DNA of 64,000 nt from an uncultured Candidatus Saccharibacteria bacterium. Lineage in GTDB: Bacteria > Patescibacteriota > WWE3 > UBA101185 > UBA10185. The DNA is taken from positions 17,843-81,842 of the forward strand of contig CAZILK010000001.1 of the NCBI GenBank assembly GCA_964540135.1, given 5' to 3'. Shown one piece after another: positions 1 to 64,000 of the stretch. Every line of letters begins with the position of its first letter. Positions within the stretch are counted from its first letter, which is position 1. The position numbers and the translations under genes were made by a program. Under the pieces are notes generated by a model. The model did not search any database. It was not told the origin of the DNA and saw only the letters and a list, made by a program, of their open reading frames with translations.

Positions 1-1
1 A

Positions 2-253
2 TATCTACAAAGACAACCTAAGACCTTGGTTGTATACAATGATCCTGATTTTCTCCAGGTCGCCTTAAAGCTTAAAAGGGTAACTGAGGTGAAAAAAGTT
101 AAAGGTTATGATCCGACTAACTTTAAAAGACCAGCATATTGGGTTGTTCTTGAACCAAAGACTAAGAAACTGCCGCCTAATCTTCAGTCACAGCTTCTCA
201 TTGATTCTACTTATAGAAATGGCCCTAATATTGAGATATTCTATCTAAAGTAA
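2..253 (+). CDS. 3' end of a gene that starts upstream of the window; hypothetical protein
   Basis: Frame is open from the window edge to the stop at 251-253; Lys-rich C-terminal region; no recognisable motif. Confidence 0.3.
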   Translation, partial: YLQRQPKTLVVYNDPDFLQVALKLKRVTEVKKVKGYDPTNFKRPAYWVVLEPKTKKLPPNLQSQLLIDSTYRNGPNIEIFYLK

Positions 254-255
254 TT

Positions 256-1869
256 ATGAAAAAGTTTAAATACGAGATTCTTGTTTTTATATTTGCAATT
301 TTGATTAAACTCCCAAATCTTGGGTACGATACGTTCAATACAGATGTTTGGAAATGGAAATCAAGATCATATAACTTCAGTAATGGTGTTTTTGGACTAG
401 ATTTTAAAGAGACACTTCAAATTTATCATCCCGGAGTTATTTTGATGTGGCACGGTACTTTTGCAATTAAAATCTTTAATCTTTATTACGATGTGGCTGT
501 TGGGGGAGAGCCGCTAAACGATGTTACTTCAATCTTCTACCTAAATTTTGTTCAAAAGCTTCTTGTATCTATTACTGTTGCATTTTGCCTAGCCATAAGC
601 TTTTATCTGCTCAAGAATCTCTTTGGAAAAAAGTTTGCAGCCTTTGGGGTCGCGATGCTTCTTTTTGAACCTCTATTTTTAGCACTGACTCGTGAATTTC
701 ATCTTGAAGGGTTGATGTCTGCCTTTATGCTAGTGGCACTCTTCGCAACTTACTATTATAAAACAACAAAGGGTAGAAAAGCGCTAGTTGTTTCAGCACT
801 CTTTACTGCTTTGGCAGTTTTAACTAAGGTAACTGCGGTACTGCTTTTGCCTTTTATTTTCGGAGCTATTTTATGGGCTTCTCGTACAAAGGATATGAAG
901 CTCAAAGTATTAGTTCAAAAAACTATTCGCCCATGCCTTTCTTGGTTTGGAGTTTTTTTGGTGTTTTGTTTTCTTATGTGGCCAGCACTTTGGGTTAGGC
1001 CTCTTGATGTATATAACAAAGTGGCTCGTGGTATTTTTTCAGTTGGGATTGAAGAAGGACATGATCAAATTTACTTTGGGAAATATGTTTCAGATCCCGG
1101 TGCAACTTTTTACCCTGTAGCGCTTTTAGTTAAATCGTCTGTCTTTTTGGTTCCTGGGCTTATTGGGTATTATCTTTGGGCAAGAAAAAAAGCTTCGCTT
1201 GAGGTGAGGCATTTTAATACCTTCTTGTTAGTTTTTTCAATTTACTATCTTCTTCCTCTTGTCTTTTCATCAAAGAAACTGGATAGGTATGTGCTGCCTT
1301 CACTTTTGTCACTTGTTCTAATATCAACAAGTTTTTATTACTACTTATTAAAGTACAAAGCTAATATCTTTTACAAACTAGTACTGCCTATATTTATAAT
1401 TTGGCTTGGTTTTTTAGCCTATATTCATCCTGACTATTTATCTTACTACTCACCATTTACCGGCGGGCTTCGAAACGGTATTACAATAATCGAACCTAAA
1501 TGGATGTACGGCGGACTTGCGGTTCAAGACTATTTCAAAGAAGTGTCGCAAGAGAGGGGATACACTCCTTTTACAAAAGCTCAGCCGTTCAATGAAATCA
1601 GAAGGAAGAAGGCATTGATGGCGGATAAGCTAACAGTTGCATTCCCGGAAAAATACTACAACCAAACCTATCCGTTTATTCTTCAAATAGGAGGCAAAGC
1701 TATTATTGATAAATTGACAGATGAAGCACAGCAAGCAAAGTTTTTTGTCTTTCCTGTATGGGAAGATAGACATGAGTATTTAGATAAGCATAAGCTTAGA
1801 TACTTTGACTCAATTTATGTCAGGGGCGTTAAATCATTTAATGTTTATGAACGGGTGGGTAACCCTTAG
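256..1869 (+). CDS. Polytopic membrane protein, putative GT-C-fold (PMT/ArnT-like) glycosyltransferase
   Basis: 537 aa with many predicted TM helices; N-terminal loop with DxF/D..W..R and YHPGVILMW resembles the first extracytoplasmic loop of PMT_2/ArnT-type enzymes; sits in a glycan locus. Confidence 0.45.
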   Translation: MKKFKYEILVFIFAILIKLPNLGYDTFNTDVWKWKSRSYNFSNGVFGLDFKETLQIYHPGVILMWHGTFAIKIFNLYYDVAVGGEPLNDVTSIFYLNFVQKLLVSITVAFCLAISFYLLKNLFGKKFAAFGVAMLLFEPLFLALTREFHLEGLMSAFMLVALFATYYYKTTKGRKALVVSALFTALAVLTKVTAVLLLPFIFGAILWASRTKDMKLKVLVQKTIRPCLSWFGVFLVFCFLMWPALWVRPLDVYNKVARGIFSVGIEEGHDQIYFGKYVSDPGATFYPVALLVKSSVFLVPGLIGYYLWARKKASLEVRHFNTFLLVFSIYYLLPLVFSSKKLDRYVLPSLLSLVLISTSFYYYLLKYKANIFYKLVLPIFIIWLGFLAYIHPDYLSYYSPFTGGLRNGITIIEPKWMYGGLAVQDYFKEVSQERGYTPFTKAQPFNEIRRKKALMADKLTVAFPEKYYNQTYPFILQIGGKAIIDKLTDEAQQAKFFVFPVWEDRHEYLDKHKLRYFDSIYVRGVKSFNVYERVGNP

Positions 1870-1877
1870 AATTTGGT

Positions 1878-3179
1878 ATGGTTAAAGCAGTGAGTCAGTT
1901 ATACAACAAATTAATACAGCTGATTGGTAAGAATACTTTTGATACTGTCTTTGTGACTGGGGCTTTGTTTGGAGTTGGTTTTTTCTCATACCTCCTGCAA
2001 CTTCTTCTCGGAAGATTTTTAACTGTTGAAGGCTTTGGTGATTTCACAGCTCTTCTTTCCCTAGTTACTATAATCTCGTTTTGTTCAAATGTCATTGGAA
2101 TGGCGCTTGTTAAGCTCTTTTCAGAGCTTTATGCAGATAAAAAGATATCGACTCTAACAAACCTCTTTCTTAAGGTTTTACTTGTTTCAGTTATTGCAGG
2201 TATAGTACTCGCACTTACAACAGTGGTTTTTCAAAAACCAATTCACGACTATTTAAATATCAGCTCAACAAATGTAATACTATTTTTTGCGCTTGATTTC
2301 GTACTTACTTTTGGCTTGATGTATGTTGCCACATTTTTGCAGGCTACAAGTAGATTCATATTCTTTTCACTTTATCTTGTAATCGGCAGTATTTTTAGGC
2401 TGTTATTTCCAGTTCTGTTTTTGATCTTTGTAAAAAATGATCCAAGCATGGTGTTTTTTGGCTTCTTTATAGCCCAGGCTCTATCGGTAGTAACCGGCTT
2501 TGTAGCAGTTAAATTAAGCAATGTAGCAAGCGAACCAAGTGAATCAACTTATGTTAAAGGAGATTCCAGAGCACATTTTAAAAAATTACTAACTGAAATA
2601 ATACCTATTGCAGTAATTACAGGTGTTATGGCTCTTCTTTCTAATTATGACATGATACTAGTGAAGCATTTTTTTGATGCCTATAACGCAGGTATTTACG
2701 CAGGTACTTTAACTCTTGGCAAAATAATTTTATTTGGTGCCGGTTCTGTTGCTACTGTTATGTATCCAAGAGTAGTTAGCAGTAAAAAAGATAAAACCCT
2801 ACTTACAAAATTAGTTAAGCAATTTACAGTTATTCAAGTAGTATTCATTTTGATACCTCTAGCTTTGTACGTCTTTTTTCCAAGAGCAATAACAACATTA
2901 TTTTTTGGCGATAAATATATATCTTCAGTCCCGTTTCTTCCGGTGTATGCATCATTTATTGGTTTTTGGGTACTTATAAATTATATGCTTACATTGTTTA
3001 TTGCACTTGATATAAAAAAAATCGCTTTTTTTGTACCACTTTTTTTCATCGCTCAGTATATAGGGATTACATTTTTCCACGCCAATTTACATCAAGTTGT
3101 TTGGGTAAACTTTAGTGTGGGACTTGCTTTTGCGTTATTTACTTCAGGTTATTTTGTTAAAACACTAAGAAAACTTTAA
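1878..3179 (+). CDS. Wzx-like oligosaccharide flippase / polysaccharide biosynthesis protein (MOP superfamily)
   Basis: 433 aa, about 12 TM helices; N-terminal pattern (GRFLTVEGFGDF...) typical of Wzx-family flippases; glycan locus context. Confidence 0.6.
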   Translation: MVKAVSQLYNKLIQLIGKNTFDTVFVTGALFGVGFFSYLLQLLLGRFLTVEGFGDFTALLSLVTIISFCSNVIGMALVKLFSELYADKKISTLTNLFLKVLLVSVIAGIVLALTTVVFQKPIHDYLNISSTNVILFFALDFVLTFGLMYVATFLQATSRFIFFSLYLVIGSIFRLLFPVLFLIFVKNDPSMVFFGFFIAQALSVVTGFVAVKLSNVASEPSESTYVKGDSRAHFKKLLTEIIPIAVITGVMALLSNYDMILVKHFFDAYNAGIYAGTLTLGKIILFGAGSVATVMYPRVVSSKKDKTLLTKLVKQFTVIQVVFILIPLALYVFFPRAITTLFFGDKYISSVPFLPVYASFIGFWVLINYMLTLFIALDIKKIAFFVPLFFIAQYIGITFFHANLHQVVWVNFSVGLAFALFTSGYFVKTLRKL

Positions 3180-4105
3180 GTATAATTTTGTTTAAACCAT
3201 TCGTAGGTTGAAGCAATGCCTTCTTTGATTCCTATTTTTGGTTTCCAGCCCATATTAAAAAGTTTTGTATTATCAAACAGTCTTTTTGGCGTCCCGTCTG
3301 GTTTTGATGGATCGGTTAAGATCTCACCTGTAAATCCAACAATCTCCGCAATCATTTGAGTGTACTCCATGATAGTGTAATCTTCCCCATATCCAACGTT
3401 GATTATCTCATCATCATTATAATTTTCCATTAAAAAGACAATGGCATCTGCCATGTCATCAACATGGAGGTATTCTCTTCTCGGAGTTCCTGTACCCCAG
3501 ATTGTTATTGTTTTAGATCCAGCAACTTTTGCTTCATGTAACCTTCTAATAAGTGCTGGCAAGAAATGAGATGAAGTTAGATCAAAGTTATCGTTTGGTC
3601 CATATAAGTTTGCAGGTTGAGCACTTATAAAGTTTGTTCCGTACTGTTTGTTATAGGACTTACACATAGTGATTCCTGCAAGCTTTGCCATTGCGTACGC
3701 CTCATTTGATGGTTCAAGAGCTCCTGTCATCAGGTATTCTTCTTTAACCGGAACTGGCGCAAATTTTGGATAAATACACACAGAGCCAAGAAACACTAGT
3801 TTTTTAACCCCAGTTTTATATGCATTATGAATAACATTGTTTTGTATTTTTAAATTCTCATAGATAAATTCAGCTGGGTGTTCTTTATTTGCAATAATGC
3901 CACCAACTTTAGCAGCTGCTAAAAACACATACTCTGGTTTATGAGTTTGAAAGAACTCTTCTGTTTGAGCCTCGTTTCCAAGATCAAGCTCAGCTCTTGT
4001 TTTAAGAAGTAGGTTTGTAAACCCCTTGTTTTGTAAATTTCTTGTAATTCCGGATCCCACAAGTCCTTTATGACCTGCAACAAATATTTTAGAATCTTTG
4101 TTCAT
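3176..4105 (-). CDS. fcl: GDP-L-fucose synthase (GDP-4-keto-6-deoxymannose 3,5-epimerase/4-reductase)
   Basis: N-terminus [19 protein letters not shown] is the classic Fcl/WcaG signature; short-chain dehydrogenase fold; probable start at internal Met ([11 protein letters not shown]); overlaps the gmd 3' end by 17 nt. Confidence 0.9.
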
Positions 4106-5135
4106 TTTTTTCCTCCATTTTAAAATCACTTTCACACATCATAGTGATCAACTCGTCAAAAGTTGTCTTTGGTGCCCAGTTTAATTTTTCTTTCGCCAAA
4201 GACGCATTTCCAAGTAAAAAGTCTACTTCTGCCGGTCTAAAGTACTCAGGATCGACTTTAATCATCTCAGTTCCAGTTTTTGTATCATATCCTACCTCAT
4301 CAAGTCCTTCTCCTCTCCATGCGAGTTCGTAGCCAAAATGTCTTGCAGCTTTTTCGGTAAATTCCCGGACTGAATGTGTTTCTCCGGTTGCAATTACAAA
4401 ATCCTCAGCATTTTCTTGTTGAAGCATAAGCCACATAGCTTCAACATAGTCACCTGCAAATCCCCAGTCTCTTTGTGAATCAAGATTGCCAAGGAAAAGC
4501 ATCTTTTCGTGTCCCAGCTTGATTCTTGCAAGCCCCCTTGAGATTTTTCTTGTCACAAAGGTTTTGCCTCGCCTTGGCGATTCATGATTAAAAAGAATGC
4601 CTGAACAAGCATAGATTCCGTAGCTTTCTCTGTAGTTAACAGTAATCCAATGAGCGTATAGTTTAGCAACTCCATAGGGGCTCCTTGGGTAGAAAGGTGT
4701 CTTTTCAGTTTGTGGGGTTTCTTGTACCTTACCAAACATTTCACTGCTTGAGGCTTGGTAAAACTTAATTTTAGGATTAACTCTGTTAATTGCCTCAAGA
4801 ATCCTAAGCGTGCCAAGACCAACGACATTTCCGGTGTACTCAGGGAGTTCAAAACTCACTTTAACATGGCTCTGAGCACCAAGGTTATAGATCTCTTCTG
4901 GTGAGACTTTCTCAATTAGGTTACTTAAAATACTGGAATCTGTAAGGTCTCCGTAGTGAAGGTGGAGCTGCGGGTGGTTGTGGTGAGGATCTTCATATAA
5001 ATGGTCCAGTCTTTGAGTATTGAAGTTGCTTGAGCGCCTAATAACGCCATGAACCTCATATCCCTTGTTTAGGAGTAGCTCTGTAAGGTAAGAGCCGTCT
5101 TGGCCAGTAATTCCGGTAATCAATGCTTTTTTCAT
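4089..5135 (-). CDS. gmd: GDP-mannose 4,6-dehydratase
   Basis: [47 protein letters not shown] is near-identical to canonical Gmd N-termini; directly upstream of fcl on the same strand. Confidence 0.93.
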
Positions 5136-5203
5136 AACTAAGTGATTTTAATACATTTTAAGAGGTCTTTAAAGAGTAGGTTATTTATTCATGTTTTTAA
5201 ACA

Positions 5204-5866
5204 GTGTATATTAAGACTGTGAAAGACAATTTACTACTATCCGGTAATTATTCGGGGTCATTTAATGTACCTGTCTTTAATAAGGTACCTTTTAATAAAA
5301 CTTGCCTTGATGTTGGGTGTTGGGACGGTAACCTTGGGGAAAAGCTCGTATCTCATAAGAAATGTGTTGTAGATGGTATTGATGTTAACGAGGAGATGCT
5401 AAATAAAGCAAAGACACGTGGATATCGGTCAGTTTACCCAATTAACTTAAATCTTGATACTTTGGATTTTTCTTCTATTAAAGAAAGTTACGATGTGATT
5501 ATCTTTGCTGATATTCTTGAACATCTGATCAATCCAGTAAATGTTCTAAGACTTCTAAGTGAGAAACTTAATAAAGACGGTATGATTATAATCTCGTTAC
5601 CTAATGTTGCCTTTTTACTTAATCGGTTAAATTTATTACTTGGTAAATGGCAATATAAAGAATTTGGGACTTTAGATAAAACACATCTTAAATTTTTTAC
5701 ACTTAAAACAGGAAGAGAAATGGTTGAGTCAGTTGGGCTTAAAGTTTTAGATGTTATTCCGTATAATCAATTCGGTATTTTAAAAAAGATACATCCACTA
5801 GAAGAGATTTTCCCAGAACTTCTAGCGTATCAGTTTATGGTCGTTGCAACAAAAGATGAAAAATAA
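5204..5866 (+). CDS. Class I SAM-dependent methyltransferase
   Basis: Motif I LDVGCWDGNLG plus acidic post-I residue; 220 aa; glycan locus. Confidence 0.7.
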   Translation: MYIKTVKDNLLLSGNYSGSFNVPVFNKVPFNKTCLDVGCWDGNLGEKLVSHKKCVVDGIDVNEEMLNKAKTRGYRSVYPINLNLDTLDFSSIKESYDVIIFADILEHLINPVNVLRLLSEKLNKDGMIIISLPNVAFLLNRLNLLLGKWQYKEFGTLDKTHLKFFTLKTGREMVESVGLKVLDVIPYNQFGILKKIHPLEEIFPELLAYQFMVVATKDEK

Positions 5867-6686
5867 AGTAGATGATGTTCTAGTTAGTATAATCTTGCCC
5901 GCATACAAACAAGAGAAAAATATTAAAGAGGATATCCAAAGAATAACTGGAGTTATGGACAGTACCAGATTTAATTACGAGCTAATCGTTATTGTCGATG
6001 GTTTTTTAGATAGAACTTTTGAAATTGCTAAAACACTTGAGTCAGACAAAATCCATGTTGAGGGTTACAAAACAAACTACGGTAAAGGCTATGCTGTAAG
6101 ATACGGTATGGCAAGAGCTAAAGGAGATTTCATAGCATTTATTGATGGCGGTATGGAAATTGATCCAAACGGAATTTCTATGATTCTTGAGCACATGCTG
6201 TGGTATAAGGCTGACATAATGGTAGGGAGTAAGAGACACCCAGCAAGTATTGTTAAATACCCATTCTTCCGAAGATTTTATAGTTTCGGGTACTCGACTC
6301 TTTGTAGACTGCTTTTTAGACTTAAAATCTCAGATACTCAAGCAGGGCTTAAAGTTTATAGAAAAGAAGTACTTGATAAGGTTTTACCTAGACTTGTTGT
6401 TAAAGCTTATGCTTTTGATGTTGAGCTATTAGCTGTTGCTAAATACCTTGGGTTTAAAAGAATCTTTGAGGCGCCAATTGCTGTTTCGCTTGATTTCACT
6501 TCAAGCGGGAAATTATCTTCAGTTTTTAACAAACAAATTAAAGATATTCTATATGACACAATTGCTATCTTTTATCGCATGTATATTCTTGGTTATTATA
6601 AAGACTCAAGTCAACGCAAGTGGATTTACAGCGAGGAACTTAAGATGAATGTTAATACCGGAGAGTTTAACAAACATGGCAAATGA
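5844..6686 (+). CDS. Glycosyltransferase family 2 (dolichyl/polyprenyl-phosphate sugar transferase-like)
   Basis: VSIILPAYKQE N-terminal GT2 motif, IVIVDGFLDRT, DxD-like FIDGG. Confidence 0.7.
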   Translation: MQQKMKNKVDDVLVSIILPAYKQEKNIKEDIQRITGVMDSTRFNYELIVIVDGFLDRTFEIAKTLESDKIHVEGYKTNYGKGYAVRYGMARAKGDFIAFIDGGMEIDPNGISMILEHMLWYKADIMVGSKRHPASIVKYPFFRRFYSFGYSTLCRLLFRLKISDTQAGLKVYRKEVLDKVLPRLVVKAYAFDVELLAVAKYLGFKRIFEAPIAVSLDFTSSGKLSSVFNKQIKDILYDTIAIFYRMYILGYYKDSSQRKWIYSEELKMNVNTGEFNKHGK

Positions 6687-7497
6687 TCCTTTAGTTTCTG
6701 TATTAATACCAGTATACAATGCAGAGAAGTATTTTAATGAAGCACTTCAGAGTATTGTAGATCAAACATATAAAAATATTGAAATAGTCATAATTGATGA
6801 TTGTTCTCAAGATAGTACTGGTGCCATCGCTAAAGCTTTTTCAACTAAAGACTCAAGAGTAAAAGTATTTACAAACGAACAAAATTTGAAACTAAGTGGT
6901 GCTCTTAATGAGGGAATAAGCCATTGTTTCGGGAAATATATTGTTCGGATGGACGGGGACGACGTTTCTTTTTTAGACCGGATTGAAAAGCAAGTAGCAT
7001 ATATGGAACAAAACCCGGAAGTTGGTATTAGCGGCGGTTCGATGGAGATAGGCGATGAGTATTTAGCTAAAATTGGAACTCGAAAATATTATTTAACAGA
7101 CAGTGCTATTAGAAAGAATATCTTTAAATTTAGCCCTTTTTGCCATCCAGGTGTAATTATTAGAAAAGAAGTTTTTGATATAGTAGGTGGGTATGACGGG
7201 AGTTTCACACCGGCTGAGGACTATGAGTTGTATTTTAGAATTGGACTCAAATTTAAGTTTGGCAATATTTCAGATTTTGTTTTGCATTATAGGACACTTC
7301 CAAACAGTATGACCACAAGTTCCATTTCTAAGATGGAGAAAAAAACTATAGAAGTTAGAAAGAAATACATGAAGGTCTACAATGCCGGCTTGTCTGATTA
7401 CTTGTACACCTACGCACATGAAACATTAGGCAGGCTAATACCTCCAACACTTAAGCTGCGATTGTTTATTTTTATTAGAAGCCTGTTTGCAAAGTAA
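6676..7497 (+). CDS. Glycosyltransferase family 2
   Basis: VSVLIPVYNAEKYFNEALQSIVDQTY...IEIVIIDDCSQDST canonical GT2-A signature; start taken at the internal Met after the upstream overlap. Confidence 0.8.
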   Translation: MANDPLVSVLIPVYNAEKYFNEALQSIVDQTYKNIEIVIIDDCSQDSTGAIAKAFSTKDSRVKVFTNEQNLKLSGALNEGISHCFGKYIVRMDGDDVSFLDRIEKQVAYMEQNPEVGISGGSMEIGDEYLAKIGTRKYYLTDSAIRKNIFKFSPFCHPGVIIRKEVFDIVGGYDGSFTPAEDYELYFRIGLKFKFGNISDFVLHYRTLPNSMTTSSISKMEKKTIEVRKKYMKVYNAGLSDYLYTYAHETLGRLIPPTLKLRLFIFIRSLFAK

Positions 7498-7498
7498 T

Positions 7499-8428
7499 AT
7501 GATTAGGTTAATTTTAAAAGGCGGTCTTGGCAATCAAATGTTTCAGTACGCGGCAGCATACTCTCTTGCTAAGAAGCACAATACAACTTTACTTCTTGAT
7601 ACAACTTTTCTAGACACAAATTGGCCTATAAAAGAGTTTGTTAAAAGAGACCTTGAGCTTGATTTATTTAACATCGATTATCAAACTACCGGTTTCTCCG
7701 GCTCAAGATTTATAAATAACTACTTAGGCTATCTTCTTTACTCACTTATTACCTATTTCGGGAGCAAACCCAAATGTGTGACTCAGAATCAAGCATTTAA
7801 CGCACTCGACAAACTACTCAACCAACAAAAATCTTGCAGTGAGCCATCTAAAGAAGATTTTGATAATTTCCCGCAAGACATGCTCCTTGAATGCTATATG
7901 AATGATTACCGATTATTTGAGGTTTTTAGAAGTGAGATATGTGAGATGTACGATACCGACAAGCTAATTGACGACACTTTTAGTGGTACAGAGGAGGCAA
8001 TACGAGCTACAACTTCGGTTGCTGTAAACATAAGAAGAGGGGACTTTCTATTTAAAAAGAACAAGCTTGTGATGAAAATCCTAGATGACAACTACTTTAC
8101 ACAAGCTATAAAGATAATTAAATCAAAAGTTCCAAATCCACATTTCTTTATATTTAACTACGATTATCCTGAAGGTATGACAAGTCCTTACGGTCTATCA
8201 GCTAAAGAATACTCGCTTCTTGGTAGAGAATTTGTTGGTGATCGCTTTAAAACCTATCTACGATTAGCCTCTATTTGCAATCACAATATTTTGTCAAACA
8301 GTACTTTTTCATTCTGGGGTGCGTATTTGAACAAACACATAGATAAAGTAGTAGTTGCTCCAACCTTTTGGGATACATCAGGAAAAGAGTTCTCACTCCC
8401 TAAAGATTGGTTAAAAGTTACTAATTAA
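7499..8428 (+). CDS. Alpha-1,2-fucosyltransferase (glycosyltransferase family 11)
   Basis: GGLGNQMFQYAAAYSLAKK, NIRRGDF and SNSTFSFWGAYL match the three conserved GT11 motifs (H. pylori FutC: GGLGNQMFQYAFAKSL / HIRRGDY / ANSTYSWWAAYL). Confidence 0.85.
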   Translation: MIRLILKGGLGNQMFQYAAAYSLAKKHNTTLLLDTTFLDTNWPIKEFVKRDLELDLFNIDYQTTGFSGSRFINNYLGYLLYSLITYFGSKPKCVTQNQAFNALDKLLNQQKSCSEPSKEDFDNFPQDMLLECYMNDYRLFEVFRSEICEMYDTDKLIDDTFSGTEEAIRATTSVAVNIRRGDFLFKKNKLVMKILDDNYFTQAIKIIKSKVPNPHFFIFNYDYPEGMTSPYGLSAKEYSLLGREFVGDRFKTYLRLASICNHNILSNSTFSFWGAYLNKHIDKVVVAPTFWDTSGKEFSLPKDWLKVTN

Positions 8429-8433
8429 TATAA

Positions 8434-9483
8434 ATGAATATATTATTTTTTGTACCTCACAAAACTATATATGCAGGTCGAACTATATATGAAGGTTATA
8501 AAAATGCTTTCACCGATCTTGGACATACCTTTAAATTCTTAACTGCTGATGATAATCAACAAGAAGTTTTTAGTTCGTTTGCACCGGACATATTCTTCAC
8601 AAGTATTCATTCATATATATTTAAATATTTAGATCTGACTTCTTTAAAAGCTCAAAAGAAAAAAGGCATGAAAGTCTTTGTGAATATGCCAATGTGGCAC
8701 TCACCGCTTTCCAAAACGCGGATTAATGAGGCTCCAAGTATCTCGGGTGTTAAGGAGTATGTACGCTTAATTAAATCAGGTGAGTACGGTGACGTTTATT
8801 ATAATGTTTTTAGGCAAGGTGATAAGAGAATGGAAGGGTTTGAAGAAACAACAGGTTATAAACATTACACTATTAATCTTGCTGCTGATAAACTGTTAAA
8901 TTATTTTGATTATAACGAGAGTTATAAATGTGATATCTCCTTCCTTGGTACAAATTTGCCTGATAAACAAAAGTTCTTTAAAGAAAGACTTTTCCCACTT
9001 AAGAATTCATACAATCTCATGTTGTTTGGTCAAGATTGGACTTTTAAAGATAAAGCTACGGGTTATTTGGCAAAGGCAGGTATGTATATGAATATCCCAG
9101 TTCTGAAAGATATTCAAAAACCAAAACTGCCGATTGTTGCAGAGAGGCAAATATATTCATCGTCCACAATCTCCTTAAACATACATGAGCAGTTTCAAAG
9201 AGATTTTGGCGGAGACTGTAACGAAAGAACTTTTAAAATACCATTATGTGGTGGATTTGAGATTGTCGACTCAATAGAACACATCAAAGATTTATTTGTT
9301 CCTGATAAAGAAATAGTTATGGCGGAAAGTAAAACTGATTGGTTTGAAAAGATTGATTATTATATTAAAAACCCGGATAAAAGGTTGCCAATAATTGAAG
9401 CTGGTAAAGCAAGAGTACTAAAAGATCACACCTATCATAATAGAGTTAACCAAATCCTTGAACTTTACGCTAAAACTACCTAA
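8434..9483 (+). CDS. CgeB-like / Glyco_trans_1_2-family glycosyltransferase-like protein
   Basis: C-terminal block ERTFKIPLCGGFEIVDS...DWFEKIDYYIKNPDKRLPIIEAGKARV resembles the C-terminal domain of CgeB/GT1-like proteins; assignment from pattern memory only. Confidence 0.45.
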   Translation: MNILFFVPHKTIYAGRTIYEGYKNAFTDLGHTFKFLTADDNQQEVFSSFAPDIFFTSIHSYIFKYLDLTSLKAQKKKGMKVFVNMPMWHSPLSKTRINEAPSISGVKEYVRLIKSGEYGDVYYNVFRQGDKRMEGFEETTGYKHYTINLAADKLLNYFDYNESYKCDISFLGTNLPDKQKFFKERLFPLKNSYNLMLFGQDWTFKDKATGYLAKAGMYMNIPVLKDIQKPKLPIVAERQIYSSSTISLNIHEQFQRDFGGDCNERTFKIPLCGGFEIVDSIEHIKDLFVPDKEIVMAESKTDWFEKIDYYIKNPDKRLPIIEAGKARVLKDHTYHNRVNQILELYAKTT

Positions 9484-9543
9484 TAGGGTATTTGAGTTCT
9501 TTCGCCAAAATTAAGATGATAGATAGACTTTTTTTGTAAGCTT

Positions 9544-10872
9544 TCAACACAGTACGCCTGCAAGCGAGGTCCCTTCTGGAATAAATGATGTATCAAAGTC
9601 CATAAGCTTACAAATGGTTGCTGCAACTCTTATCGAGTTGTTACAACTTCTTTCATCTGGGTATACATGAGTCATGTTCCCAACGTAAAGATTAGTAAAA
9701 TCAGTTTTGCTTGGGGTTATTTTCTGTGAAAAATTTAAATCAACTACCGGTGCAGCATATTTAGCCTTGAAGACATGGTATTTACTAACATCTTCGTTTT
9801 TGAAGTTTGGGTAAATATCAGATAACCTGGCGATCATTAGCTTTGCTATTTCATCACCCTCCATGAGTGCTAGCGGATCACTGCTTGCATAGTATCTTGA
9901 AAGATAGGCTAGATGAATACCTCTATAGTTATCGCTTGCTATAAAGTTTGTATGTTCTATAACTCCACCAAACGGGAAGCCTGGGTCTGCTACACTAAGC
10001 CAGTAAACATCGCTCAATGCTTTTTTCATTTCTAAGATTACACAAACAGCTGCGAAGTATTCTATGCTTTTGTTTGTTTTCACTATTTCTTTTAGCTGTG
10101 GGGTTTGCACGGTGAATAGATACTGATCAGCGGCATATCTGCTTGTATCAGTTTTCACGGCTGTAACTAAGTTACCATCTAATTCAATATCTAACACACT
10201 ACTGTTTTTCACTATCGTAACTCCCATTTCTTCTAGCTTAGTTTCAAGAGCCTTTATAATAGTTTCAAACCCACCTTCAAAATATCCAAGTTGCTCGTTG
10301 CCCTTACTTCTTGATCTCATTCGTTGAGATAGTCTTCCAATCATCCATGAAAGAGGGACAACATTTGCAAAATCGCCAAATTTTATATTGAGGAGTGGTT
10401 TCCATAAACATTCTGTTACTTCTTTACCGGCAAACTTATAAAACCAAGCTAAAGCTGATATATTCTCTGAATTTCTCCAGTTTGCAAATCTGCCAAGGTA
10501 CATACTTGTTGAGACAAATCTGATTTTTGAAATCATACTCATAGGTTTAAATTTGAATAAGTCAGGTAGTCCATTAAACCCGTATATCTTTTTATTTCTA
10601 AACACACCCATTTTTGTGTTTTTAAATATTTGTTTGTCTGTAATGCCAAGTTCTTCACATAACCACAGGAGTTCTTTATCGTGCGTAAAGAAATGGTGGT
10701 AGTAATACTCAAGCCTACTACCGCCAACATCAAACGATTTCACCACACCGCCAAGAGAGCTTGAAGCTTCAATAAGAGTTACAGTTTGCTTATTTTTAGC
10801 AAGGATATATGCAGCTGCAAGACCAGTCATACCTCCTCCAACAATTAAGATGTGTTTGTTTGTATTTCTCAT
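9544..10872 (-). CDS. FAD/NAD(P)-binding oxidoreductase (amine-oxidase / UDP-galactopyranose-mutase-like superfamily)
   Basis: N-terminal Rossmann dinucleotide motif ILIVGGGMTGLAAAYILAK followed by EASSSLGG...G; 442 aa; last gene of a minus-strand glycan operon. Confidence 0.65.
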   Translation of the reverse strand: MRNTNKHILIVGGGMTGLAAAYILAKNKQTVTLIEASSSLGGVVKSFDVGGSRLEYYYHHFFTHDKELLWLCEELGITDKQIFKNTKMGVFRNKKIYGFNGLPDLFKFKPMSMISKIRFVSTSMYLGRFANWRNSENISALAWFYKFAGKEVTECLWKPLLNIKFGDFANVVPLSWMIGRLSQRMRSRSKGNEQLGYFEGGFETIIKALETKLEEMGVTIVKNSSVLDIELDGNLVTAVKTDTSRYAADQYLFTVQTPQLKEIVKTNKSIEYFAAVCVILEMKKALSDVYWLSVADPGFPFGGVIEHTNFIASDNYRGIHLAYLSRYYASSDPLALMEGDEIAKLMIARLSDIYPNFKNEDVSKYHVFKAKYAAPVVDLNFSQKITPSKTDFTNLYVGNMTHVYPDERSCNNSIRVAATICKLMDFDTSFIPEGTSLAGVLC

Positions 10873-10887
10873 ATTACGTGTCTGGTT

Positions 10888-11844
10888 TTAAAGCTTAGAT
10901 TCTTTAATTATCCACTCTGGTCTATTTTTTACTTCATCATAAATTCGGCTTAGGTAATTGCCAATGATACCAAGGAAAATTAACTGAACGCCTCCTAGAA
11001 AGAGTATTGAGATGACAATTGTGGCAAAACCAGGGACTGGTCCAAGTCCTATTGAAGTAAAAAAGGGAGTAAATATTCTTTGAAAGAGTGTAAACACCAC
11101 CATAATTAATGCTGCTATTGATACCCAGATGCCAAGGCTAGAGGCAATAGTTAGGGGCACTGTTGAAAAAGAAAATATACCGTCAAAAGCCAATTTCATT
11201 AATTTTTTAAAAGGATATTTTGTTTCTCCACCAGCACGAACTTGCCTTTCATATTCAAGACCTATTTGTTTAAACCCAGACCAGGCTCTAAGGCCGCGAA
11301 CAAACTTATTTTTTTCAGGCATACTTTTTAATGCATTTACTACCTTTCTATCCATGAGTGAGAAATCTCCTGAATCAAGAGGTATGTTAAATGTTACAAG
11401 ATACCCAAGTATTCTATAAAATGCCCAGTAGCATACTCGTTTTATATGTATTTCTTTTCTTTTTTTCCTAATCGCGTAAACAACATCAAACCCTTCTTCC
11501 CATTTCTTAATATATCTATGGAGCTCTTCTGGAGGATCCTGGAGATCTACATCCATAACAATTACAGCGTCTCCATCTGCATGATGTATACCACAGGATA
11601 TTGCTGTTTGATGCCCGAAGTTTCTTGAAAATGAAATTACTTTCCAACGATCGTCTTTAGTATTTTGTTGAAGTAGTAGTTGTAGAGTTTTATCTTCAGA
11701 ACCATCGTCGATACAAAAAACATTATAATCATGCTCCCAACTCTTAGTCGCTTTGATTAATCTTTTAAAAAACAACGGTAGTACTGCTTCCTCGTTATAA
11801 CAGGGAAGAACTATAGAAATTTTCTTGCGTGTTTTAGTTGCCAT
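10888..11844 (-). CDS. Polyprenyl-phosphate glycosyltransferase (GtrB/ArnC/CsbB-like GT2 with C-terminal TM anchor)
   Basis: ISIVLPCYNEE...FCIDDGSEDKT...VIVMDVDLQDPPEEL plus two C-terminal TM helices ending in the conserved NRPxW-like tail. Confidence 0.85.
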   Translation of the reverse strand: MATKTRKKISIVLPCYNEEAVLPLFFKRLIKATKSWEHDYNVFCIDDGSEDKTLQLLLQQNTKDDRWKVISFSRNFGHQTAISCGIHHADGDAVIVMDVDLQDPPEELHRYIKKWEEGFDVVYAIRKKRKEIHIKRVCYWAFYRILGYLVTFNIPLDSGDFSLMDRKVVNALKSMPEKNKFVRGLRAWSGFKQIGLEYERQVRAGGETKYPFKKLMKLAFDGIFSFSTVPLTIASSLGIWVSIAALIMVVFTLFQRIFTPFFTSIGLGPVPGFATIVISILFLGGVQLIFLGIIGNYLSRIYDEVKNRPEWIIKESKL

Positions 11845-11935
11845 ATACTAATTGTTCGAGTCTATTATAATATCTTTCTGCTATATTGTAAGATGCGCGT
11901 TTGTTGTTGGGTTTACAAGTTAGTTAAGAGTTAGT

Positions 11936-14152
11936 TTAGTCTGTTTCGTAGGAAATCCCGTGTTTAGCTAAAACATCACCTCGATATACCCAAGTTTGAA
12001 CATATCCTCTGTAGCTTATGGTAAATTCTGCAGGAACTTCTTTACCGGGTACGGGAACAGTTCTTTTAAGACCGCCTCTTGTGAATATAAAATAATCGTC
12101 CTTTGTGTAAGGTCCGAGCCTTTCTTTATGCGGTATATGATCTGAATCGACATTTATCCCCAAAAGTATTTCGTTTGGTTGCTTACCTTTGTATTTATAT
12201 AACCAAGCACCTCTAAAATTGGCAGTTATAATTGTTTTTTCACAGCTCTTTGTCTTAAGACATCTCTTAAAAATCTCTTTTTGGGCAATCATAATTTCTT
12301 CCCCCCACCCTTGCCAGGCAACATCCATTCTCCCTTGAACAAAGTTCTTATTATAGCTTTCAGACTGATCAGACCAGAATGGTCTAAATGCTGCATATAC
12401 AGGTGCAAATGGCCAAAGCTCAATAACTAGTACAAGAGCAGTAACTGCTATTAATGCTTTCTTTTTAACTAAGCTTTGGTTTGAGTTTATAAAACTGTAT
12501 AGCCTGATTAATATATAGAGCTCAAATATATAGTGGTACAAATCGTAATACCTATTCACAAGCCAAGTTGATGTTAATGCATATCCAAGAGGCATAAGAA
12601 AACACATAATCACAGCTAAGTCCCAGATGAAACTATACTTAGTCTTGTTTGAGTTACGCCTTGTGAAATCAAATATAACAATAAAAGCGAGCAGTACCCA
12701 AAATACTGAGGGAATTGCATTTATAAAAACTGCATAATAAAACGCTATATTTTTAATATGAAACTCTTGTGCGGTGGTCGCACCTGGATACCATGTATAG
12801 TTCGCATTGGGATTTTTGTCATGACCGTAGGTTCCTTTTGGTGCTTGTACAAAAAACCCTTCGTAAGCCTGGGTATTAAATGTTCCCCAGACTCCAATTG
12901 CAAGTGCGGCAATCATTACAATTAAAGCAAGCTTGGAGCTTATTTTGGAGCCTATGTTATCAAAGAGGTTATCAAACTTACTTAATAAAATAGAACATAC
13001 ACAGCTTATTACGACTAGCGCTCCCAAAAGATAGTAAGAGTAAGTTGAGTTGAAATACGCAAGATTGCTGGCAATCTTAGCACTCACAAGAGGCCACCCC
13101 CACGATACAAGAGGGTAGAGTATTGAAACTGTACCTTTAGTCGGAAAATCAAGATCCCTAGCAACGCCTATTAATCCATACATTAAAAGAATCTCAATTA
13201 TACTCGCCACAACCCCTGCCGATATTACAAGAGGAATTATGTATAGCTTTTTGTACTTGTTGTAAGCTAGATAACCTAACATGATAAGCGATACGATGAT
13301 TAACGGTGATACATTTAGCTTTTCTTGTGAACCAGCCACTGATATTACAAGTGCGACAATAGTTAAGTTTAAATTTTTAGTTAAGTATGCTATGCCTAAA
13401 AGAAACATTGCAGCTGTTGCCACAAACATTGCATATAAATCATAGTTCGCAATCTTCCATGCGATTAAGTTCATCGGGGTAATGAGTGTAAACATCATAA
13501 AGAGAATAAACGTTAGAACAAACTTTTCTTCATCAGTTATTTTCAAAACATATTTTTTCAGTAAGCTAAAAATACCAAGCATCATCACAATACCCCCGAT
13601 CCAGTGCAGCATTTTAGCTACCGATAGGAGGCTGTTATAGTCTCCAGGTTTAAAAAGACTAAGAGGTATACCGATTAAAATATAGCTAAGTCTTAAAGCC
13701 CCGTTACCCCAAACTCCCATTTGAGCTGTGTACTTAATAGAGGCAAACTCCATAACCGATATACCCTCATCACTAGCAAGCATTTGAGAGGACTTTTCTA
13801 CCGATATATAGAACAGGAGGCCAATGAGGATAAGTAGTATGCCAATTGCCTTGTAGGATTTAACGTTTCTCTTTAAATAAAAAAAAGTAATTATAAGTCC
13901 AACAGATATGGTAATAAGTTCAAATAAATTAATACCAAGTACTGGCAAGAAAGGTTCAAAGTAACCAACTCCTTTTAACTTAGATGAGATTAAGATTCTG
14001 ATTGTGCAGTAAAAGAAAGCAACTATAAAAAGCCCAGCACACAGAGGCTTTATTCGTTGAGACTGTTTTTTTCTAAAGAGTAAAAAAGCTGTGTAAGCAA
14101 GAGTTGTAATATATAAAAACAGTGCTAAGTGAATTGTAATATCTGTAGTCAT
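11936..14152 (-). CDS. Large polytopic membrane protein (738 aa) with C-terminal soluble domain; possible GT-C-type transferase
   Basis: At least 12 hydrophobic helices in the first ~560 aa and a ~180-aa hydrophilic C-terminal domain; immediately upstream of the GtrB-like gene on the same strand. Confidence 0.5.
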   Translation of the reverse strand: MTTDITIHLALFLYITTLAYTAFLLFRKKQSQRIKPLCAGLFIVAFFYCTIRILISSKLKGVGYFEPFLPVLGINLFELITISVGLIITFFYLKRNVKSYKAIGILLILIGLLFYISVEKSSQMLASDEGISVMEFASIKYTAQMGVWGNGALRLSYILIGIPLSLFKPGDYNSLLSVAKMLHWIGGIVMMLGIFSLLKKYVLKITDEEKFVLTFILFMMFTLITPMNLIAWKIANYDLYAMFVATAAMFLLGIAYLTKNLNLTIVALVISVAGSQEKLNVSPLIIVSLIMLGYLAYNKYKKLYIIPLVISAGVVASIIEILLMYGLIGVARDLDFPTKGTVSILYPLVSWGWPLVSAKIASNLAYFNSTYSYYLLGALVVISCVCSILLSKFDNLFDNIGSKISSKLALIVMIAALAIGVWGTFNTQAYEGFFVQAPKGTYGHDKNPNANYTWYPGATTAQEFHIKNIAFYYAVFINAIPSVFWVLLAFIVIFDFTRRNSNKTKYSFIWDLAVIMCFLMPLGYALTSTWLVNRYYDLYHYIFELYILIRLYSFINSNQSLVKKKALIAVTALVLVIELWPFAPVYAAFRPFWSDQSESYNKNFVQGRMDVAWQGWGEEIMIAQKEIFKRCLKTKSCEKTIITANFRGAWLYKYKGKQPNEILLGINVDSDHIPHKERLGPYTKDDYFIFTRGGLKRTVPVPGKEVPAEFTISYRGYVQTWVYRGDVLAKHGISYETD

Positions 14153-14153
14153 G

Positions 14154-15092
14154 TTAACTTTGTTTTTTAATAGTTAGGATTACAGGACTCCATGTTTTCG
14201 TTTTTATAATTAATTGCGCTACAAGTTTATTAAGACCAAGTGTCTTCATTATATCTAGCATCTTCTTTACTTTATAAAGACCGGCCCACTCACCAAAATT
14301 TGTGCTAGTCATTCTTTCTAAAAATACTTCTTCTCCTAGTGACAGTAGTTCAATGTTGTATTTACTTCCAAGTTTCTTTGTTGCATTTTTTGCCCACCTT
14401 GCATTTAATTCTACATTCAAGGTTTTTGCATACGCTTCATTTCTCCCGGCAATGTATTTTATATACCAAGGAAAAAAACTCTTAAATAACACTGGTGGGT
14501 GAAAGACAGCATAATGCCCATCAAAAAACGAGTGAAAGCTTGGGTACACATATTGAAGTATGCCTCCTGGTTTTAATACACGAAGCCCTTCATCAAGTAC
14601 TTTAAACGGGTCTTTTACATGCTCCATAACGTTAGTTGAATAAACTATATCAAAAGTATTGTCATCAAAAGGCATTTCCTCGCCAAATGCAGCAGTTAAG
14701 GTGTTTTCATCTAGATTATTATCTCTAAAGACCTCCCGTGAGATTGCAAGTGAGTTCCCAAAACCTTCGCCATCAGGCTCAATACCAAAAGCATCAATAT
14801 TAAAATTCTTGATAGCTACTAGGTTAAAAATACCAAAACCAGAACCGACATTAAGTAGCTTTTTACCTGCTATTTCATTCCCGCTAAGATATTTACGAAT
14901 AAGTTCAATTTCGTTTACTGGTTTTACGAGCGAGAGTGTATCTTCAGTTAATTTAGTTATTGGAAGAAAAGAAAGAGCTGTAAAAAAGGCACTATACTCT
15001 TCGTCCACAAGTTTTTTAACATTGTCTGAAAGTAACATTTCAAGAATTATACTATAATAGCCTTGGAGTAAATATAGCGAACTATGAAGCAT
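14154..15092 (-). CDS. Class I SAM-dependent methyltransferase
   Basis: Motif I LNVGSGFGIFNL, LKPGGIL post-II motif; the true start may be the internal Met (MLLSDNVKK, near 15038) because the annotated start overlaps the divergent GT4 start. Confidence 0.7.
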   Translation of the reverse strand: MLHSSLYLLQGYYSIILEMLLSDNVKKLVDEEYSAFFTALSFLPITKLTEDTLSLVKPVNEIELIRKYLSGNEIAGKKLLNVGSGFGIFNLVAIKNFNIDAFGIEPDGEGFGNSLAISREVFRDNNLDENTLTAAFGEEMPFDDNTFDIVYSTNVMEHVKDPFKVLDEGLRVLKPGGILQYVYPSFHSFFDGHYAVFHPPVLFKSFFPWYIKYIAGRNEAYAKTLNVELNARWAKNATKKLGSKYNIELLSLGEEVFLERMTSTNFGEWAGLYKVKKMLDIMKTLGLNKLVAQLIIKTKTWSPVILTIKKQS

Positions 15093-16205
15093 ATACTGAT
15101 TTTAAATTATGAATTCCCGCCTGTTGGTGGTGGGGGCGGAACCTCCTCAAAATATCTAGCAGAGGCATTTGCGAAACATGACTTAAAAGTTCATGTACTA
15201 ACGAGTTGGCTCAAAGGTTTGCCAAAAACTGAAAGCATTGATGGCTACACGGTTCAAAGAATCAACTGCTCTAGATCAAAGCCTGATCGTGCATCACTAT
15301 TTGAAATGTTTTGCAGTGTACTTTTTATGATTGTTCCAGCAATCAGGTATTGTATGGAGGAAAAACCAGATCTTATTCATTGTAACTTTGCAGTTCCTAC
15401 CGGCATCGTCGCTTTTATTTGCAAAAAGCTTACTGGTGTTCCATACGTACTAACGCTCCATGGGGGCGAGGTTCCATCATTCAATAAACCATTTGTAAGT
15501 AATAAGTTTTATTTCTTTTCGGTTGTAATTAAAAAACTAACATCTCCTGTATGGACACAGGCTTGTAGGGTAATTTGTGCAAGTAATTATTTTTATGACC
15601 TGGTCAGAGCGGAGTATCCGACTATCACCCCAGTAGTTATACCGTTTGGTATTGATCTTGACTTCTTTTATCCAAAAGAGAAGATACGCTCAAATAAGAT
15701 ATCTTTACTTTTTTTTAGTAGACTAACTAAACAAAAAGGAGCTTTAGTTTTACTTGATTCTGTTAAAGCTTTTGATAAGTCCCTAGACTGGGAATTAAAC
15801 ATCATCGGTGATGGGCCTATGAGAGGAGAGATTGCGGCTAAAATTGAAAAAGATAATCTTAAAGATAGAGTAACTATGCATGGATGGCAAAGCAAAGAAT
15901 TTATTCGTGAGGCGTTGTGGAAAAGTTCTGTATTTGTGTTCCCGTCGCTACAAGAATCTTTTGGCTTTGTTATGCTTGAGGCGATAGCTACAGGCACACC
16001 GGCAATTGTGTCAGACACTCCTGCATTACAAGAAATTATTGATCAAACTGGTTTTGGTGTTGCGGTTACAGATTGGGATACCGATCTTCTTCCTTCAATC
16101 ACTAAAGCACAAAGTCTTGTATTTGATAAAGCGAAGCTAGCAAACTATTCGTGGGAATTTACAGCAAACAAATATCTTGAAGAATTTACAAGTTGTGTTA
16201 ATTAA
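15084..16205 (+). CDS. Glycosyltransferase family 4 (GT-B, retaining)
   Basis: MKHILILNYEFPPVGGGGGTSS N-terminal GT4 motif; C-terminal E-x7-E region FGFVMLEAIATGTPAIVSD. Confidence 0.85.
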   Translation: MKHILILNYEFPPVGGGGGTSSKYLAEAFAKHDLKVHVLTSWLKGLPKTESIDGYTVQRINCSRSKPDRASLFEMFCSVLFMIVPAIRYCMEEKPDLIHCNFAVPTGIVAFICKKLTGVPYVLTLHGGEVPSFNKPFVSNKFYFFSVVIKKLTSPVWTQACRVICASNYFYDLVRAEYPTITPVVIPFGIDLDFFYPKEKIRSNKISLLFFSRLTKQKGALVLLDSVKAFDKSLDWELNIIGDGPMRGEIAAKIEKDNLKDRVTMHGWQSKEFIREALWKSSVFVFPSLQESFGFVMLEAIATGTPAIVSDTPALQEIIDQTGFGVAVTDWDTDLLPSITKAQSLVFDKAKLANYSWEFTANKYLEEFTSCVN

Positions 16206-17025
16206 CTTTTCCGCCAAACTTCCAAGAGTTACCGTTTCTGTTAATGATATAAACAGAAGTTTTATTAATCTGTGGTACTTTGTCTAACCAGACTTCAATA
16301 TCTTCTTTACTTAAGTAAGTTGTTTGAGGTGTGACAAGTTGGTCAAAAGCAACATGCCTGTGGAAAAAATAACCTCTTTTTGATATCCAGAGTGCATAGC
16401 TATACATTGGCATTTTATTTGCAAAACCCTTTGTCGCAAAAGCTTTTATAAAAGTCGTGTAGAGATAAAAGAAAAACGCAAGTGGTGTTGCAATCAAGTA
16501 TTTAGTAAACCACCAGGGGAGTTTACTTACAACTTTTCTTAACGGATCAACAACGCTAATAACAAAGTTATTGCCTTCTTTTGCATATACCCAGCAATGA
16601 AAATTGCCACTAGCCCTTGTATTTTCAACAACCGCTTCAAACCCCTTAAATGGATCTTTTAAGTGATGAAGAACACCAATACAATAAACAACATCAAACT
16701 TATCTTTGCTTCTATACTTAGTTAAATCTTCTTGCAGTATTTTATAGTTTTCTAAATGAGTAAGCTTCATGTTAGCTTTAGCGGAAAGTATAGAATCACC
16801 AAGGTCAACTCCTTCAAGGTAACTTGGTTCCCAGGTTGAAAGCCACATCATAAGACTCGCGTTACCGCATCCAAGCTCAAGCACACGTTTTCCTTTGATA
16901 TCTTTTTCAGTTAAGGGACTTAACCAATCAACAAATTGATCATAGGTATAAGTTGAACCTTTTGGCAGATTATTCCATGAGGTTGCAAATGCTTGTGCGG
17001 TTTTTGTGTCTTTTCTTTCCTTCAT
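16198..17025 (-). CDS. Class I SAM-dependent methyltransferase
   Basis: Motif I VLELGCGNASLMMWL, DVVYCIGVLHHL motif II/III; overlaps the asnB stop by 4 nt (operon). Confidence 0.7.
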   Translation of the reverse strand: MKERKDTKTAQAFATSWNNLPKGSTYTYDQFVDWLSPLTEKDIKGKRVLELGCGNASLMMWLSTWEPSYLEGVDLGDSILSAKANMKLTHLENYKILQEDLTKYRSKDKFDVVYCIGVLHHLKDPFKGFEAVVENTRASGNFHCWVYAKEGNNFVISVVDPLRKVVSKLPWWFTKYLIATPLAFFFYLYTTFIKAFATKGFANKMPMYSYALWISKRGYFFHRHVAFDQLVTPQTTYLSKEDIEVWLDKVPQINKTSVYIINRNGNSWKFGGKVN

Positions 17026-18872
17026 AAGTTATCAGAGTTTAAAGTTCTTAGTGCCCATAAGAATGTTCCATCATTTGATACTTTATTTATATGATCATTA
17101 ATCTTCTTATCAATAAATTTTTGATTTAACTTTAAATCCTGATTCATATTAATAGTTATTGACTGATTTTGAAACCACTTTCCAATTGGAGCACCAAAAC
17201 CTTTTTTTGATCTGTTAATTATATTATCCGGTATAACATTCTTAAGTGCTTTCTTAAGTATGTATTTTCGCTTTCCGTTTCGCAGCTTATACTCGCCTGG
17301 TATCTTTCTGACAAAATCAACAAGCTCTATATCCAAAAAAGGTGCTCTGACCTCAAGCCCGTTCATCATACTCGCTCTATCGGCTTTGACGAGAATATCG
17401 TCTTGAAGATAAAGCTTTGTGTAGTATTGAAGAGCTTTGTCTACTAAACTAAGTTGTTCGCAATTATTCCATTGATCAAGTGCTTCAGAGAATAGATCAT
17501 CTATTTGAAGAGGTTCGTTAAAAAGCTCTGATAATTCACTAGGTGCTAAAGGAGCCATCCAAGTGGGGAGCCAGAATTTTTTTTCAAATCCCAGCCCTCG
17601 TAGTGTTCGTTTCAGTTTAAAATCAAGACTCATGTTCCGTAAAGAAACCGGCATGTTTAGTATTGTTTTTTCAAATCTCGCATGCATGCTTTTTGGAATA
17701 AATTTTGCATACATTGCAGCAATAGGTAGCGCCTGGAACGGATCATACCCTGCAAACAGTTCGTCGCCGCCATCTCCAGAAAGCGCTACAGTCACATATT
17801 TTTTTGTAAATTTAGAAAGTAAGAAGGTTGGAGTTAGCGAGCTATCTGCCATAGGCTCATCAAGTCTCTCAAGTACGTTAGGTAGTATTTCAAGGGCTTT
17901 ATCAACCGATAGTATATCTAGGTGATGCGCGCAGCCTATGTGTTTGGCAACCTGCCTTGCGTATATAGTTTCATCAAAAGAAGCTTCATCAAACCCAATA
18001 CTAAAAGTTTGCAGAGAATCTTGTTCTACATGTCTTGCAGCAAGAGCTGCGATCGCTGATGAATCTACCCCACCACTTAAAAATACTCCAAGTGGTACAT
18101 CTGCCATTAGTCTTCGTTTCACTGCTCTATCTAGTAAAAACTGTAGCTCCTCGCCCCATTCTCGTTCTGGGTTGCGTGGTAGATGCTCAAAAGGTTCGAT
18201 TTTAAAATCCCAGTACTTGTTAATTTTAAAGCCCTTGTCTTTGATCGAAAAGATTAAAGAATTGCCTGCAGGCAGTTTATAGATATTTTCATAAATAGAA
18301 CTTGGTGCTGGAATATAGCCGTAAGCGAAATATTTTTGGAGTGCTTTTTTTGAAATCTCTCTTTTTAACACTGTGTGGTGCTTAAATGCGGTTAATTCTG
18401 ATGCAAAGGCAAAGACACCGTTTTGGTATGTATAAAAAAATGGTTTCTCACCAAATCTGTCTCTACTACAAAAAAGAAGACCGTTCTTTTTATCATAAAT
18501 AACAAAAGCCCACATGCCGTTGAGTCTAGAAACAAAATCAGGGCCCCATTGAATATAGGAGTTAATTAGAGTTTCAGTGTCTGAATGATCAGTTTTAAAA
18601 CTATGACCTTTTTTCACAAGCTCAGTTCTTAATTCTTCGTGGTTATATATTTCTCCATTAAATATAATGACTATGTTCTCATCAACAGAAATCATTGGTT
18701 GTTGCCCCGTAGCAAGGTCAACAATCGAGAGTCTTCGGTGTCCAAGAAAAACAGTCTTTTCAACATCTACCCATGTTCCTCTTGCATCGGGACCACGATG
18801 AGAAAGGGAATCTGTCATTGCATCAAGAATTTGTGTATTGCCTGTTCCAAAAAAGCCAGTTATTCCGCACAT
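17022..18872 (-). CDS. asnB: Asparagine synthase (glutamine-hydrolysing) family amidotransferase
   Basis: N-terminal MCGITGFFG (Ntn Cys2) so the start is set at this Met, not the ORF-track Met 6 codons upstream; PP-loop SGGVDSS; 616 aa. Confidence 0.88.
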   Translation of the reverse strand: MCGITGFFGTGNTQILDAMTDSLSHRGPDARGTWVDVEKTVFLGHRRLSIVDLATGQQPMISVDENIVIIFNGEIYNHEELRTELVKKGHSFKTDHSDTETLINSYIQWGPDFVSRLNGMWAFVIYDKKNGLLFCSRDRFGEKPFFYTYQNGVFAFASELTAFKHHTVLKREISKKALQKYFAYGYIPAPSSIYENIYKLPAGNSLIFSIKDKGFKINKYWDFKIEPFEHLPRNPEREWGEELQFLLDRAVKRRLMADVPLGVFLSGGVDSSAIAALAARHVEQDSLQTFSIGFDEASFDETIYARQVAKHIGCAHHLDILSVDKALEILPNVLERLDEPMADSSLTPTFLLSKFTKKYVTVALSGDGGDELFAGYDPFQALPIAAMYAKFIPKSMHARFEKTILNMPVSLRNMSLDFKLKRTLRGLGFEKKFWLPTWMAPLAPSELSELFNEPLQIDDLFSEALDQWNNCEQLSLVDKALQYYTKLYLQDDILVKADRASMMNGLEVRAPFLDIELVDFVRKIPGEYKLRNGKRKYILKKALKNVIPDNIINRSKKGFGAPIGKWFQNQSITINMNQDLKLNQKFIDKKINDHINKVSNDGTFLWALRTLNSDNL

Positions 18873-18957
18873 ATTATTTGTATAATGCAACGCAACAGCC
18901 TTAAATGCAACAGTATTTACATATTAAGGTACGATCTACTTATGGTATTATTCCTGT

Positions 18958-19545
18958 GTGACAAAAGTAATTATTAACTTAGGTTGTGGGAAAACAAGAC
19001 TACCTGATTCAATTGGAGTTGATTATACAAAGATTGAAGATTATGTTGATGTTGTCCACGATCTTGACTCACTGCCTTACCCTTTTGCAGACAACTATGC
19101 CGATGAAATTCATATGTACCATGTGCTAGAGCATCTTCACAATCCACTTAAAAAAGTGGAAGAATTACACCGAATTCTTAAGCCGGGTGGTATTTTATAT
19201 ATCAGAGTTCCGCATTTTTCTTCGATGGGAGCTTTTTCAGATATAACTCATATAAGACCTTTTGGGTATGGATCGTTTGATTATTTTAATAAAGATTGTT
19301 CACATCATTTCTATACTTCAGTTGAGTTTGAAACAGTGCATAAAGAGATTAAGTATTTTGGGTTGTATCCTAATTCTGGTTTCTACACCAAGTATATCCA
19401 CGCTAATCAATGTTTTTACCCAATGAGGCCTGTAGTTCTTCTCATGAACTTCTTGATTAAACTAAGCCCAACTGCCTTTGAGAGGTTTTGGTGTTATTTG
19501 GTTGGTGGTGCTACTGAAGTCGTAGTTACACTAAAAAAAGTCTAA
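18958..19545 (+). CDS. Class I SAM-dependent methyltransferase
   Basis: Motif I INLGCGKTRL, LKPGGILYIRVP; 195 aa. Confidence 0.65.
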   Translation: MTKVIINLGCGKTRLPDSIGVDYTKIEDYVDVVHDLDSLPYPFADNYADEIHMYHVLEHLHNPLKKVEELHRILKPGGILYIRVPHFSSMGAFSDITHIRPFGYGSFDYFNKDCSHHFYTSVEFETVHKEIKYFGLYPNSGFYTKYIHANQCFYPMRPVVLLMNFLIKLSPTAFERFWCYLVGGATEVVVTLKKV

Positions 19546-19546
19546 A

Positions 19547-20365
19547 ATGCAAACCAAAGTTGTTAAAGACCAAGAGCTATTTTTTAACGATCATTCTATA
19601 AAAGATGAAATTCCATCTGAAAAGAATATTTTTTATTACTATTCTATTAAAGAACAGCAACACGGGTTTAACTTTATAAGCAATTGCAAAAACTTGCTTG
19701 AATACGGTTGTGGTATGGGCACATCGCTTGATGTATTTTTTGAAGACAAGTCACGAAAACTAGCTGATTACAATATAGTTGGTGTCGATATTGCCGATAA
19801 GGCTTTAGATAGAGCAAGAGCCAAGTACCCCAGCTACACTTTTTATACCATTCAAAATAATGTTATGCCACAAATTAACCCAGGAACTATGGACGGAGCT
19901 TTTATGCTCCATGTTTTGCATCATTCAACCGGGCATGACATTATGTTTGCCGAAATATACTCTAAACTAAAGCCAGGTGGGAAATTTTTCTTGTCAGACT
20001 TATCGTCAAATAATCCGTTCATTTCTTTTGGGAGATTTCTCTTTCCTTTTGTTTCAGGTAAGATGACCGAAACTTTTGAAGATGATCTTGTTGTTGATGG
20101 CAAAATACCTGATAAATACAAAATTAGTAAGGATAAAGTTATCTCTCAACTTAAGGTGTGTGGTTTTACCATAACTGAAGTTGGAGAAGGACACTTGTTT
20201 GTTTTTATCTTTAACTGGCTTCATAGATTATTACCGTTTCTCCATATAGCTGATATGCATTTTTTGCTAAAACCGTTAATGGCCCTAGAACAAAGGATGT
20301 TAAAATTCTCATTTTTTAAAAAGTATGCAGAAGTTTTTTATATTTTTGCAGTAAAAGAGCACTAA
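19547..20365 (+). CDS. Class I SAM-dependent methyltransferase
   Basis: Motif I LEYGCGMGTSL, LKPGGKFFLSD; 272 aa. Confidence 0.65.
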   Translation: MQTKVVKDQELFFNDHSIKDEIPSEKNIFYYYSIKEQQHGFNFISNCKNLLEYGCGMGTSLDVFFEDKSRKLADYNIVGVDIADKALDRARAKYPSYTFYTIQNNVMPQINPGTMDGAFMLHVLHHSTGHDIMFAEIYSKLKPGGKFFLSDLSSNNPFISFGRFLFPFVSGKMTETFEDDLVVDGKIPDKYKISKDKVISQLKVCGFTITEVGEGHLFVFIFNWLHRLLPFLHIADMHFLLKPLMALEQRMLKFSFFKKYAEVFYIFAVKEH

Positions 20366-20367
20366 AT

Positions 20368-21408
20368 ATGTTTCTAACAATTGCAATTCCAGCATATAAT
20401 AGACCGGATAACCTAGATGTACTTCTCTCAGGTCTCGTAAAGATCTTAACAGATGAAACTCAGGTTTATATTTCTGATGATGCCTCTCCGTTAGCCTCAG
20501 AAATCAGACAAGTTGTTGAAAAGTACACCGCTCTAAATCCAAACATAAAGTATTTTTTAAACGAGCAGAATTTAGGGTACAGCGGAAATGTGTTTAAGCT
20601 TTATGAGTTAAGCGATTCAAAGTATATCTGGTTTTTGTGTGACGATGATGTTGTTTTAGAAACATCAGTCAGCGATATCATCTCCAAGCTGAAAAAACAT
20701 GAGCCAACCGTTGCTGTTTTTAACCATACACAAATTGATCCATATGGCAGGAAAATAAAAGCTTTTTACGGGGATCACGATTTACTATTCACAGATGATG
20801 CGCAGTTTGAAGATGCTTCCCATTTGTTTAGAATCTGCTTTCTATCAACTCTTGTGGTTGAGAAGCTTGGAGATCTGCCAGAACTTAAAAAGACAGACTA
20901 TGCAAACAATATATTCGTTCAAATCAGCTTCTCGTTTTTGCTTCTTTCTAAAAAGTTTAAATTTGCTGAATTCACAGATGTAGTTTTACACCGTAATGTT
21001 GGCTTTAAATACGGTGAATTCTTTAAGTTTTACACAATAGATACTTTAAAATCGATTTACATTGTTGATCACTGTATATCAACCAAAAAATTCAAAGACT
21101 GGGCTATTAGAGATATGCCTACTGCTTTAAAGCTGTATCTTTCACAAAAACTAGGCCTTTTTAAATATTGGGGGAGACCCACTAAACAGTCTATAAGGTC
21201 TCTCTTTGATTATTACGGCATTTACGCTCTAGCTTTTCTCTCTTTCCCAGTTATTAGCTTTCTAACTCCGACCATTCTACTAAAAGCGCTATATTTCTTT
21301 CAATTAGTTCAAATCCACGGGTTTGAGCAAGCTAAAGTGTTATACAAAGAGAAAATTAACAGAGCGTATACTGATTCAAGGAAAACTGGTTTTACAACAT
21401 ACAAATGA
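20368..21408 (+). CDS. Glycosyltransferase family 2-like
   Basis: N-terminal LTIAIPAYNRPDNLDVLL...VYISDDASP resembles GT2-A; less canonical downstream. Confidence 0.6.
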   Translation: MFLTIAIPAYNRPDNLDVLLSGLVKILTDETQVYISDDASPLASEIRQVVEKYTALNPNIKYFLNEQNLGYSGNVFKLYELSDSKYIWFLCDDDVVLETSVSDIISKLKKHEPTVAVFNHTQIDPYGRKIKAFYGDHDLLFTDDAQFEDASHLFRICFLSTLVVEKLGDLPELKKTDYANNIFVQISFSFLLLSKKFKFAEFTDVVLHRNVGFKYGEFFKFYTIDTLKSIYIVDHCISTKKFKDWAIRDMPTALKLYLSQKLGLFKYWGRPTKQSIRSLFDYYGIYALAFLSFPVISFLTPTILLKALYFFQLVQIHGFEQAKVLYKEKINRAYTDSRKTGFTTYK

Positions 21409-23624
21409 AGAGATTTGAAAATATTTATTTAAAAATAGTTGAGTTTGTATTAAAGTTTTATTTACCTCTTGGTGTTGTATGTTATCTTTTGTTAGCTGTT
21501 ATTCTAGCTCTAAAATTTGTAAGAGTACTTGGGCCAAATGAGTTTATCTTTATTCATGACGAGTATTTAACCCTAGACAAATTTCACGCATTAAGAGCTT
21601 TTTTGGTACAAAATCCAATCAATTTTGGAACATCGGAGACAACAAACCTGATAGTCACTTTTTTTTCAAGGTGCTACTACCTTGTTAGTTACAGTGTGGG
21701 TATGAGTATTGCTGGCTCACAGCTTCTTCTCTTTAGTATAAAGCTGTTCTTTATAGGATTTCTCCCGTTTTTGGGTTTTAAGAAAATCGCGCAAACATTA
21801 TTCAATATCGATCTAGGCCCTTGTGAAACTCTAGACTTGAAAGCTTGTACAAAGACTTTAGGTAACCTAATTGGTGTAGTGCTTGTTGCTTTAGTCTATT
21901 CATTTAATACCTACACATTGATCTATTGGCATGGAAATAGCTTTGAGCTAACTCTTTTACTTTGTTACGCGTTAGCACCTTTAGCGTTTTACTATTTTCA
22001 TACTGCTTTATTTAAGAAACAAACAATCCTAGCAGATTTTCTTAAGCCAGTAGTTATCTTGTTTTTCATGTCATTTGCATTCTATCTATGTATTGTTTTT
22101 GTACTATTTTTAATGCTGTATTTCTTGCTAATTCATTTTGTGTATAAAACTGATGGAGTCAGTTTACTTAAAAGACTTGGTATTCTTTCACTGTTATACA
22201 TACCTTTCTTACCACTCTTTGGTCTCATCCCGTATGAAATGCTTTTTAGTTCTGTAAGTGGCATTAACACTAGCGGTGGAGAGACATTTAACAACCTTGC
22301 CGGTAGTCTACTTTACCCGCTTTTCATGTGGTATTCATGGGGGATATATACTTACTGGGATCATAGAAATATATTTACTTTTCATGACTTTTTTAAACAC
22401 TTACCTTATTTATTTTCACCGATTCTTGTTTATGTACTTCTACTCGTAAGCATCTTTAAAAACAGTTATAGAAAATATTTACTTATCTTTCTACTTATCT
22501 TTTTATGCTTCTTGTTTTTTATAAAAGGACCTCAAGAGCCTTTTGGCGAACTGTTTAAAGCCTTGCTGGAAAAAGTCCCAGTATTTAGAGTATTTAGATC
22601 TCCTGATAATAAATTTGGATTTGCACTGGTACTTGCCCTTTGTTTATCAACTCTTTCAATAGTAGACAGAGTCAATAAAAAACTGCTTTTGCCGGTACTT
22701 ATATTCATGCTTCTTGTTCAGTCTCATTTGTTGATTAATTCAAAAGCAATAATCGGTGAGAATACCGATGATTCACGAGACCGGATAATCAGGTATACAC
22801 AAAAGCAAGAGCAATTAATACAGTTTTTGAATTCAAAAAGTCTAGCTTACGAAAATATCTTGCCGTACCCGCCGGATGAGTTTGGCAACTTCACTTTAGA
22901 GGACGGAGATTACCATATAGGTCAGGAGCTTATTTCCAAGAGGGTAGCTCAACCATTTATTTTCTATTCTAAATACAGTGGTGTGAGTACAGAGGTGTTT
23001 TCCATGCTAACCGACTTTTTAGAAGAAAAAGATTTTGAGATCGTAAAACAACTTCCTATAAATTATCTTCTAGTTCGAAGAGATATAGCGCATGTTGACT
23101 ACAACAATCACTTTATCGAGCGTATAAATCGGAGCTTTCCACTGCTTTTCTCCAATGAAACTTATAAGTTGTATGACATCGGTGCGCCAAGTATTCTTAG
23201 TTCAGATAACCTTATTGCTTTTAATGCTGTGAGTCCTATTCATTACAAACTCAAAGTAGATACAACAAGTGCATCTACTTTAACTTTTATGCAAAGTTAT
23301 AATCCCAAGTGGAAGTTATATGAAATAACTGAAGCCGAGTACCTAGCCTGTGATAACGAGAGCTGTAGGCATAGGCAGAAGCCTTTTCTTTCTGAGTTAG
23401 CTGTTCCATTTAAAGAGTCTCATTTCGAAAATTCACACAAGAAAAGCATGCTTGGTATGAATGAATGGGATTTAGATGGAACGAACCAAGATGTTAAGTA
23501 TTACTCGCTGTATTTCTCGCTCCAAAGTTACTTTTATTACTCCGTTCTTTTAGCAGGAGTGTACCTAATGTTTATGTTGTTAATTATAGCTACAAATCGG
23601 TATTCAAACAGAAATGCCAACTAA
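21405..23624 (+). CDS. Large polytopic membrane protein (739 aa), paralogue of 23614-25698; putative glycan polymerase / GT-C-like (YfhO- or arabinofuranosyltransferase-like architecture)
   Basis: About 11 TM helices, then a ~270-aa hydrophilic domain and one C-terminal TM; shares conserved blocks with the next ORF (YYLVSYS.G, N.YT...WHG, KG.Q.PFGE.F......V..F.VFR..D..FGF..VL.L. Confidence 0.55.
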   Translation: MKRFENIYLKIVEFVLKFYLPLGVVCYLLLAVILALKFVRVLGPNEFIFIHDEYLTLDKFHALRAFLVQNPINFGTSETTNLIVTFFSRCYYLVSYSVGMSIAGSQLLLFSIKLFFIGFLPFLGFKKIAQTLFNIDLGPCETLDLKACTKTLGNLIGVVLVALVYSFNTYTLIYWHGNSFELTLLLCYALAPLAFYYFHTALFKKQTILADFLKPVVILFFMSFAFYLCIVFVLFLMLYFLLIHFVYKTDGVSLLKRLGILSLLYIPFLPLFGLIPYEMLFSSVSGINTSGGETFNNLAGSLLYPLFMWYSWGIYTYWDHRNIFTFHDFFKHLPYLFSPILVYVLLLVSIFKNSYRKYLLIFLLIFLCFLFFIKGPQEPFGELFKALLEKVPVFRVFRSPDNKFGFALVLALCLSTLSIVDRVNKKLLLPVLIFMLLVQSHLLINSKAIIGENTDDSRDRIIRYTQKQEQLIQFLNSKSLAYENILPYPPDEFGNFTLEDGDYHIGQELISKRVAQPFIFYSKYSGVSTEVFSMLTDFLEEKDFEIVKQLPINYLLVRRDIAHVDYNNHFIERINRSFPLLFSNETYKLYDIGAPSILSSDNLIAFNAVSPIHYKLKVDTTSASTLTFMQSYNPKWKLYEITEAEYLACDNESCRHRQKPFLSELAVPFKESHFENSHKKSMLGMNEWDLDGTNQDVKYYSLYFSLQSYFYYSVLLAGVYLMFMLLIIATNRYSNRNAN

Positions 23625-25698
23625 GAAATACTTGCCCTATATCGCATCTATCGTAATAGCATTACTTTTTACTTTCACAACATTTAAAGGTGTAAAAAAC
23701 AACGAATTCATTTTTATTTCTGATCAATTTATAAAAGTTAGTTTTGAGGAGGCATCAAAATCTTTTCTGCATTTACGCAAGCTTGAAAATCTTGGAGTTC
23801 ACAATGCGTGGCAAAGCACTGTACAATTTTTTGATTCCATTTATTATTTGGTATCGTATAAGATTGGTTTAACTGTTCTTCATAGTGAAATGCTACTGCA
23901 TTTCATCATCACCTTTCTTACACTAGTCGTATCATTTGAGGCATTCAAAAGACTAAACGAGAAAGTTTTTGGTAATACTTCTACCCTCTCATCTTTTATT
24001 GTTGCGCTATTTTATACTTTTAATCCCTATACGTTTGTTTTGTGGCATGGCGGAGTATATAACTTGGGATCGTGCTTAACCTATGCTTTTGCACCAACCC
24101 TACTTTATTTGGTGTATAAACTTACTTTCTTAAAAAGTTCTGTTAGTACCGCGTTAGCTCTTTCTGTAGTTCTGTTTTTATCTTCATTTGTGTTTTGGAT
24201 GCTAGCTCCAATCTTGTTTTATTTACTTTTGCTAACACCAGTATTTCTTATCATAAACACTTACAAAACAAAAAGCTTTCCTTTAAGACAGTTAGGTTTG
24301 TTTTCACTAACAGCTTTGGTGTATCTGCTGCTTGTTGGTTTCATACTACACTCAATTCTTTTTGAGTTTTTCAATACTGCCGGGTACGCAAGTCCTTTCT
24401 CCACACCGACCTACGGTAATCAGGGAGGGGGACTTAATTATATTCTCAAGCTCTATTTTTCTTGGGGTATTTATAATGTCTGGACACCAAGGACTATATA
24501 CCCAAAGCCAATTACAGATTATTTCTTTTCCAATTTCTATCTTTTTGGATTATTTAGCCTTTATGTTATGGCTTTACTTCCTATGTTGTACTTTTTAGTA
24601 AAAAAGAGTTTAGCTAAACTAGCCCCTCTTTATGTGATCCACTTAGTTTTACTATTAATCTTTATGTTTTTTGCAAAGGCAAATCAGCCTCCGTTTGGAG
24701 AAGTCTTTGATTGGTTATATAGTAATGTAGCTTTTTTCAAAGTTTTTCGAACGGCTGATGTTAGATTCGGGTTTGTAATTGTATTGTGCCTTAGTATCCT
24801 TTTGTTATATAGCTCAAAATTTATAAAAAGGTCTATTTTTGTAGTTCTTACAATTTTTTCCATCATTCTACTTGTTTTCTGGCTATTTACAGGTAAAGCA
24901 ACAAGGGGGTTTGAAATTGACAACATTTCGTACGATAGAATTGTTTATCAAACAGAGGATAGTAAAGGGCTCATAGCGTTTTTAAACGCGAACAAATTTT
25001 TAGATAGGTACGTCCTAATCTTACCAGGATTTTCGTATCATACTTTTGAACTTAAGAAAGGGGATTTCTTTGTTGGCCAAGATATTATCTCAAAGTTTGT
25101 CACCTCCCCTTTCATTTATCCCAATCAGGGAACAACTGATTTATATCTTAGTAGTTATCAGGCGCTTGCAGCCATACTTAAGGCGCGAAGCTACGATCAG
25201 TTTAATAATCTACCGGTGAAATATATTGTATTAAGGCGTGATATCAGCTGTACAGACTGTTATACACAAGAATTAGAAGATTTAGAAAAGAGTCGGGTTT
25301 TTAAGCAAGTATTTGCAAACAGCACTTTTAAAGTTCTAGAGGTGCCGGATAGTGTTGGCATAGTTGAAAATGTAAAAAACTATGTAATGAAATCTCCAGT
25401 CTATATACCTATTTTCAAACCTGAAAGTACAATTAACTTAAACTTAAGTTATAACGATAGCTGGAGATTATATTACGGATCTAAGATTAATCCGCTTAGT
25501 TTAGTGAGAGATTATTTTGCAGATAATGGCCTAAAACCGCGTCAAGTTGGGCCTTTCATGCAGTTTACTAATATTCCACAAGCAGAATCATATACTTTGG
25601 TTTTCGCACCGCAGATTTTGTATTACATGTTACTAGAACTAAGTTTAGTCACAGTGTCGCTTGTTTTAATTTACTTATATAATAGAAAAGATGTTTAA
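23614..25698 (+). CDS. Large polytopic membrane protein (694 aa), tandem paralogue of 21405-23624
   Basis: Same architecture and conserved blocks as the upstream ORF (FIFISDQF, YYLVSYKIGLT, NPYTFVLWHGG, QPPFGEVFDWLYSNVAFFKVFRTADVRFGFVIVLCLS); overlaps its neighbours by 8-11 nt. Confidence 0.55.
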   Translation: MPTKKYLPYIASIVIALLFTFTTFKGVKNNEFIFISDQFIKVSFEEASKSFLHLRKLENLGVHNAWQSTVQFFDSIYYLVSYKIGLTVLHSEMLLHFIITFLTLVVSFEAFKRLNEKVFGNTSTLSSFIVALFYTFNPYTFVLWHGGVYNLGSCLTYAFAPTLLYLVYKLTFLKSSVSTALALSVVLFLSSFVFWMLAPILFYLLLLTPVFLIINTYKTKSFPLRQLGLFSLTALVYLLLVGFILHSILFEFFNTAGYASPFSTPTYGNQGGGLNYILKLYFSWGIYNVWTPRTIYPKPITDYFFSNFYLFGLFSLYVMALLPMLYFLVKKSLAKLAPLYVIHLVLLLIFMFFAKANQPPFGEVFDWLYSNVAFFKVFRTADVRFGFVIVLCLSILLLYSSKFIKRSIFVVLTIFSIILLVFWLFTGKATRGFEIDNISYDRIVYQTEDSKGLIAFLNANKFLDRYVLILPGFSYHTFELKKGDFFVGQDIISKFVTSPFIYPNQGTTDLYLSSYQALAAILKARSYDQFNNLPVKYIVLRRDISCTDCYTQELEDLEKSRVFKQVFANSTFKVLEVPDSVGIVENVKNYVMKSPVYIPIFKPESTINLNLSYNDSWRLYYGSKINPLSLVRDYFADNGLKPRQVGPFMQFTNIPQAESYTLVFAPQILYYMLLELSLVTVSLVLIYLYNRKDV

Positions 25699-27322
25699 TT
25701 CTTCACTTATTTACGATTACAACGACATTGCGTCGTATTTTATCTCGGCACTTCGCGAAAGAAGTGGAGTAAACCACTTTTCTTTAGTTGAAGCATCTCC
25801 AATACTCACAAAGCTCGAGCCTTTAAACGGGCTTATAAATTTATTCTTTTTCAAACTGTTTGATCAAATACTGGCAATAAACTTGATTTCCATCATGTAC
25901 TTAGTACTTGGGTTTACTGTGTCTTACATTTTATTTAAAAAAATAAGTAAGAATAATGTCTTGTCGATCTGTTTTGCATTTTTCAATACCTTCTCAATTT
26001 ACAATCTCTATCGAATAATTTCGTTTACAACAGACCTGATGCAGTTTTTTATGTTCCCATTAACCATCTATTTGTTATATACAAAAAAACTTAAACCGCA
26101 TCTTCTAGCTTTATTGTGTCTTGTTGGTTTTGGACTGAGCATATACTCATCGTTTATGTGTGTTGTTGTAATTCTTTTTTGGTATCTCAGCGATTTGTTT
26201 TTCTCACAAAGCATTTTAAGTCAAAGACTTAAGGAAGTTACTAAAAACTTTTTATTATTTCTTGCGCCGCTATTTGTTGTTGGGGCAGTTCTTTATAGCA
26301 GTGTAATCTTACCTTCTCTGCCTTACTTTGCACGGTTCACGAGAGATGAGAACAAGCTAATTAGGAACATGAAAACAAAGTACAGACCAATTGAGGATTT
26401 TTACAGCTTAAGCTTTAGACCTTGGTATTTTGTAATTCCACCAAAAAACTCAGTTTTTTTTGGAGAAGTTGGCAGATCGGCATATAAAAGAATAAGTGAA
26501 ACCGGTTACTTTCTTGCTGATGATTATACAGAGGAAGAAGCAGCGGGGAGTTATTTAGGTTGGCATTTTATTTTAGGCGCTCTTTTTGTGTATGCCTATT
26601 TAATGTATAGAAAACTCTCTCACAGCACAGCAAGAGGTTTTGACTCAATCCTGGAAAACGAGACTCTAATTTTAAGACTCGGGTTAATTACAATCTTAAT
26701 TCTTCTTGTAAGCCACCCACCCACCTTTACAATAAGTGGTATTATATTTGTAACTCCAACTTACTTCATTTATAAGTTTCTCCCAGTATTTAGAACACTT
26801 GTCAGGTTCAGTGCATTCATATATTTATTTATCTTGATTATAAACCTTATCTTATACACGGACTTATACAACAAGATGACTGCCAAATTGCGAGTTTTGT
26901 TTGTGCCGGTTTTACTTATCTCCACGTTTGTAGTTATGCAAATTAAGCTGCCGATAGTAGATGTTAAAAGAGCTCCTTCTGATATCGCCTTCATTAAGAA
27001 TTACATGAGAGAGCCGTATAACTTTGCTGTATATCCAAAAGGGGACTATTATTCCATTTTTTGGCTGTTAAATACTAAAAAGCTATTGATAAACCCTGTC
27101 GATTTTATTAACGAAGAGTCTGGATTTGACTCAAATAAGTTCAGCAAATCTCTTAATACGGTGGAAGGCTTGGCAGCTGCAAGGTCGTATGAGGCAAAGC
27201 TGTTGGTTGTGTATAAAAAGCAATTACCGCTAAAAACTGCTCAAAAGGATTTAGAATTCTTTACAACAGTGCTAGGGGAGCCTGTTTTTGAGTCTAGTGA
27301 GGCTGTAATATTTACTTTGTAA
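25691..27322 (+). CDS. Polytopic membrane protein (543 aa), function unknown
   Basis: At least 10 hydrophobic helices; translationally coupled (8-nt overlap) to the preceding membrane-protein gene. Confidence 0.5.
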   Translation: MFNSSLIYDYNDIASYFISALRERSGVNHFSLVEASPILTKLEPLNGLINLFFFKLFDQILAINLISIMYLVLGFTVSYILFKKISKNNVLSICFAFFNTFSIYNLYRIISFTTDLMQFFMFPLTIYLLYTKKLKPHLLALLCLVGFGLSIYSSFMCVVVILFWYLSDLFFSQSILSQRLKEVTKNFLLFLAPLFVVGAVLYSSVILPSLPYFARFTRDENKLIRNMKTKYRPIEDFYSLSFRPWYFVIPPKNSVFFGEVGRSAYKRISETGYFLADDYTEEEAAGSYLGWHFILGALFVYAYLMYRKLSHSTARGFDSILENETLILRLGLITILILLVSHPPTFTISGIIFVTPTYFIYKFLPVFRTLVRFSAFIYLFILIINLILYTDLYNKMTAKLRVLFVPVLLISTFVVMQIKLPIVDVKRAPSDIAFIKNYMREPYNFAVYPKGDYYSIFWLLNTKKLLINPVDFINEESGFDSNKFSKSLNTVEGLAAARSYEAKLLVVYKKQLPLKTAQKDLEFFTTVLGEPVFESSEAVIFTL

Positions 27323-27343
27323 GCAATATGTTAAGATAAATCT

Positions 27344-27754
27344 ATGCAATTCCTGAACTTTAATATGTTTTTGGTTTTATTGCTTACCTTATTTGTTATT
27401 TTCTATATTTTGGATCTTGATTCGCTTGTTAAACTTGAAAACAAAAACATTTTGTTAAAAAGACCTATCACCAATCTCTTACTTTTGGGAATAGTATTAG
27501 GACTTATTTCACGTGGTGGTATGCAAAACTTCTTAGTCTTTTTAGTTTCTGTTGCCTTTGTTCTCTTTGTTATCTTTCTTTTCTCTCTTGATAGAAAGCT
27601 TATGTTTTTGCTGTTGGGGGTGTTACTACTTTCACTGCCATTTCTTTATTCCTTAAACTTGCTGTTTATAGCAATACATCTCGCTACTCTTATTTTTTTA
27701 CTTCTTTTGGTTGTTGTGTGTAAGGAGCTATCACGTGAAAGCAGTCTTTCTTAA
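27344..27754 (+). CDS. Small hydrophobic membrane protein (136 aa, ~4 TM)
   Basis: Leu/Phe-rich; four hydrophobic segments; sits between membrane-protein genes in the same operon. Confidence 0.4.
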   Translation: MQFLNFNMFLVLLLTLFVIFYILDLDSLVKLENKNILLKRPITNLLLLGIVLGLISRGGMQNFLVFLVSVAFVLFVIFLFSLDRKLMFLLLGVLLLSLPFLYSLNLLFIAIHLATLIFLLLLVVVCKELSRESSLS

Positions 27755-29726
27755 ATTATTGTTCTTTGGCTTTGTTCTTTTTAATACAGCGTACGCTGAA
27801 TCCAAATACGAGTACTATAAAGAGCATTTCGAAGCTATTAAAACTTCAGCAATGCGTGAATCAGCAATAAACACCAAGATTTTGGTTCGTGGTAAAGGCT
27901 TTTTTCGCGATGATTATGATATTCTTTTTACTTCTAAATTAACACCAAATCAAATGGAGAAGTTTAAAACAAATGCGATTCTCATTTGCGATAAGACCTA
28001 TCAAGTGACTAGTGATATTGCATGTGGGATTGATAGCGTGACAGGCAAGGGTTTACAAGTTACAGATTTTGAAAAGTTAAAAATATATTCTCTAACAAGC
28101 AGTACCGGAACTTTAATAATTATTCCTGAAAGTAATTTTGTATTACCAGCACATAAGAATACACTTAGAAAGTTTTTAACTAACCTATACAAATCACAGT
28201 TAAATCCATCTGCCTCGAATTTTGCTAAATATGAATATATCAATAATATCTATTCAAATAGTGTAACAAAGATTGTTCTCTTGGTTGCGCTCCTCCTTTC
28301 AGTCATAGGGTTAGCCCGATTTATTCATAATTTTAAACCTGCGGTTAAAAAGTCTATATTTACGATACTTCTGGCAGATTTCATTACACTGATCCCAGTC
28401 TCTCTATTTGTTTATACTCGTGAGTCAATACCCCTAGCTTTAGATAGCTATGCATCCTTCATTACACGGTTGTTAGATCCATTTATTTTCATACAGTCAC
28501 TAACAACATACTCATTTATGGAGATTGCCGTTGCCTCGATGTTATATGTTTTCATAATACTCAGTTTTGTACTGTTTGTTTTACCAACTGTACATGGATT
28601 TGTTGCAAATTCCTTCACAGACCTTAATGTTAAGAACAAGGACTACTCAAAATATGTCCTGCTGCTTACATGGGCTTTAACTGCTCTTGTTTTAATTACC
28701 CCCGCTGTTAAAAATCCGTATTTACTTTTCGTTCTTCTTATACTAGTTTTTATCTTAAACAACATACGAAGTGTTGATAAAAAAGAGAGCAAAGATAGCT
28801 ATAAAAAGATTGTTATAGTTACAACACTTGTGGCTCTAAATGTTTTCTTTTACCTATTTGTTAATGTATTAAACTTAATACCCGGTAAAACATTGAAATT
28901 ATTTGGTGGATCGTCTCTACTTCCCACTACATTTAACGAAGCAGCTGCAGTTGCTATAGAGCCGTTGTATCCAGCATCAAATTCTCTTGTGTTTGCAGAC
29001 AAGTACCTAATCTATCACCCAAGCATTAAGAATATTGTTAATGTTCCTATCTCGAAATTCACAAGCACCGCAAATCATATTATTGTCCTACCTGATATTG
29101 AGGACTCATTGTTTAAAATTATCCACGAAGATAATGAATTAAAATACAAACTAATGACAAACAATAAGACAAGTTATCTGACTTTTAATGCTGACAGTCA
29201 AAAACAGTATATGCTGAAATTAACATTTAAATGTTCAAAAGAATTAGCTAGCTTTGACGGTAATTTTAAGCCATTTTACTTTAATAGCAGGCTTGGGGAG
29301 TTTGTGACAGATGGTGCCAGACTGCCATTTATGACTTTCACAGGGTGTACCTATATAGAAGGTAATGAGGGTACATATAGCGTACCTCTAACTTTACCTG
29401 AAGACTTTATGACCGGTGAGATTATTATGAAGTTCAACTTTTCGGTCAGTGATTATGTTGATGATATGACTTTATTTGAGAATAATATAGAGAAAGACTT
29501 CGACTATATTAACTTGACGACAGTTGAAAATGTAGCCTATCAAATCTATACAGATTACACTCAACCGGTATACGTTTATAGTGATATTTCAGAGGAGGTT
29601 AAATTTAGTAGTAACTACCTAATCTCTCAAAATATTAACAGCTTATTGTCAAAAGGTTTAATAAACGGGCACTTTACACTGTGGTCAGATACATTTGGGG
29701 CTTCAATCAAAAACACTAACAAATGA
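27735..29726 (+). CDS. Secreted/membrane protein: signal peptide, N-terminal extracytoplasmic domain, ~6 TM core, C-terminal ~270-aa extracytoplasmic domain
   Basis: Probable GTG start giving VKAVFLKLLFFGFVLFNTAYA-ES (signal peptide with AYA cleavage site); the ORF-track Met at 27711 overlaps the previous gene; hydrophobic core at residues ~180-400. Confidence 0.5.
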   Translation: MKAVFLKLLFFGFVLFNTAYAESKYEYYKEHFEAIKTSAMRESAINTKILVRGKGFFRDDYDILFTSKLTPNQMEKFKTNAILICDKTYQVTSDIACGIDSVTGKGLQVTDFEKLKIYSLTSSTGTLIIIPESNFVLPAHKNTLRKFLTNLYKSQLNPSASNFAKYEYINNIYSNSVTKIVLLVALLLSVIGLARFIHNFKPAVKKSIFTILLADFITLIPVSLFVYTRESIPLALDSYASFITRLLDPFIFIQSLTTYSFMEIAVASMLYVFIILSFVLFVLPTVHGFVANSFTDLNVKNKDYSKYVLLLTWALTALVLITPAVKNPYLLFVLLILVFILNNIRSVDKKESKDSYKKIVIVTTLVALNVFFYLFVNVLNLIPGKTLKLFGGSSLLPTTFNEAAAVAIEPLYPASNSLVFADKYLIYHPSIKNIVNVPISKFTSTANHIIVLPDIEDSLFKIIHEDNELKYKLMTNNKTSYLTFNADSQKQYMLKLTFKCSKELASFDGNFKPFYFNSRLGEFVTDGARLPFMTFTGCTYIEGNEGTYSVPLTLPEDFMTGEIIMKFNFSVSDYVDDMTLFENNIEKDFDYINLTTVENVAYQIYTDYTQPVYVYSDISEEVKFSSNYLISQNINSLLSKGLINGHFTLWSDTFGASIKNTNK

Positions 29727-29800
29727 AACAGATAGGTTCGTGTTTAGTAGTCATTTTTATCAGTGTTTTTATGTTAAATAAGTTATATAGTATTTAGTAA

Positions 29801-30523
29801 ATGTTTAAAACTAACCTCTTTTCCAAATTTCCATTTTTATCAAATGGGAAAAATAGAGATGAGTGGATAAGAAATAAACTTCTCGCAATTCCTGATGGCA
29901 TGTCTATCCTTGATGCTGGGGCAGGTGAATGTCCATATAAGATTTATTGCAGCCATCTAAATTACACAAGCCAAGACTTTGGCAAGTACGATGGTGTTGG
30001 GGATTCTGTTGGGTTACAAACAGCTAAGTGGGATAACTCCAGGCTAGACATAGTTTCAGATATAACTGCAATTCCAGTTGAATCAGCAAGCTTTGACTAT
30101 ATTTTATGCTCTGAAGTTATTGAGCATGTTCCATTCCCAGACCAGGCAGTAAAAGAAATGGCTAGAATTCTAAAATCTGGTGGGAGGCTAATATTAACGT
30201 CCCCCTTTTGCTCGCAAACTCACTTTGCTCCTTACCACTTTTGTACGGGGTTTAACATCTATTGGTATGAAACAGTTTTAGGAAAATACGATTTAGAACT
30301 AGAAGAGGTTGTTAAAAACGGCAATTATTTTGACTATGTCTTGCAGGAGTTAACTAGATTGCCGATTGTAGGTATGAGATTCTCAAGCTTAAAAGTGTTT
30401 AGCTTGTTTTTATATCTATTCATTATCCCTCTCGTGTTTATACTTTTTTTGTTTAGTCTTGTGTGTAAAGACAGTAGCTCGCTCATGTGTTTTGGTTACC
30501 AGGTTGTAGCAAAAAAGAAGTGA
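29801..30523 (+). CDS. Class I SAM-dependent methyltransferase with C-terminal membrane anchor
   Basis: Motif I ILDAGAGECPY, LKSGGRLILTSP; C-terminal hydrophobic helix FSLFLYLFIIPLVFILFLF. Confidence 0.65.
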   Translation: MFKTNLFSKFPFLSNGKNRDEWIRNKLLAIPDGMSILDAGAGECPYKIYCSHLNYTSQDFGKYDGVGDSVGLQTAKWDNSRLDIVSDITAIPVESASFDYILCSEVIEHVPFPDQAVKEMARILKSGGRLILTSPFCSQTHFAPYHFCTGFNIYWYETVLGKYDLELEEVVKNGNYFDYVLQELTRLPIVGMRFSSLKVFSLFLYLFIIPLVFILFLFSLVCKDSSSLMCFGYQVVAKKK

Positions 30524-30667
30524 TTAGGTGAGTTTCTTAATGCTTGATATAGTCGAAACACCTTAATAGTGTTGGCAAGGAGTATAATCTTGTATACTGT
30601 AAGCGAGCTATGGTTGCAGTTTTCACTCTCGAGTCTATTGAGTTTGTAACAACCATAAAACCTAAGA

Positions 30668-32140
30668 ATGAAAGTCACAATTATAAAGATTAGCTGTTTC
30701 GCATTTTTAATCTATTTTTTAGGTTTTCTCTTTTTAAATAAGAGTGGCATAAACACTCTTCCCATACAGTCAGAAGACACTGTTCCAGCAATGTTTTTAC
30801 CAGTGACTTTGATAAAAGAACGAACCATGTTTGCCGATACCTATGTGAAAATGATGAAAGAGCGTTACCCCCAGCCAGATGACAAGCTTGGTATTTTAGG
30901 TTACACGCCTTTTTATCTAAAAAAAGTAGTGAAACTAAGTGAGCCTTACAAAGATTGTCTAAAGCATCCTAAAGATGCCGTTTGTTCAGTTACTACAAAT
31001 AAGTATGAGACGCACTACATGACTGCTTTTACAGTAGTACCGGGTTTATTAATAACCCCTGTTTATCTTATTCCTCTTGCTTTTAACATGCCTGTTACCT
31101 GGGATAATCTTATACTTTTGTCTCACATCTCTTCAGCACTGATTGTTATGCTCTGTGGTGTTTTTATGTATATTCTGTTACGAAAATTCTTTCTAGCACG
31201 AAGTGGGGATGACTCAAAAGCAGTGCTTTTAACCTGTGTCTATCTTTTTGGTACAGTAAATTTTGCAATGGTTTCCCAGTCTTTGTGGCAACACGGGTTT
31301 GTACAATTATTTTTGATAATTGGTCTTATCTTTTTACAAACCGGACTCACAAAATATTCCAAGTCCTCGTTCATGTTGTCTGGTCTTTTTCTTGCTCTCG
31401 CTGTTTTATCAAGACCAACAGCTGCACTTTTTGCGGTACTACTGTACGTATTAATACCAATAACCTTTAGGAGAGATTTTCCAAAGCTAGTACGGGGAAC
31501 AGTTTACCAAGCTTTAGGAGTTCTTCCTGCCGCCTTTTTCTTTTTTTGGTATAACGCTAAATACTTTGGGAGTATTGCAAATCAAGGGTACGCAGGTCAG
31601 TTTTTTAATAGTTGGTTATCTCCTTTTCCTGAAGGGTTTTTAGGTATCTGGGTTTCACCAAGTAAAGGTATCCTAATTTACTCTCCAGTTCTCTTGTATA
31701 TTTTCTTTGGTATCTTAAGAGTTGTTAAAAACAAGAAGATTGAAAACAAAAGCATCTATATTATATCCGCTATAATTATCCTACTTCACACACTTCTCAT
31801 GGGTAAATGGAAGCATTGGTATGGAGGATTTTCTTTTGGTTATAGATTAGCTTCAGATGCTCTGCCGTTTTTTATTTTGCTCCTTGTTCCATATATTACT
31901 TCTAGTTTTCATGAGAAATACAAAAAAGTCTTCTATGCTCTTTTTGCTTTTTCAGTTTTCGTTCAAATTTCAGGCATGGTCTTTTTTGATGGTATTTGGC
32001 ATAACGCATACGATGATGGGTTTAGAGATACAAAATGGCTATGGTCTGTTAGAGACTCTGAAGCAGGTTTTAATGTGAGGAGGGTACTAGTGAAGTCAGG
32101 GTTTCTTGAGCGTGCCTGTCCGGAGTGTTTGAGTAACTAA
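30668..32140 (+). CDS. Polytopic membrane protein, putative GT-C-type (ArnT/PMT-like) glycosyltransferase
   Basis: 490 aa, about 11 TM helices; the segment SGLFLALAVLSRPTAALF resembles ArnT-family helices; glycan locus. Confidence 0.45.
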   Translation: MKVTIIKISCFAFLIYFLGFLFLNKSGINTLPIQSEDTVPAMFLPVTLIKERTMFADTYVKMMKERYPQPDDKLGILGYTPFYLKKVVKLSEPYKDCLKHPKDAVCSVTTNKYETHYMTAFTVVPGLLITPVYLIPLAFNMPVTWDNLILLSHISSALIVMLCGVFMYILLRKFFLARSGDDSKAVLLTCVYLFGTVNFAMVSQSLWQHGFVQLFLIIGLIFLQTGLTKYSKSSFMLSGLFLALAVLSRPTAALFAVLLYVLIPITFRRDFPKLVRGTVYQALGVLPAAFFFFWYNAKYFGSIANQGYAGQFFNSWLSPFPEGFLGIWVSPSKGILIYSPVLLYIFFGILRVVKNKKIENKSIYIISAIIILLHTLLMGKWKHWYGGFSFGYRLASDALPFFILLLVPYITSSFHEKYKKVFYALFAFSVFVQISGMVFFDGIWHNAYDDGFRDTKWLWSVRDSEAGFNVRRVLVKSGFLERACPECLSN

Positions 32141-32651
32141 AAGTATCGTACTTCTGTAATGCCTCATCTTCATCTATCATATCCTTAACTCTTTGAACTA
32201 CTTGCGCTACTTTTTGCTTAAGCTCTAGTCTAAAAGTCTCAGAACCCATACTACTTATAGCTTTCTGTGGTTGCTTTGCTACCTCGCTTAGTGCTTCTAC
32301 TAGATATCTTGTTTGATCAAAAGAACTATCAAACCGACTATCCAGTGTTGTAAGTATGTAAGGGTCGTTCGTATACACTATTAAAAATGCCCAGGCAACA
32401 TGATTGCTCTTGCACTCAAGTTTCATTTCATTGGCAGCGCGCCTTACACGGTACTCGGAACTTGCCGTGTCGATTACCATGTGGAGTGGTAATAACACCA
32501 TGCTTTCTAAGAAATCTTCATCAAGGTTATTTTGAGTAACAACGAAAGTTTCTACCCACGCTTGTGCTTCGCATATCATCAGTATGTTTATAGCATGCTC
32601 AAGTAGGTTGTTATACAGCTCCTCTGGTAAAGACGTAAGATCCTCATCCAC
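32070..32651 (-). CDS. Hypothetical soluble acidic protein (193 aa); possibly the C-terminal part of a frameshifted 337-aa protein
   Basis: Normal amino-acid composition; GTG start overlapping the stop of the upstream ORF; 3' end overlaps the convergent membrane-protein gene by 71 nt. Confidence 0.45.
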   Translation of the reverse strand: MDEDLTSLPEELYNNLLEHAINILMICEAQAWVETFVVTQNNLDEDFLESMVLLPLHMVIDTASSEYRVRRAANEMKLECKSNHVAWAFLIVYTNDPYILTTLDSRFDSSFDQTRYLVEALSEVAKQPQKAISSMGSETFRLELKQKVAQVVQRVKDMIDEDEALQKYDTFSYSNTPDRHAQETLTSLVPSSH

Positions 32652-33078
32652 ATATATTCCTTCTTATAGTGTTTAATCTTTGTATGAGCGACATTGCACC
32701 AGTTTCCGCCTCTTGATAGTGGTGCTGTATCTCGTGTTCTAGCATGAACTCTCTAAACACAGTGTTAAATTCTGTTTCCGGCATGCTTAAAATGTGTTTT
32801 TGTGCTCTTTCCGCAGCAGACAGTATTAATCGCTCATCTTCGTCTGTAAAGTAGCTTTGTTGTTGCCTTAAAAGATAGTGCTTTGCTAATACGTCACTTC
32901 TAAATGAGCGCGAGCTCTGTAAATTGATAGCTGCTCTAGCACCTGGCTCTTTCGGTGGTTTGTAAGAGCTTGTATCTTCTACTATGTTTATTTCTACGAA
33001 TTTAGGAGTATTAACCTCAGGCATATTGTAATTAGTATAGCGAATTATCTTCCACAAAAGTACATTTGGAACTATCAT
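32644..33078 (-). CDS. Hypothetical soluble protein (144 aa); possibly the N-terminal part of a frameshifted gene
   Basis: Opposite strand to the flanking glycan genes; no recognisable motif. Confidence 0.45.
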   Translation of the reverse strand: MIVPNVLLWKIIRYTNYNMPEVNTPKFVEINIVEDTSSYKPPKEPGARAAINLQSSRSFRSDVLAKHYLLRQQQSYFTDEDERLILSAAERAQKHILSMPETEFNTVFREFMLEHEIQHHYQEAETGAMSLIQRLNTIRRNICG

Positions 33079-33120
33079 GAAAGTGACTATTTAACAAACC
33101 AGTTACTGTATAATTAGTAT

Positions 33121-34326
33121 ATGGATATACAAAGTAAGTACAACATAATTTGCCTTTCAAATCAGTTATGGGATTTTCCTAACTGGACTAATAAACGTCA
33201 TGTCATGGCACGGCTTGCGGGGAGTGGAAATAATGTACTTTTTGTAGATCCTCCGATTAATGCAGGAAGGGTTTTATTAAAACAGATACAGCGTAAGAAC
33301 TGGGACGTAAAAAGGCTAATGACCCAAGTTAAAATTGACGGCAGTGTTCACGTTTTTACTCCGGTAAACTTATTACCTGTTGCTGAAGTTACTTCAAAGA
33401 TTCATGTTGGGCGAATCAAGAGAATTGCAAAGAAAGTTTTTGACCCTAATCTTAAAACACTTCTTTGGGTATACCATGTTCAGATACCTGATCTAAAATA
33501 CTACATTACTGAGCTTAAGCACGATCTATTAATATATGACTGTGTAGATAATTATTCCGGTTTTCCAAAACAAACCTCTCTTATTCGAACTGTTAAATCC
33601 GATACATCTTTAATTGAGCAAGAAGAGTACTTAGCAACTACAGCAAACCTCATTTTTGCAACAGCGCCTGCTCTTGTTGAGAAAATGCAAAAGTTTAACT
33701 CAAACGTCCACTTTACGCCAAATGTAGGGGACTATGAGAAGTTTAAAAATATCAGGAGTTTTAAAGATCAGATACCTGCAGATCTTAAAGCTATCGGAAG
33801 ACCAAGAGTTGGTTTTACTGGGTCTCTTGATGATTACAAATTTGACTATGACCTTATGAAAAAGATTGCCTCAGATCATCCGACCATTAATTTTGTTTTA
33901 ATAGGGCCAATTGCCTTAAAGGATAGGGAAGCCGGTGATACAGTTGATACTTTTAAAGACTTCAAGAACATTCATTACCTTGGTTCTAGAGATTTTAAAA
34001 CAATCGAGTACTATTTTGCAGGGTTTGACGCTTATATGATTCCTTATGTGTTAAACGATTATACAGTTGGTGGTTGTTTCCCAATAAAGTTCCACGATTC
34101 TTTAGCCGCAGGCCTTCCAACGATAGTTACAAATATGCCAACATATCTTCCGTTTTCGGATGTTACATATATTTCTAAAACTTACGACGAATTCTCCAAA
34201 AACCTAAGACTCGCTCTTGATGAGGATACTCCTGAGCGAATAAAAGCTCGCCAAGCGGTTGCAAAAGACAATAGTTGGGAAGGTAAAGTTGCTAAACTTC
34301 TCTCACTCATAAACCAAAATATTTAG
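33121..34326 (+). CDS. Glycosyltransferase, GT-B fold (GT1/GT4-like C-terminal domain)
   Basis: C-terminal GFDAYMIPY...CFPIKFHDSLAAGLPTIVTN resembles the donor-binding domain of GT-B transferases. Confidence 0.6.
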   Translation: MDIQSKYNIICLSNQLWDFPNWTNKRHVMARLAGSGNNVLFVDPPINAGRVLLKQIQRKNWDVKRLMTQVKIDGSVHVFTPVNLLPVAEVTSKIHVGRIKRIAKKVFDPNLKTLLWVYHVQIPDLKYYITELKHDLLIYDCVDNYSGFPKQTSLIRTVKSDTSLIEQEEYLATTANLIFATAPALVEKMQKFNSNVHFTPNVGDYEKFKNIRSFKDQIPADLKAIGRPRVGFTGSLDDYKFDYDLMKKIASDHPTINFVLIGPIALKDREAGDTVDTFKDFKNIHYLGSRDFKTIEYYFAGFDAYMIPYVLNDYTVGGCFPIKFHDSLAAGLPTIVTNMPTYLPFSDVTYISKTYDEFSKNLRLALDEDTPERIKARQAVAKDNSWEGKVAKLLSLINQNI

Positions 34327-34339
34327 GTATAATTGCTGC

Positions 34340-35449
34340 ATGAAGATCCTGTACGCTATCAATTCAGCTGTGCTGGGGGGTGCTGAAAAGCATATTCTTG
34401 AGTTAGCTGGTGGCATGAGGGAACGGGGGCATGAAGTTCATATCTGGTGTCCCCAAGGACCGATGAATACCCAGTATAGGGACGCAGGAGCAACTGTTGT
34501 AACTACACAGGCGAAGTTTGATTTGGATCCCAAATACATCGCAGCTCTTTATAAGCATTTAAAAGCACATAACATAGATGTTATTCATACACATGATCTT
34601 AAGGTTGGCTGTAACGGTCAGTTAGCAGCAATTTTTGCTAAAACACCAGTAAGAATTGGGCATATTCATACCCCTATTTCTACATGGAAAATACCCGTGG
34701 TTAAAAAAATAATTGATCTTGTAGTCTATTTTTTTGTTGCCAACTTTCTAGTTAGTAAAGAGATTGCCATAACTGAGGTTGGAAAAACTACAAAACAAAA
34801 AGAGGGGATTTCTAAAAACAAATTAGTTGTTATCCCAAATGCGGTGGAACCTCCGCGCACAGTTAATGTCTTAAAAACAAAGGATTTTACACAGAAATGG
34901 GGCTTTGAAACTAACTTTATCATTGGATGTATAGGTAGACTAACACCTGAAAAAGATCCGTTTACACTTTTGAAAGCATTTAACAAGCTATCTCAAGAAG
35001 ACGAAAATGTTAGGCTTGCACTTATTGGAGGTGGAGAGCTTGAGCAGCCACTCAAAGATACAATAAGTGAGTTGAAACTAAATGATAAGGTTATTATAAC
35101 TGGAGTATTTGAAGATACCGATAAAGGTGAGCTCTATAAAGCATTATCACTTTTTGTTTTTCCTTCACAAGCTGAAGGTTTTGGCTATGTCCCGCTTGAA
35201 GCATTGTCTTATGATCTGCTGGTTATATCCTCAAACTTACCTGTTCTTAAAGAAGTTCTTGGAGACAGTGCGTTGTACTTTAACCTTGGCGACCCTGTTA
35301 GTTTATACGATGAGCTTAAACTTGCTATAAACAACTACTCTAATCTTCAATCTGAAACTGAAGCTCGAAAAAAAGTATTAAACGCTTTTACACATGAAAA
35401 GTTTATTAACGCACATGAAAAACTTTATAAGGAGCTATTAACGAGATGA
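34340..35449 (+). CDS. Glycosyltransferase family 4
   Basis: MKILYAINSAVLGGAEKHILELA N-terminus; EGFGYVPLEALSYDLLVISS E-x7-E motif. Confidence 0.85.
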   Translation: MKILYAINSAVLGGAEKHILELAGGMRERGHEVHIWCPQGPMNTQYRDAGATVVTTQAKFDLDPKYIAALYKHLKAHNIDVIHTHDLKVGCNGQLAAIFAKTPVRIGHIHTPISTWKIPVVKKIIDLVVYFFVANFLVSKEIAITEVGKTTKQKEGISKNKLVVIPNAVEPPRTVNVLKTKDFTQKWGFETNFIIGCIGRLTPEKDPFTLLKAFNKLSQEDENVRLALIGGGELEQPLKDTISELKLNDKVIITGVFEDTDKGELYKALSLFVFPSQAEGFGYVPLEALSYDLLVISSNLPVLKEVLGDSALYFNLGDPVSLYDELKLAINNYSNLQSETEARKKVLNAFTHEKFINAHEKLYKELLTR

Positions 35450-36588
35450 AAGTGTTAATGCTTGGGAGAACTGATATAAAAAGTAATCCTGGAGGCGATC
35501 TTATTCAGATTGAACAAACTGCACTCGAACTTCGAAAGCTTGGTGTTCAGGTTGATTTAAAAACCACTTGGCATGTTGATATGTCTAAATACGACCTTGT
35601 TCATATTTTTCAACTTGACTGGGTATCAGAGTGTTTTATCTACGCAAGAGAAGCAAAAAAAGCAGGTAAAAAGGTTGTTTTGTCCCCAATACATCACAGT
35701 ATTAAAGAAGTGGAGCTGTGGGAAAAACAGTTCGCGTTTGGTATGCGAAAACTAGCCAGTACCTTCCTGCCTACCCAATTTTTACGGGATACAGCAAAGA
35801 TAGTTTACAGAGCACTATTTTTTGATCACGCAAAGCTCCTTCCTGCTTTTTATGCAGGAATTTATGGACTTAAAAGTCTTCATCAAAAGACTCTTGAGTT
35901 ATCAGATCTTGTTCTTGTACAAACACAGGCTGAGGTAGTTGATCTGAAGTCTACCTACGGTGTTGATTTTAACTGGCATGTTGTACCAAACGGAGTAGGG
36001 TCAAACTATATAGAAACTGCCGGTCAATTAACTGAGAATACGGTCCCGCCTCTAGCTTTCACTGACTATATTCTGTGTGTAGGAAGAATTGAGGCGAGGA
36101 AGAATCAATTAAGTGTAATAAAAGCTGTTGAGAAATTGAGGAACGAAACAAATAAAGATCTAAAGCTTGTATTTGTTGGAAGACTTAGTAGAACACAGAA
36201 AAGTTATGTAAATCACTTTTTAACTGAGGTTAAGAGTTATGACTGGATAGCTCATCTTGAGTGGATTGACTACTCTAAAATGCCAAGTGTTTATAAGTTT
36301 GCAGCAGTTTCTGTATCTGCTAGTTGGTTTGAAACAACAGGCCTTACTAGCCTTGAGGCTTTGTACTGTGGTTGTAATGCTGTTGCAAGTGGAGCGAGGG
36401 CTTTTGAGGTGCTGGGTGATCTTGTTGAGTACTGTGATCCTTCAGATATTGATAGCATTAAGGACGCTATCAATAAACAATTAACTAAACCAAAACCTAT
36501 ACTCAGTAACGAGTTTAAACGCAAATACACTTGGCAAAAGAGTGCCGAAAAAACATTAAAATTATATAATGAGGTTCTTAATGACTAA
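35446..36588 (+). CDS. Glycosyltransferase family 4
   Basis: GT-B organisation; ETTGLTSLEALYCGCNAVAS motif; 4-nt overlap with the upstream GT4. Confidence 0.8.
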   Translation: MKVLMLGRTDIKSNPGGDLIQIEQTALELRKLGVQVDLKTTWHVDMSKYDLVHIFQLDWVSECFIYAREAKKAGKKVVLSPIHHSIKEVELWEKQFAFGMRKLASTFLPTQFLRDTAKIVYRALFFDHAKLLPAFYAGIYGLKSLHQKTLELSDLVLVQTQAEVVDLKSTYGVDFNWHVVPNGVGSNYIETAGQLTENTVPPLAFTDYILCVGRIEARKNQLSVIKAVEKLRNETNKDLKLVFVGRLSRTQKSYVNHFLTEVKSYDWIAHLEWIDYSKMPSVYKFAAVSVSASWFETTGLTSLEALYCGCNAVASGARAFEVLGDLVEYCDPSDIDSIKDAINKQLTKPKPILSNEFKRKYTWQKSAEKTLKLYNEVLND

Positions 36589-39496
36589 TTTTGAACCCAT
36601 TGTGGGGCTTGTAATATTTGTGGTTGGGTTGTACGCAGTTATTCGTGACTGGCGCTTCTTCATTTATATTCTGCTTTTTTTTAGTGTATTTCTGCATAAA
36701 GAATTGTTTAGTTTATACAAATGGGATTTGATGCCGATTAGATTTTTAATGGCAGCGGTATCGGTTTTTGTATCATTTACGGCTATTCGTAAACTTCTTT
36801 GGTTGTTTAAGAGAAGAAAGTTGTTGACTGGGGATGTACTTGCCCAGAAAGCGGCAGTCCTTGAGCTGCTTCACGACCCGTTTATAGTTTTCCTCTCACT
36901 TCTATGGCTAGTTAGGTTGATATCTCTTCTTTTCTCGGCAGATACTACTTCAAGCATCACGCTGTTTGCTTTCTTCACAACAATTTACTTTGGTGGTTTG
37001 TTCGTATACGTTAAGCTTAAAAAATCTACTACAGATAGCCTTAGGTTTATTAATTTCTATATTTTTATCGGGCTTTTGCTTTGTTTATTTGGCTTTGTTC
37101 AGTTGTTTGTCCATTATAGTTACGGACTAACAATTGGCTCTTTGTGGGCAATTCCAAAACACTTACCAAGAGTCGGGAGTATCTTTTGGGATGTGAATCA
37201 TTTTGGCGGATTTATAGCGTCTCTTTTACCACTATGTGCTGTTCAGGCTTTGACCTCTCACACTTTGAAAGCCAAAGCCTATAACTTGTTTTGCATCTTG
37301 TCGTTCACAGTAATTCTTTTCTTAACTAACTCAAGAACATCGTGGATGTTGATGGCTATCTCAGTTGTAGTTTTCTTGTTTTTACTTGTTTATAAAAAGT
37401 TAAAAGTCAAAGGTATTTTACTTGGGCTTGTTATAGCTCTTTTTGTAGCTGGTTTCTTTGTCTATTCCTACTCAATAAAAGATTCTGAATTTAGACTTGT
37501 AGTTAAGAATTATTTTCACTACAGGTTAGACTCATTTGATTCACATTTTCTACTTCTCAGGGGAGCCTCACAAGTTTTTGAAAAGCACCCTATTTTTGGA
37601 GGTGGTTATGGCAGTTTTTTTGAACAGTTCAAAAAAACTGAAGTTTCCTCCCTTTACTTAAGCCGGGATCCTGCAGGATTAATTACAAAAGTACCGGCTC
37701 ACACTATTTGGGGTGAGGTGGCTGCAGAAACTGGTATCCTAGGTCTTGGGGTTTTCATACTGCTATTTATCTTGTTGGTATCGGTTCCGCTCTATAACTT
37801 TTTAGTAAGCTCGTACCACAAAGATTATCTTATTCATGGTGCGATCGTTGCTTCAATTGTTGGTTGGTTCACAGCAGGTATTTTTTATTCTTATAACTCA
37901 GAATTCTTTTGGTTTGTGTTAATTTTATATCTTGCGTATTCAGCCAGTACTTACTTTAAGCTAGAAAATAAGCCGCTAGATTTACAAGCATTTAAACGGA
38001 TGATCAGTTATATTGAGCAGAAGTTTAATGCTGGGTTTATATTTCTGGCTCTCATTTCATTTACTTTGATTTTTATCAATCTTGGGAAACATACATTTAT
38101 AACTTGGGATGAAGCAATTTATGCAAAAATCGCAAAGAATATGGTTGAATCAGGGGATTATCTTAGGCTTAGATGGCTTATGGATAAAACTTGGTTTGAA
38201 AAGCCCCCTCTTTATTTTTGGACAACCGCATTGTTTATGAAAATCTTTGGCATAACTGAGCTTGCAGCAAGACTAACATCAGCTATTGCTGGATTTGGGA
38301 CTGTTCTTGTAACTACTTATTTTGCAAAAAGGGCATTTGGGAAAAGTGTCGCGTATCTTTCAGGTCTGATCTTACTAACAACTTTTCAATTTTTATATTA
38401 CTCCAGAGCAGCCATGCTTGATGTTACAGTTACATTTTTTATGGTCTGTGCATTAACTATTTATTTCCTGCGAGCAAGAAATACTACAACCTTGTTATTA
38501 TCAGGAGTTTTTGTTGGGTTGGCAGCTATGACCAAAGGTGTCGTTGGCTTTTTACCACTACTAATAATTTTTATGTTTGAAGTTTCACATGCTTACTTTG
38601 ACGAGATAGGTTTTAAAAAAGCTTTAAAAAACAGCGTAATTAACTCAAGTATTATCTTTCTCTTCTCACTGATCATCTTTCTCCCGTGGCACCTTTATAT
38701 GTTTTCTATATATGGACCAAGATTTATTGATAACTATTTTATTTACCATGTTCTTCAAAGAGCAACTGAATCAATTGAAGACAAAGGTAGGCCATTCTTT
38801 TGGTACTTAATCGTGTTAAAAGTTAGTATGCGGATTTGGTTTATACTCCTAATCCCAACATTTATATTTAGTTCACTTCTTGTGTGTGTAAGAAGGATTC
38901 CCGAAAGACTTGGGCTTTTTCTGTCAAAACAAGAAAAGCTTGGGATTGTCTATTTGTTGATTTGGGCTTCTGTAACATTCTTGTTTTTCTCATTACCTGT
39001 ATCAAAGCTAATTTGGTACATAATCCCGATTTATCCGGTTCTTGCAATCATTTGTGCGGTGGGCTTTATCTTCTCAGTTAAAAGTATATATAAAATACTG
39101 CCTGTAGGAGTGTTTAAAGATATTACATACATAAGTGCATTTGCACTTGTATTAATCGGTCTGACTTATTTTTATATCGAAAGAAAGAAAGTTTATACCG
39201 ATAATTTAACTTTCCCTCAAGTATCTGTTATTTTAAAGAGCAATGGGCGTTTTCCAAATGATACTGTGAGAATAGATAAAGTAGATTATCCTTTGATGTA
39301 TTATTATCGAAAAGGTCCGTACACACCTACCAGATTTAAGGAGATAAAAGCGCAAATGGCTCTTTTACCTCCTGGTTCAAGGCTAGTCTTCATAACAAGT
39401 GAAAGAAGGTATCAAGAGCTTTCAGCTCTTTACCCATTAATTGAGCTTTACTGGCGAGAAGATGATTTCGTTTTAGCTTCAATTACCAACCTATGA
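36569..39496 (+). CDS. Fusion protein: N-terminal O-antigen ligase/polymerase (Wzy_C) domain plus C-terminal ArnT/PMT_2-type GT-C glycosyltransferase domain
   Basis: Residues ~230-420 carry Wzy_C hallmarks (LTNSRTSWMLMA; R...PIFGGGYGSF; VPAHTIWGEVAAETGILGLGVFIL). Residues ~480-975 carry the ArnT/PMT_2 signature (TWDEAIYAKIAKNMVESGDYLRLRW...FEKPPLYFWTTALFMKIFG...RLTSAIAG). One uninterrupted 975-codon ORF. Confidence 0.8.
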   Translation: MRFLMTNFEPIVGLVIFVVGLYAVIRDWRFFIYILLFFSVFLHKELFSLYKWDLMPIRFLMAAVSVFVSFTAIRKLLWLFKRRKLLTGDVLAQKAAVLELLHDPFIVFLSLLWLVRLISLLFSADTTSSITLFAFFTTIYFGGLFVYVKLKKSTTDSLRFINFYIFIGLLLCLFGFVQLFVHYSYGLTIGSLWAIPKHLPRVGSIFWDVNHFGGFIASLLPLCAVQALTSHTLKAKAYNLFCILSFTVILFLTNSRTSWMLMAISVVVFLFLLVYKKLKVKGILLGLVIALFVAGFFVYSYSIKDSEFRLVVKNYFHYRLDSFDSHFLLLRGASQVFEKHPIFGGGYGSFFEQFKKTEVSSLYLSRDPAGLITKVPAHTIWGEVAAETGILGLGVFILLFILLVSVPLYNFLVSSYHKDYLIHGAIVASIVGWFTAGIFYSYNSEFFWFVLILYLAYSASTYFKLENKPLDLQAFKRMISYIEQKFNAGFIFLALISFTLIFINLGKHTFITWDEAIYAKIAKNMVESGDYLRLRWLMDKTWFEKPPLYFWTTALFMKIFGITELAARLTSAIAGFGTVLVTTYFAKRAFGKSVAYLSGLILLTTFQFLYYSRAAMLDVTVTFFMVCALTIYFLRARNTTTLLLSGVFVGLAAMTKGVVGFLPLLIIFMFEVSHAYFDEIGFKKALKNSVINSSIIFLFSLIIFLPWHLYMFSIYGPRFIDNYFIYHVLQRATESIEDKGRPFFWYLIVLKVSMRIWFILLIPTFIFSSLLVCVRRIPERLGLFLSKQEKLGIVYLLIWASVTFLFFSLPVSKLIWYIIPIYPVLAIICAVGFIFSVKSIYKILPVGVFKDITYISAFALVLIGLTYFYIERKKVYTDNLTFPQVSVILKSNGRFPNDTVRIDKVDYPLMYYYRKGPYTPTRFKEIKAQMALLPPGSRLVFITSERRYQELSALYPLIELYWREDDFVLASITNL

Positions 39497-40617
39497 AGCT
39501 TGCAATTGTTCATGATGATTTTATTCAACACGGTGGGGCTGAGAACTTAGTTTTAGCTTTATGTGAGATCTGGCCAGACGCTGTTTTATACTCAAGCTAC
39601 GCTACAAAAGAATGGGAGGCAGAATTAAAGCTTAGCAATATCAAGCTTGTTACCTCTTTCATGCAGCACCTGCCTTTTAAGAAAAAGCTCAATAAATTCT
39701 ATGCTGGGCTTTTTCTTTTCCCACTTGCCTTTGAGAGCTTTAAGTTTGATGAATTTGATGTTGTTTTAAGTGTTTCAGCTAGGTTTTCACACTGCATCGT
39801 AACAAAACCACAAACCAAACATATTGCTTATATCAACTCCCCAGGAAGAATGTTCTGGGAAGCTTTAGACTATTTTGAAGATACTAAATTTGCAAAATCT
39901 AGATTTCTTAATAAAGTTGCTAGTAGGTATTTGAAAACTATCTCAGCGTACTATAGAGTTTGGGATTTTACTGCCGCACAAAGGGTAGATGCAATTATTG
40001 CTAATTCAAAAACTCCAAAAGCTAGAATTTTAACTTACTATAAAAGAGAGTCTGAAATAATTTACCCTTTTGTTGATGTTACTTATTTTGAAAACACTAA
40101 AAAAACTAAAGGTAATTTTTATCTCGTAATTTCCAGACTCGCTTCATGGAAAAGAATTGATACAGCGGTCAGAGCTTGTATTAAAACAGGAGACAACTTA
40201 GTTGTTGTTGGGGATGGGGAGATGCTAGCCGAATTAAAGAGATTATCTGCTGGGCATAAGAACATTCAGATTTTGGGCAGAGTGCCTGAAAGCAGAAAAT
40301 TAGAACTACTGTGTTCATGTAAAGCACTAATCAACACACAGTATGAGGATTTTGGGATAGTTCCTCTTGAGGCAATGGCCTGCGGGAAACCTGTTCTTGC
40401 GTACGGCCGCGGCGGTGTACTTGAGACAGTTCTACCGGGAAAAACCGGAGACTTTTATTATGAACAAACACCAGAAGCTTTAATTTTAGCTTTAAGCTCG
40501 TTTCACCCAGAGAAGTATTTAATGACAGATTGTATCTTTCAAGCAAGAAGGTTCAGTAAAGAGCTTTTTAAAAATGCCATAGCTAATTTCGTAAATAGTG
40601 TATACTTAGGGAACTAG
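39493..40617 (+). CDS. Glycosyltransferase family 4
   Basis: MKLAIVHDDFIQHGGAENLVLAL N-terminus; FGIVPLEAMACGKPVLAYGRGG E-x7-E motif. Confidence 0.8.
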   Translation: MKLAIVHDDFIQHGGAENLVLALCEIWPDAVLYSSYATKEWEAELKLSNIKLVTSFMQHLPFKKKLNKFYAGLFLFPLAFESFKFDEFDVVLSVSARFSHCIVTKPQTKHIAYINSPGRMFWEALDYFEDTKFAKSRFLNKVASRYLKTISAYYRVWDFTAAQRVDAIIANSKTPKARILTYYKRESEIIYPFVDVTYFENTKKTKGNFYLVISRLASWKRIDTAVRACIKTGDNLVVVGDGEMLAELKRLSAGHKNIQILGRVPESRKLELLCSCKALINTQYEDFGIVPLEAMACGKPVLAYGRGGVLETVLPGKTGDFYYEQTPEALILALSSFHPEKYLMTDCIFQARRFSKELFKNAIANFVNSVYLGN

Positions 40618-40624
40618 CTATCTT

Positions 40625-41266
40625 ATGAATTCATACGACATTTTAAAAAGACTGCTTGATATCTTTGGCGCACTTGTTGGCATTATTTGTCTTTCCCCAA
40701 TTCTCCTTTTCATGTCTATATTCATAAAACTAACCTCACCAAATGGAGCTATCTTCGCAGACATCCCACTTAGAATATGTAAAGGTGGGCGAGAATTTAA
40801 GATGTATAAATTTAGGTCTATGATACCTAACGCTCATCAATGGCTTCTTGATCATCCGGATTGGCACGAGAAGTATAAGGCCAATAATTATAAGATTTCA
40901 CCTGAAGAAGATCCAAGATACATTGCTGGAGCTAAATTTATGCGCAAGTATAGTATTGATGAGTTGCCTCAATTTTTTAATGTGCTGATAGGAGATATGA
41001 GTTTAGTTGGGCCACGGGCCTACTATCCGTTTGAGCTAAAAGAGCAACGTGCTAAGTTTCCAGAAACTGGAGTTTATATTGACGAGGTTCTTAAGATAAA
41101 GCCTGGGATAACAGGTGTATGGCAAATAGGCGGTAGGTCAAAGATCGGTTTTGTTGAAAGAATTAAAATGGATGCAGAGTATGCAAAGAGGCGTTCAATA
41201 TTGTATGATTTACTGGTGTTAATTAAAACACCAGTTGCAGTTTTGGCTGCGAAAGGAGCAAGTTAA
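40625..41266 (+). CDS. Undecaprenyl-phosphate sugar phosphotransferase (small monotopic PglC/WbaP-C-type sugar transferase)
   Basis: KRLLDIFGALVGIICLSPILLFMSIFIKL re-entrant helix, YKFRSM, DELPQFFNVLIGDMSLVGPRA are the conserved bacterial sugar-transferase family motifs. Confidence 0.9.
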   Translation: MNSYDILKRLLDIFGALVGIICLSPILLFMSIFIKLTSPNGAIFADIPLRICKGGREFKMYKFRSMIPNAHQWLLDHPDWHEKYKANNYKISPEEDPRYIAGAKFMRKYSIDELPQFFNVLIGDMSLVGPRAYYPFELKEQRAKFPETGVYIDEVLKIKPGITGVWQIGGRSKIGFVERIKMDAEYAKRRSILYDLLVLIKTPVAVLAAKGAS

Positions 41267-41267
41267 A

Positions 41268-43220
41268 ATGGATCGACCTAATGTATGGAAACCCTCATCA
41301 GTAAAGGGTAATAGTAATGTAAAAAAATTTGGTAAGCGGCTTGGTATTGGGGGCGGAATTATTCTTGGAGTATTCGCGCTCTTGTTTCTGGTTGTGTACT
41401 TGGTTCTTTTGCGCCCTGTTCTTGCCCTAAAAGCAGATGCAGACAGGATACAGTCGCACGTTAAAGCAAGCCAAGAGGCTTTAGCTGCAAGGGATCTCGT
41501 TACTTTTGAGAAGAACTTGGATCTCTTGGAGTCTGACTTAACACAGCTTCGAGCAACAAGAGATGAGAAGCTAAAATGGACTGCAAATTTTCCAAAGCTC
41601 AAAACCTACTATACCGATTCTGAATATTTTATAGATGCAGGACTTCACGCCATTAAAGCTGGTAAAGAATTCACAATTGTTGTTGAGCCTTTTGCAGATG
41701 CTCTTGGGTTGAAGATTGCTAATAACAAACCTCTTGAAAGCTCTGAATCAAACCCAAATGCAGCAGCAGAAGAGCAAGGTCTTGCCGAAGCCTTTTCAGC
41801 ATGGGTAGGTGCTATGCCTCTTGTTGCTGAGAAGTCAGATCCGATATTAAATGAATTAAATATGATGGGGGAAGAACTATCCAAAGTTGATGCTAGTAAA
41901 TACCCAGAAGATTTCAGAGGCTTTCCGCTTAGAGAGACAATAATTGGAGCACAAAACACATTAACACAGGTAAACGATTACGCGCCTGACATTAAAAAAG
42001 CTTTAGTTGTAATCCCTGAACTACTTGGTGTTGGTGGAGTTGAGAAAAGATATATGATTATCATGCAAAATGATAAAGAAATGCGCGCAACGGGTGGTTT
42101 TTGGACCTATCTCGCTACTTTTAAAGTAAATAATGCGCTTCTTAACTCAGATTTTACCTCCTACAACTCATACTATGTTGATGATGTCTTAAACACAATT
42201 GATGCATATCACACATTTCCAAAAGTCCCGCCGACATATGAAACACATCTAAAGGTTGAGAGAATGTTTGCAAGAGATGCGAACGTTTCGCCTGACCTAC
42301 CAACTTCAATAGATCAATTTCTAGAATTCTGGAACTTAGCAAAACCACTAGCTCCAGGACAATTCAAAGATATTGACGGCTTTGTCGTTATCAACACTCG
42401 AGTTTTAGAAGAACTCCTTGAGATAACAGGTCCTGCCACAGTTAATGGGTTTACTTATACAAAAGACAATGTTGTTCTTGAACTTGAAAAGCTTGCAAGC
42501 CTTGCACTTGCCGAGCAGGTTAATAGAAAGAAAGTTCTTGGAGACCTGATGGAAAGAATGCTTGTTAATGTCTTTGAATCTGATAAGAACTTGTGGCCAA
42601 AACTTGTTGATAAAGGGTTTAATCTTATGGCCAGAAAGCATGTTGCTGCTTATGTTGTTGATCCAGAAGCACAGGCGCTTCTTGAAAAACATAATTTTGC
42701 AGGCAGAATTGTAGATCCGGTAGAAGGGGATTATGTTTTTGTAAATGACACAAACCTTGGTGGAGATAAAACTAACTGGTTTACGACAAAAGAAGTTAAC
42801 CACAAACTTGAGCAGGTTAACGGTAAGTGGAAAAGAACAGTTACTGTAAACTTTACCTATAAACAACCATCAGCAGAATTTGCACCATTTGTAAAAAGAT
42901 ATAGATCTTGGATAAGAATCTATACCCCACTTGGTTCTGAACTTATAAAAATGACAGGGTCTGATGATGCTGCAGGTACTGGAGAAGAGCGCAATAAAAC
43001 CTACTTCCATGGTTTTGTAACTCTTGGGCCAGATGAAACCAAAACACTTACACTTGAGTATTATGTTCCGGATAGCGTTGTTAAAGACGGTGTCTATAAG
43101 TTGTATATTCAAAAACAACTCTCAATTGATACTGAAAAACACAGTGTTACGGTTGATGGGGAAACCAAAGAGCTACTACTTGATAAACTTGACAAAAAGT
43201 ACTCAAAAAAGCTTAAGTAA
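41268..43220 (+). CDS. Membrane-anchored extracytoplasmic protein (~650 aa), possibly DUF4012-like
   Basis: Start taken at Met after the upstream stop; single N-terminal TM (IGGGIILGVFALLFLVVYLVLL) then a large hydrophilic domain; family assignment from memory of genomic context only. Confidence 0.5.
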   Translation: MDRPNVWKPSSVKGNSNVKKFGKRLGIGGGIILGVFALLFLVVYLVLLRPVLALKADADRIQSHVKASQEALAARDLVTFEKNLDLLESDLTQLRATRDEKLKWTANFPKLKTYYTDSEYFIDAGLHAIKAGKEFTIVVEPFADALGLKIANNKPLESSESNPNAAAEEQGLAEAFSAWVGAMPLVAEKSDPILNELNMMGEELSKVDASKYPEDFRGFPLRETIIGAQNTLTQVNDYAPDIKKALVVIPELLGVGGVEKRYMIIMQNDKEMRATGGFWTYLATFKVNNALLNSDFTSYNSYYVDDVLNTIDAYHTFPKVPPTYETHLKVERMFARDANVSPDLPTSIDQFLEFWNLAKPLAPGQFKDIDGFVVINTRVLEELLEITGPATVNGFTYTKDNVVLELEKLASLALAEQVNRKKVLGDLMERMLVNVFESDKNLWPKLVDKGFNLMARKHVAAYVVDPEAQALLEKHNFAGRIVDPVEGDYVFVNDTNLGGDKTNWFTTKEVNHKLEQVNGKWKRTVTVNFTYKQPSAEFAPFVKRYRSWIRIYTPLGSELIKMTGSDDAAGTGEERNKTYFHGFVTLGPDETKTLTLEYYVPDSVVKDGVYKLYIQKQLSIDTEKHSVTVDGETKELLLDKLDKKYSKKLK

Positions 43221-43223
43221 GGC

Positions 43224-43997
43224 GTGAAGAACTATAACCTAGAGGCCATTGTCTTAAAGAGCACTAATTATAAAGACTCAGATAAGCTGTATACAGTTTT
43301 ATCTAAAGACCAAGGTGTTGTTACACTTTATGCAAGAGGGGTCAGGAAGATAAGTTCCAAGCGTGCAGGGAATCTTGATACGCTTAACCATATAAACGCT
43401 AAGGTTTCTCAGCAAGATAGTGGCTGGAAAAATGTTTCCGAAGTTAGTGTTTTAAACTCTTTCAAGCCAATTAAAAGTTCTCTTCTTGTTCAGTCTCATG
43501 CGTTCTATCTTCTTGAGCTTGCTTACAGACTCATTAAAGACGACGAATCATCAACAGACCTATTTGACGCTCTCTTAACCTCGCTTAAAAGACTTGCTAG
43601 TACTAAAGATGGTGTTAAAGCCGGTCTATCTTCATATCTTGTTATAAACACTTTTGAAGTATATCTAATGCGAACACTTGGGTATGAGATGTCTTTAGAT
43701 AGATGTGTTAATTGTGGGAAAGAGTTTAGTGAGTCGTGGGAACATTTCAAATTTAGTGTAAACCAAGGTGGCTTTGTATGTCCAACCTGTTTTACAGCCC
43801 TTTCAGGAACAATAATCACTTTCCCAACTGCTGAAGTCCTTTATAGTATCGGATCAAATTTCACATATAAACCAAAAAAGATCACGAAGGAGAATATCTA
43901 TGCCTCAGACGATCTACTTAAGCTTTACATCAAGACAGTTCTTGAAGATAGCTTCGCCTCAGCAAGAGTATTTAAGAAAATCAGAGAAGTCCTGTAA
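43224..43997 (+). CDS. recO: DNA repair protein RecO
   Basis: GTG start; N-terminal OB-fold pattern (EAIVLKSTNYKDSDKLYTVLSKDQGVVTLYARGVRK) and C-terminal zinc motif CVNCGKEF...CPTC. Confidence 0.8.
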   Translation: MKNYNLEAIVLKSTNYKDSDKLYTVLSKDQGVVTLYARGVRKISSKRAGNLDTLNHINAKVSQQDSGWKNVSEVSVLNSFKPIKSSLLVQSHAFYLLELAYRLIKDDESSTDLFDALLTSLKRLASTKDGVKAGLSSYLVINTFEVYLMRTLGYEMSLDRCVNCGKEFSESWEHFKFSVNQGGFVCPTCFTALSGTIITFPTAEVLYSIGSNFTYKPKKITKENIYASDDLLKLYIKTVLEDSFASARVFKKIREVL

Positions 43998-44003
43998 ATC
44001 CGC

Positions 44004-44033
44004 TTGACCTTACTATAGGATATGTATTATACT
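44004..44033 (+). promoter_or_regulatory. Sigma70-like promoter (TTGACC ... TGTATTATACT) for the small ORF at 44041
   Basis: TTGACC at 44004-44009; extended -10-like TGTATTAT/TATACT at 44023-44033; ATG 8-10 nt downstream. Confidence 0.3.
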
Positions 44034-44040
44034 ACTCAGC

Positions 44041-44217
44041 ATGACTAAAACTATTGTTTATACCTCACACGACAAAGAGGCTTATTATGTGCTTGAGAGT
44101 AAGAAACCAGTGGGGCCAGTAGAACCTGTTGTGGTTGAAGTTAATAAGGATGTTCCAAGTGCCCCGATTGTAAGATTGACCTTGGCTGACCCTAAACCTA
44201 CTGAACCGAAAAAATAG
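44041..44217 (+). CDS. Small Pro-rich hypothetical protein (58 aa)
   Basis: ATG at 44041 right after a good promoter; MTKTIVYTSHDKEAYYVLESKKPVGPVEPVVVEVNKDVPSAPIVRLTLADPKPTEPKK; below the ORF-track size cut-off. Confidence 0.3.
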   Translation: MTKTIVYTSHDKEAYYVLESKKPVGPVEPVVVEVNKDVPSAPIVRLTLADPKPTEPKK

Positions 44218-44262
44218 CTTTGTTTGTCTAGAGGGTATATCCTCCTTATACTTAACTCTTAC

Positions 44263-45480
44263 CTATACATACCTTAAAAAGCTACTAATCTTGCCCTTTG
44301 TTTTATCTGATGTTAGTGTATCTGCAGTTATAATTGTGAGTTCTCCAAATTGATTGTTTATTAAGTCTTTTGTTTTTACTATCCTTTCGCTTTTCTTGTG
44401 ATCAGAAAACAAATTTAAAGTTAGGCCTTTCTCATCTACTAGGTTTGAGATACTAACCCCAACAAGCCTTGTTTCTCTTCCCCAGTGCATTTGAGAGAGG
44501 AGTTCACAAGCAACCTTGTAGATCTCTCTCTCACTGTTTACGGGGTAAAGTACAGTTCCACGGTTGCCGTACCACCTTCTATCACTGTCCCTTAGACTTA
44601 TATGAATTGTTTTTCCTACCATGTTATATTTTCTAAGTCTTCTTGCTGCCATTTCGCATAATCTGTGGAGGTTTTGTTTAATAACAGTTATATCTTTTGT
44701 ATTGCGGGATAATGTGTGTTGATGCCCAATTGATTTGGGTTTTTCTCCTCTATAATTTAACGGGTTAACAGGTAAGTCTCCTCTCCCAAAGCTTAAGTCT
44801 TTTAAGAACTTTGCTTCAACTATTCCAAACTCACTATATAGTGTTTCAAGAGGTGCTTGTCTTAGTTCATACACATTGGTAATACCAAGAAGAGCAAGTC
44901 TTGCTTCAATCCTATGTCCGATACCACAAAAGTCTCTGAGATCACGAGTTAAGAGAACTTCGTCAAGATTACTTGGGTTAATTACAAAAATACCATTTGG
45001 TTTATTAATATCTGATGCAAGCTTAGCAAGGAGCTTATTAAAGCTGATTCCTATTGAACACGTAATATAGTCTCCAAATTCTTGTTTTATATCTTGTTTA
45101 ATCTTCAAAGCCATCTCAGTTGAGCTCTGGAAGAAGTCCATCGTGCTACTCACATCTAAAAAAGCCTCATCAATGCTAAAAGGTTCAATACTATTTGTGT
45201 ATCTGCTAAAGATGCTTAAGCTCTTTTTCTGAATATATGAGTACTTGGAGCCATCTCCTTTAACAGGGATAATCTGAGGACACAGCTTCCTTGCCTCAAA
45301 TAACGGCATGCCTGTTTTAACCCCAAATTTCTTCGCTTCTCTTGATGCAGCGCACACGACCCCACGGCTTAATGAGCTACCAGTAACTCCAATTGGTTTA
45401 CCTCGTAAAAAAGGATTCGCCTGCTGTTCAACAGAGGCAAAAAAGCTGTCATAGTCGATGTGAAAGATAGTTTTCTCCAT
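44263..45480 (-). CDS. dinB: DNA polymerase IV (Y-family translesion polymerase)
   Basis: FHIDYDSFFASVEQ, GKPIGVTGS..RGVVCAASREAKKFGVKTGMP, and polymerase-associated little-finger region; 405 aa. Confidence 0.9.
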   Translation of the reverse strand: MEKTIFHIDYDSFFASVEQQANPFLRGKPIGVTGSSLSRGVVCAASREAKKFGVKTGMPLFEARKLCPQIIPVKGDGSKYSYIQKKSLSIFSRYTNSIEPFSIDEAFLDVSSTMDFFQSSTEMALKIKQDIKQEFGDYITCSIGISFNKLLAKLASDINKPNGIFVINPSNLDEVLLTRDLRDFCGIGHRIEARLALLGITNVYELRQAPLETLYSEFGIVEAKFLKDLSFGRGDLPVNPLNYRGEKPKSIGHQHTLSRNTKDITVIKQNLHRLCEMAARRLRKYNMVGKTIHISLRDSDRRWYGNRGTVLYPVNSEREIYKVACELLSQMHWGRETRLVGVSISNLVDEKGLTLNLFSDHKKSERIVKTKDLINNQFGELTIITADTLTSDKTKGKISSFLRYV

Positions 45481-45482
45481 AC

Positions 45483-45755
45483 TTAATTGAGATTTGTGTC
45501 TTTGGTAAATCCTTCAAAGAATATTTCATGGAGTGTCCAGGTAAGTTCGTGTGTATTAAAGCTAATATTAAAGGCTTCTTTTTTGGTAGAAACTGAAAAA
45601 TGAATAATAGGGGATTTCCCTTCATGAGAAATGTGTGCGAAGTTAACAGTATCTATTTTAAATCTTTTCCCATTCCATATTAAAGCAAGAGGAATAGGCT
45701 TTTGAGTTGTAAAATGGACAAGTACTTCTACCTTTTCATCTAGCTTCTCATACAT
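45483..45755 (-). CDS. Small hypothetical protein (90 aa), first gene of the dinB operon
   Basis: Stops 2 nt before the dinB start; preceded by a consensus promoter with a candidate LexA-type repeat; no recognisable motif. Confidence 0.5.
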   Translation of the reverse strand: MYEKLDEKVEVLVHFTTQKPIPLALIWNGKRFKIDTVNFAHISHEGKSPIIHFSVSTKKEAFNISFNTHELTWTLHEIFFEGFTKDTNLN

Positions 45756-45762
45756 GTCTAAT

Positions 45763-45791
45763 ATATACCCGAATATAATACGAATATCAAG
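45763..45791 (-). promoter_or_regulatory. Promoter of the small-ORF/dinB operon with candidate SOS operator in the spacer
   Basis: Minus strand reads TTGATA-ttcgtattatattcggg-TATATA-ttagac-ATG; the spacer holds the direct repeat TTCG-N7-TTCGG, also present in the lexA promoter spacer. Confidence 0.4.
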
Positions 45792-45834
45792 AAGGATTTG
45801 ATTTTTAAATTGTTTATACTATGATGCACACATG

Positions 45835-46062
45835 GAATCTTTTGACGTAGTGCATGTAGAGCCTGGCGGACACAAAGAGACACATTTAAATGTAATAGCG
45901 CTTCGAGTTGGTACCCCTGACGATGGTCTTGCCGCAAGTTCTGTGGGCGGCTGATGGGTACAAGTGCAAATAACAGATGAATATGGAACAGAGCGGAGTG
46001 TCTTAGTTGAGCGTGGAGGAAGTATGGTAACAGGTTTGGCCAAAGGAGATACCATAGCTATA
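45835..46062. ncRNA. Candidate structured non-coding RNA (identity unknown) in a GC-rich divergent intergenic region
   Basis: About 230 nt at ~50% GC against a ~36% background; multiple stem-loops (TATGGTA-N20-TACCATA; GCCGC-N11-GCGGC; GGTACCC...GGGTAC); the only ORF across it (minus, 78 aa) is Pro/Ser/Thr/Cys-rich and looks non-coding. Confidence 0.25.
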
Positions 46063-46108
46063 TTAAATGGTTAATTTGGAGTTAAGCAAAGTTTAACGAT
46101 ATAAACTT

Positions 46109-46417
46109 ATGAACGAGCAAACTACAGATCAACTTACCTTAACATTACTTGGTCCTAGTATAGAAACCCAAGTTTCAAGCGGTGAGCCTACGGTAGAATA
46201 TAGTGTAGGCAGTGTAGAGACCAAAATTAGGGTTCTTGCTGCGACTGAAGAAGGCGGTCCTGGAGGTAAATATAGAATTGTATCCAAATGGAGAGGCGAA
46301 ATCAAAAGAGTTGATGGTGTTATTAAACTGCCATTTGGTGGCGAAAGAACAGCTACAAAAGAAATTAAGCTTCATGGTAATAACTACGAAATAACACTCA
46401 AAGGCTCTGAAGATTAG
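46109..46417 (+). CDS. Small acidic hypothetical protein (102 aa)
   Basis: Intact ORF with normal composition and no motif. Confidence 0.4.
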   Translation: MNEQTTDQLTLTLLGPSIETQVSSGEPTVEYSVGSVETKIRVLAATEEGGPGGKYRIVSKWRGEIKRVDGVIKLPFGGERTATKEIKLHGNNYEITLKGSED

Positions 46418-46541
46418 CTAGTAATTACCAGTCAGATATTTTAAAAGTAATCTAATAAAACACATCGAATTTACCCATTACTTGACAGGATTGAGCAGCG
46501 TAGCATACTAGGTATAAAGGAATTAGTAGTAAGATTTTTCT

Positions 46542-46778
46542 ATGGCAGATTTGATTATACCTACAACAATAGTTAGAACACCAGGAGGTACAATTGTAAA
46601 GATTGAGCCAGATGATGGAACTGTGTACTTTGAAGATATTGCTGTTGCGACTGGTGAAGATAGCGCCTATGTTCGCACCGGTCCACACGAGGGTTTGTTA
46701 GTGGGGCATGATGAAAGTAATACAGTAAAAGGTTACGAGGTTGATTTTGATAACGAGGTGTATCTATCTAATAATTAG
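46542..46778 (+). CDS. Small acidic hypothetical protein (78 aa)
   Basis: Intact ORF; possible promoter TTGACA at 46483. Confidence 0.4.
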   Translation: MADLIIPTTIVRTPGGTIVKIEPDDGTVYFEDIAVATGEDSAYVRTGPHEGLLVGHDESNTVKGYEVDFDNEVYLSNN

Positions 46779-46812
46779 CAAGATGCCTTTCTCTTTGTTT
46801 TTACCCAATGTG

Positions 46813-46840
46813 TTGACAAATAATCCCTCTTTACTACAAT
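46813..46840 (+). promoter_or_regulatory. Sigma70 consensus promoter of glyQS (TTGACA-N16-TACAAT), near-leaderless
   Basis: TTGACA at 46813-46818, TACAAT at 46835-46840, ATG at 46850. Confidence 0.5.
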
Positions 46841-46849
46841 GAAAAAGCT

Positions 46850-48223
46850 ATGTCAGAGACTTTAAAAAATACTGCTAATACTGGCCCTACAATCCAGGAT
46901 ATAACTTCTTTATGTAAAAGAAGGGGTTTTGTATACCCATCCTCTGATATATACGGTGGCTGGGAAGCAACTTATGATTTTGGTCCACTTGGTGCTGAGA
47001 TGCTTCGAAATCTCCGTAATTTGTGGTGGAAAGAGTTTGTTCACAAACAGCCTGATATTGTAGGTCTTGATGGCGCTATAATCTCCCACCCAAGGGTTTG
47101 GGAAGCAAGCGGGCATGTTGAGTCCTTTGCAGATGCTATGGTTGAGGACCTTGTAACTCACAAGAGATACAGAGCTGATCATATAATTGATGAAGCTTTA
47201 GGTCTTGCTACTGATGGTTCTACACTGGAGGAGTTTAATAAGCTTATTGAAGATAATAAACTATTAAGTCCTGACGGGAATAAATTCTCAAAAGCCAAAA
47301 AATTTAACAGCCTTGTTGAAGTTGAAATCGGAACACTTGAGAATGAAAAAACAACAGCCTATCTTAGAGGAGAAACCTGTCAGCCTATTTTTTACAACTA
47401 CGGTCTTGTTAAAGAGTCCATGAGAAAAAAGATACCTTTTGGTATAGCTCAGATTGGAAAAGCTTTTAGAAACGAGATTAAAGTAGGTCCTTTTTTCCAC
47501 AGAACTAGAGAGTTTGAGCAAATGGAACTTGAGATGTATGTAAATCCTAAAGATGCAACTAAATATTTTGATAAGTTTAAAGTTTGGACTGTTGATTGGT
47601 TAAAATCTCTTGGACTTCCAGAGGATAAGTTACGACTTCGTGATCAAGAGTTTAAAGAAAGAGCACACTACAATAAAGTGGCAACTGATGTTGAGTACAA
47701 CTACCCGTTTGGCTGGAAAGAATTCCAAGGAATTCACTACAGAAGTGATTGGGATTTAATGAGACACGGCCAATTTGCTGGTGTTGACTTTACATATAAT
47801 GATGAGGAAACAGGCGAATCCTATATTCCTCACGTTGTTGAATACTCAATTGGGTTAAATAGACTGATGCTTGTTCTCCTGTTTGACGCTTACACTATGG
47901 ATGGCGATAGAGCTGTTCTTAAACTCCATCCGGACATCGCACCATACAAAGCAGCTGTTTTCCCGCTGGTTAAAAATAAACCGGAGCTTGTTGAGAAGGC
48001 TCGTAAAGTATACACAGATCTTCTTGAGGCAGGAATCCATGTTGATTGGGACGATCGTGGAAATATTGGTAAAAGATATCTCGCACAAGACGAAATAGGA
48101 ACACCTGTTTGTATAACAATTGACTATCAAACTCTTGAGGATAATACTGTTACCGTAAGAGATAGAGATACAACAAAGCAAGAGAGAGTTACAATTCAAG
48201 AACTCAGTAACCTTATTAAGTAA
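46850..48223 (+). CDS. glyQS: Glycine--tRNA ligase, alpha2 homodimeric (eukaryote/archaeal-like) type
   Basis: FVYPSSDIYGG...YDFGPLGAEM class II motif 1/2 pattern; 457 aa; single-gene form. Confidence 0.92.
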   Translation: MSETLKNTANTGPTIQDITSLCKRRGFVYPSSDIYGGWEATYDFGPLGAEMLRNLRNLWWKEFVHKQPDIVGLDGAIISHPRVWEASGHVESFADAMVEDLVTHKRYRADHIIDEALGLATDGSTLEEFNKLIEDNKLLSPDGNKFSKAKKFNSLVEVEIGTLENEKTTAYLRGETCQPIFYNYGLVKESMRKKIPFGIAQIGKAFRNEIKVGPFFHRTREFEQMELEMYVNPKDATKYFDKFKVWTVDWLKSLGLPEDKLRLRDQEFKERAHYNKVATDVEYNYPFGWKEFQGIHYRSDWDLMRHGQFAGVDFTYNDEETGESYIPHVVEYSIGLNRLMLVLLFDAYTMDGDRAVLKLHPDIAPYKAAVFPLVKNKPELVEKARKVYTDLLEAGIHVDWDDRGNIGKRYLAQDEIGTPVCITIDYQTLEDNTVTVRDRDTTKQERVTIQELSNLIK

Positions 48224-48243
48224 TTTCTCCTTGTTGGAGTATT

Positions 48244-49647
48244 ATGTCCCTACTAGAAAACGCATTAACTTTTTCAAAAAACTTTCATAAAGATCACCTA
48301 CGTGATACAGGGGAGGGTGTGTTTGACCATTGTTTCAGGGTTATGAAAATCCTTGAAGCGGAGAAAGTTACTGACGAAAACATGCTAGCTACTGCTTTAC
48401 TGCACCATGTTCTTAAATATGACGGTAGTGATACTATGAAACATAAACTCAGCCTTGAGTTTGGTGCCTCTGTTTGTGAGTTACTTGTAGCATTTGATAG
48501 CCTGACTCACAAAAAGGTTAAACGTTATTCTCCTCGTGAGTTTAATCAAGCATATATTGTACAAACTTTCTTAAATTTATCTGAAAACCTTGATGTTCTT
48601 GTTATTCGAATAGCAGATAAAGTAGATAATTTAAACAATAGTTTTGTACTAAATACTGAAGATAGAGAGAGGGTAGCTCTACGCGCATTAAATGTTTATG
48701 CGCCTATTACTCGTTTTTTAGGTCTTTCTGGATTTCTGACTATGTTTGAAGATCAATCATTTAAGATTCTTTATGCTGCAGATTATTTTAGAATTACCAA
48801 ATATTTAAATTCTATCGTAGAGGAAGCGACTGCTCTCCTTGAGGATGCAACTACTTTCTTAATGAACACACTTAAAGATCGTGGAATCGGTGCCAGCATT
48901 GCTTATCGTTTAAAAAGACCGTACTCAATTTATAAGAAAGAGCAGCGGTATAAACTATTAGGTAAGTCTTGTAAATCTGACTATTCTGATTTCCCGGATA
49001 TAGTAGCTATGAGAATACTTGTTAATACAATAGAGGATTGCTATGCCGTAGATACATTAGTGAAGTCGGTATGGCATTCCCTGGACGAGCACTATGAAGA
49101 TTTGATTGCAAAACCCCGACCAAGTGGTTATAGATCGATTCACAGCGTGTTTAAAGTTTCAGATAAGTTTAATCTTGAAATTCAAATAAAGACATTTGAG
49201 ATGCATGATTACAATGAGAATGGTGCAGCAAGTCATATTTTCTATAAAGTAGGCAGCGAATTTAAAGAAAATCTTAAAAAAGATCCTGATTGGCTTAAAA
49301 AGTTAAACTATTGGGATAAAAACAATAGATTTGAGCAACAAGGTCTTGAAGCAGCTAAACCTTTCTCGGATAAAATCTACACGTTTACCCCACTTGGGGA
49401 CATTATTGAACTTGTTCGTGGCGCAACTGTAGTTGACTTTGCTTATGCAGTTCATGAAACAATTGGGCATAATTTCACAGGCGCCCATGTTAATGGAGCG
49501 ATTGCCAAAGCTTCGCATGTTTTAACTGATGGTGATGTTGTTTCTATTAAGACTGTTAAGAAAAATAAAAAACCAAGTCCTGATTGGCTGGACTTTGTTG
49601 TAACTTCAAGAGCAAGAACTCAGATTAAAAAAGAACTAAAAAGTTAA
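48244..49647 (+). CDS. rel: RelA/SpoT-family (p)ppGpp synthetase with degenerate HD hydrolase domain and C-terminal TGS domain (short, no ACT)
   Basis: Synthetase motifs RLKRPYSIYKK, AMRILV, YRSIHSVF, EIQIKT are intact. The HD position reads ALLHHV and ADKVDN instead of ALLHDV and ADRxHN. TGS-like C-terminus YTFTPLGDIIELVRGATVVDFAY. Confidence 0.85.
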   Translation: MSLLENALTFSKNFHKDHLRDTGEGVFDHCFRVMKILEAEKVTDENMLATALLHHVLKYDGSDTMKHKLSLEFGASVCELLVAFDSLTHKKVKRYSPREFNQAYIVQTFLNLSENLDVLVIRIADKVDNLNNSFVLNTEDRERVALRALNVYAPITRFLGLSGFLTMFEDQSFKILYAADYFRITKYLNSIVEEATALLEDATTFLMNTLKDRGIGASIAYRLKRPYSIYKKEQRYKLLGKSCKSDYSDFPDIVAMRILVNTIEDCYAVDTLVKSVWHSLDEHYEDLIAKPRPSGYRSIHSVFKVSDKFNLEIQIKTFEMHDYNENGAASHIFYKVGSEFKENLKKDPDWLKKLNYWDKNNRFEQQGLEAAKPFSDKIYTFTPLGDIIELVRGATVVDFAYAVHETIGHNFTGAHVNGAIAKASHVLTDGDVVSIKTVKKNKKPSPDWLDFVVTSRARTQIKKELKS

Positions 49648-49703
49648 CTTTTCTTTATAACAAAAGCTTTTCCTTATTCTCTTCGGGTTATATTTGTATT
49701 GAC

Positions 49704-49751
49704 TGGTGATGCCAAATGGTGTTTAGTGGATACAAATGGTGAAACTTGGTG
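49704..49751 (+). promoter_or_regulatory. Candidate MraZ operator: 4-5 TGG(T/A) direct repeats in 10-bp phase upstream of mraZ
   Basis: TGG triplets start at 49704, 49717, 49727, 49737 and 49747 (cTGGtg, aTGGtg, gTGGat, aTGGtg, tTGGtg); the last four are exactly 10 bp apart. Confidence 0.4.
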
Positions 49752-49797
49752 ATAAGCAAATCTTGCATCTGCCCACAACAAATAAAAACATATGAAA

Positions 49798-50211
49798 ATG
49801 TTTTTAGGGGAGTATTACCCCAACATCACAAACGGCTCAAGATTAGCGCTACCCAAGAAATTACGCGACTTGATTACAGGAGATGACATCATCCTCTCAA
49901 GAGGATTTGAAAAATGCATCTTTTTGTATGACAGAGGGGACTGGATGGAAGAAGCCATTAAGCACGTTGACAATCCGATAAGCGATCCTAAAACACGAGA
50001 ATTAAAAAGGTATATGTACTCATCTGCAAGCGAAACAAGCATTGATAGCCAAGGGAGACTTGTTATCCCTCAGAATTTAAAAGACTATGCAGCGCTTGAT
50101 TTAAAAGTGACGGTTATTGGAGCTGGTGATCACATTGAAATCTGGGATTTAGATAACTGGCAAAAACACATAAGTAAACTATCTGTAAGTTATGCCCTTG
50201 GGGATAACTAA
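49798..50211 (+). CDS. mraZ: Transcriptional regulator MraZ
   Basis: MFLGEYYPNI...RLALPKKLRD and the second SpoVT/AbrB-like repeat; start taken at the second Met. Confidence 0.88.
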   Translation: MFLGEYYPNITNGSRLALPKKLRDLITGDDIILSRGFEKCIFLYDRGDWMEEAIKHVDNPISDPKTRELKRYMYSSASETSIDSQGRLVIPQNLKDYAALDLKVTVIGAGDHIEIWDLDNWQKHISKLSVSYALGDN

Positions 50212-50212
50212 T

Positions 50213-51103
50213 ATGCAGGGTTATCACGAACCGGTCTTACTTGATGAGGTTTTAGCACTTTTACAAGTTAAAAAAGGCGAAGTTTATATAGATGCAACTT
50301 TGGGGGACGGTGGTCATACGATTGAAATACTAAAGCTTGGTGGAACTGTACTTGGAATTGATTACAGTGAATTAAGTCTTGGGAATGCTGTAAAGCGAAT
50401 TAGCGAGCTTAATCTGTCGGCTAAATTTATTCCGGTACTTGGCAATTTCACACAGATTTATGAAATTGCAAAAGACAATAAACTTGAGTCAATTCACGGG
50501 ATACTCTTTGACCTAGGTTATAGCTCAACACAGCTTGATGAGAATCTTGGAATCAGTTTTTTACAGGACCAAGACCTTGATATGCGAATAGATAAATCCC
50601 TAGGAGTTATGGCAAAAGATCTTGTTAATGCCTTGTCGGCACCTGAACTTGAAAGACTATTTCGCGATTATGGGGATGAGAAACTTGCAAGACGATTTGC
50701 TCTTGCCATTTTAGATTATCGTAAGTTAAAGAAGTTTGAAACAACTAGTGAACTTGCAAGTGTAATTAAGACTTGCGCTCCTTTAAGTTACGATAACGGA
50801 AGAATACATCCGGCAACAAGAGTGTTTATGGCGCTTCGGATTGCCGTTAATAACGAACTTGACAATATAAAGTACGCACTGCCTCGGGCTGCACAGTTAG
50901 CTGTAGAATCCATGCTGCCTGGCGGGCGAATGTTAGTTATAAGCTTTCATTCGCTTGAGGATTCTATTGTAAAAACCTTCGGGAAGACTGTGCAGCCTGT
51001 TATGAAAGAGGTTGTTAAAAAACCGGTAGTGCCCTCAGACGCTGAAGTTGCGAGAAACCCTCGTAGTAGAAGTGCAAAAATGCGTGTTTTTGAAAAAATA
51101 TAG
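50213..51103 (+). CDS. rsmH: 16S rRNA (cytosine1402-N4)-methyltransferase
   Basis: YHEPVLLDEVL...YIDATLGDGGHT canonical RsmH/MraW N-terminus; start 2 nt after the mraZ stop. Confidence 0.9.
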   Translation: MQGYHEPVLLDEVLALLQVKKGEVYIDATLGDGGHTIEILKLGGTVLGIDYSELSLGNAVKRISELNLSAKFIPVLGNFTQIYEIAKDNKLESIHGILFDLGYSSTQLDENLGISFLQDQDLDMRIDKSLGVMAKDLVNALSAPELERLFRDYGDEKLARRFALAILDYRKLKKFETTSELASVIKTCAPLSYDNGRIHPATRVFMALRIAVNNELDNIKYALPRAAQLAVESMLPGGRMLVISFHSLEDSIVKTFGKTVQPVMKEVVKKPVVPSDAEVARNPRSRSAKMRVFEKI

Positions 51104-51104
51104 T

Positions 51105-51437
51105 ATGAAAAAAATAAACTGCATAGTAAATAAAAAATCTGAATGCAGCTACCCTAAATGTAAGGCTTTTCTTTGCCTTAGCTTTATGTGTTTTGTAGCA
51201 ACACTTCTTGCTCAAGTTGTTGTATCCAATAAGTTTGCTGTTAAAGGTGCTGAATTATCTTATCTCCTTGAAAGACAAAAAACTCTTGAAAAAGAAATTT
51301 ATGCATCGGAGCTTAAAATATCTCAACTTGCTTCACTCTCTTATGTTGAAAAACAAGCTGCAAAGCTTGGGTTCAGTCAGGTATCTGGCAATATTGTTTA
51401 TCTGGATAGTCCAACATTTGCGCTTAAGCTCCAATGA
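51105..51437 (+). CDS. ftsL: Cell division protein FtsL-like (single TM plus coiled coil)
   Basis: Small bitopic protein between rsmH and ftsI; TM LCLSFMCFVATLLAQVVV followed by a heptad-like region; assigned by position and architecture. Confidence 0.55.
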   Translation: MKKINCIVNKKSECSYPKCKAFLCLSFMCFVATLLAQVVVSNKFAVKGAELSYLLERQKTLEKEIYASELKISQLASLSYVEKQAAKLGFSQVSGNIVYLDSPTFALKLQ

Positions 51438-53176
51438 GGAAAAAACACCTCCCAAGCTACACTTTTTCAAGATCAGATGTTGTGTTCGCGGTTTTTGTAG
51501 TCACATCAGCCATTTTCATTGTTAAGCTTTTTACAATTCAAGTTACAAGACATGAAGTTTTGGCAGCTCAAGCGACAAAGCAATATCAAAATCTTCAGCA
51601 GATCCAAGCTAAACGAGGCAATATATACACAAGAGACATGTATCCGCTAGCAGCAACTCAAAAAGCATATCTTATGTTTTTTGAGCCAAAGCTAGTTACT
51701 GATTTTACAAAGACCTCTCAAGCAGTTTCAAAAATTCTTGCTGGAGGGGATTCTAAACTTTACGAGACTTATAACTCTAGATTTCTTGATCTGCTTAAAC
51801 TTGATCTATACTGGGTTGCGGCAGAACATGAGATCTTGCCTGAAACAAAAAATAAGCTTGAGGAGCTAAATATTAAGGGGGTTGGGTTTGAAGAAGAGCC
51901 GATAAGATTTTATCCGGAGAAAAGGCTTGCTTCTCATGTACTTGGGTATGTTGCCAAAAATAAAGCTGGAACCATTCAGGGTTATTTTGGTGTGGAGGGG
52001 TACTTTAACGGGGACTTACAAGGTAAGCCTGGTCGAGTAATTCAGGAGAGAGATGCAACTGGAAGCCCAATTCTTGTTGGCAAGTATAAAAAAGATGATC
52101 CAATTAATGGAACTGATATTGTTTTAACACTTGATAGATCAATTCAGTATATGGTTGAGAAAAAACTTGTAGAAGGTGTTAAAAAATATGAAGCAGATTT
52201 TGGAAGCGTTATTGTTATGGACGCTTTAACCGGTCAAATACTAGCACTAGCAAACTTCCCTGATTACGATCCTTCAAGCTTAACTTTTGATGAAGAGGCT
52301 AAAGATATGTACTCAGATCAAAAAATTAACTTTGCAGTTTCAGAGGTATATGAACCGGGTTCAGTTATTAAAGCACTAACTGTAAGCTCCGGAATTGATA
52401 CCGGAGTTATTTCCCCAAGCACAACTTTTACAGACGGAGGACCTGTCACTTATTCTGATTACACAATTGATAACTGGGATGGGAAGCATCATGGGGTGCA
52501 AACAATCACAGAACTTCTTCAAAAATCAAATAACATAGGTTCGTCTTGGGTTGCGCACCAAGTAGGAGGAAAAAATTTATATAAATATTTTAGGAGCTTT
52601 GGACTTGGCTCCCGTTCCGGTATTGAGCTTGAAGGCGAAGATTCAGGTTTCTTAAAGGCCGAAGACACCTTAACTGATATTGATCTCGCAACATCAGGCT
52701 TTGGCCAAGGCATGTCAGCTACCCCACTTCAAGTATTAAATGCGTTTAATACTATTGCTAATGACGGCATACTCCTCAGGCCAAGAATTGTAATGGAGAT
52801 GCGGGAAGCTGATCGTGTTATTACGCTTAGTACAAAGCCTGTTAAAAGAGTTATGTCAAAAAAGTCTGCAGATACAGTTGAGAAAATGCTTGAGGAGGCA
52901 GCAGTTGGAGGAGAAGCAAAATACTTTGTGTTAAAAAACTATAAAATTGCCGGTAAAACTGGAACTGCTCAGATACCAAAAGACGGTAAGTACGATCCAA
53001 ACGAAACAAACGCTACATTTGTTGGTTACCTGTCAGGGGAAAAGAAGATTTCTATGCTTGTTAAATTAAATAGGCCTAAAACAAGCCCGTATGCTGCTGA
53101 GACGGCAGTTCCTATGTGGATGGATATTGCAACCGAGATGATTAAATACTACGGTATAGCACCTGACAGGCTTTAA
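51434..53176 (+). CDS. ftsI: Penicillin-binding protein, class B transpeptidase (FtsI/PBP2-like)
   Basis: N-terminal TM; dimerisation domain; transpeptidase motifs SVIK (SxxK), SNN (SxN), KTGTA (KTG). Confidence 0.85.
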   Translation: MRKKHLPSYTFSRSDVVFAVFVVTSAIFIVKLFTIQVTRHEVLAAQATKQYQNLQQIQAKRGNIYTRDMYPLAATQKAYLMFFEPKLVTDFTKTSQAVSKILAGGDSKLYETYNSRFLDLLKLDLYWVAAEHEILPETKNKLEELNIKGVGFEEEPIRFYPEKRLASHVLGYVAKNKAGTIQGYFGVEGYFNGDLQGKPGRVIQERDATGSPILVGKYKKDDPINGTDIVLTLDRSIQYMVEKKLVEGVKKYEADFGSVIVMDALTGQILALANFPDYDPSSLTFDEEAKDMYSDQKINFAVSEVYEPGSVIKALTVSSGIDTGVISPSTTFTDGGPVTYSDYTIDNWDGKHHGVQTITELLQKSNNIGSSWVAHQVGGKNLYKYFRSFGLGSRSGIELEGEDSGFLKAEDTLTDIDLATSGFGQGMSATPLQVLNAFNTIANDGILLRPRIVMEMREADRVITLSTKPVKRVMSKKSADTVEKMLEEAAVGGEAKYFVLKNYKIAGKTGTAQIPKDGKYDPNETNATFVGYLSGEKKISMLVKLNRPKTSPYAAETAVPMWMDIATEMIKYYGIAPDRL

Positions 53177-54201
53177 GGAGTAGTTTTTTCTATTGTGCTG
53201 ACAGGCTCAGCTTCAACATCTGGTTTTTTAACACCGTTTAGTTCGTCTTGTACTGCTAGTTTAAAACTACTGAAAGAATCTCCTCCAATTGGTGCTAGTA
53301 CCCAAGCACCTCCATATTCTTCCATAGGTGGTGTAAACAAATAGTCGTAATCAAGATACAATGAAGAAATTGTGTATTTCTCATAATCTTTGTGTAAGTC
53401 CCACAAATAGCCTACATCTGAAAGTGCGAGGTTTGTATCCATTCTACCCTTTGTAACCATATCAAATGCTTTACTAAGTTCCATGTTTTTAAATATACTG
53501 CTTGGCTGCTTCACAGCCTTTAGCATCCCTTTTAATATTAAGTGTTGGCGTTTCATTCTGCCCCAGTCCCCGTTATCGTTATCGCCTTTTCTGCTTCTTG
53601 AGAATATTAAGGCTCTTTCGCCGTTTAGTACTTCTTTACCCTCTGTAAATGTAACTGTTTGATATTCAAACGTAGCATCAACCGGGTATTGCGAATCAGT
53701 GAATGTTGTTTCAACATCAACAGGCACACCTCCCATAGAATCAACAATCCATGAAAAGTCCTCAAAATCAGTCAGTACAAACTTCTCAGGTCTAAGACCG
53801 GTTATTTCTTCCATTGCATTTTGCATCTCTCCCCATCCGTCTTGAATGTAGGTTGCGTTTATTCTGCCTGTTTTCCACCACAAATCTCTTGGGACTGAGA
53901 TCATAACTGCTTTGTTTTTCACCTTATCCACCGATACTAAGATCATAATATCTGTTCTGTACCCTTCATTCTTACTTCTTCTATCAACACCAAGTAGCAT
54001 AAAGGTAGTTTTATCACTTTTTGCAAGTGCGCTGTTGTGATCACTGCTGTTGCTTTCAGTCCTTCTCTTATCACTTTGATCGTAATTTGCCTTAGGGTCG
54101 GCAAAGGTTGCTGGAGTTTGATTTTGATCGATAAAATAGTAGCCAATTCCAAAGATAGTGAAAAATGCAAAGAACGCGCATATAAACTTTAAAATTTTCA
54201 T
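53173..54201 (-). CDS. LytR-CpsA-Psr (LCP) family cell-wall glycopolymer phosphotransferase
   Basis: N-terminal TM; FMLLGVDRR...RTDIMILVSVD...AVMISVPRDLW are the conserved LCP core motifs. Confidence 0.85.
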   Translation of the reverse strand: MKILKFICAFFAFFTIFGIGYYFIDQNQTPATFADPKANYDQSDKRRTESNSSDHNSALAKSDKTTFMLLGVDRRSKNEGYRTDIMILVSVDKVKNKAVMISVPRDLWWKTGRINATYIQDGWGEMQNAMEEITGLRPEKFVLTDFEDFSWIVDSMGGVPVDVETTFTDSQYPVDATFEYQTVTFTEGKEVLNGERALIFSRSRKGDNDNGDWGRMKRQHLILKGMLKAVKQPSSIFKNMELSKAFDMVTKGRMDTNLALSDVGYLWDLHKDYEKYTISSLYLDYDYLFTPPMEEYGGAWVLAPIGGDSFSSFKLAVQDELNGVKKPDVEAEPVSTIEKTTP

Positions 54202-54262
54202 GAAAGGATTTTACCTCAGATTTCTTTATGTAGAAAGCAATATATTCTCAAAATGGTTTAGG

Positions 54263-54270
54263 TTGTATAA
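54263..54270 (+). promoter_or_regulatory. Extended -10 element (TGTATAAT) 7 nt upstream of the galU ATG
   Basis: TGTATAAT at 54263-54270, ATG at 54278; implies a leaderless transcript. Confidence 0.35.
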
Positions 54271-54277
54271 TTTCAGC

Positions 54278-55174
54278 ATGCATAAAAAAGTTACCAAAGC
54301 TGTTATTCCGGCTGCAGGATTTGGGACAAGATTTTTACCACAAACAAAGGCTATGCCAAAGGAGATGTTGCCTCTTGTTGATAAGCCAATCATCCAATAC
54401 ATAGTTGAGAACCTTGTAGATGCCGGTATCAAAGACATCATAATTGTTACCGGTTATCATAAAAGATCTATCGAGGATCATTTTGATACGCCTTCTCAAG
54501 ACTTAATCGAAAACTTAAAAGCTGGCGGTGATAAAAAGCTTGGACTTCTCTCAGATGTTGAGCGCATTGCCTCAATGGCAAACTTTGTGTATTTGAGGCA
54601 AAAAGGCCCTTACGGTAACGGTACCCCGCTTCTCAATGTATCTCATCTACTACGCGATGAGCCTTTTTTATATGTATGGGGTGATGATATGGTCGATTCT
54701 GAGCCAAATGAATTTAAACAGTTAATCTCAGCTTACGAAAAATATGGCCATTCTTGCCTTGCGTGTGTGCGAGCAGGGTCGGATGAAGATTACGATAGGT
54801 ATGGGTTTATATCAGGCGAGCTCTTAGAAGACGGTGTTTACAAAGTTGATAAACTCATTGAGAAACCTGGTAAGGACAGTGCACCGTCTAATCTAGGTGC
54901 CGTGTCTAGTTTTTTATACACCCCGGATGTATTTAATTACGTTGATGCTGCAATAAATGATTTGGGAGATAAATCTGAACTCTATTGGGTCGATGTGCTT
55001 GAGCGTATGATGGCTGATGGCGTGCCTGTTCTTGGAATTGAGATCAAAAACGGTAAGTTTCTAGACTTAGGCAATAAATTTGAGTATTTAAAGGCAGTTG
55101 TTGAATTTGGACTTAGGGATAAAGAGATTGGCGATGATTTATTAAAATGGATAAAACATTTCTGTAGGTTTTAG
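54278..55174 (+). CDS. galU: UTP--glucose-1-phosphate uridylyltransferase
   Basis: [39 protein letters not shown] canonical GalU N-terminus; start at Met 54278, not the upstream in-frame Met that overlaps the LCP gene. Confidence 0.88.
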   Translation: [298 protein letters not shown]

Positions 55175-55207
55175 GCAACTTCTAGTTTACAAAAGATCCA
55201 TAAAGTC

Positions 55208-55236
55208 TTGCACTCCTATTTTTAATCCACTATCAT
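55208..55236 (+). promoter_or_regulatory. Sigma70-like promoter (TTGCAC-N17-TATCAT) 6 nt upstream of the response-regulator ATG
   Basis: TTGCAC at 55208-55213, TATCAT at 55231-55236, ATG at 55243. Confidence 0.4.
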
Positions 55237-55242
55237 AAAGCT

Positions 55243-55647
55243 ATGAGTAAGAACATATTAGTTGTTGAAGACGATATTCAATTTTACACACTATACGGCA
55301 CTGAACTTCAGTCCAGAGGTTATAAAGTAACTAATGTTTCAGACGGTGCACTTGCAGTTCAGGCAATTCAAGACCAAAAACCTGATCTTGTGCTTCTTGA
55401 CCTTGTTTTACCAGGCAGAAACGGGCTTGATATTCTAAGAGATATTCGCTCTCAAGCAGCTCTCGAGTCTTTAAAAGTCGTAGTTTTAACAAACTATGGT
55501 GGTGAGGAAAATGTTAGTACGGCTCTTGAGCTTGGTGCAACTGATTATGTTATGAAATATAAAATAGTCCCTTCCGAACTCGCCGATAAGATTGCATCGC
55601 TGTTTGGCGACACAGGCGGATCGGTAGTTAATATGACTAATTTGTAG
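55243..55647 (+). CDS. Stand-alone response regulator receiver domain (CheY-like, no output domain)
   Basis: ILVVEDD...DLVLLDLVLPGRNGLDI with the phospho-acceptor Asp and the conserved T and K positions; 134 aa. Confidence 0.85.
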   Translation: MSKNILVVEDDIQFYTLYGTELQSRGYKVTNVSDGALAVQAIQDQKPDLVLLDLVLPGRNGLDILRDIRSQAALESLKVVVLTNYGGEENVSTALELGATDYVMKYKIVPSELADKIASLFGDTGGSVVNMTNL

Positions 55648-55649
55648 AC

Positions 55650-57296
55650 ATGAACCTAAACTCAATCTGGGTACTGCTCATACTCTCGTCTCTGTTAATC
55701 TCGTTTCTAACCATCTATATCCATCTTAAAGCATCCAAAGTCTTAAAAGATAAGCTTGAGAAAAAAGAACTTGAGTATAAACATCAAGCATACGAAACAC
55801 TTCTGCTTGATCTTATTCATCAAAAGTTTGGGTATGTTATTGATATCAATAAAATTCTTGATACTGTTGTTGAATCTCTGTCTTCAATTATTGGATATAC
55901 AGCAGTCTCATACATTCATATAACGCCTGCAAAAATGCGGTTTCGGTTTCATATGTTTGAACAAACCCCACAATCTTATCTTGAAGAAGTTAAAAGTAGG
56001 CTGATAAATGACTCTCTCAAAGACTACGCTTCAATTAAAATCCAAAATTACATGGAAGAGACAGTTTCGGGAAACCTGATAAATGATGCACTTGTTTTTG
56101 AACCAAAGTCGTTTATAGATATCCCTGTACTAATTGATGAGGATTTAGTCGGCGTAATTCTAGTTACCTCAAGATATGATAATTTCTATAAAGAAGATGA
56201 CTCAAATCTTGCTAGAAAATCAATCTCAAGAGTCTTTGTTGAGGTTGCGAGACTTAAAAAACTAATTGATGGAGAGAAAACAAAGCTTGAGGTGCTCGTA
56301 GATAGTATGGATTCAGGAGTAATTTTGATCGGAGAAGATTTCTCAATTATTGCAATAAATAATACATGTGTTGAGCTACTTGAACTAAAGAGTAAAACAG
56401 ACACAACAATCTTTGAGATCGCAGCCTCTTTTACTAAGGTGTTTCCGCTTGATCTTGCTCTAGCTGAGGTACTTAAAGAAGAAAAACATAAGCAGTATAA
56501 AGATATTGCTTATAACGATAAATATTTTGATGTAACAATCCTTCCAATTAACAGTGCGGTTACTAAAAAATCAGTAGGAATAATTATTAATGACAGAACT
56601 GATGAACATAAGTTTAGCCAGATTAAAGACGATTTTATTTCAATGGTTGTGCATGAACTAAGATCCCCCTTAACTATAATAAAAGGCACGGCCGACATGT
56701 TAATTAAAAGAGGGGACGATATGCTTGGAAATCAAAAGATTACACTTCTACAGCAGGTGGAGGATTCATCCTCAAGATTAATCGGACTTGTAAATGATTT
56801 ACTAGATTCAGCTAAAATTGAAGCTGGTAAGATTTCAATTCGTAAAACACAAAATGATTTAAATAAGACATTACTTGAGGTTGTTAACGAGTACTCACAA
56901 TCTGCAAAAGACAAAAAGCTTTTCTTATCTGTTGATACTGATATTCAAATTGCAATGTTTAAGTTTGATGCTGACCGGGTAAAACAAGTATTAACAAACC
57001 TTATTGCTAATGCATTGAAGTTTACAAAAACGGGAGGAGTTCATGTTTCATCAAACCTTAAAAACGGCTTTGCTGAGGTTAGTGTTGCAGATACTGGAAT
57101 CGGGATTAGTGAGAGTGATAAGGCTGAACTGTTTAATAAGTATACCCAGCTTCAGAAAACTAAAACCAAAGAAAACGGTACCGGTCTTGGACTTGTTATT
57201 GCCAAAGGTATAGTTGAGGCACATGGGGGTAATATTTATGTTTTGGATAATAAACCTGTTGGTGCTGTTTTTAAATTTACACTTCCTGTAAACTGA
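55650..57296 (+). CDS. Sensor histidine kinase (single N-terminal TM, cytoplasmic GAF/PAS-like region, HisKA plus HATPase_c)
   Basis: H-box VHELRSPLTIIKG; N-box NLIANALKFT; G-boxes DTGIGISE and GTGLGLVIAKGIVEAHGG. Confidence 0.88.
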   Translation: MNLNSIWVLLILSSLLISFLTIYIHLKASKVLKDKLEKKELEYKHQAYETLLLDLIHQKFGYVIDINKILDTVVESLSSIIGYTAVSYIHITPAKMRFRFHMFEQTPQSYLEEVKSRLINDSLKDYASIKIQNYMEETVSGNLINDALVFEPKSFIDIPVLIDEDLVGVILVTSRYDNFYKEDDSNLARKSISRVFVEVARLKKLIDGEKTKLEVLVDSMDSGVILIGEDFSIIAINNTCVELLELKSKTDTTIFEIAASFTKVFPLDLALAEVLKEEKHKQYKDIAYNDKYFDVTILPINSAVTKKSVGIIINDRTDEHKFSQIKDDFISMVVHELRSPLTIIKGTADMLIKRGDDMLGNQKITLLQQVEDSSSRLIGLVNDLLDSAKIEAGKISIRKTQNDLNKTLLEVVNEYSQSAKDKKLFLSVDTDIQIAMFKFDADRVKQVLTNLIANALKFTKTGGVHVSSNLKNGFAEVSVADTGIGISESDKAELFNKYTQLQKTKTKENGTGLGLVIAKGIVEAHGGNIYVLDNKPVGAVFKFTLPVN

Positions 57297-57300
57297 AGAT

Positions 57301-58707
57301 ATGATTCTGCCAACAAGTATTTTTCGAAGATATGATATTCGCGGCGTCTACCCTGAGGAAATAAATGAAGCAGCAGCTCTGCATATCGGTCGTGGCTTTG
57401 GGACTTTTTTCAACTCAAAAGGTATTAAGAATATAGTTGTGGGCAGGGATAATAGACTAAGCTCGCCATCGGTTGCTAAAAACTTTATTGAGGGTGTTTT
57501 AAGCACCGGTTGTAATGTTACGTTTATAGATATTACTCTAACCCCAGTTATTCATTTTTTAACATGCACAGGAAGCTTTGACGCCGGAATAATGGTTACG
57601 GCAAGTCATAATCCTGCAAACTTTAATGGGTTTAGAGTCGATTATAAAAATGCAGTACCGCTTCATGGAACCGATCTTAAGCAGATCGAAAGCATAATAA
57701 CTAAAGAGGATTATATTGAGGGTGAGGGGTTACTTCTTGAACAAGATTTAAATTATCTATATACAGATTTCCTGAAAACTAAATTCCCAAATCTCGCTAA
57801 ACTTAAAGTTGTTATTGATACAGGGAATGGCGCTGCGTCAGTTATAGCGCCGAAGTTTTTTACAGAACTTGGGTGTGAAGTTATAGGAAGTAACACCGAT
57901 ATCGCGGGTGGTTTTAAACTTGGGATACCGGATCCTGAAGATCCACTTATGATGGAGAGGGTATCAAAAGAAGTATTAGACAGTGGTGCAGAGACTGGCT
58001 TTGCCTTTGATGAAGACGCTGACCGGTTTGGCCTTGTTGATTCTCAAGGTCTTCATTATGGATCCGATAAAGTTCTGATGCTTTTTGCCAAAAATGAACT
58101 TGAGAGAAAAAAGGGAGTAATTGTTTTTGATGTTAAATCTTCGCAAACATTGTATAACTTTATTCAAAGTGAGGGCGGTGTGCCTAAAATGATTAGAACC
58201 GGGCACCCTTTTTTTGTTGAAGAAACTGGCAAAGGCGCTATCCTTGGGGCTGAATTCTCTGGCCATTTTTATTTTGCAAATGATTACTACGGGTTTGATG
58301 ACGGACTTTACGCAGCATGCAAGGTACTTGAAATCCTATCAAAGACAAAGCGCCCGCTTTCAAACTTAATGGAAGAGTTTCCAAAGACATACCATACCGG
58401 TGAGATTAAAGTAACATGTGATGATGCCTCAAAATACTCGATTCTTGAAACACTAACTAAAACTGTTGGGAATATGTCAAGTGGTTACCAAAGATTTGTA
58501 GCTCTTGACGGCTTGCGGGTTAATATTACTGATACTGGATGGTTTCTGATCAGAGCATCTAATACATCCCCGTATTTAAGTATCAGACTTGAAGGTGAAA
58601 ATCTCTCTGTAACTAAACTGCTTCAAGAAAAAGTGTTTCAAATGCTTGACCCGTTTGGTTTAACAGATTCTCATCTTGTTTTAGAAAGTAAGATATTCTA
58701 TTCATAG
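57301..58707 (+). CDS. Phosphomannomutase/phosphoglucomutase (alpha-D-phosphohexomutase family)
   Basis: Active-site loop GIMVTASHNPANFNGFRV (TASHNP), metal-binding DEDADR, sugar-binding GEFSGH. Confidence 0.88.
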   Translation: MILPTSIFRRYDIRGVYPEEINEAAALHIGRGFGTFFNSKGIKNIVVGRDNRLSSPSVAKNFIEGVLSTGCNVTFIDITLTPVIHFLTCTGSFDAGIMVTASHNPANFNGFRVDYKNAVPLHGTDLKQIESIITKEDYIEGEGLLLEQDLNYLYTDFLKTKFPNLAKLKVVIDTGNGAASVIAPKFFTELGCEVIGSNTDIAGGFKLGIPDPEDPLMMERVSKEVLDSGAETGFAFDEDADRFGLVDSQGLHYGSDKVLMLFAKNELERKKGVIVFDVKSSQTLYNFIQSEGGVPKMIRTGHPFFVEETGKGAILGAEFSGHFYFANDYYGFDDGLYAACKVLEILSKTKRPLSNLMEEFPKTYHTGEIKVTCDDASKYSILETLTKTVGNMSSGYQRFVALDGLRVNITDTGWFLIRASNTSPYLSIRLEGENLSVTKLLQEKVFQMLDPFGLTDSHLVLESKIFYS

Positions 58708-58731
58708 GAGTGTTTGTGCTATCCTTACATT

Positions 58732-61014
58732 ATGAATAAAAAAACTGCCCAAATTCTATGGTTTAAAGAAATTTCAAAAAACGATATCCCACTTGTTGGT
58801 GGAAAAGGTGCCAACCTTGGAGAGATGTTTGTTGCAAAAATCCCTGTTCCTGATGGCTTTGTTGTTACAGCAAAAGCCTATTACGACTTTTTACAAAAAA
58901 CTTCACTCAAAAAGAAAATTCTAACAGAGCTTTCAGGGCTTGATGTTAATAAATCAAAAGACCTGATGGCAGCATCTGAGAAGATCAAAACAGCAATTCT
59001 TGCAGCAGAGATGCCAAAAGACTTAGCAACCGCTATTAAAAAAGCGTATCACGAGCTGTGTGGTGAAAGTGATAGGTTTGTGGCAGTTAGATCATCTGCA
59101 ACAGCAGAAGACCTGCCTGATGCCTCATTTGCTGGTCAACAAGAAACTTATCTTAATATAAAAGGCTATGAAGATGTTGTTAAAAATGTACAGAAATGCT
59201 GGGCATCGCTTTTTGAATCAAGAGCGATATTTTACAGAACCGATAAAGGTTTTAATCATATGAAAGTTGGAATTGCAGTACCAATACAGCTTATGATCCA
59301 ATCAGAAGTCTCAGGCATTATGTTTACCGTTAACCCTTTAACTAACAGCCGCGAAGAAATATCTATTGAAGCGGCGTACGGTCTTGGTCAACCTGTAGTT
59401 TCTGGTGAATTAACCCCCGATCAATACATTGTTGGGAAAAAAGCATGGGATATTAATTATAAATATATAGCAACCCAAACATGGCAGTTTACTCTTGGCG
59501 GCAATGCTCCTGTCTCTGCCGCATATCAAGACAAACAAAAAATGGACGATGCAAGGATCATTGAGCTTGCCAAAATCGGAGCTCATGTTGAAGAGCATTA
59601 TAAAATGCCAATGGATATTGAATGGGGACTCGAGAATAGAAAACTATACATAGTACAGGCTCGCCCTGTCACAACCCTTAGTTTTCAAAGCAATGCCGAT
59701 GATTTGAAGGTAGATGAGTCTAAGCATCCAAAGCTCCTTCTTGAAGGACTTGGAGCATCCCCTGGGGTAGCTTCAGGTAAGGTGGTCATTGTTAAAAATC
59801 CATCTGAAATTGATCTTGTTAAACAAGGCGATATTTTAGTTGCTGAAATGACAAATCCGGACTACGTTCCGGCAATGAGAAGAGCATCTGCCATTCTAAC
59901 TGATAAAGGCGGTCGTACTTCTCATGCTGCAATTGTTAGCAGAGAACTTGGTATTCCGGCTGTTGTTGGCTCGATTCATGCAACCTCGATTTTATCTCTT
60001 GGAGAGCTTATTACTGTTGATGGTTTTGACGGTAAAGTCTATGAAGGGGATGTTACAGCAGTAAATGAGAAACGCGAAAAAATAGTATCACTGGCAGAGC
60101 TTGAGATTAAAACTGCAACAAAGATCTATATGAATCTTGCAGAACCTGAACTTGCTGAAGAGATGGCAATGAGAAGAGTTGACGGTGTTGGTCTTTTACG
60201 AGCTGAATTTATGATTGCAGCAATTGGAACTCACCCAAGAAAGTTTATTGAAGATGGTCAGTCGCAAGAATTTACAGATAAACTATCTGAAGGTATGGAG
60301 AGATTTGCTAAAGCATTTAACCCAAGACCGGTTGTATATCGTGCAACTGATTTTAGATCCAATGAATACAAGAACCTTAAAGGTGGGGCAAAGTATGAGC
60401 AAGATGAGTTTAATCCGATGATTGGGTTTAGAGGAACTGGAAGGTATCTTGTTGATGATGAGGTTTTTAAACTTGAAATTGACGCTATGCTTAATGTTCG
60501 AAATAAACTAGGGTATAAGAATCTATATCTGATGCTTCCGTTTGTTAGAACTCTTGATCAATTAAGAGAATGCAAGAAGCTTTTATCTTCGTACGGCCTG
60601 CGTCGAAGTGGCAATTTTAAATTATGGATGATGGTTGAAATACCTTCTAATGTCATTTTACTTGATGAGTTTATTGATGAGGGAATTGATGGAGTGTCTG
60701 TTGGTACTAATGATTTAACAATGTTAACTCTTGGAGTTGATCGTGATAATGAGAAGGTTGCAAATATATACTCTGAGATGGATCCTGCAGTTCTCAAATC
60801 ACTAGAGAAGATTGTAACTACATGCAGAAAAAGAGACATTACGTGTTCAATCTGTGGCCAAGCCCCATCTGTATATCCGGAAATGGTTGAAATGCTTGTT
60901 GAGTGGGGTATAACTTCGGTTTCTGTTAGCCCTGATGTTTTAGAAAAAACTCGTAAGATAGTTTATGATGTTGAACAAAAAGCACTAAAAGCAAAAAAGA
61001 TAAAACACAAATGA
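58732..61014 (+). CDS. ppsA: Phosphoenolpyruvate synthase (pyruvate, water dikinase)
   Basis: N-terminal ILWFKEISKNDIPLVGGKGANLGEM, phosphohistidine domain GGRTSHAAIVSRELGIPAVVG, C-terminal PEP-utilising TIM-barrel domain; a TTG start at 58714 is also possible. Confidence 0.85.
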   Translation: MNKKTAQILWFKEISKNDIPLVGGKGANLGEMFVAKIPVPDGFVVTAKAYYDFLQKTSLKKKILTELSGLDVNKSKDLMAASEKIKTAILAAEMPKDLATAIKKAYHELCGESDRFVAVRSSATAEDLPDASFAGQQETYLNIKGYEDVVKNVQKCWASLFESRAIFYRTDKGFNHMKVGIAVPIQLMIQSEVSGIMFTVNPLTNSREEISIEAAYGLGQPVVSGELTPDQYIVGKKAWDINYKYIATQTWQFTLGGNAPVSAAYQDKQKMDDARIIELAKIGAHVEEHYKMPMDIEWGLENRKLYIVQARPVTTLSFQSNADDLKVDESKHPKLLLEGLGASPGVASGKVVIVKNPSEIDLVKQGDILVAEMTNPDYVPAMRRASAILTDKGGRTSHAAIVSRELGIPAVVGSIHATSILSLGELITVDGFDGKVYEGDVTAVNEKREKIVSLAELEIKTATKIYMNLAEPELAEEMAMRRVDGVGLLRAEFMIAAIGTHPRKFIEDGQSQEFTDKLSEGMERFAKAFNPRPVVYRATDFRSNEYKNLKGGAKYEQDEFNPMIGFRGTGRYLVDDEVFKLEIDAMLNVRNKLGYKNLYLMLPFVRTLDQLRECKKLLSSYGLRRSGNFKLWMMVEIPSNVILLDEFIDEGIDGVSVGTNDLTMLTLGVDRDNEKVANIYSEMDPAVLKSLEKIVTTCRKRDITCSICGQAPSVYPEMVEMLVEWGITSVSVSPDVLEKTRKIVYDVEQKALKAKKIKHK

Positions 61015-61062
61015 AAGTCACCTGGGTACTAAATACTTCTTATTGTAGTATTTCGTTTTCTT

Positions 61063-62301
61063 ATGCCGAAAATTAAAGAAATAACCTGCCATAAAGTTGT
61101 TAACTCCAGAGGTGACTGGACTATTAATACTAGAGTAGCACTTGAGAACGGAGCATTTGGCGAGCAGACAATACCTGACGGTGCTTCAAAAGGTACCCAC
61201 GAAGCAATTTCAATCCCAGTCCCTAAAGCTGTTGATGTTGTTTCCAGTGCACTTAATGAAGCTCTACAAGGGGTTATGGTTTATGATCAAGTTCAGATTG
61301 ATCGTATTATGCTTGAGATAGACGGTACCCATAATAAGCGTAATCTTGGAGGTAATAGTATACTTTCTGTTTCAATGGCATGCGCGAAAGCAGCAGCCAA
61401 TAGCAAAAAGCTTCCATTGTTTGGATATTTAAATACTCTTTATCAAACCTATACTAATTCAAAATGTGCGGCAAAGCTTCCAACCCCAGTGTTTAATGTT
61501 ATAAACGGGGGACTTCATGCGCGAAATAACCTATCATTTCAAGAATTCATGGTGATTCCATCAATGGGCTTTCCGTATGAGAAAGCTTTAGAAGTTGGAG
61601 TATCCAGCTACCATCTTTTAAGGGATCTGCTTGAGAAAGAAAAGTTTGAAGTTGCAGTTGGGGATGAAGGAGGATTTGCACCAGAGGGGTTTAATCCGGA
61701 AAAAGCACTTGAGTTTATAAAAAAAGCAGTTTCAGCAAAATTTGTTTCTGGAGCTGATATTTTTTTTGGGATGGATGTTGCAGCAGGTTCATTTTGCAAA
61801 CAGCATTACTACTATTTGCACGAGTTAGATAAAAGGTTTAGTGGTGAGGAGCTAGTTGCCTATTATGTGGATCTACTTAAAAGATATGAACTGATCTATT
61901 TAGAAGATCCGTTTTATGAAGATCACTTTGATTTCTGGGCAACTCTTAACGTAAGACTTGGTAAAAGATTGATGATTGTTGGTGATGATCTTGTTGTTAC
62001 AAATAAAAAGCTGCTCCAAAAGATACTTCCGAAAAACTTAATCAATGCAGTAATAGTTAAACCAAATCAAGTGGGTACTCTAACCGAGACATTTGATTTT
62101 GTTAAACTTGCTAAAGACAATGAGCTAACATTAATTTTGTCGCATAGAAGCGGAGATACTGCCGAAGATACTTTTATCGCAGATCTTTCTGTTGCAGTTG
62201 GTGCTCAGTTTATGAAAGCAGGTTCGCCAGCAAGAGGGGAAAGAGTCGCTAAATATAATAGACTGCTTGAGATTAAAAGAGAGCTAGATAAGACTAGATA
62301 G
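61063..62301 (+). CDS. eno: Enolase (phosphopyruvate hydratase)
   Basis: SRGDWTINTRV, PDGASKG, VGDDLVVTN, VKPNQVGTLTET, SHRSGDTAEDTFIADLSVA match the enolase signature blocks. Confidence 0.88.
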   Translation: MPKIKEITCHKVVNSRGDWTINTRVALENGAFGEQTIPDGASKGTHEAISIPVPKAVDVVSSALNEALQGVMVYDQVQIDRIMLEIDGTHNKRNLGGNSILSVSMACAKAAANSKKLPLFGYLNTLYQTYTNSKCAAKLPTPVFNVINGGLHARNNLSFQEFMVIPSMGFPYEKALEVGVSSYHLLRDLLEKEKFEVAVGDEGGFAPEGFNPEKALEFIKKAVSAKFVSGADIFFGMDVAAGSFCKQHYYYLHELDKRFSGEELVAYYVDLLKRYELIYLEDPFYEDHFDFWATLNVRLGKRLMIVGDDLVVTNKKLLQKILPKNLINAVIVKPNQVGTLTETFDFVKLAKDNELTLILSHRSGDTAEDTFIADLSVAVGAQFMKAGSPARGERVAKYNRLLEIKRELDKTR

Positions 62302-62989
62302 AATATGCTTCGTAATCTTGACCAAGGGGTGTTTCAAGATGAGCTATTTCTTCTTCCGTAAGATTTGGTTCAAAGTACTTTCTAAAACCCCGTATGCTAT
62401 TTCCGTGACATGAGATTGCAACATTAACGTTACCCGCTCTCATTAGAGGAAGAATTTCATCACAAAAGTCCTTAACACGCAACACAACTTCCGCGACACT
62501 TTCGCCTTTTTGTACTTTATAGTGATAATCTCTTCTGATCTTTTCTGTTAATTCAGGATTTTCTAGATATTGTTCTAATTTGCTTTTACCCTGCATAACA
62601 CCGTAACATCTTTCTTTTATTCTTGGATCTGTGTCTATAGAAAGCTTTCTTGCAGTTTTATTTAAACAGATTGCAATAAGCATTGTGTCGTAGGCTCTTA
62701 TTTGGGGGGAGGAGATCAGCATATCTATTTTTTTATCTCTAATTAGTTCTGCAATCTTTAGAGCCTGCATCATACCGGTTTCTGTAAGCTTAGCCTCTCG
62801 CCATCCTGAGAATATAAAATTCTTATTGTCTTCAGATTCTCCATGTCTAAAGATATATAGAGTTGGTTTCCCCGCCACTTCTTTTTTTGGCATCACTGAT
62901 GGGTTTTTATAAAGTAAAAATTCAACAGCAGCATCTACCCTTTCTTTGGAGTATTTTTTGTACAGTAATTCTAGATCTTGGGCAGTCAC
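62294..62989 (-). CDS. Histidine phosphatase family protein (phosphoglycerate mutase-like)
   Basis: LYIFRHGESEDN (RHG catalytic motif), second His region ISCHGNSIRG; 231 aa; convergent with eno (8-nt overlap). Confidence 0.75.
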   Translation of the reverse strand: MTAQDLELLYKKYSKERVDAAVEFLLYKNPSVMPKKEVAGKPTLYIFRHGESEDNKNFIFSGWREAKLTETGMMQALKIAELIRDKKIDMLISSPQIRAYDTMLIAICLNKTARKLSIDTDPRIKERCYGVMQGKSKLEQYLENPELTEKIRRDYHYKVQKGESVAEVVLRVKDFCDEILPLMRAGNVNVAISCHGNSIRGFRKYFEPNLTEEEIAHLETPLGQDYEAYSI

Positions 62990-63047
62990 ATATCTATGGT
63001 AGCACTCTAAGGTGAGTTTGAGTACTCACAAACATCTTGCATCAAAT

Positions 63048-63075
63048 TTGCATTTTCATGATAAATAAATATAAT
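63048..63075 (+). promoter_or_regulatory. Sigma70-like promoter (TTGCAT-N16-TATAAT) 6 nt upstream of the ATG at 63082
   Basis: TTGCAT at 63048-63053 (a second copy at 63037-63042), TATAAT at 63070-63075, ATG at 63082. Confidence 0.35.
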
Positions 63076-63081
63076 ACGGGT

Positions 63082-63273
63082 ATGGAAACCTACGATCCAA
63101 CTAAAGAAAACACATCATTACAGGCTGATGCAGCAAGTGCTAAACTTGCTCCAGACGCTATAGTTCCGCGTGCTGCGATATTAAACGTTATAACCGGTGA
63201 GGAAAGGACTATAACAGTTGGAGATCTGACAGATGTCTTAGAGTTATTCCTAGTTGAAGACCCGGAAGAGTAG
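63082..63273 (+). CDS. Small acidic hypothetical protein (63 aa)
   Basis: Start at METYDPTK directly after the promoter; the ORF-track upstream Met overlaps the promoter elements. Confidence 0.35.
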   Translation: METYDPTKENTSLQADAASAKLAPDAIVPRAAILNVITGEERTITVGDLTDVLELFLVEDPEE

Positions 63274-63274
63274 T

Positions 63275-63904
63275 TTAATTATATTTCCTAATAACACCAG
63301 TTACTTTCCCTTGAATACTTAGGGTAGCGGCGTCCACAATAATTGGATCCATCTTATCATTTGCAGGTTGGAGCCTTATCTTGCCGTTCTTTTCTCTATA
63401 AAAGGTCTTAAGTGTGGCAAACCCATTATCAATTAACGCAACAACAATATCACCATCTTCTGCTGTATTTTGCTGTTGAATCACAACATAGTCACCGTTA
63501 AAGATACCCTCATTAATCATAGAATCGCCCTTTACTTGGAGGACATAAGAGCGCTTAACCTTGGAAACAAGGTCAGCTGAAACAAGAATTGTATCTATAG
63601 GGTTTTCAATTGCTTCAATTGGTTCTCCAGCTGCAATATAGCCGACAAGAGGAAGTTCTATTCCGCTAACACTCACGCTTACTGTTTCATCTGTAATCTC
63701 AATGCCGCGAACAGCACCGTCAAAACGTCTAATCATACCCTTTTTTTCAAGAGCTTGTAGATGCTCATGTACTGTCGCAAGTGAGGAGAGATTCATTGCT
63801 CCTGCAATTTCTTGAAGAGTTGGGGAAGTAGCGTTTTGTTGGATGTATTGAGATATATAATCTAGGATTTCTCTTTGTCTTTTGTATAGTGTTACTGGTG
63901 ACAT
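63275..63904 (-). CDS. lexA: LexA repressor (S24 peptidase, SOS regulator)
   Basis: N-terminal wHTH (TLYKRQREILDYI...SPTLQEIAGAM...HLQALEKKG), cleavage region and S24 catalytic VKGDSM ... K; start at ATG 63904 because the ORF-track TTG start overlaps the -10 element. Confidence 0.88.
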   Translation of the reverse strand: MSPVTLYKRQREILDYISQYIQQNATSPTLQEIAGAMNLSSLATVHEHLQALEKKGMIRRFDGAVRGIEITDETVSVSVSGIELPLVGYIAAGEPIEAIENPIDTILVSADLVSKVKRSYVLQVKGDSMINEGIFNGDYVVIQQQNTAEDGDIVVALIDNGFATLKTFYREKNGKIRLQPANDKMDPIIVDAATLSIQGKVTGVIRKYN

Positions 63905-63930
63905 ATACTTTGGGTTTCTTTCGTGTTTCA

Positions 63931-63960
63931 ACTATACCGAAGCTTAACCGAAGTTGTCAA
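63931..63960 (-). promoter_or_regulatory. lexA promoter (TTGACA-N18-TATAGT) with candidate autoregulatory SOS operator (TTCGG-N6-TTCGG direct repeat) in the spacer
   Basis: Minus strand reads TTGACA-acttcggttaagcttcgg-TATAGT then a 26-nt leader and ATG; same repeat architecture as the dinB-operon promoter. Confidence 0.45.
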
Positions 63961-64000
63961 GGGGTTTCTTCATGTGTTATATTATATAGGTTATGACAGA

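Follow-up and report, generated by a model that had tools for sequence, protein, structure and literature searches.

The window analysed here comprises 64,000 nt of contig CAZILK010000001.1 (assembly GCA_964540135.1), and the cluster under study occupies positions 256-43220, where 35 genes (g1-g35) lie end to end. Gene content was tested with Pfam, NCBIfam, PDB sequence search and a hydropathy-based count of transmembrane (TM) helices. The genes of the cluster are:

256-1869, + strand: g1, ArnT/PMT_2-type GT-C glycosyltransferase (PMT_2), 537 aa, at least 7 TM
1878-3179, +: g2, divergent MOP/Wzx-family flippase (by its homologs), 433 aa, 9+ TM
3176-4135, -: g3, GDP-L-fucose synthase, Fcl (NCBIfam GDPFucSynFcl)
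4089-5135, -: g4, GDP-mannose 4,6-dehydratase, Gmd (Pfam GDP_Man_Dehyd, TIGR01472)
5204-5866, +: g5, class-I SAM methyltransferase (Methyltransf_23/31/12), kept in relatives
5844-6686, +: g6, GT2 glycosyltransferase (Glycos_transf_2, 74 bits)
6649-7497, +: g7, GT2 glycosyltransferase (Glycos_transf_2, 137 bits)
7487-8428, +: g8, GT11-type fucosyltransferase (Glyco_transf_11)
8434-9483, +: g9, CgeB-like Glyco_trans_1_2 transferase (PF13524, 91 bits)
9544-18890: g10-g16, variable slot specific to this genome by synteny comparison, consisting of the next seven entries
9544-10872, -: g10, FAD oxidoreductase
10888-11844, -: g11, GtrB/ArnC-type polyprenyl-phosphate-sugar synthase (PDB sequence search)
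11936-14152, -: g12, orphan 14-TM protein
14154-15092, -: g13, methyltransferase
15084-16205, +: g14, GT4 glycosyltransferase
16198-17025, -: g15, methyltransferase
17022-18890, -: g16, AsnB amidotransferase (TIGR01536)
18958-20365, +: g17 and g18, class-I SAM methyltransferases (Methyltransf_11/23)
20368-21408, +: g19, GT2 with a C-terminal TM helix (Glycos_transf_2, 67 bits, residues 4-130)
21405-23624, +: g20, AftD-like GT-C enzyme by predicted fold
23614-25698, +: g21, paralog of g20
25691-27322, +: g22, probable third and more distant g20-family member, lacking TM1 (hhalign)
27344-27754, +: g23, small protein with 4-5 TM (hydropathy)
27735-29726, +: g24, fast-evolving membrane protein with predicted beta-sandwich ecto-domains (AF2)
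29801-30523, +: g25, class-I SAM methyltransferase (Methyltransf_11/31)
30668-32140, +: g26, probable ArnT/PMT_2-like GT-C (PMT_2), 490 aa, 10 TM
32070-33078, -: g27 and g28, two small soluble proteins present only in this genome
33121-36588, +: g29 (TuaH-like, TuaH 79 bits), g30 and g31, GT4 glycosyltransferases (Pfam)
36569-39496, +: g32, fusion of 975 aa and 19 TM, N-half Wzy_C, C-half ArnT/PMT-type GT-C
39493-40617, +: g33, GT4 glycosyltransferase (Glycos_transf_1, 86.8 bits)
40625-41266, +: g34, small monotopic phosphoglycosyltransferase (PGT), PglC-type initiating enzyme (Bac_transf)
41235-43220, +: g35, DUF4012 protein with an N-terminal TM helix, conserved final cluster gene (PF13196, 62 bits)

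Direct matches to glycan-enzyme families were obtained for 19 of the 35 genes: Gmd, Fcl, GT11, four GT2, five GT4, the CgeB-like transferase, the PglC-type PGT, the GtrB/ArnC-type lipid-sugar synthase, the Wzy_C and ArnT fusion, and GT-C enzymes. Modifiers account for a further seven (six class-I methyltransferases and AsnB), and these counts bear out the gene-by-gene glycan content that a sequence-only reading had ascribed to the stretch; no glycan family was found for g10, g12, g23, g24, g27, g28 and g35 (7/35). Hydropathy yields nine large polytopic proteins (g1, g2, g12, g20, g21, g22, g24, g26, g32) where seven or more had been supposed, with g23 as an additional small one. With its 35 genes the locus is far bigger than O-antigen loci usually are, in line with the earlier view that it exceeds usual O-antigen or capsule complexity. 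On the right the cluster does end at 43220, RecO beginning at 43224. The left border, on the g1 side, is simply the edge of the window; the closest relative carries about 10 kb of further glycan genes 5' of its g1 counterpart, and the cluster probably extends leftward beyond the window. The eight strand switches and the gene overlaps of 4, 8, 11 and 20 nt are real, the overlaps matching independent gene calls on an identical public contig. Of the translationally coupled sub-operons proposed from them, coupling is plausible from the overlaps, and promoter and terminator scans gave no signal over shuffled sequences.

Both GDP-fucose supply and a fucosyltransferase are encoded, as had been proposed. 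Gmd scores 510 bits against GDP_Man_Dehyd (Pfam) and 569 bits against TIGR01472 (cutoff 415), and Fcl scores 467 bits against GDPFucSynFcl (E 3e-140), slightly below the NCBIfam cutoff of 500; a mannose-1-phosphate guanylyltransferase to feed Gmd was not found within the window. The GT11 enzyme g8 stands well above its gathering threshold (GA; 68.6 versus 23.9 bits) with a match confined to residues 171-297 in the C-terminal half, contains an NIRRGDF stretch, and is 47% identical to the ortholog in the closest relative, where the orthologs of g6 and g7 show 70% and 51% identity. Besides GT11, ten GT2/GT4/CgeB-like transferases are present (four, five and one, respectively), somewhat fewer than the dozen or so first counted. 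Among the soluble enzymes of the cassette, g9 is conserved best, scoring 442-476 bits in five loci. The order g26-g29-g30-g31-g32 is kept in at least eight metagenome contigs. A 4-nt overlap joins g19 to g20, and g19 lies just 5' of the g20 homolog in 8/8 related loci, usually with one gene of ~240 aa between; its NCBIfam and PDB matches are generic GT2 only, so a role as lipid-phosphate-sugar synthase is not demonstrable. The six methyltransferases (g5, g13, g15, g17, g18, g25) are all class-I by Pfam, matching the number originally read, and AsnB is confirmed (g16, TIGR01536 505 bits, cutoff 267). In NCBIfam the methyltransferases give generic class-I matches and no sugar-specific family; of the heavily methylated glycan envisaged earlier, the enzymes stand, and their action on sugars is conjectural. 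The g17-g18 pair is kept 5' of the GT-C trio (g20-g22) in loci L002-L008, and g25 is missing from the closest relative.

The steps of a lipid-linked pathway are likewise recognisable. The initiating transferase g34 matches Bac_transf at 177 bits (Pfam) and EPS_sugtrans at 217 bits across its C-terminal catalytic domain. The Wzx assignment of g2 fails on its own score, with nothing in Pfam at E<=10 and no more than 19.5 bits against NCBIfam WZX_like (cutoff 300), but is supported transitively: most of its 157 homologs (72-24% identity) carry PF01943/PF13440 and are named oligosaccharide flippase. In g32, Pfam finds Wzy_C (60.5 bits), PMT (62.6 bits) and PMT_2 (64.6 bits); the N-half is a Wzy_C domain of the O-antigen polymerase/ligase/O-OTase type, and the C-half matches ArnT 5EZM at E 3e-27 in the PDB sequence search, with the DE..YA..M..SGD motif aligned. 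The fusion is full-length in seven metagenome contigs at 36-43% identity, with end-truncated copies in four more. The initiating PGT and the Wzy_C domain are each the only one seen in the window, and no Wzz/PCP chain-length regulator was detected. The synthase g11 matches full-length GtrB 5EKP at E 7e-86 and ArnC at 1e-45, as the GtrB/ArnC-type assignment had it. The lipid-linked pathway is present through its PGT, MOP flippase, Wzy_C domain and GtrB-type synthase; that all of this makes one single glycan, as had also been claimed, is conjecture.

The membrane-embedded transferases fall into two groups. The g1 protein exceeds the PMT_2 threshold (36.1 bits, GA 26.1), its family aligns with the ArnT-like half of g32 at 98% probability and E 4e-14 (hhalign), and its ortholog in the closest relative is 61% identical; we classify g1 and the g32 C-half as ArnT/PMT-type GT-C enzymes by sequence homology. 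For g26 the PMT_2 score (24.8 bits) is slightly below GA 26.1, with PMT_2 matched in 2 of 11 family members, and hhalign gives 60-66% probability against g1 and the g32 C-half; NCBIfam adds the LA_3751/3752 putative GT (59 bits), and the family has an invariant QSED after TM1. In the second group, g20 and g21 (31% identity across 685 aa) have no match in Pfam or NCBIfam, nor g20 in the PDB by sequence, and each of the 53 family homologs is labelled 'hypothetical'. An HDE motif after TM1 of the family holds the invariant D52. The AF2 model of g20 (pLDDT 90, pTM 0.92) has its top Foldseek matches in AftD 6W98 (E 4e-8, TMq 0.51), DPY19, AftA and ArnT, a predicted fold that places g20 among GT-C enzymes, and g21 is assigned with it by paralogy. 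The g22 profile aligns with the g20 family at 50-57% probability (E 1-2e-4) over 408-467 colinear columns, shares a P.FR..R motif, and is kept after g21 in five relatives; g22 and g26 are probably GT-C enzymes, judging from these alignments. No GT-C signal was found in g12 and g24. The earlier picture of GT-C enzymes on the outer face thus holds for g20, g21, g1 and the g32 C-half, and probably for g22 and g26, but does not extend to every large polytopic protein: g12 and g24 lack such a signal and g2 is a flippase. We regard g20/g21 as a candidate new, unannotated CPR family of GT-C enzymes, whose mycobacterial likeness lies only in the predicted three-dimensional fold.

Several conserved genes lack a glycan-family match. 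Positional counterparts of g23 (129-139 aa) occur in L003, L005 and L010, and no GtrA or other Pfam family was matched; its position alone makes it a candidate for a lipid-sugar flippase or a subunit. For g24, 27 homologs were matched among 1.84e9 representative proteins, and identity to the positional ortholog is 25%, against 41-78% for neighbouring genes; Foldseek with its model (pLDDT 71) gave no significant match and just a faint resemblance to CBM-like jelly rolls. Orthologs of g35 (647-728 bits) stand directly 5' of recO in L013, L016 and L018. The genome-specific parts are of a different nature: the slot is occupied by one sulfotransferase in the closest relative and by three other genes in L003, a homolog search with g12 found none, g27 and g28 have no Pfam or PHROGs matches, and relatives lacking that pair have g26 directly adjoining g29.

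The same backbone is common to more than 20 related contigs and is colinear in eight genome loci, and at 41-78% identity in the closest relative. It resolves into module A (g1-g9), the slot (g10-g16), module B (g17-g25, including the AftD-like trio) and module C (g26 and g29-g35), which is fixed beside recO; module C with recO-glyS-mraZ-mraW is kept in L013, L016 and L018. Modules A and B are adjacent and colinear wherever both occur (L002-L008, L010), B and C occur together only in L004, L005, L007 and L010, and in L019, L020 and L023 module B is absent and g6-g7 are joined to g26-g32. Named homologs are labelled candidate division WWE3, Patescibacteria, Parcubacteria and Daviesbacteria, with a few Anaerolineae and Actinobacteria among distant g2 matches, and the related loci WWE3, Patescibacteria, Levybacteria and Saccharibacteria; these homolog labels, as distinct from a marker-gene phylogeny, indicate a WWE3-like member of the CPR/Patescibacteria.

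Outside the cluster the window contains further glycan genes:

53173-54201, -: LCP (LytR-CpsA-Psr) glycopolymer-to-peptidoglycan ligase (PF03816, TIGR00350)
54158-55174, +: GalU-like UDP-glucose pyrophosphorylase, precursor supply
57301-58707, +: PGM/PMM, precursor supply

The LCP gene, 10 kb downstream of the cluster, scores 106.6 bits (PF03816) and 97.6 bits (TIGR00350, cutoff 62.3) and likely encodes the final step; a two-component regulator pair separates the GalU-like gene from PGM/PMM.

We favour, at a probability of about 0.7, a vertically inherited modular envelope-glycan supercluster that builds on polyprenyl-phosphate carriers at both membrane faces. For the cytoplasmic face family membership is demonstrated and the order of steps is inferred: g34 would prime the carrier, GT4 (g29-g31, g33, g14), GT2 (g6, g7, g19), CgeB-like g9 and GT11 g8 would extend it with GDP-fucose from Gmd and Fcl, and the six methyltransferases and AsnB would modify the sugars. 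The MOP-family g2 would flip the unit, and the Wzy_C half of g32 may polymerise or ligate it. On the outer face g1, g20, g21, the g32 C-half and probably g22 and g26 would add sugars from polyprenyl-phosphate donors, which could come from g11; since g19 is not demonstrably such a synthase, relatives without g11 show no synthase that could supply donors to the GT-C trio. The finished polymer would probably pass to peptidoglycan through the LCP ligase.

A less probable but serious alternative is that several independent glycoconjugate pathways are merely co-located, for example a Wzy-type wall polysaccharide (module C) beside a different polymer or a lipoglycan that GT-C enzymes assemble on the outside (module B), or with the PMT_2-type enzymes as a protein O-glycosylation system. 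It would explain why modules occur apart (L019, L020 and L023 without B), the strand switches, the two GT-C lineages (ArnT-like and AftD-like), and the presence, upstream in the closest relative, of additional PMT genes and a second flippase (Polysacc_synt). It fits poorly with the single initiating PGT and single Wzy_C domain, with short overlaps joining genes of different functional classes, and with the colinearity of A and B in L002-L008 and L010; the A-B-C order is no chance juxtaposition. PglL/PilO O-OTases bear the Wzy_C Pfam domain, and PMT-family GT-Cs O-mannosylate proteins; the g32 Wzy_C half and the PMT_2 enzymes could accordingly make a glycan linked mainly to pilins, S-layer or surface proteins. 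Pilin glycosylation has been predicted, not studied, in CPR (PMC11623550), and glycoproteins or a glycosylated S-layer were suggested for WWE3 (Kantor 2013, PMC3812714). We consider this main product unlikely, given the nearby LCP wall-ligase, the teichuronic-acid-type TuaH-like g29, the polysaccharide-building AftD as nearest structural match of g20, and a window without pilin or S-layer genes. That the whole is a horizontally acquired accessory island, as the term used earlier implied, is highly improbable and already largely refuted for the backbone: the slot and g27-g28 are genome-specific, g12 lacks detectable relatives and the stretch from 19 to 31 kb dips slightly in GC (0.334-0.348), but GC is essentially level with the flanks, no tRNA was found and no integrase or transposase among Pfam matches, the one block tested (9300-19100) has no meaningful flanking repeats, and many related contigs keep both the gene order of the backbone and its recO/dcw junction. 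This shared backbone and its recO-glyS-mraZ anchoring indicate, on gene-order comparison, a vertically inherited, modular chromosomal cluster.

Wzx/Wzy-type loci typically have about 10-20 genes, compared with 35 here. The cluster resembles such O-antigen, capsule and teichuronic-acid loci in g34, its Leloir transferases including g29, the flippase, the g32 N-half and the nearby LCP ligase, and fucosylated O-antigen loci in gmd/fcl/GT11; it differs in the lack of Wzz/PCP, the Wzy_C domain fused to an ArnT-type GT-C, six methyltransferases and a flippase so divergent that Pfam misses it. With the ArnC/ArnT lipid A aminoarabinose system it shares g11 (ArnC-like) and the g32 C-half (ArnT-like), but ArnA, ArnB, ArnD and the lipid A pathway are absent from the window, LPS genes are reported lacking in the host lineage (PMC3812714), and the ArnT-like domains are Wzy_C-fused or stand-alone. 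Mycobacterial arabinogalactan/LAM enzymes (AftD 6W98, AftA 8IF8, Emb) offer another parallel: g20 fits AftD best (635 columns), the two sharing a TM core with beta-rich extracytoplasmic domains after it, and in both cases one pathway employs several GT-C paralogs. Identity, however, is only 10-12%, g20 at 739 aa is shorter than AftD (about 1,300-1,400 aa) and bears a terminal TM helix after its ecto-domain, and the genes that would provide decaprenyl-P-arabinose (DPPR synthase, DprE1/E2) are absent here.

The cluster belongs with the known multi-component transmembrane glycosylation systems, such as GtrA/GtrB/Gtr* of Shigella and Salmonella and CsbB-GtcA-YfhO and GacI/J/K/L of Gram-positives (PMC8035078, PMC11127046), to which it adds a candidate new GT-C family. 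Like them it pairs a GtrB-family enzyme with polytopic GT-Cs that would act outside on a Wzx/Wzy-type glycan; unlike them it has not one GT-C gene but four demonstrated and two probable ones, these include an unannotated family, no GtrA/GtcA-family flippase is recognisable, and the AftD-like trio lies away from the GtrB gene, which relatives' clusters lack. Unusual glycosyltransferase abundance in WWE3 was already noted by Kantor et al. 2013 (PMC3812714); here at least 43 kb of a tiny CPR genome is given to an envelope-glycan cluster. Its product is probably a fucosylated surface glycan that would also be methylated, and the swapping of slot contents between lineages (methyl, sulfate, amide, an extra lipid-sugar branch) would diversify that surface.

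The ORF listing, read together with Pfam and NCBIfam profile searches, resolves positions 256-43220 into 35 closely packed genes (g1 to g35, in order), and housekeeping begins at once to their right, with RecO at 43224 followed by DinB, GlyRS, Rel, MraZ, MraW and FtsI. The sequence-only reading had described this interval as a dense glycan cluster, and as an observation that is confirmed. The profiles recover Gmd (TIGR01472, 569 bits, above the cutoff of 415), Fcl (467 bits), AsnB (TIGR01536, 505 bits), a small Bac_transf phosphoglycosyltransferase (PGT) of the PglC type (177 bits) and six class-I methyltransferases, all as first proposed. The estimate of about 12 GT2, GT4 and CgeB-like transferases comes down to 10 (four GT2, five GT4 and one CgeB-like), with the GT11 enzyme extra, while the seven or more large polytopic proteins become nine large and one small in a hydropathy scan. 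The frequent strand switches number eight, and the gene overlaps of 4, 8, 11 and 20 nt are the same in independent gene calls on an identical public contig. Exact matching places the window on an NCBI contig of 142 kb. Seven of the 35 genes (g10, g12, g23, g24, g27, g28 and g35) receive no glycan-related assignment in the profile searches. The Rfam scan of the whole window gives zero matches, and promoter and terminator scans return matches that are rarer than in shuffled sequence. The proposed GT11 fucosyltransferase, g8, matches Glyco_transf_11 with 68.6 bits (GA 23.9) over its C-terminal half only. Alpha-1,2-fucosyltransferases of GT11 carry the consensus motif HxRRGDY; the corresponding NIRRGDF of g8 keeps the RRGD core with Asn for His, and g8 is predicted to be of the GT11-type alpha-1,2-fucosyltransferase class. 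The wider interpretation of the cluster, as the source of a lipid-linked, fucosylated and methylated glycan elaborated outside the membrane, is partly supported.

Eight genome loci onto which all window proteins were mapped display a common colinear gene order, listed here together with the order in the closest relative, a set of ENA contigs with orthologs 41-78% identical.

Gene order in the related loci
Common backbone, part 1: flippase, GT2, GT2, (gmd, fcl), GT, CgeB-like
Common backbone, part 2: methyltransferase, methyltransferase, methyltransferase, GT2, (gene of about 240 aa)
Common backbone, part 3: g20, g21, g22, small TM protein, large membrane protein, then g26, g29, g30
Closest relative: g1, g2, fcl, gmd, g5-g9, g18-g22, small TM protein, g24, g26, g29-g31
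Closest relative, upstream of g1: second flippase, two more PMT-type proteins, LPG_synthase_TM, GT2

The closest relative has one sulfotransferase where the window has the 9.3-kb block g10-g16, carries DUF268 and CmcI-type methyltransferases in place of g17 and g25, and lacks g27 and g28. The latter two (32070-33078, minus strand, between g26 and g29) are small soluble ORFs of 193 and 144 aa, the first of which shares 71 nt with the 3' end of g26; they have no Pfam or PHROG match and are missing from all relatives examined. Because the glycan genes of the closest relative extend at least 10 kb upstream of g1, the cluster in the window probably continues leftward. At the right end, three related loci (L013, L016 and L018) share the order g26-g29-g30-g31-g32-(one extra gene)-g33-g34-g35-recO-glyS-mraZ-mraW-ftsI. 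The window lacks the extra gene, and g32 and g33 overlap there by 4 nt. In three other loci (L019, L020 and L023) g6-g7 is joined directly to g26, and the trio g20-g21-g22 is missing. Since modules of the cluster (g1-g9, g17-g25, and g26 with g29-g35) can thus occur separately, it is plausible that the genes serve several co-located pathways and not one glycan.

Additional features at the borders
2-250 (+): 83 codons forming the C-terminal end of an ORF cut by the left window edge
L013:4320-5531 (-), L016:3011-4222 (-), L018:7678-8901 (-): extra gene of about 404 aa between g32 and g33
44263-45480 (-): DinB, between recO and glyS
45481-46849: 1.4-kb stretch with a 102-aa ORF only and no Rfam match
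48244-49647 (+): short RelA/SpoT protein of 467 aa, between glyS and mraZ
62294-63931 (-): LexA/CI-like repressor (63275-63931) and a protein that matches phrog_12933, a phage family (62294-62989), both at the right end of the window

The ORF at 2-250 does not resemble any gene that the closest relative carries upstream of g1, and the left border of the cluster therefore lies outside the window. DinB and RelA/SpoT have no counterpart in L013, L016 and L018, where recO, glyS and mraZ are consecutive. Those homologs that come with a source name are labelled WWE3, Patescibacteria, Parcubacteria or Daviesbacteria, apart from a few distant homologs of g2 labelled Anaerolineae or Actinobacteria. Labels on the related genome loci are WWE3, Patescibacteria, Levybacteria and 'Saccharibacteria', with one locus labelled betaproteobacterial as the exception.

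The conserved backbone includes the trio of membrane proteins g20, g21 and g22. Glycosyltransferases of the GT-C fold are defined by a polytopic core of 7-13 TM helices and a small extracytoplasmic domain after TM1 (PMC11127046). By hydropathy count g20 and g21, paralogs with 31% identity, have about 10 TM helices each. The AlphaFold2 model of g20 (pLDDT 90, pTM 0.92), compared with the PDB by Foldseek, matches nothing at E<0.02 except the GT-C enzymes AftD, DPY19, AftA and ArnT, and AftD is the best match (E 4e-8, TMq 0.51 over 635 columns). In the alignment of 48 family members D52 is invariant and E53 at least 90% conserved, both belonging to an HDE motif just after TM1; the two residues fit the conserved acidic, putative catalytic position in the first extracytoplasmic loop of GT-C enzymes. 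The model and the motif argue for a GT-C fold with AftD-like architecture in g20 and g21. By analogy with the GT-C class, both would be predicted to use a polyprenyl-phosphate-linked sugar donor, and a GtrB-type donor synthase (g11) is present in the same locus. The third member, g22, aligns colinearly with the g20 family in hhalign over 408-467 columns (probability 50-57%, E 1-2e-4) and has the P.FR..R motif in common with it, which makes g22 a probable GT-C protein. The first TM helix of g20 and g21 is seemingly missing from g22 (25691-27322, plus strand); an invariant Asp, D12, lies in its N-terminal 'YNDMA' stretch, which the positive-inside rule would place outside the membrane.

None of g20, g21 and g22 has a Pfam match even at E<=10 or a meaningful NCBIfam match, and because no profile match is significant, they fall outside every named sequence family (PMT, PMT_2, YfhO, AftD and others). 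The g20 family profile likewise finds no match among PDB sequences. Among 5.8 billion protein clusters searched, the g20 family has only 53 relatives, all 53 of them devoid of a functional name and of a precomputed Pfam domain, and the few with source labels come from metagenome-assembled genomes (MAGs) of WWE3 or Patescibacteria. A g20-family gene also lies beside g18-, g5- and g19-like genes on a 459-kb contig (L009, CAWGHS010000021.1) of a MAG labelled 'uncultured beta proteobacterium', with a GC content of 0.46, where the other loci all lie at 0.28-0.36; either the MAG is mislabelled or the family truly occurs outside the candidate phyla radiation (CPR).

A second group of membrane enzymes resembles the ArnT/PMT type. 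The g1 protein matches PMT_2 with 36.1 bits (GA 26.1). The 975-aa g32 is a fusion of an N-terminal half with a Wzy_C domain (60.5 bits, GA 31.7) and an ArnT-like C-terminal half; it matches PMT with 62.6 and PMT_2 with 64.6 bits, and its C-half aligns to ArnT (5EZM) at E 3e-27, including the loop-1 motif DE..YA..M..SGD. Profile-profile comparison (hhalign) of the g1 family with the C-half of g32 gives 98% probability, and both are predicted ArnT/PMT-type GT-C enzymes. A metagenome scan with g32 found the Wzy_C-ArnT fusion to be conserved. An exact look-up of g32 as delimited here returns no record, the start codon probably differing from the deposited call. The Wzy_C half would act as a polymerase, a ligase or an O-oligosaccharyltransferase (O-OTase), and the last of these roles would turn the locus into a protein-glycosylation system, a rival reading to a polymerised or ligated glycan. 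Assignment of g26 is less direct: it stays below the PMT_2 GA at 24.8 bits, 2 of 11 family members match PMT_2, hhalign links to g1 and the g32 C-half are weak (60-66% probability), and the family profile has no match in the PDB. QSED after TM1 is invariant in the family, and g26 is a probable ArnT/PMT-type GT-C protein. External elaboration by GT-C enzymes, as the sequence-only reading proposed, is accordingly supported for g20, g21, g1 and the g32 C-half and probable for g22 and g26, while g12 and g24 cannot be called GT-C.

Of these two, g12 (11936-14152, minus strand; 738 aa, 14 TM helices) adjoins the GtrB-type gene. A word search of the 5.8 billion clusters returns only g12 itself, the 22 related loci contain no homolog, and both phmmer against the PDB and hhalign against all local GT-C profiles give zero matches. 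An acidic SDEG motif occurs in a predicted outward-facing loop after TM4, and g12 may be an orphan GT-C partner. The other, g24 (27735-29726, plus strand), has 27 relatives among 1.84 billion representative proteins. It evolves much faster than its neighbours: identity with the positional ortholog is 25% for g24 and 41-78% for them. In its AF2 model (pLDDT 71) the C-terminal beta-sandwich ecto-domains are confident and the TM bundle is poor; hhalign finds nothing, and the Foldseek matches, weak ones to CBM-like jelly rolls, are not significant. The protein is reminiscent of specificity-determining or surface-exposed components. The small g23 (136 aa, 4-5 TM helices) gained no support as a GtrA/GtcA flippase: it matches neither GtrA nor another family, and its position alone is conserved.

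The donor side of the proposed chemistry is represented by g11, where the call of a GtrB/ArnC-type synthase holds. Its full-length alignments, across residues 8-314, are with the Synechocystis GtrB structure 5EKP (E 7e-86) and with ArnC (E 1e-45); TM helices lie at 236-254 and 276-294, and the PgfS (270 bits) and ArnC (178 bits) scores are both under their equivalog cutoffs. The alignments point to a GtrB/ArnC polyprenyl-phosphate glycosyltransferase with a GT2 GT-A domain and two C-terminal TM helices. Directly adjoining it, g10 (9544-10872, minus strand) is a PRK07233-type FAD oxidoreductase (426 bits, cutoff 252) that could oxidise a lipid-linked sugar or act on polyprenol. As a conserved GtrB-like donor synthase for the trio, g19 gained no support, its matches being only generic GT2 N-domain ones, and in relatives lacking g11 no donor synthase for the trio was recognised. 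The Wzx flippase call for g2 fares less well: the protein scores 19.5 bits on WZX_like (cutoff 300), has no Pfam match of its own and shows at least nine TM helices against about 12 for a flippase, while PF01943/PF13440 and oligosaccharide flippase names are found on its homologs, whose identity grades from 72% to 24%. Through this transitive homology g2 is a putative Wzx/MOP flippase. Of the Wzx/Wzy components the locus has a PGT, a transitively assigned flippase and the Wzy_C domain of g32; Pfam detects no Wzz/PCP domain (chain-length regulator) in any gene. ManC is absent from the window, the nearby nucleotidyltransferase being GalU-like.

Taken as a single pathway, with its order inferred from the enzyme families, polyprenyl phosphate would be primed by the PGT g34, and the unit extended in the cytoplasm by the GT4, GT2, GT11 and CgeB-like enzymes. 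Gmd and Fcl would supply fucose, methyltransferases and AsnB would modify the sugars, and the MOP protein g2 would flip the unit for polymerisation or ligation by the Wzy_C half of g32. Outside, residues would be added by g1, g20, g21 and the g32 C-half, and probably by g22 and g26, from polyprenyl-phosphate sugars of the kind that g11 can make, and the polymer could finally be joined to peptidoglycan by an LCP ligase encoded at 53173-54201. That the cluster is a mobile or accessory island, as the word 'island' in the sequence-only reading would imply, is largely refuted, as the backbone and the recO junction are conserved, the window holds no tRNA, the Pfam matches include no integrase, transposase or other mobility gene, GC stays at 0.33-0.39 without a compositional shift, and flanking repeats around the one block tested (9300-19100) are at chance level. 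The comparison of loci indicates instead a modular cluster on the chromosome that is inherited vertically and contains a variable slot (g10-g16), in agreement with these absences.

The logic of the cluster matches that of multi-component transmembrane glycosylation systems, for which PMC8035078 is a review and PMC11127046 an extension. In its core the cluster is similar to Wzx/Wzy loci that carry gmd, fcl and GT11, and its multiple GT-C enzymes recall mycobacterial arabinan assembly. It differs from these systems in scale and host lineage, in the unannotated AftD-like family and the conserved Wzy_C-ArnT fusion, and in lacking a recognisable GtrA and Wzz. As the logic of a lipid-linked, flipped and GT-C-elaborated glycan is already established, the cluster extends it into a new lineage with new families and adds no new principle. 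The abundance of glycosyltransferases in WWE3 was already remarked by Kantor et al. 2013 (PMC3812714), and the literature search found no paper describing this cluster, these families or a CPR GT-C/glycan cluster specifically. A bolder reading, which we consider unlikely, is that g20-g21-g22 form a new CAZy-level AftD-like GT-C family, so far found almost only in CPR MAGs, and that with g23 and g24 they constitute an unrecognised extracytoplasmic glycan-polymerising machine, building and not merely decorating a wall polymer or lipoglycan, much as in mycobacterial arabinan. If true, such a machine would determine what hosts and phages meet on the surface of ultrasmall episymbiotic bacteria.

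CPR genomes measure roughly 1 Mb, and a genome of this kind invests heavily when it gives at least 43 kb to a single conserved glycan cluster. CPR bacteria combine tiny genomes with a life attached to other cells, and so the chemistry of their surface is of central importance both for recognising hosts and for defence against phages. That chemistry is essentially unexplored in CPR/Patescibacteria, and a 2024 study of Saccharibacteria describes their glycosylation as 'unexplored' (PMC11623550). The testable targets are the unannotated AftD-like family with its invariant Asp, the conserved Wzy_C-ArnT fusion, and the variable slot, which could explain strain-level surface diversity. The main value of the cluster lies in such concrete gene targets for CPR surface glycobiology and in a candidate new GT-C family.

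Follow-up and report, generated by a model that had tools for sequence, protein, structure and literature searches.

The window, the whole 64,000-nucleotide stretch analysed here, carries four co-directional minus-strand genes that encode, in coordinate order, a predicted cytoplasmic FAD-dependent oxidoreductase (OX), a GtrB-type polyprenyl-phosphate hexosyltransferase (GT2), a large polytopic membrane protein (MEM738) and a class I methyltransferase (MT312) (Table 1). The original prediction had listed these four genes and their types, and all were present at the exact coordinates with correct domain calls. Their surroundings are a surface-glycan island of about 43 kb in an ultra-small, WWE3-like bacterium of the candidate phyla radiation (CPR). 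The island contains Gmd, Fcl, GT11, Bac_transf, numerous GT4/GT2 and methyltransferase genes, a Wzy_C+PMT fusion and, besides MEM738, at least eight further large membrane proteins, illustrating the large share of a small CPR genome that is devoted to surface-glycan machinery. Another GT2 gene is located at 5844-6686 and RecO at 43.2 kb; GlyRS shares 71-85% identity with proteins of WWE3 and Patescibacteria.

Table 1. Coordinates and assignments of the four genes and neighbouring features in the window.
Feature	Product	Coordinates	Strand	Remarks
Remnant	Polytopic membrane protein, 23 residues + stop	9476..9547	-	TTG start overlaps the OX stop as TTGA
OX	Predicted cytoplasmic FAD-dependent oxidoreductase, 442 aa	9544..10872	-	NCBIfam NF005560 (PRK07233), PDS/PPO-like fold
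GT2	GtrB-type polyprenyl-phosphate hexosyltransferase, 318 aa	10888..11844	-	OX-associated GT2 clade
MEM738	Polytopic membrane protein, 738 aa	11936..14152	-	Unnamed family; candidate GT-C-type transferase
MT312	Class I SAM-dependent methyltransferase, 312 aa	14154..15092	-	Methyltransf_11, 56.6 bits
GT4	GT4 glycosyltransferase	15084..16205	+	Pfam Glycos_transf_1 + Glyco_transf_4
Second methyltransferase	Class I SAM methyltransferase	16198..17025	-	Pfam methyltransferase domains; between GT4 and AsnB genes
AsnB-like	AsnB-like glutamine amidotransferase	17022..18890	-	TIGR01536, 505 bits, above cut-off

The intergenic gaps within the block are 15, 91 and 1 bp in coordinate order. The 91-bp gap between MEM738 and GT2 contains a promoter-like site (CTTACA-17-TATAAT), and the status of the four genes as a single operon is therefore unestablished; promoter-like sites overall were not more frequent than expected by chance. 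The automatic gene call on the public contig starts the methyltransferase at about 15038 (294 aa), and with this later start the methyltransferase no longer overlaps the divergent GT4 gene. The four genes had been put forward as one unit, but the unit as a whole was not conserved elsewhere; two pairs were conserved instead, with MEM738 and the methyltransferase belonging to an OX-free neighbourhood. Judged by gene order, the block is the junction of two separately conserved modules, GT2 with OX and MT312 with MEM738.

By hydropathy analysis, MEM738 has some 14-16 hydrophobic segments and ends in a hydrophilic C-terminal tail of 149 aa, and no match was found in Pfam, NCBIfam, PDB sequences or PDB profiles. 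An exhaustive HMMER search delineated a family of 202 cluster representatives with 22-34% identity, whose conserved motifs are TQFLTxDE (D128), AxQEK (E277, K278), FRPxW and WxGWGEE. D128 is invariant in the nine closest members, the DE pair belongs to the family consensus, and the positive-inside rule places the TQFLTxDE motif after the transmembrane segment that follows a K/R-rich loop. Comparison by hhalign with PMT_2 and other partner families gave probabilities of at most 5%, sporadic sub-threshold PMT_2 or GtrII matches occurred in only 2-3 homologues, and the single-sequence AF2 model (pLDDT 40) was unusable. MEM738 does have the many transmembrane helices and the C-terminal soluble domain expected of the GT-C consumer it had been proposed to be, but no relation to a known GT-C family was detected. 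From topology, motifs and context, it is probably a lipid-carrier-dependent membrane transferase.

At MEM738-family loci elsewhere, AsnB-like genes were found in 8 (coverage-filtered; 40-54% identity), GT4 homologues in 6 metagenome loci (27-34% identity), a different GT2 in 5 and MT312-like genes in 2 (L088 and L093), where they stand directly upstream of the MEM738-family gene (31-35% identity). The AsnB-like protein of the window also scored 513 bits, below the cut-off, with the XrtA/PEP-CTERM amidotransferase model. MT312 and MEM738, along with the GT4 and AsnB-like genes next to them, constitute a module conserved independently of GT2 and OX.

Window positions 13009-9513 have counterparts of about 91% identity in two metagenome contigs (L004 and L005), which share the MEM738-GT2-OX order; the homology ends at 9513. 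In both contigs, OX is followed by an ORF for a membrane protein (at least 266 aa), with a 4-bp overlap at the OX stop. The corresponding frame in the window reads (M)KAYKKSLSIILILAKELKYPIR followed by a stop, against MLKTYKKRLLIILFLVLV... in L004; as this alignment indicates, the membrane protein encoded after OX in close relatives has shrunk here to a 23-residue remnant. Because the OX-coupled membrane protein has been cut down in this way, the consumer of the sugar donor in the window would be MEM738 or one of the other large membrane proteins of the island. This loss makes MEM738 the nearest candidate and, together with the co-directional genes, their spacing and the gene order kept in the 91%-identical relatives, speaks for one four-gene operon in which MEM738, as a GT-C enzyme, consumes what GT2 and OX make and MT312 adds a methyl group to the sugar transferred. 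We nevertheless regard that arrangement as doubtful: the 18 MEM738-family metagenome loci contain no OX-family gene and have a different GT2 clade, AsnB and GT4 instead, no MEM738 homologue was found at OX-linked loci outside the lineage of the window, the promoter-like site lies between MEM738 and GT2, and the GT-C membership of MEM738 is itself only a candidate assignment.

GT2 aligned with Synechocystis GtrB (PDB 5ekp) at 292 bits (query residues 8-314, chain residues 27-327) and with ArnC structures at 150-160 bits; by these alignments it qualifies as the bona fide GtrB/ArnC-type polyprenyl-phosphate monosaccharide synthase that had been predicted. Glycos_transf_2 (PF00535) was matched at 106 bits over residues 10-170, acidic DXD-type motifs are present (IDDGSED and MDVDLQDP), and a crude hydropathy count gave two hydrophobic segments, which direct reading of the sequence places at the C-terminus. 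Since its scores fall under the equivalog cut-offs of both PgfS (270 vs 500) and ArnC (178 vs 529), GT2 is neither of these specifically. In a neighbour-joining tree, it groups with GT2s that adjoin OX in other phyla.

OX belongs to NF005560, scoring 425.8 bits against a cut-off of 252 over residues 7-424 of 442, and Pfam matches to Amino_oxidase (PF01593, 78 bits) and NAD_binding_8 place it in the amine-oxidase superfamily. By direct reading, its Rossmann motif GGGMTG begins at residue 12, leaving no room for a signal peptide. The best Foldseek match of the AF2 model (pLDDT 87), the highest of all PDB entries, was rice phytoene desaturase 5mog (TMq 0.79), to which the OX family profile also aligned across residues 5-386 (E 6e-15); of the solved structures, those of phytoene desaturase and protoporphyrinogen oxidases are closest to OX. 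The scores of OX were nonetheless below the curated cut-offs of these families: 30.8 bits for phytoene desaturase TIGR02731 (cut-off 569.4), 33.5 for crtI_fam (238), 56 for HpnE (283), 52.4 for protoporphyrinogen oxidase (HemY) TIGR00562 (97.85) and 53-59 for the PRK11883 models (cut-offs above 500). The literature searched held no biochemical data for any NF005560 member. JGI labels many OX homologues 'protoporphyrinogen oxidase'.

The segment YYYHHFFTHDK at OX residues 56-66 is present as described, and Y58, H59, H60, F61, F62, T63 and D65 are invariant among 15 aligned family members. It had been read as a Glf-type motif, but in the profile alignment it corresponds to a phytoene desaturase segment containing HIFFG, and because that segment aligns with it, such a stretch is, as far as alignment can tell, a flavin-binding feature of the superfamily that phytoene desaturase also possesses. 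No GLF domain (PF03275) was found in OX (Pfam, E <= 0.01), its family profile matched UDP-galactopyranose mutase (UGM, 1i8t) over residues 5-105 only, the N-terminal 100 residues or so (E 1.5e-4), and UGM ranked 45th by Foldseek (4dsg, TMq 0.68 vs 0.79 for phytoene desaturase). OX was accordingly rejected as a Glf. A Glf-like, redox-neutral flavin mutase that makes a furanose from the UDP-sugar ahead of GT2, or from the sugar once it is lipid-linked, could still draw on the fold and the H-x-F-x-T-x-D segment common to OX and UGM, on the solitary occurrence of the flavoenzyme, which fits a redox-neutral isomerase, and on the NADPH-dependent FMN reductase that follows the OX-GT2 pair in two loci (L006 and L085) and could keep the flavin reduced. 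The near-full-length likeness to phytoene desaturase, to which the motif aligns equally well, weighs against it, as does locus L003, where a genuine Glf with a GLF domain occurs besides the OX cassette, and we consider such a mutase improbable.

In 80 GTDB loci surveyed by tblastn, many of them from related Emticicia species so that counts overstate independent events, a GtrB-like gene was found on the same strand as OX, mostly within 600 bp. Among the 53 loci that are species representatives with at least 3 kb of flank on both sides of OX, a same-strand GtrB-like gene lay within two genes of OX in 36 (68%), a large membrane protein (450 aa or more, 6 or more transmembrane segments) in 33, and one or the other in 45; the background among 548 distant ORFs was 2 (0.4%) for GtrB-like genes and 37 for large membrane proteins. 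The linkage occurs in Bacteroidota, Verrucomicrobiota, Nitrospirota, Spirochaetota and Planctomycetota, and the window adds Patescibacteria, giving at least six phyla. About one third of OX loci, including those of Larkinella and Jiulongibacter and locus L001, have no GtrB-like gene nearby. The OX-adjacent GT2s form one clade in the neighbour-joining tree, apart from the second Emticicia GtrB and from the AsnB-adjacent GT2s. At the level of sequence, conserved synteny and co-clading across phyla thus show OX to be a dedicated partner of one GtrB clade.

The OX-linked GT2s usually adjoin variable large membrane proteins (PMT_2, YfhO-like and others). Locus L058 has the order GtrB-like, GtrA (PF04138, 71.6 bits), OX and a 10-TM protein of 751 aa whose YfhO match is sub-threshold (22.7 bits vs a cut-off of 28.5), and L003 the order PMT_2+TPR, OX, GT2 and methyltransferase. 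A flippase-like LPG_synthase_TM protein follows GT2 in several Bacteroidota loci; neither this protein nor GtrA was found among the scanned small membrane ORFs of the window. SAM methyltransferases recur beside the pair (L003, L018, L019 and L029), and no partner reductase or aminotransferase is conserved alongside it in related loci. The proposed link between OX and the lipid-sugar synthase is therefore upheld by the pairing across phyla and by the recurrence nearby of large polytopic proteins, some with GT-C signatures, but not in its Glf-type form.

These data also bear on whether OX stands beside GT2 by chance, as an ordinary enzyme of carotenoid, porphyrin or amine-oxidase type. The original prediction held that a match to a carotenoid or porphyrin family, in a unit that does not stay together, would speak against it. 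The nearest characterised relatives, phytoene desaturase and protoporphyrinogen oxidase, are indeed such enzymes, the JGI naming of homologues points the same way, and the four genes do not travel together; yet the equivalog scores for PPO, CrtI, PDS and HpnE are 5- to 20-fold under their cut-offs, the OX-GT2 adjacency in at least six phyla far exceeds the background, and no carotenoid or haem genes lie nearby in the window. We find a chance neighbour hardly credible.

We favour, with slightly more than even confidence, a Gtr-type lipid-carrier glycosylation system that has a dedicated flavoenzyme and lies beside the separate MT312-MEM738 module. By homology, GT2 is predicted to load polyprenyl phosphate with the hexose of a nucleotide sugar at the cytoplasmic face. 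GT2 and OX may jointly supply a modified lipid-linked monosaccharide donor; after flipping, this donor would serve a GT-C-type transferase on the outer side of the membrane. For OX we favour, though at less than even probability, a reaction on the prenyl-phosphate-linked species itself that changes the isoprenoid close to the phosphate, either by redox chemistry or by isomerisation. An isoprene unit might, for instance, be saturated or desaturated, in the way that phytoene desaturase acts on phytoene and RetSat on the alpha-isoprene of retinol, and a dedicated carrier or donor pool could result.

The invariant residues of the OX family have an unusually polar and aromatic character (six Arg, numerous Tyr, Trp and His, and also Asn), and this composition would also fit a sugar-phosphate site instead of a hydrophobic carotenoid-type tunnel. 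It would be in keeping with oxidation of the sugar of polyprenyl-phosphate-hexose by OX (C-OH to keto, as in DprE1), yielding an epimerised, keto or derivatised lipid-linked sugar for the GT-C enzyme. The position of OX in Gtr-type cassettes and the recurrent SAM methyltransferases fit such a reaction, and precedents exist in DprE1/DprE2 and in Citrobacter youngae ORF13, which acts on lipid-linked pentoses (PMC11127046). Against it, the pair has no conserved reductase or aminotransferase partner, the nearest relatives of OX take hydrophobic substrates and work on their C-C or C-N bonds, and the DprE1 precedent has a different fold. These points make sugar oxidation unlikely. We also know of no member of the amine-oxidase/PDS/PPO superfamily that is a sugar alcohol oxidase.

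A broader proposal, which we put forward only tentatively, is that NF005560 comprises the first flavoenzymes dedicated to GtrB-type glycosylation, which would alter the polyprenyl-phosphate carrier or isomerise the lipid-linked sugar and so provide a segregated donor pool for diverse GT-C enzymes in Bacteroidota, Verrucomicrobiota, Nitrospirota, Spirochaetota and CPR. The change to the carrier would be, for example, a RetSat-like saturation of the alpha-isoprene, giving a dolichol-like bacterial carrier, or a desaturation or isomerisation of the chain.

Extracytoplasmic glycosylation that draws on polyprenyl-phosphate monosaccharides, as in the Gtr, Arn, CsbB/YfhO, Pgf and DPA systems, is a driver of serotype diversity, of antibiotic resistance and of the assembly of the cell wall. 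To our knowledge, the only well-known cases in which a lipid-linked sugar is remodelled before transfer are DprE1/E2, a major tuberculosis drug target, and ArnD, with a recent SDR epimerase as a further case. As a genomic association, the placement of OX beside a lipid-sugar loader suggests that cell-surface glycosylation includes a further step not yet described. If this is true, a flavoenzyme travelling with one GtrB clade in at least six phyla would constitute a new step in lipid-carrier glycosylation and would give a role to NF005560, a widespread family without an assigned function. If the lipid and not the sugar is modified, the view of one uniform bacterial undecaprenyl carrier would change.

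Among known enzymes, Glf resembles OX in its N-terminal FAD-binding module, its H-x-F-x-T segment and its tie to glycan synthesis, but OX has no GLF domain, the likeness is confined to the first 100 residues or so, and the structural rank is low. The PDS/CrtI/RetSat/HpnE branch, whose enzymes act on isoprenoid chains, provides the best structural and profile match, the HxFF segment included; OX nevertheless differs in falling far below the family cut-offs, in lacking a carotenoid or hopanoid context and in its much more polar invariant residues. DprE1 has a VAO/PCMH-type fold, which differs from that of OX. In mycobacterial DPR-to-DPA conversion (DprE1 FAD oxidase and DprE2 reductase, with GT-C arabinosyltransferases) and in the Citrobacter youngae ORF12-15 system (PMC11127046), a lipid-linked monosaccharide is likewise modified before use by a GT-C enzyme, in the mycobacterial case also by an FAD enzyme, whereas in both the donor comes from a UbiA-like PRPP-dependent synthase and not from a GtrB-type GT2, and no DprE2-like partner is conserved at OX loci. 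Kelly et al. stated that no other epimerases were known to them in O-polysaccharide side-chain systems (PMC11127046).

The OX cassettes also resemble the Gtr systems. No GtrA was found among the scanned ORFs of the window, and the literature searched describes no flavoenzyme as part of a Gtr system. GtrA/GtrB/GtrC form the three-component O-antigen glucosylation system of Shigella and Salmonella phages, with CsbB/YfhO and PgfS/PgfM as analogous systems. As in these, a GtrB-type GT2 with two hydrophobic segments is predicted to make a polyprenyl-phosphate-hexose, and variable large polytopic transferase genes adjoin it, L058 having both GtrA and a weakly YfhO-like protein. The OX cassettes depart from them in the NF005560 flavoenzyme embedded within, and in GT2s that form a clade of their own.

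The cross-phylum pairing of the FAD oxidoreductase OX with the glycosyltransferase GT2, not the four-gene arrangement of the window, is the point of interest here. Reading the ORFs of the window confirmed all four minus-strand genes at their originally predicted coordinates, with gaps of 15 bp between OX and GT2, 91 bp between GT2 and the polytopic membrane protein MEM738, and 1 bp between MEM738 and MT312, a generic class I SAM methyltransferase in Pfam and NCBIfam scans. A gene caller applied to the identical public contig places the MT312 start about 54 bp further downstream, for a protein of 294 aa. The 91-bp gap holds the region's best sigma-70-like match, CPR promoters themselves being uncharacterised and promoter-like matches showing no enrichment over shuffled sequence; this site is compatible with GT2-OX being its own transcription unit.

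Features of the window, with coordinates in nucleotides of the window
Feature	Position	Strand	Remark
OX	9544-10872	minus	442 aa
GT2	10888-11844	minus	318 aa
MEM738	11936-14152	minus	738 aa
MT312	14154-15092	minus	312 aa
Sigma-70-like site CTTACA-17-TATAAT	11864-11892	minus	in MEM738/GT2 gap, upstream of GT2
Membrane-protein remnant	9476-9547	minus	23 codons then stop; compared with L004
GDP-mannose 4,6-dehydratase, GDP-L-fucose synthase, GT11-type fucosyltransferase	3176-5135, 7487-8428	minus, plus	
Second GT2	5844-6686		
GT4	15084-16205		
AsnB-like amidotransferase	17022-18890		
GlyRS	46850-48223		
PMT_2 protein	256-1869		candidate consumer
Large membrane protein	1878-3179		candidate consumer
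Tandem paralogous membrane proteins	21405-23624, 23614-25698	plus	candidate consumers
Large membrane protein	25691-27322		no Pfam match; candidate consumer
Large membrane protein	27711-29726		no Pfam match; candidate consumer
Large membrane protein	30668-32140		candidate consumer
Wzy_C+PMT fusion (predicted)	36569-39496	plus	candidate consumer

GT2 carries PF00535 and two hydrophobic membrane segments, and it matched the Synechocystis GtrB structure 5ekp over its full length with 292 bits and ArnC structures with 150-160 bits, in agreement with its prediction as a GtrB/ArnC-like enzyme; its scores fall below the PgfS and ArnC equivalog cut-offs of the NCBIfam models. These sequence comparisons identify it as a GtrB-type polyisoprenyl-phosphate glycosyltransferase, but as neither PgfS nor ArnC itself. 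Homologues of OX are plentiful at about 50% identity (1107 matches at E <= 1e-5), and a GTDB scan using one genome per species yielded 80 loci. In most of these, tblastn with the window proteins placed a GtrB-like gene next to OX on the same strand; of the two genes, OX comes first in Bacteroidota and second in Verrucomicrobiota, Nitrospirota, Spirochaetota and the window. Neighbours were counted, after ORF calling and clustering, only where OX was flanked by 3 kb or more on each side, which left 53 loci: a GtrB-like gene lay within two genes of OX in 36 (68%), a large membrane protein (450 aa or longer, six or more TM helices) in 33 (62%), and one or the other in 45 (85%), counts which, with many loci coming from related Emticicia species, are not independent events in the way that the spread across phyla is. 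The background among 548 ORFs at least four genes from OX was 0.4% for GtrB-like genes and 6.8% for large membrane proteins, and in about one third of the loci no GtrB-like gene lies near OX. The OX-adjacent GT2s, including that of the window, form a single clade, separate both from a second GtrB that the Emticicia loci carry and from the GT2s that accompany an AsnB-like amidotransferase. These results establish GT2 and OX as a conserved, co-clading gene pair inside Gtr-type cassettes.

The membrane proteins beside the pair belong to many unrelated families. Among them are PMT_2+TPR proteins (726-1003 aa), a family of 603 aa that Pfam does not recognise, a 9-TM family of about 500 aa, proteins of 650 aa that bear TPRs, a DUF6798 protein and a 751-aa protein whose C-terminus matches YfhO below threshold. 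The clearest example of a complete Gtr-type cassette enclosing OX is a locus of an uncultured bacterium (L058:8292-13636), where a GtrB-like gene, a GtrA gene (PF04138), OX and a 751-aa 10-TM protein, its YfhO match below threshold, follow one another on the same strand. Flippase-like LPG_synthase_TM proteins come after GT2 in several Bacteroidota loci, and SAM methyltransferases are occasional extras (L003, L018, L019 and L029). An apparent GT2-OX fusion, an 854-aa ORF in L076, was a wrong-frame read-through of high-GC sequence in which only residues 403-847 matched OX, and several Emticicia "partners" beside the pair proved on sequence inspection to be unrelated housekeeping genes (NuoK/NuoL-like, ArgC/ArgD-like and Lgt-like).

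In the clade of the window pair, OX usually follows GT2 and is itself followed by a large membrane protein (L055 and L058); in one locus (L065), at a contig edge, just OX and the membrane protein are left. Two metagenome contigs (L004 and L005) share about 91% identity with window positions 13009-9513, and their similarity ends just past OX, at about 9513. There they continue into a gene for a polytopic membrane protein (266 aa or more; L004:3463-4260). Its TTG start and the OX stop codon overlap (TTGA), and the protein is translationally coupled to OX in these relatives. Of this gene the window keeps only a remnant, beyond which lies an unrelated glycosyltransferase gene in convergent orientation; the break records a recent event, a replacement or a deletion, at the cassette edge. 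Given the order in the clade, the lost gene was probably the cognate transferase, and the consumer in this strain could be MEM738 or another large membrane protein of the surrounding island.

MEM738, originally predicted to be a GT-C consumer, combines about 14-16 hydrophobic segments with a hydrophilic C-terminal domain of 149 aa, and matched nothing in Pfam, NCBIfam or the PDB. A word-indexed search returned the protein alone, as if it were an orphan; exhaustive HMMER searching gave 202 cluster representatives, typically of 650-690 aa and 22-34% identity, with the family motifs TQFLTxDE (D128), AxQEK, FRPxW, WxGWGEE and RGxxQAWVFRGD. Comparison ruled out paralogy with the other large membrane proteins of the window. 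Four approaches to a GT-C assignment were uninformative: a PDB profile search, hhalign comparison with M7 and with eight membrane families found as partners, scanning of 61 family members for Pfam domains, and a single-sequence AF2 model. A metagenome scan with a 9-sequence alignment as query recovered 18 loci with MEM738 relatives (L087-L104), none of which has an OX-family gene. In a coverage-filtered comparison, an AsnB-like amidotransferase (40-54% identity to the one in the window) is present in eight, a GT4 resembling the window GT4 in six, a different GtrB/DPM-like GT2 next to AsnB in five, and an MT312-like gene immediately upstream of the MEM738 relative in two; the second GT2 of the window, without predicted TM helices, clusters with these AsnB-linked GT2s. 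MEM738 together with AsnB-like, GT4, MT312-like and DPM/GtrB-like GT2 genes is therefore a conserved, undescribed neighbourhood, and the window juxtaposes two such neighbourhoods, MT312-MEM738, with GT4 and AsnB on its far side, beside GT2-OX. Conservation of all four genes as a unit did not hold, the whole set being present only in near-identical relatives.

The island spans window positions 1-43 kb and ends at recO, beyond which lie housekeeping genes (GlyRS, RelA/SpoT, a PBP, PEP synthase and enolase). Gmd, Fcl and a GT11-type fucosyltransferase are grouped there, and the glycan of the island probably contains fucose. Also present are six or more SAM methyltransferases, many GT2 and GT4 genes, the AsnB-like amidotransferase and a Bac_transf initiating transferase. 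About two thirds of the 64-kb window consists of glycan-biosynthesis genes, which is noteworthy in a small genome, and the 43 kb encode no fewer than nine large polytopic proteins. One, of 975 aa with about 19 hydrophobic segments, is a predicted, unusual fusion of two membrane glycan enzymes, with O-antigen-ligase/Wzy_C at residues 243-397 and a PMT/PMT_2 (ArnT-like) GT-C domain at residues 492-712; the tandem paralogues are of about 700 aa with 10-11 TM helices, are 31% identical and have no Pfam match. GlyRS shares 71-85% identity with proteins that carry the labels candidate division WWE3 or Patescibacteria, which places the host among CPR bacteria; the best OX match among the GTDB representatives returned was 54%, and its species is not one of them.

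OX had been read as Glf-like from its segment YYYHHFFTHDK. Pfam detected Amino_oxidase and NAD_binding_8 and no GLF domain, and NF005560 (PRK07233, "hypothetical protein") was the sole curated model passed (425.8 against a cut-off of 252), the PPO, CrtI, PDS and HpnE models giving 30-60 bits against cut-offs of 98-640. In Foldseek, an AF2 model built from 15 family members (pLDDT 87, pTM 0.87) had rice phytoene desaturase (PDS) 5mog as its top PDB neighbour (TMq 0.79), with several protoporphyrinogen oxidases (PPO; TMq 0.70-0.74) and the uncharacterised archaeal oxidoreductases 3ka7 and 3nrn also among its neighbours; UDP-galactopyranose mutase ranked 45th (TMq 0.68). Likewise, against PDB sequences the family profile matched PDS over residues 5-386 (E 6e-15) and the mutase 1i8t over residues 5-105 only (E 1.5e-4). 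The supposed Glf motif (residues 56-66), near-invariant across the family, pairs in the family-profile alignment with the PDS segment [23 protein letters not shown] and is thus a flavin-domain feature of the whole superfamily. The model and the profile together indicate that OX is a flavoenzyme of predicted PDS/PPO-like fold and is not Glf-like.

The Rossmann GxGxxG opens the OX sequence and no signal peptide precedes it, so the enzyme is cytoplasmic. We propose that GT2 would make a polyprenyl-phosphate hexose, that OX would act in the same pathway on the cytoplasmic face, and that the product would then be flipped and used by a GT-C-type enzyme. The reading we favour, tentatively, is that OX alters the prenyl-phosphate-linked species near the phosphate, since its closest relatives PDS, HpnE and RetSat act on isoprenoid chains, RetSat saturating the alpha-isoprene double bond of retinol, and since the existence of a dedicated GT2 clade would be in keeping with enzymes that recognise an altered carrier. 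The invariant residues of the family are strikingly polar and Arg-rich and would also fit a sugar-phosphate or nucleotide-sugar site, so that two changes to the sugar stay live. Oxidation of the sugar by OX seems rather unlikely; were it to lead to epimerisation, a further enzyme would have to complete the reaction, and no conserved one accompanies the pair, which again favours a change to the carrier. That OX is a Glf-like, redox-neutral isomerase is quite improbable. An NADPH-dependent FMN reductase (FMN_red) follows GT2 in L006 and L085, a gene resembling membrane fatty-acid desaturases, by its histidine-box sequence only, lies between OX and GT2 in L020, L035 and L054, and L083 has two OX paralogues; these additions inside cassettes may be a clue to the redox chemistry.

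A literature search found no description of an NF005560-GtrB pairing, and a 2026 polyisoprenoid review contains nothing on bacterial chain-modifying enzymes. Kelly et al. state that they are aware of no further epimerase in systems that add side chains to O-polysaccharides (PMC11127046). Conceptually, the OX-GT2 system resembles DprE1/E2-dependent arabinosylation, from which it differs in synthase type, flavoenzyme fold and the absence of a partner reductase. It would work like the three-component Gtr, CsbB-YfhO and Pgf systems, to which it adds a conserved flavoenzyme.

Follow-up and report, generated by a model that had tools for sequence, protein, structure and literature searches.

The fusion gene and its locus

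The window, i.e., the whole stretch of 64,000 nucleotides analysed here, comes from an uncultivated bacterium of the WWE3 lineage and carries a gene in which a Wzy_C module is covalently joined to an ArnT/PMT-type GT-C module, surrounded by other glycosyltransferase genes. The features considered below are as follows.

1878–3179: weak Wzx-like ORF, 433 aa
10888–11844, minus strand: GtrB/ArnC/PgfS-like GT2, 318 aa (NCBIfam PgfS, E 3e-80; ArnC, E 1.7e-52)
30668–32140, plus strand: second, stand-alone GT-C, 490 aa (weak PMT_2 match; LA_3751/LA_3752 family match)
33121–34326, 34340–35449 and 35446–36588, plus strand: three consecutive cytoplasmic GT4 enzymes (Glycos_transf_1)
36569–39496, plus strand: fusion gene, 975 aa
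36569–37966, plus strand: N-terminal module, aa 1–466, WaaL/Wzy/PglL-type polytopic (Wzy_C, GT-C_B)
37967–38029, plus strand: linker, aa 467–487, lysine/arginine-rich, of variable length
38030–39178, plus strand: C-terminal membrane module, aa 488–870, ArnT/PMT-type GT-C_A
39179–39493, plus strand: C-terminal soluble alpha/beta domain, aa 871–975 (from AF2 secondary structure)
39493–40617, plus strand: fourth GT4 glycosyltransferase
40625–41266, plus strand: small Bac_transf polyprenyl-phosphate hexose-1-phosphate transferase (phosphoglycosyl transferase, PGT), 213 aa (Pfam E 2.6e-52; NCBIfam EPS_sugtrans/WbaP)
41235–43220, plus strand: DUF4012 membrane-anchored protein
53173–54201, minus strand: LytR-CpsA-Psr (LCP) protein (Pfam E 1.7e-30)

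The initial annotation had read the fusion as one 975-aa ORF, and this holds: the frame opens with ATG, contains no internal stop, and shares 20 nt with the preceding GT4 gene and 4 nt with the following one. The start codon is uncertain by four codons; the second in-frame Met, at 36581, would give 971 aa, and a database copy (P0001) of 971 aa, 100% identical to the fusion, begins at that position. An artefact, i.e., two genes joined by a missed stop or frameshift around 37950–38050, has in its favour the prior consideration that MAG assemblies contain errors, and one related locus (L070) has a genuine in-frame stop. However, 81 of the 84 independent related loci, taken from different studies and including a closed genome, keep one open frame from the N-half match through to where the C-half match ends (the two exceptions besides L070 are alignment-start artefacts), and at least 295 protein clusters (916–1056 aa) hold the same fused frame. 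We therefore reject a false read-through, the chance of which is practically nil, and the fusion is a genuine single gene.

When the same fusion was sought in related genomes, as had been proposed, it was found across uncultivated WWE3, in 96 species-level genomes (the closed genome CP006914 among them) and in the above protein clusters at ~25–52% identity, and 40 more 50%-identity representatives hold both halves, down to ~25–30% identity. The two enzyme classes do occur as separate proteins, as the initial annotation had it, and this very pair is split in L085/L086: there, a Wzy_C gene (460 aa) follows a GT4 gene and is separated by 56 bp from a PMT_2 gene (497 aa), behind which lies another GT4. 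The PMT_2 protein is 38% identical to the fusion C half; the halves are split in L087 too, and in a rough tree the split forms fall within the fused ones. The presence of the halves as adjacent separate genes in a related lineage supports a functional partnership. As to novelty, no paper describing a Wzy_C–ArnT fusion was found in the literature searched, in line with the earlier remark that the architecture is undescribed, but it is the usual arrangement throughout a candidate class and has stood in public records for years: databases label the homologues “glycosyltransferase family 39,” and JGI names one of them “ArnT-like glycosyltransferase/O-antigen ligase.”

The conserved cluster order is GT-C, three GT4, fusion, Wzx, GT4, small PGT, and DUF4012. 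The stand-alone GT-C is kept at the upstream end in 61 of the 84 loci, the three-GT4 run (33121–36588) is syntenic in 68–76, and Wzx is present in 61. In the window, Wzx is absent from its usual site and tblastn with Wzx gave no match anywhere. In 78 of the 84 loci, no Wzy_C other than the fusion lies within ±8 kb; in some lineages, a second Wzy_C gene adjoins the fusion or the split pair. No chain-length regulator (Wzz/PCP) was recognised in the locus; DUF4012, always found beside the PGT, weakly resembles the LCP fold and shows no resemblance to Wzz by Foldseek. Further stand-alone PMT_2-like GT-Cs occur in the island.

By family membership, the Bac_transf PGT would be the initiating enzyme that produces the Und-PP-sugar, and the LCP protein is a candidate ligase joining Und-PP-linked polymers to peptidoglycan. 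The GT2 at 10888–11844, located 25 kb from the fusion and outside the conserved core locus, matches PgfS and ArnC over its full length, yet under their equivalog cut-offs; it could be a polyprenyl-phosphate-sugar synthase supplying the donor for the ArnT-type domains. No GtrA-type small flippase was matched by family among the ORFs scanned in the window, and a hydrophobic 136-aa ORF at 27344–27754 has no family match. Synteny of the locus extends over WWE3 genomes of less than 1 Mb, and its neighbours are core genes (recO, glyS, and the mraZ–PBP cluster); thus, it probably makes a core surface polymer.

Domains, conserved residues, and topology

According to the Pfam scan, three domains exceed their curated cut-offs: Wzy_C (PF04932; aa 243–397, E 2.2e-16, 60.5 bits against 31.7), PMT_2 (PF13231; aa 545–674, E 1.7e-17, 64.6 bits against 26.1), and PMT (PF02366; aa 492–712, E 5.5e-17, 62.6 bits against 22.7). 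Together with the motifs LTNSRTSWMLMA (aa 251–262), PIFGGGYGSF (aa 341–350), and AHTIWGEVAAETGILGLG (aa 377–394) in the N-terminal half, and DEAIYAKIAKNM (aa 514–525) and FEKPPLYFW (aa 543–551) in the C-terminal half, they agree with the initial assignment of the halves to Wzy_C and to ArnT/PMT_2, respectively.

The N module folds like WaaL, as a polytopic bundle in which the large extracytoplasmic loop (aa 303–379) comes late, and its residues R256, R319, H326, H378, and E445 are invariant. The sole solved structure it matches is the ligase WaaL from Cupriavidus metallidurans (PDB 7TPG/7TPJ), with 17–18% identity over structural alignments. WaaL residues R191 and H313 (numbering taken from the chain alignment) correspond to R256 and H378 of the fusion, both invariant in 43 homologues with 39–53% identity. 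In WaaL, R191 is the conserved Arg of the short outer turn, and H313, the catalytic His of the large loop. The second conserved Arg of WaaL, R265, differs in that it corresponds to the invariant H326; the invariant R319, seven residues upstream, might substitute for it. Wzy polymerases and WaaL/PglL ligases cannot be separated by sequence, and the N half may be a polymerase, a lipid ligase, or a protein O-oligosaccharyltransferase; judging by the PGT, GT4, and Wzx genes of the locus, its donor would be an Und-PP-linked glycan. Unlike the fusion, no characterised member of the Wzy_C superfamily (GT-C_B), which comprises WaaL, the Wzy polymerases, and the O-oligosaccharyltransferases PglL, PglS, and TfpO, was found described with a second glycosyltransferase attached.

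The C half has the GT-C_A fold. Its residues D514/E515, Y518, E544/K545, D618, R731, and K813/Y817, corresponding to D55/E56, Y59, E84/K85, D158, R270, and K341/Y345 of ArnT, are invariant. The acidic D514/E515 motif of the first outer loop, Y518, and all ArnT residues for catalysis and lipid-phosphate binding (D55, E84, K85, D158, R270, and Y345) are kept in the same 43 homologues. It differs from ArnT (lipid A L-Ara4N transferase; PDB 5EZM/5F15; GT83) in having Y726/V728 at the zinc-site positions H265/H267 and in sitting behind a Wzy_C module. Orthology with ArnT is rejected, as the C half scores 105.7 bits with the NCBIfam equivalog NF009784 against a cut-off of 567, and it is a family relative. 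Eukaryotic PMTs (GT39 protein O-mannosyltransferases) carry a luminal MIR domain between transmembrane segments; in contrast, the Pfam scan of the fusion gave no MIR match at E≤1. The soluble domain (aa 871–975) is predicted to be extracytoplasmic and placed like the ArnT periplasmic domain. No lipid A or LPS genes were seen in the window, and lipid A is an unlikely acceptor.

Non-catalytic subunits with a GT-C fold can arise by recruitment, and one half might be a catalytically dead scaffold or regulator, e.g., the ArnT-like bundle might serve the Wzy-like half as a co-polymerase or docking site, which would suit a locus with no recognisable chain-length regulator. However, the outer loops of both halves are the most conserved segments, and the ArnT catalytic and lipid-phosphate residues, as well as the WaaL Arg and His, do not vary among diverse homologues, making a dead half highly improbable.

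The linker contains four K/R residues, is likely cytoplasmic, and is the least conserved segment, with the mean column conservation of 0.24, compared with the highest values, 0.69–0.78, in the catalytic loops. Four helices lie between the Wzy_C loop (aa 303–379) and ArnT loop 1 (aa 507–547), and thus both active loops share one side, which by this helix count is the outer one of the cytoplasmic membrane. The “outer membrane face” of the initial annotation is to be corrected accordingly: the organism belongs to the Patescibacteria, and the window contains the putative LCP cell-wall ligase and PBP genes. The AF2 model of the whole 975-aa chain has pLDDT 88 and pTM 0.87, the latter being the only measure by which domain packing was judged.

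The short, variable, unconserved linker, the occurrence of the pair as separate proteins in some lineages, and the other stand-alone PMT_2-like GT-Cs, which make such enzymes generic in the island, would be expected if two independent enzymes with different substrates were joined for co-expression only, without mechanistic coupling, e.g., one polymerising a glycan and the other modifying an unrelated lipid or protein in the ArnT manner. We consider this unlikely: fusion or adjacency is kept from ~25% to 52% identity in many lineages, always in the same glycan locus, and a pTM of 0.87 over 975 aa would hardly be expected unless the domains had a defined arrangement relative to each other. The coupling suggested initially gains only indirect support, from conserved synteny, alternation of split and fused forms, and same-side topology.

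Comparison with known glycosylation pathways

Like the classical Wzx/Wzy loci for O-antigen or capsule, the WWE3 locus combines an initiating PGT, several cytoplasmic glycosyltransferases, Wzx (in the 61 related loci), and a single Wzy_C enzyme. Unlike them, it has no recognisable Wzz/PCP, DUF4012 holding a conserved spot beside the PGT; Wzx is missing from the usual site in the window; and the Wzy_C enzyme bears an extra GT-C domain.

The logic proposed for the WWE3 enzymes, among them the PgfS/ArnC-like GT2 of the window, is that of the multi-component extracytoplasmic systems GtrA/B/C, CsbB/GtcA/YfhO, GacI-L, PgfS/M1/M2, and lactococcal PSP, in which a GT2 makes a polyprenyl-P-sugar, which is flipped and then transferred outside by a GT-C onto a wall glycan. 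These systems consist of separate proteins throughout, whereas the WWE3 GT-C is covalently joined to a Wzy_C enzyme; besides, the WWE3 locus begins with a PGT (Und-PP chemistry), unlike GacI/WpsA-type Und-P initiation. In the lactococcal PSP model, the polymerase WpsH/I and then the GT-C WpsJ act on one lipid-linked glycan (PMC10821137), which sets a precedent for this order of steps.

Proposed function of the fusion

Our main reading, to which we assign a probability of roughly 55%, is that the fusion is a bifunctional membrane glycosyltransferase and the central extracytoplasmic enzyme of a WWE3 Wzx/Wzy-type surface-glycan locus, polymerising a glycan and then decorating it. The continuous ORF, the identity of both domains, the conserved residues, the synteny, and the split form are observed; we infer the substrates, the order of steps, the acceptor, and the polymerase rather than ligase role. 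Judging by the families, the small Bac_transf enzyme would transfer a sugar-1-phosphate onto undecaprenyl phosphate, the four GT4 enzymes would assemble the Und-PP-oligosaccharide in the cytoplasm, and a Wzx flippase would carry it across the cytoplasmic membrane to the outer face. There, the N module (aa 1–466; outer-loop R256, R319/H326, H378, and E445) would transfer the Und-PP-glycan donor, with repeat-unit polymerisation narrowly preferred over en bloc ligation, since the fusion is the sole Wzy_C protein in the locus and the LCP and DUF4012 proteins are candidates for final anchoring. At the same face, the C module (aa 488–975) would add a single sugar from a polyprenyl-monophosphate donor, possibly made by the GtrB/ArnC/PgfS-like synthase of the same island, to the same glycan, in which this sugar would form a side-branch, a cap, or a primer; covalent joining would hold the two steps next to each other and in stoichiometric proportion. 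Counted against this reading are the ligase WaaL as the only solved relative found, the replacement of R265 by H326, the lack of a Wzz-like regulator, and the missing Wzx at the usual site in the window. Where a second Wzy_C gene adjoins the fusion, either copy may polymerise. Since lipids or proteins can also serve ArnT-like GT-Cs as acceptors, that of the ArnT-type half need not be the locus glycan.

Several of these observations fit the reverse order, in which the ArnT/PMT half first primes its acceptor, which may be a protein (at Ser/Thr), a lipid, or a wall polymer, with a single sugar from a polyprenyl-P-sugar, and the N half, as a WaaL/PglL-type ligase or O-oligosaccharyltransferase, then transfers the Und-PP glycan en bloc to this sugar or to the acceptor. 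A sugar is the acceptor for WaaL-type enzymes, PMT_2 includes protein O-glycosyltransferases, and the island GT2 matches best PgfS, which belongs to a protein-glycosylation system; the only solved structure with which the N half aligns is that of a ligase, no Wzz-like regulator was found in the locus, and the second Wzy_C beside the fusion or pair in some lineages suits one polymerase and one ligase. On the other hand, with the fusion as the sole Wzy_C near the Wzx/PGT/GT4 set in 78 of 84 loci, the glycan would be a single unpolymerised unit; the LCP ligase in the window or the weakly LCP-like DUF4012 could do the anchoring instead; and the locus shows no obvious acceptor protein. Priming followed by ligation is thus a real, if lesser, possibility.

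A stronger version, in which the fusion is an obligate machine with two active sites, whose packed bundles hand the growing or finished glycan directly from site to site (polymerise-and-decorate or prime-and-ligate), is speculative and rather doubtful. If true, the fusion would be, as far as found, the first case in nature of a GT-C_B enzyme (Und-PP-glycan polymerase/ligase) covalently coupled to a GT-C_A enzyme (polyprenyl-P-sugar transferase), a structural model of how Wzy/WaaL-type enzymes engage partner enzymes, and the core of the main surface glycan assembly for an entire ultra-small episymbiotic class.

The fusion involves no new kind of chemistry, as each half belongs to a known superfamily. 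A natural combination of Wzy/WaaL-type and ArnT-type enzymes indicates which of them cooperate, offers one polypeptide for structural work on two membrane enzyme classes that are hard to study, and could find application in glycoengineering. Patescibacteria (CPR), whose surface mediates attachment to hosts, have cell envelopes that are almost uncharacterised, and the most probable role of the fusion is to assemble the main cell-surface sugar polymer and to modify it afterwards.

The fusion protein and its distribution

The ORF at 36569..39496 (+) begins with ATG, reads uninterrupted through 975 aa and contains all the motifs quoted in the initial annotation, which had described a single chain joining a Wzy_C domain to an ArnT/PMT-type GT-C glycosyltransferase. 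This architecture is borne out by the reading frame, by conserved residues of both halves and by Pfam, which places Wzy_C on aa 243–397 (E 2.2e-16), PMT on aa 492–712 (E 5.5e-17), and PMT_2 on aa 545–674 (E 1.7e-17), all well over the curated cut-offs. In NCBIfam, aa 492–882 resemble the ArnT family (E 2e-30), and since the score, 105.7 bits, is far under the equivalog cut-off of 567, the protein is a relative of ArnT rather than its orthologue. No Wzy- or WaaL-specific model of Pfam or NCBIfam matched, just Wzy_C (Pfam) and, weakly, IctB (NCBIfam), and hence profiles do not help to separate a polymerase from a ligase. Both halves have the defining features of their own superfamilies, apart from one WaaL arginine, an ArnT score at equivalog level, and a MIR domain as in eukaryotic PMTs. 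The database copy (P0001) begins four codons downstream, at 36581. Overlaps of 20 nt with the GT4 gene upstream and of 4 nt with the one downstream are as expected in an operon.

Among 5.8 billion proteins searched, 295 matched at E<=1e-5. The best 120 of these are 916–1056 aa long, 39–52% identical to the fusion (plus one identical copy), and originate from assemblies in NCBI, JGI, ENA, and Logan that carry the label candidate division WWE3 or Patescibacteria; all 120 carry Wzy_C with PMT_2, and 119 carry PMT too. In GTDB, with one genome per species, 96 genomes have a relative, among them the closed chromosome CP006914 (“Candidate division WWE3 bacterium RAAC2_WWE3_1”). The family of the N half (aa 1–466), searched alone against an exhaustive set of 1.84 billion representatives at 50% identity, is small (642 matches at E<=1e-3, 51 at E<=1e-30), and 40 of the 146 newly returned representatives combine both halves in a single chain, the lowest N-half identities being about 25–30%.

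One continuous frame runs from the N-half match through the end of the C-half (aa 488–975) match in 81 out of 84 related loci. Two of the three exceptions are alignments starting upstream of the true start; the third, L070 (8606–10501), has a real in-frame stop between the halves and an N-half match from residue 229 only, and is possibly a pseudogene or an assembly error. The false join of two genes by a frameshift or missed stop, named in the initial annotation as what would refute the fusion, is ruled out by the single-frame loci, the closed genome, and the database proteins of the same architecture. Taken together, the wide spread, the single frame, and the low N-half identities show the fusion to be old and stable.

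Folds, active-site residues, and topology

The AlphaFold2 model of the fusion, run on a 43-sequence alignment, has a mean pLDDT of 88 and a pTM of 0.87; so high a pTM for a two-bundle chain of 975 aa suggests that the bundles, whose packing the initial annotation had proposed to model, are arranged in a defined way. Foldseek concurs with the fold matches of both halves obtained by structure comparison.

Structure comparison of the two halves (score in brackets)
C half, ArnT 5F15 (34.4; 410 residues, 3.1 A)
C half, Pmt4 (25.9)
C half, AglB (25.5)
N half, WaaL 7TPJ (22.0; 364/403 residues)
N half, RodA/FtsW (about 13)

According to the phmmer alignment with ArnT (chain index = native numbering + 3), residues of the C half pair with the ArnT residues responsible for binding the undecaprenyl-phosphate head group and for catalysis, and all of them are invariant in the 43-sequence alignment.

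Residues of the fusion and their ArnT counterparts
D514/E515, ArnT D55/E56
Y518, ArnT Y59
E544/K545, ArnT E84/K85
D618, ArnT D158
R731, ArnT R270
K813/Y817, ArnT K341/Y345

The N-half profile matches WaaL 7TPG (E 1.4e-5), with R256 paired with WaaL R191 and H378 with WaaL H313; opposite WaaL R265 stands an invariant histidine, H326, and an invariant arginine, R319, lies seven residues upstream of it. In WaaL, R191 and R265 are conserved arginines and H313 is the catalytic histidine, the numbering being taken from the chain alignment. The invariant Glu445, in the outer loop after the large Wzy_C loop, resembles in its position Glu404 of PglL and Glu379 of PglS (PMC12800693). With catalytic residues invariant in both, neither half appears to be degenerate. 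The outer loops are the most conserved parts of the fusion (0.78 in aa 186–212, an outer loop of the N half; 0.77 in aa 303–379, the large Wzy_C loop; 0.69 in ArnT loop 1), and the linker, aa 467–487, is the conservation minimum (0.24) and varies in length.

Four helices (aa 380–413, 417–436, 445–466, and 488–506) separate the large Wzy_C loop (303–379) from ArnT loop 1 (507–547), and thus both catalytic loops are predicted to lie on one side of the membrane. The linker, with four Lys/Arg in 21 aa, would then be on the opposite, cytoplasmic side, which is as expected for a WaaL-type bundle ending, and an ArnT-type bundle starting, in the cytoplasm.

The conserved locus and the glycan island

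The first 43 kb of the window form a glycan-biosynthesis island. The gene order around the fusion is kept across the 84 related loci, many of which are cut by contig ends, and the counts below are to be read with these truncations.

Genes around the fusion and their occurrence among 84 loci
30668–32140, GT-C of the LA_3751/LA_3752 family, upstream end of the order (61/84)
starts 33121, 34340, and 35446, three GT4 genes directly upstream of the fusion (GT4a, 68/84; GT4b, 75/84; GT4c, 76/84)
start 39493, GT4 (GT4d) directly downstream of the fusion (53/84)
start 40625, small Bac_transf phosphoglycosyl transferase, PGT, after GT4d (51/84)
41235–43220 (+), DUF4012 protein, right after PGT (46/84)
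after the DUF4012 gene, recO
related loci, Wzx flippase (61/84)

Usually the fusion is immediately followed by Wzx (Polysacc_synt) on the opposite strand and then by a variable insert. In the window and its closest relatives, L003 and L005, Wzx is absent just downstream of the fusion (39496–39493 junction), and tblastn over all 64 kb of the window detected none; a 433-aa ORF at 1878–3179 (+) with a weak Wzx-like NCBIfam match (E 4e-4) is the sole candidate there. Between the conserved GT-C and the first GT4, adjacent in most related loci, the window has two ORFs of 193 and 144 aa without family matches (32070–33078, -).

The remaining genes suggest a fucosylated, methylated glycan (3176–8428) and hint at heavily modified sugars (14154–20365).

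Other genes of the window
3176–8428, GDP-mannose 4,6-dehydratase, NAD-dependent epimerase/reductase, two GT2s, methyltransferase, and GT11-type fucosyltransferase
10888–11844 (-), full-length PgfS/ArnC/GtrB-like GT2, likely a polyprenyl-P-sugar synthase
14154–20365, run of five SAM-methyltransferase-like genes and an asparagine-synthase-like amidotransferase, in the island
17022–18890 (-), this glutamine-dependent amidotransferase
11936–14152 (-), 21405–25698 (+), 25691–27322 (+), and 27711–29726 (+), large island ORFs (543–739 aa) without a Pfam family
53173–54201 (-), LCP protein beside the mraZ-PBP cluster

Among the large ORFs are two tandem paralogues (739 and 694 aa, 31% identical) and a 738-aa ORF adjoining the GtrB/PgfS-like GT2, whose GT-C partner it could be; hydrophobic stretches abound in the three island ORFs with translations read (543, 136, and 671 aa). 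The region of about 1.1 kb between the umuC/dinB-like gene region and glyS (45755–46850) has short ORFs only (<=102 aa), and scans for tRNA and Rfam families gave none in the whole window, this region included.

The DUF4012 protein always adjoins PGT. Its AF2 model (pLDDT 82.8) combines a membrane anchor and a helical hairpin roughly 120 aa long with an alpha/beta core and a beta-sandwich. A PDB sequence search gave no match, and the best Foldseek matches are weak (3PE5, E 1.4e-3; 3NXH, YvhJ, E 1.1e-2; TM about 0.4), both being structures of the LytR-CpsA-Psr (LCP) family; these results lend no support to a Wzz-like chain-length regulator. With the LCP protein of the window, hhalign detected no profile similarity. 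DUF4012 may be a distant LCP-like ligase of glycopolymers or an auxiliary protein, which we consider a lead, not a finding.

Split forms and the proposed order of action

In two loci, L085 and L086 (285-kb JGI contig; L085 6001–11507), the order is GT4, Wzy_C, PMT_2, GT4, second Wzy_C, and Wzx. The first Wzy_C protein (460 aa, 33% identity to the N half) and the PMT_2 protein (497 aa, 38% identity to aa 491–868) are separated by a 56-bp gap with a stop, and the second Wzy_C (428 aa, 37% identity to the N half) adjoins Wzx. The halves are likewise split in L087, and in L089 a stand-alone PMT_2 gene is followed by a GT4 and then by an 849-aa Wzy_C relative. On a rough neighbour-joining tree, split forms nest among the fused ones. 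Hence, this Wzy_C lineage is persistently paired with a PMT_2 GT-C, fused or adjacent, the classical signature of functional partners, and the coupling of the two halves suggested initially is likely.

Six loci of a divergent clade encode, after the fusion, a second Wzy_C protein, 700–750 aa long (L079 11020–13245; L082 11041–13152; L088 8001–10256; and three further loci), with a C-terminal extension of 250–300 aa that matches no Pfam family. Related proteins of about 850 aa (P0158, P0168, P0173) show weak (25%) likeness to the ArnT-like half. The lineages carrying two Wzy_C genes, as well as the structural match of the N half to WaaL, fit the main rival scheme, “prime-and-ligate,” in which the GT-C half would add an acceptor sugar, to which the WaaL-like half would ligate the glycan. 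Still, the N half as a polymerase is narrowly favoured over a ligase, because the fusion is the sole Wzy_C gene in most loci (within about 8 kb in 78 out of 84) and other anchoring candidates exist, namely, LCP and possibly DUF4012.

Judging by the enzyme families, PGT would make an Und-PP-sugar, the GT4s would lengthen it, and Wzx would flip the glycan; at the outer face, the Wzy_C enzyme would use Und-PP-glycans as donors and the GT-C, on the same face, a polyprenyl-monophosphate sugar. The two modules probably work one after the other on the locus glycan and, with the N half polymerising, the C half would contribute a branch, cap, or primer sugar. The “outer membrane” face of the initial annotation should read the outer face of the cytoplasmic membrane. 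A precedent for the order polymerase, then GT-C is the model of lactococcal PSP, where polymerisation by WpsH/I is followed by the GT-C WpsJ on the same lipid-linked glycan (PMC10821137), but with separate proteins.

A full-text literature search found no paper on a Wzy_C–PMT_2 fusion or on WWE3 envelope glycans. In public records the fusion is entered as “glycosyltransferase family 39 protein” or “hypothetical,” and JGI calls one homologue “ArnT-like glycosyltransferase/O-antigen ligase.” The statement that the architecture had not been described therefore stands for the literature searched, but the databases already hold it, unremarked, with one name covering both activities. The fusion is an uncharacterised, lineage-wide joining of two known enzyme classes, not new chemistry: clean, testable, and phylum-wide, it is built from familiar parts, in a group about which little is known.
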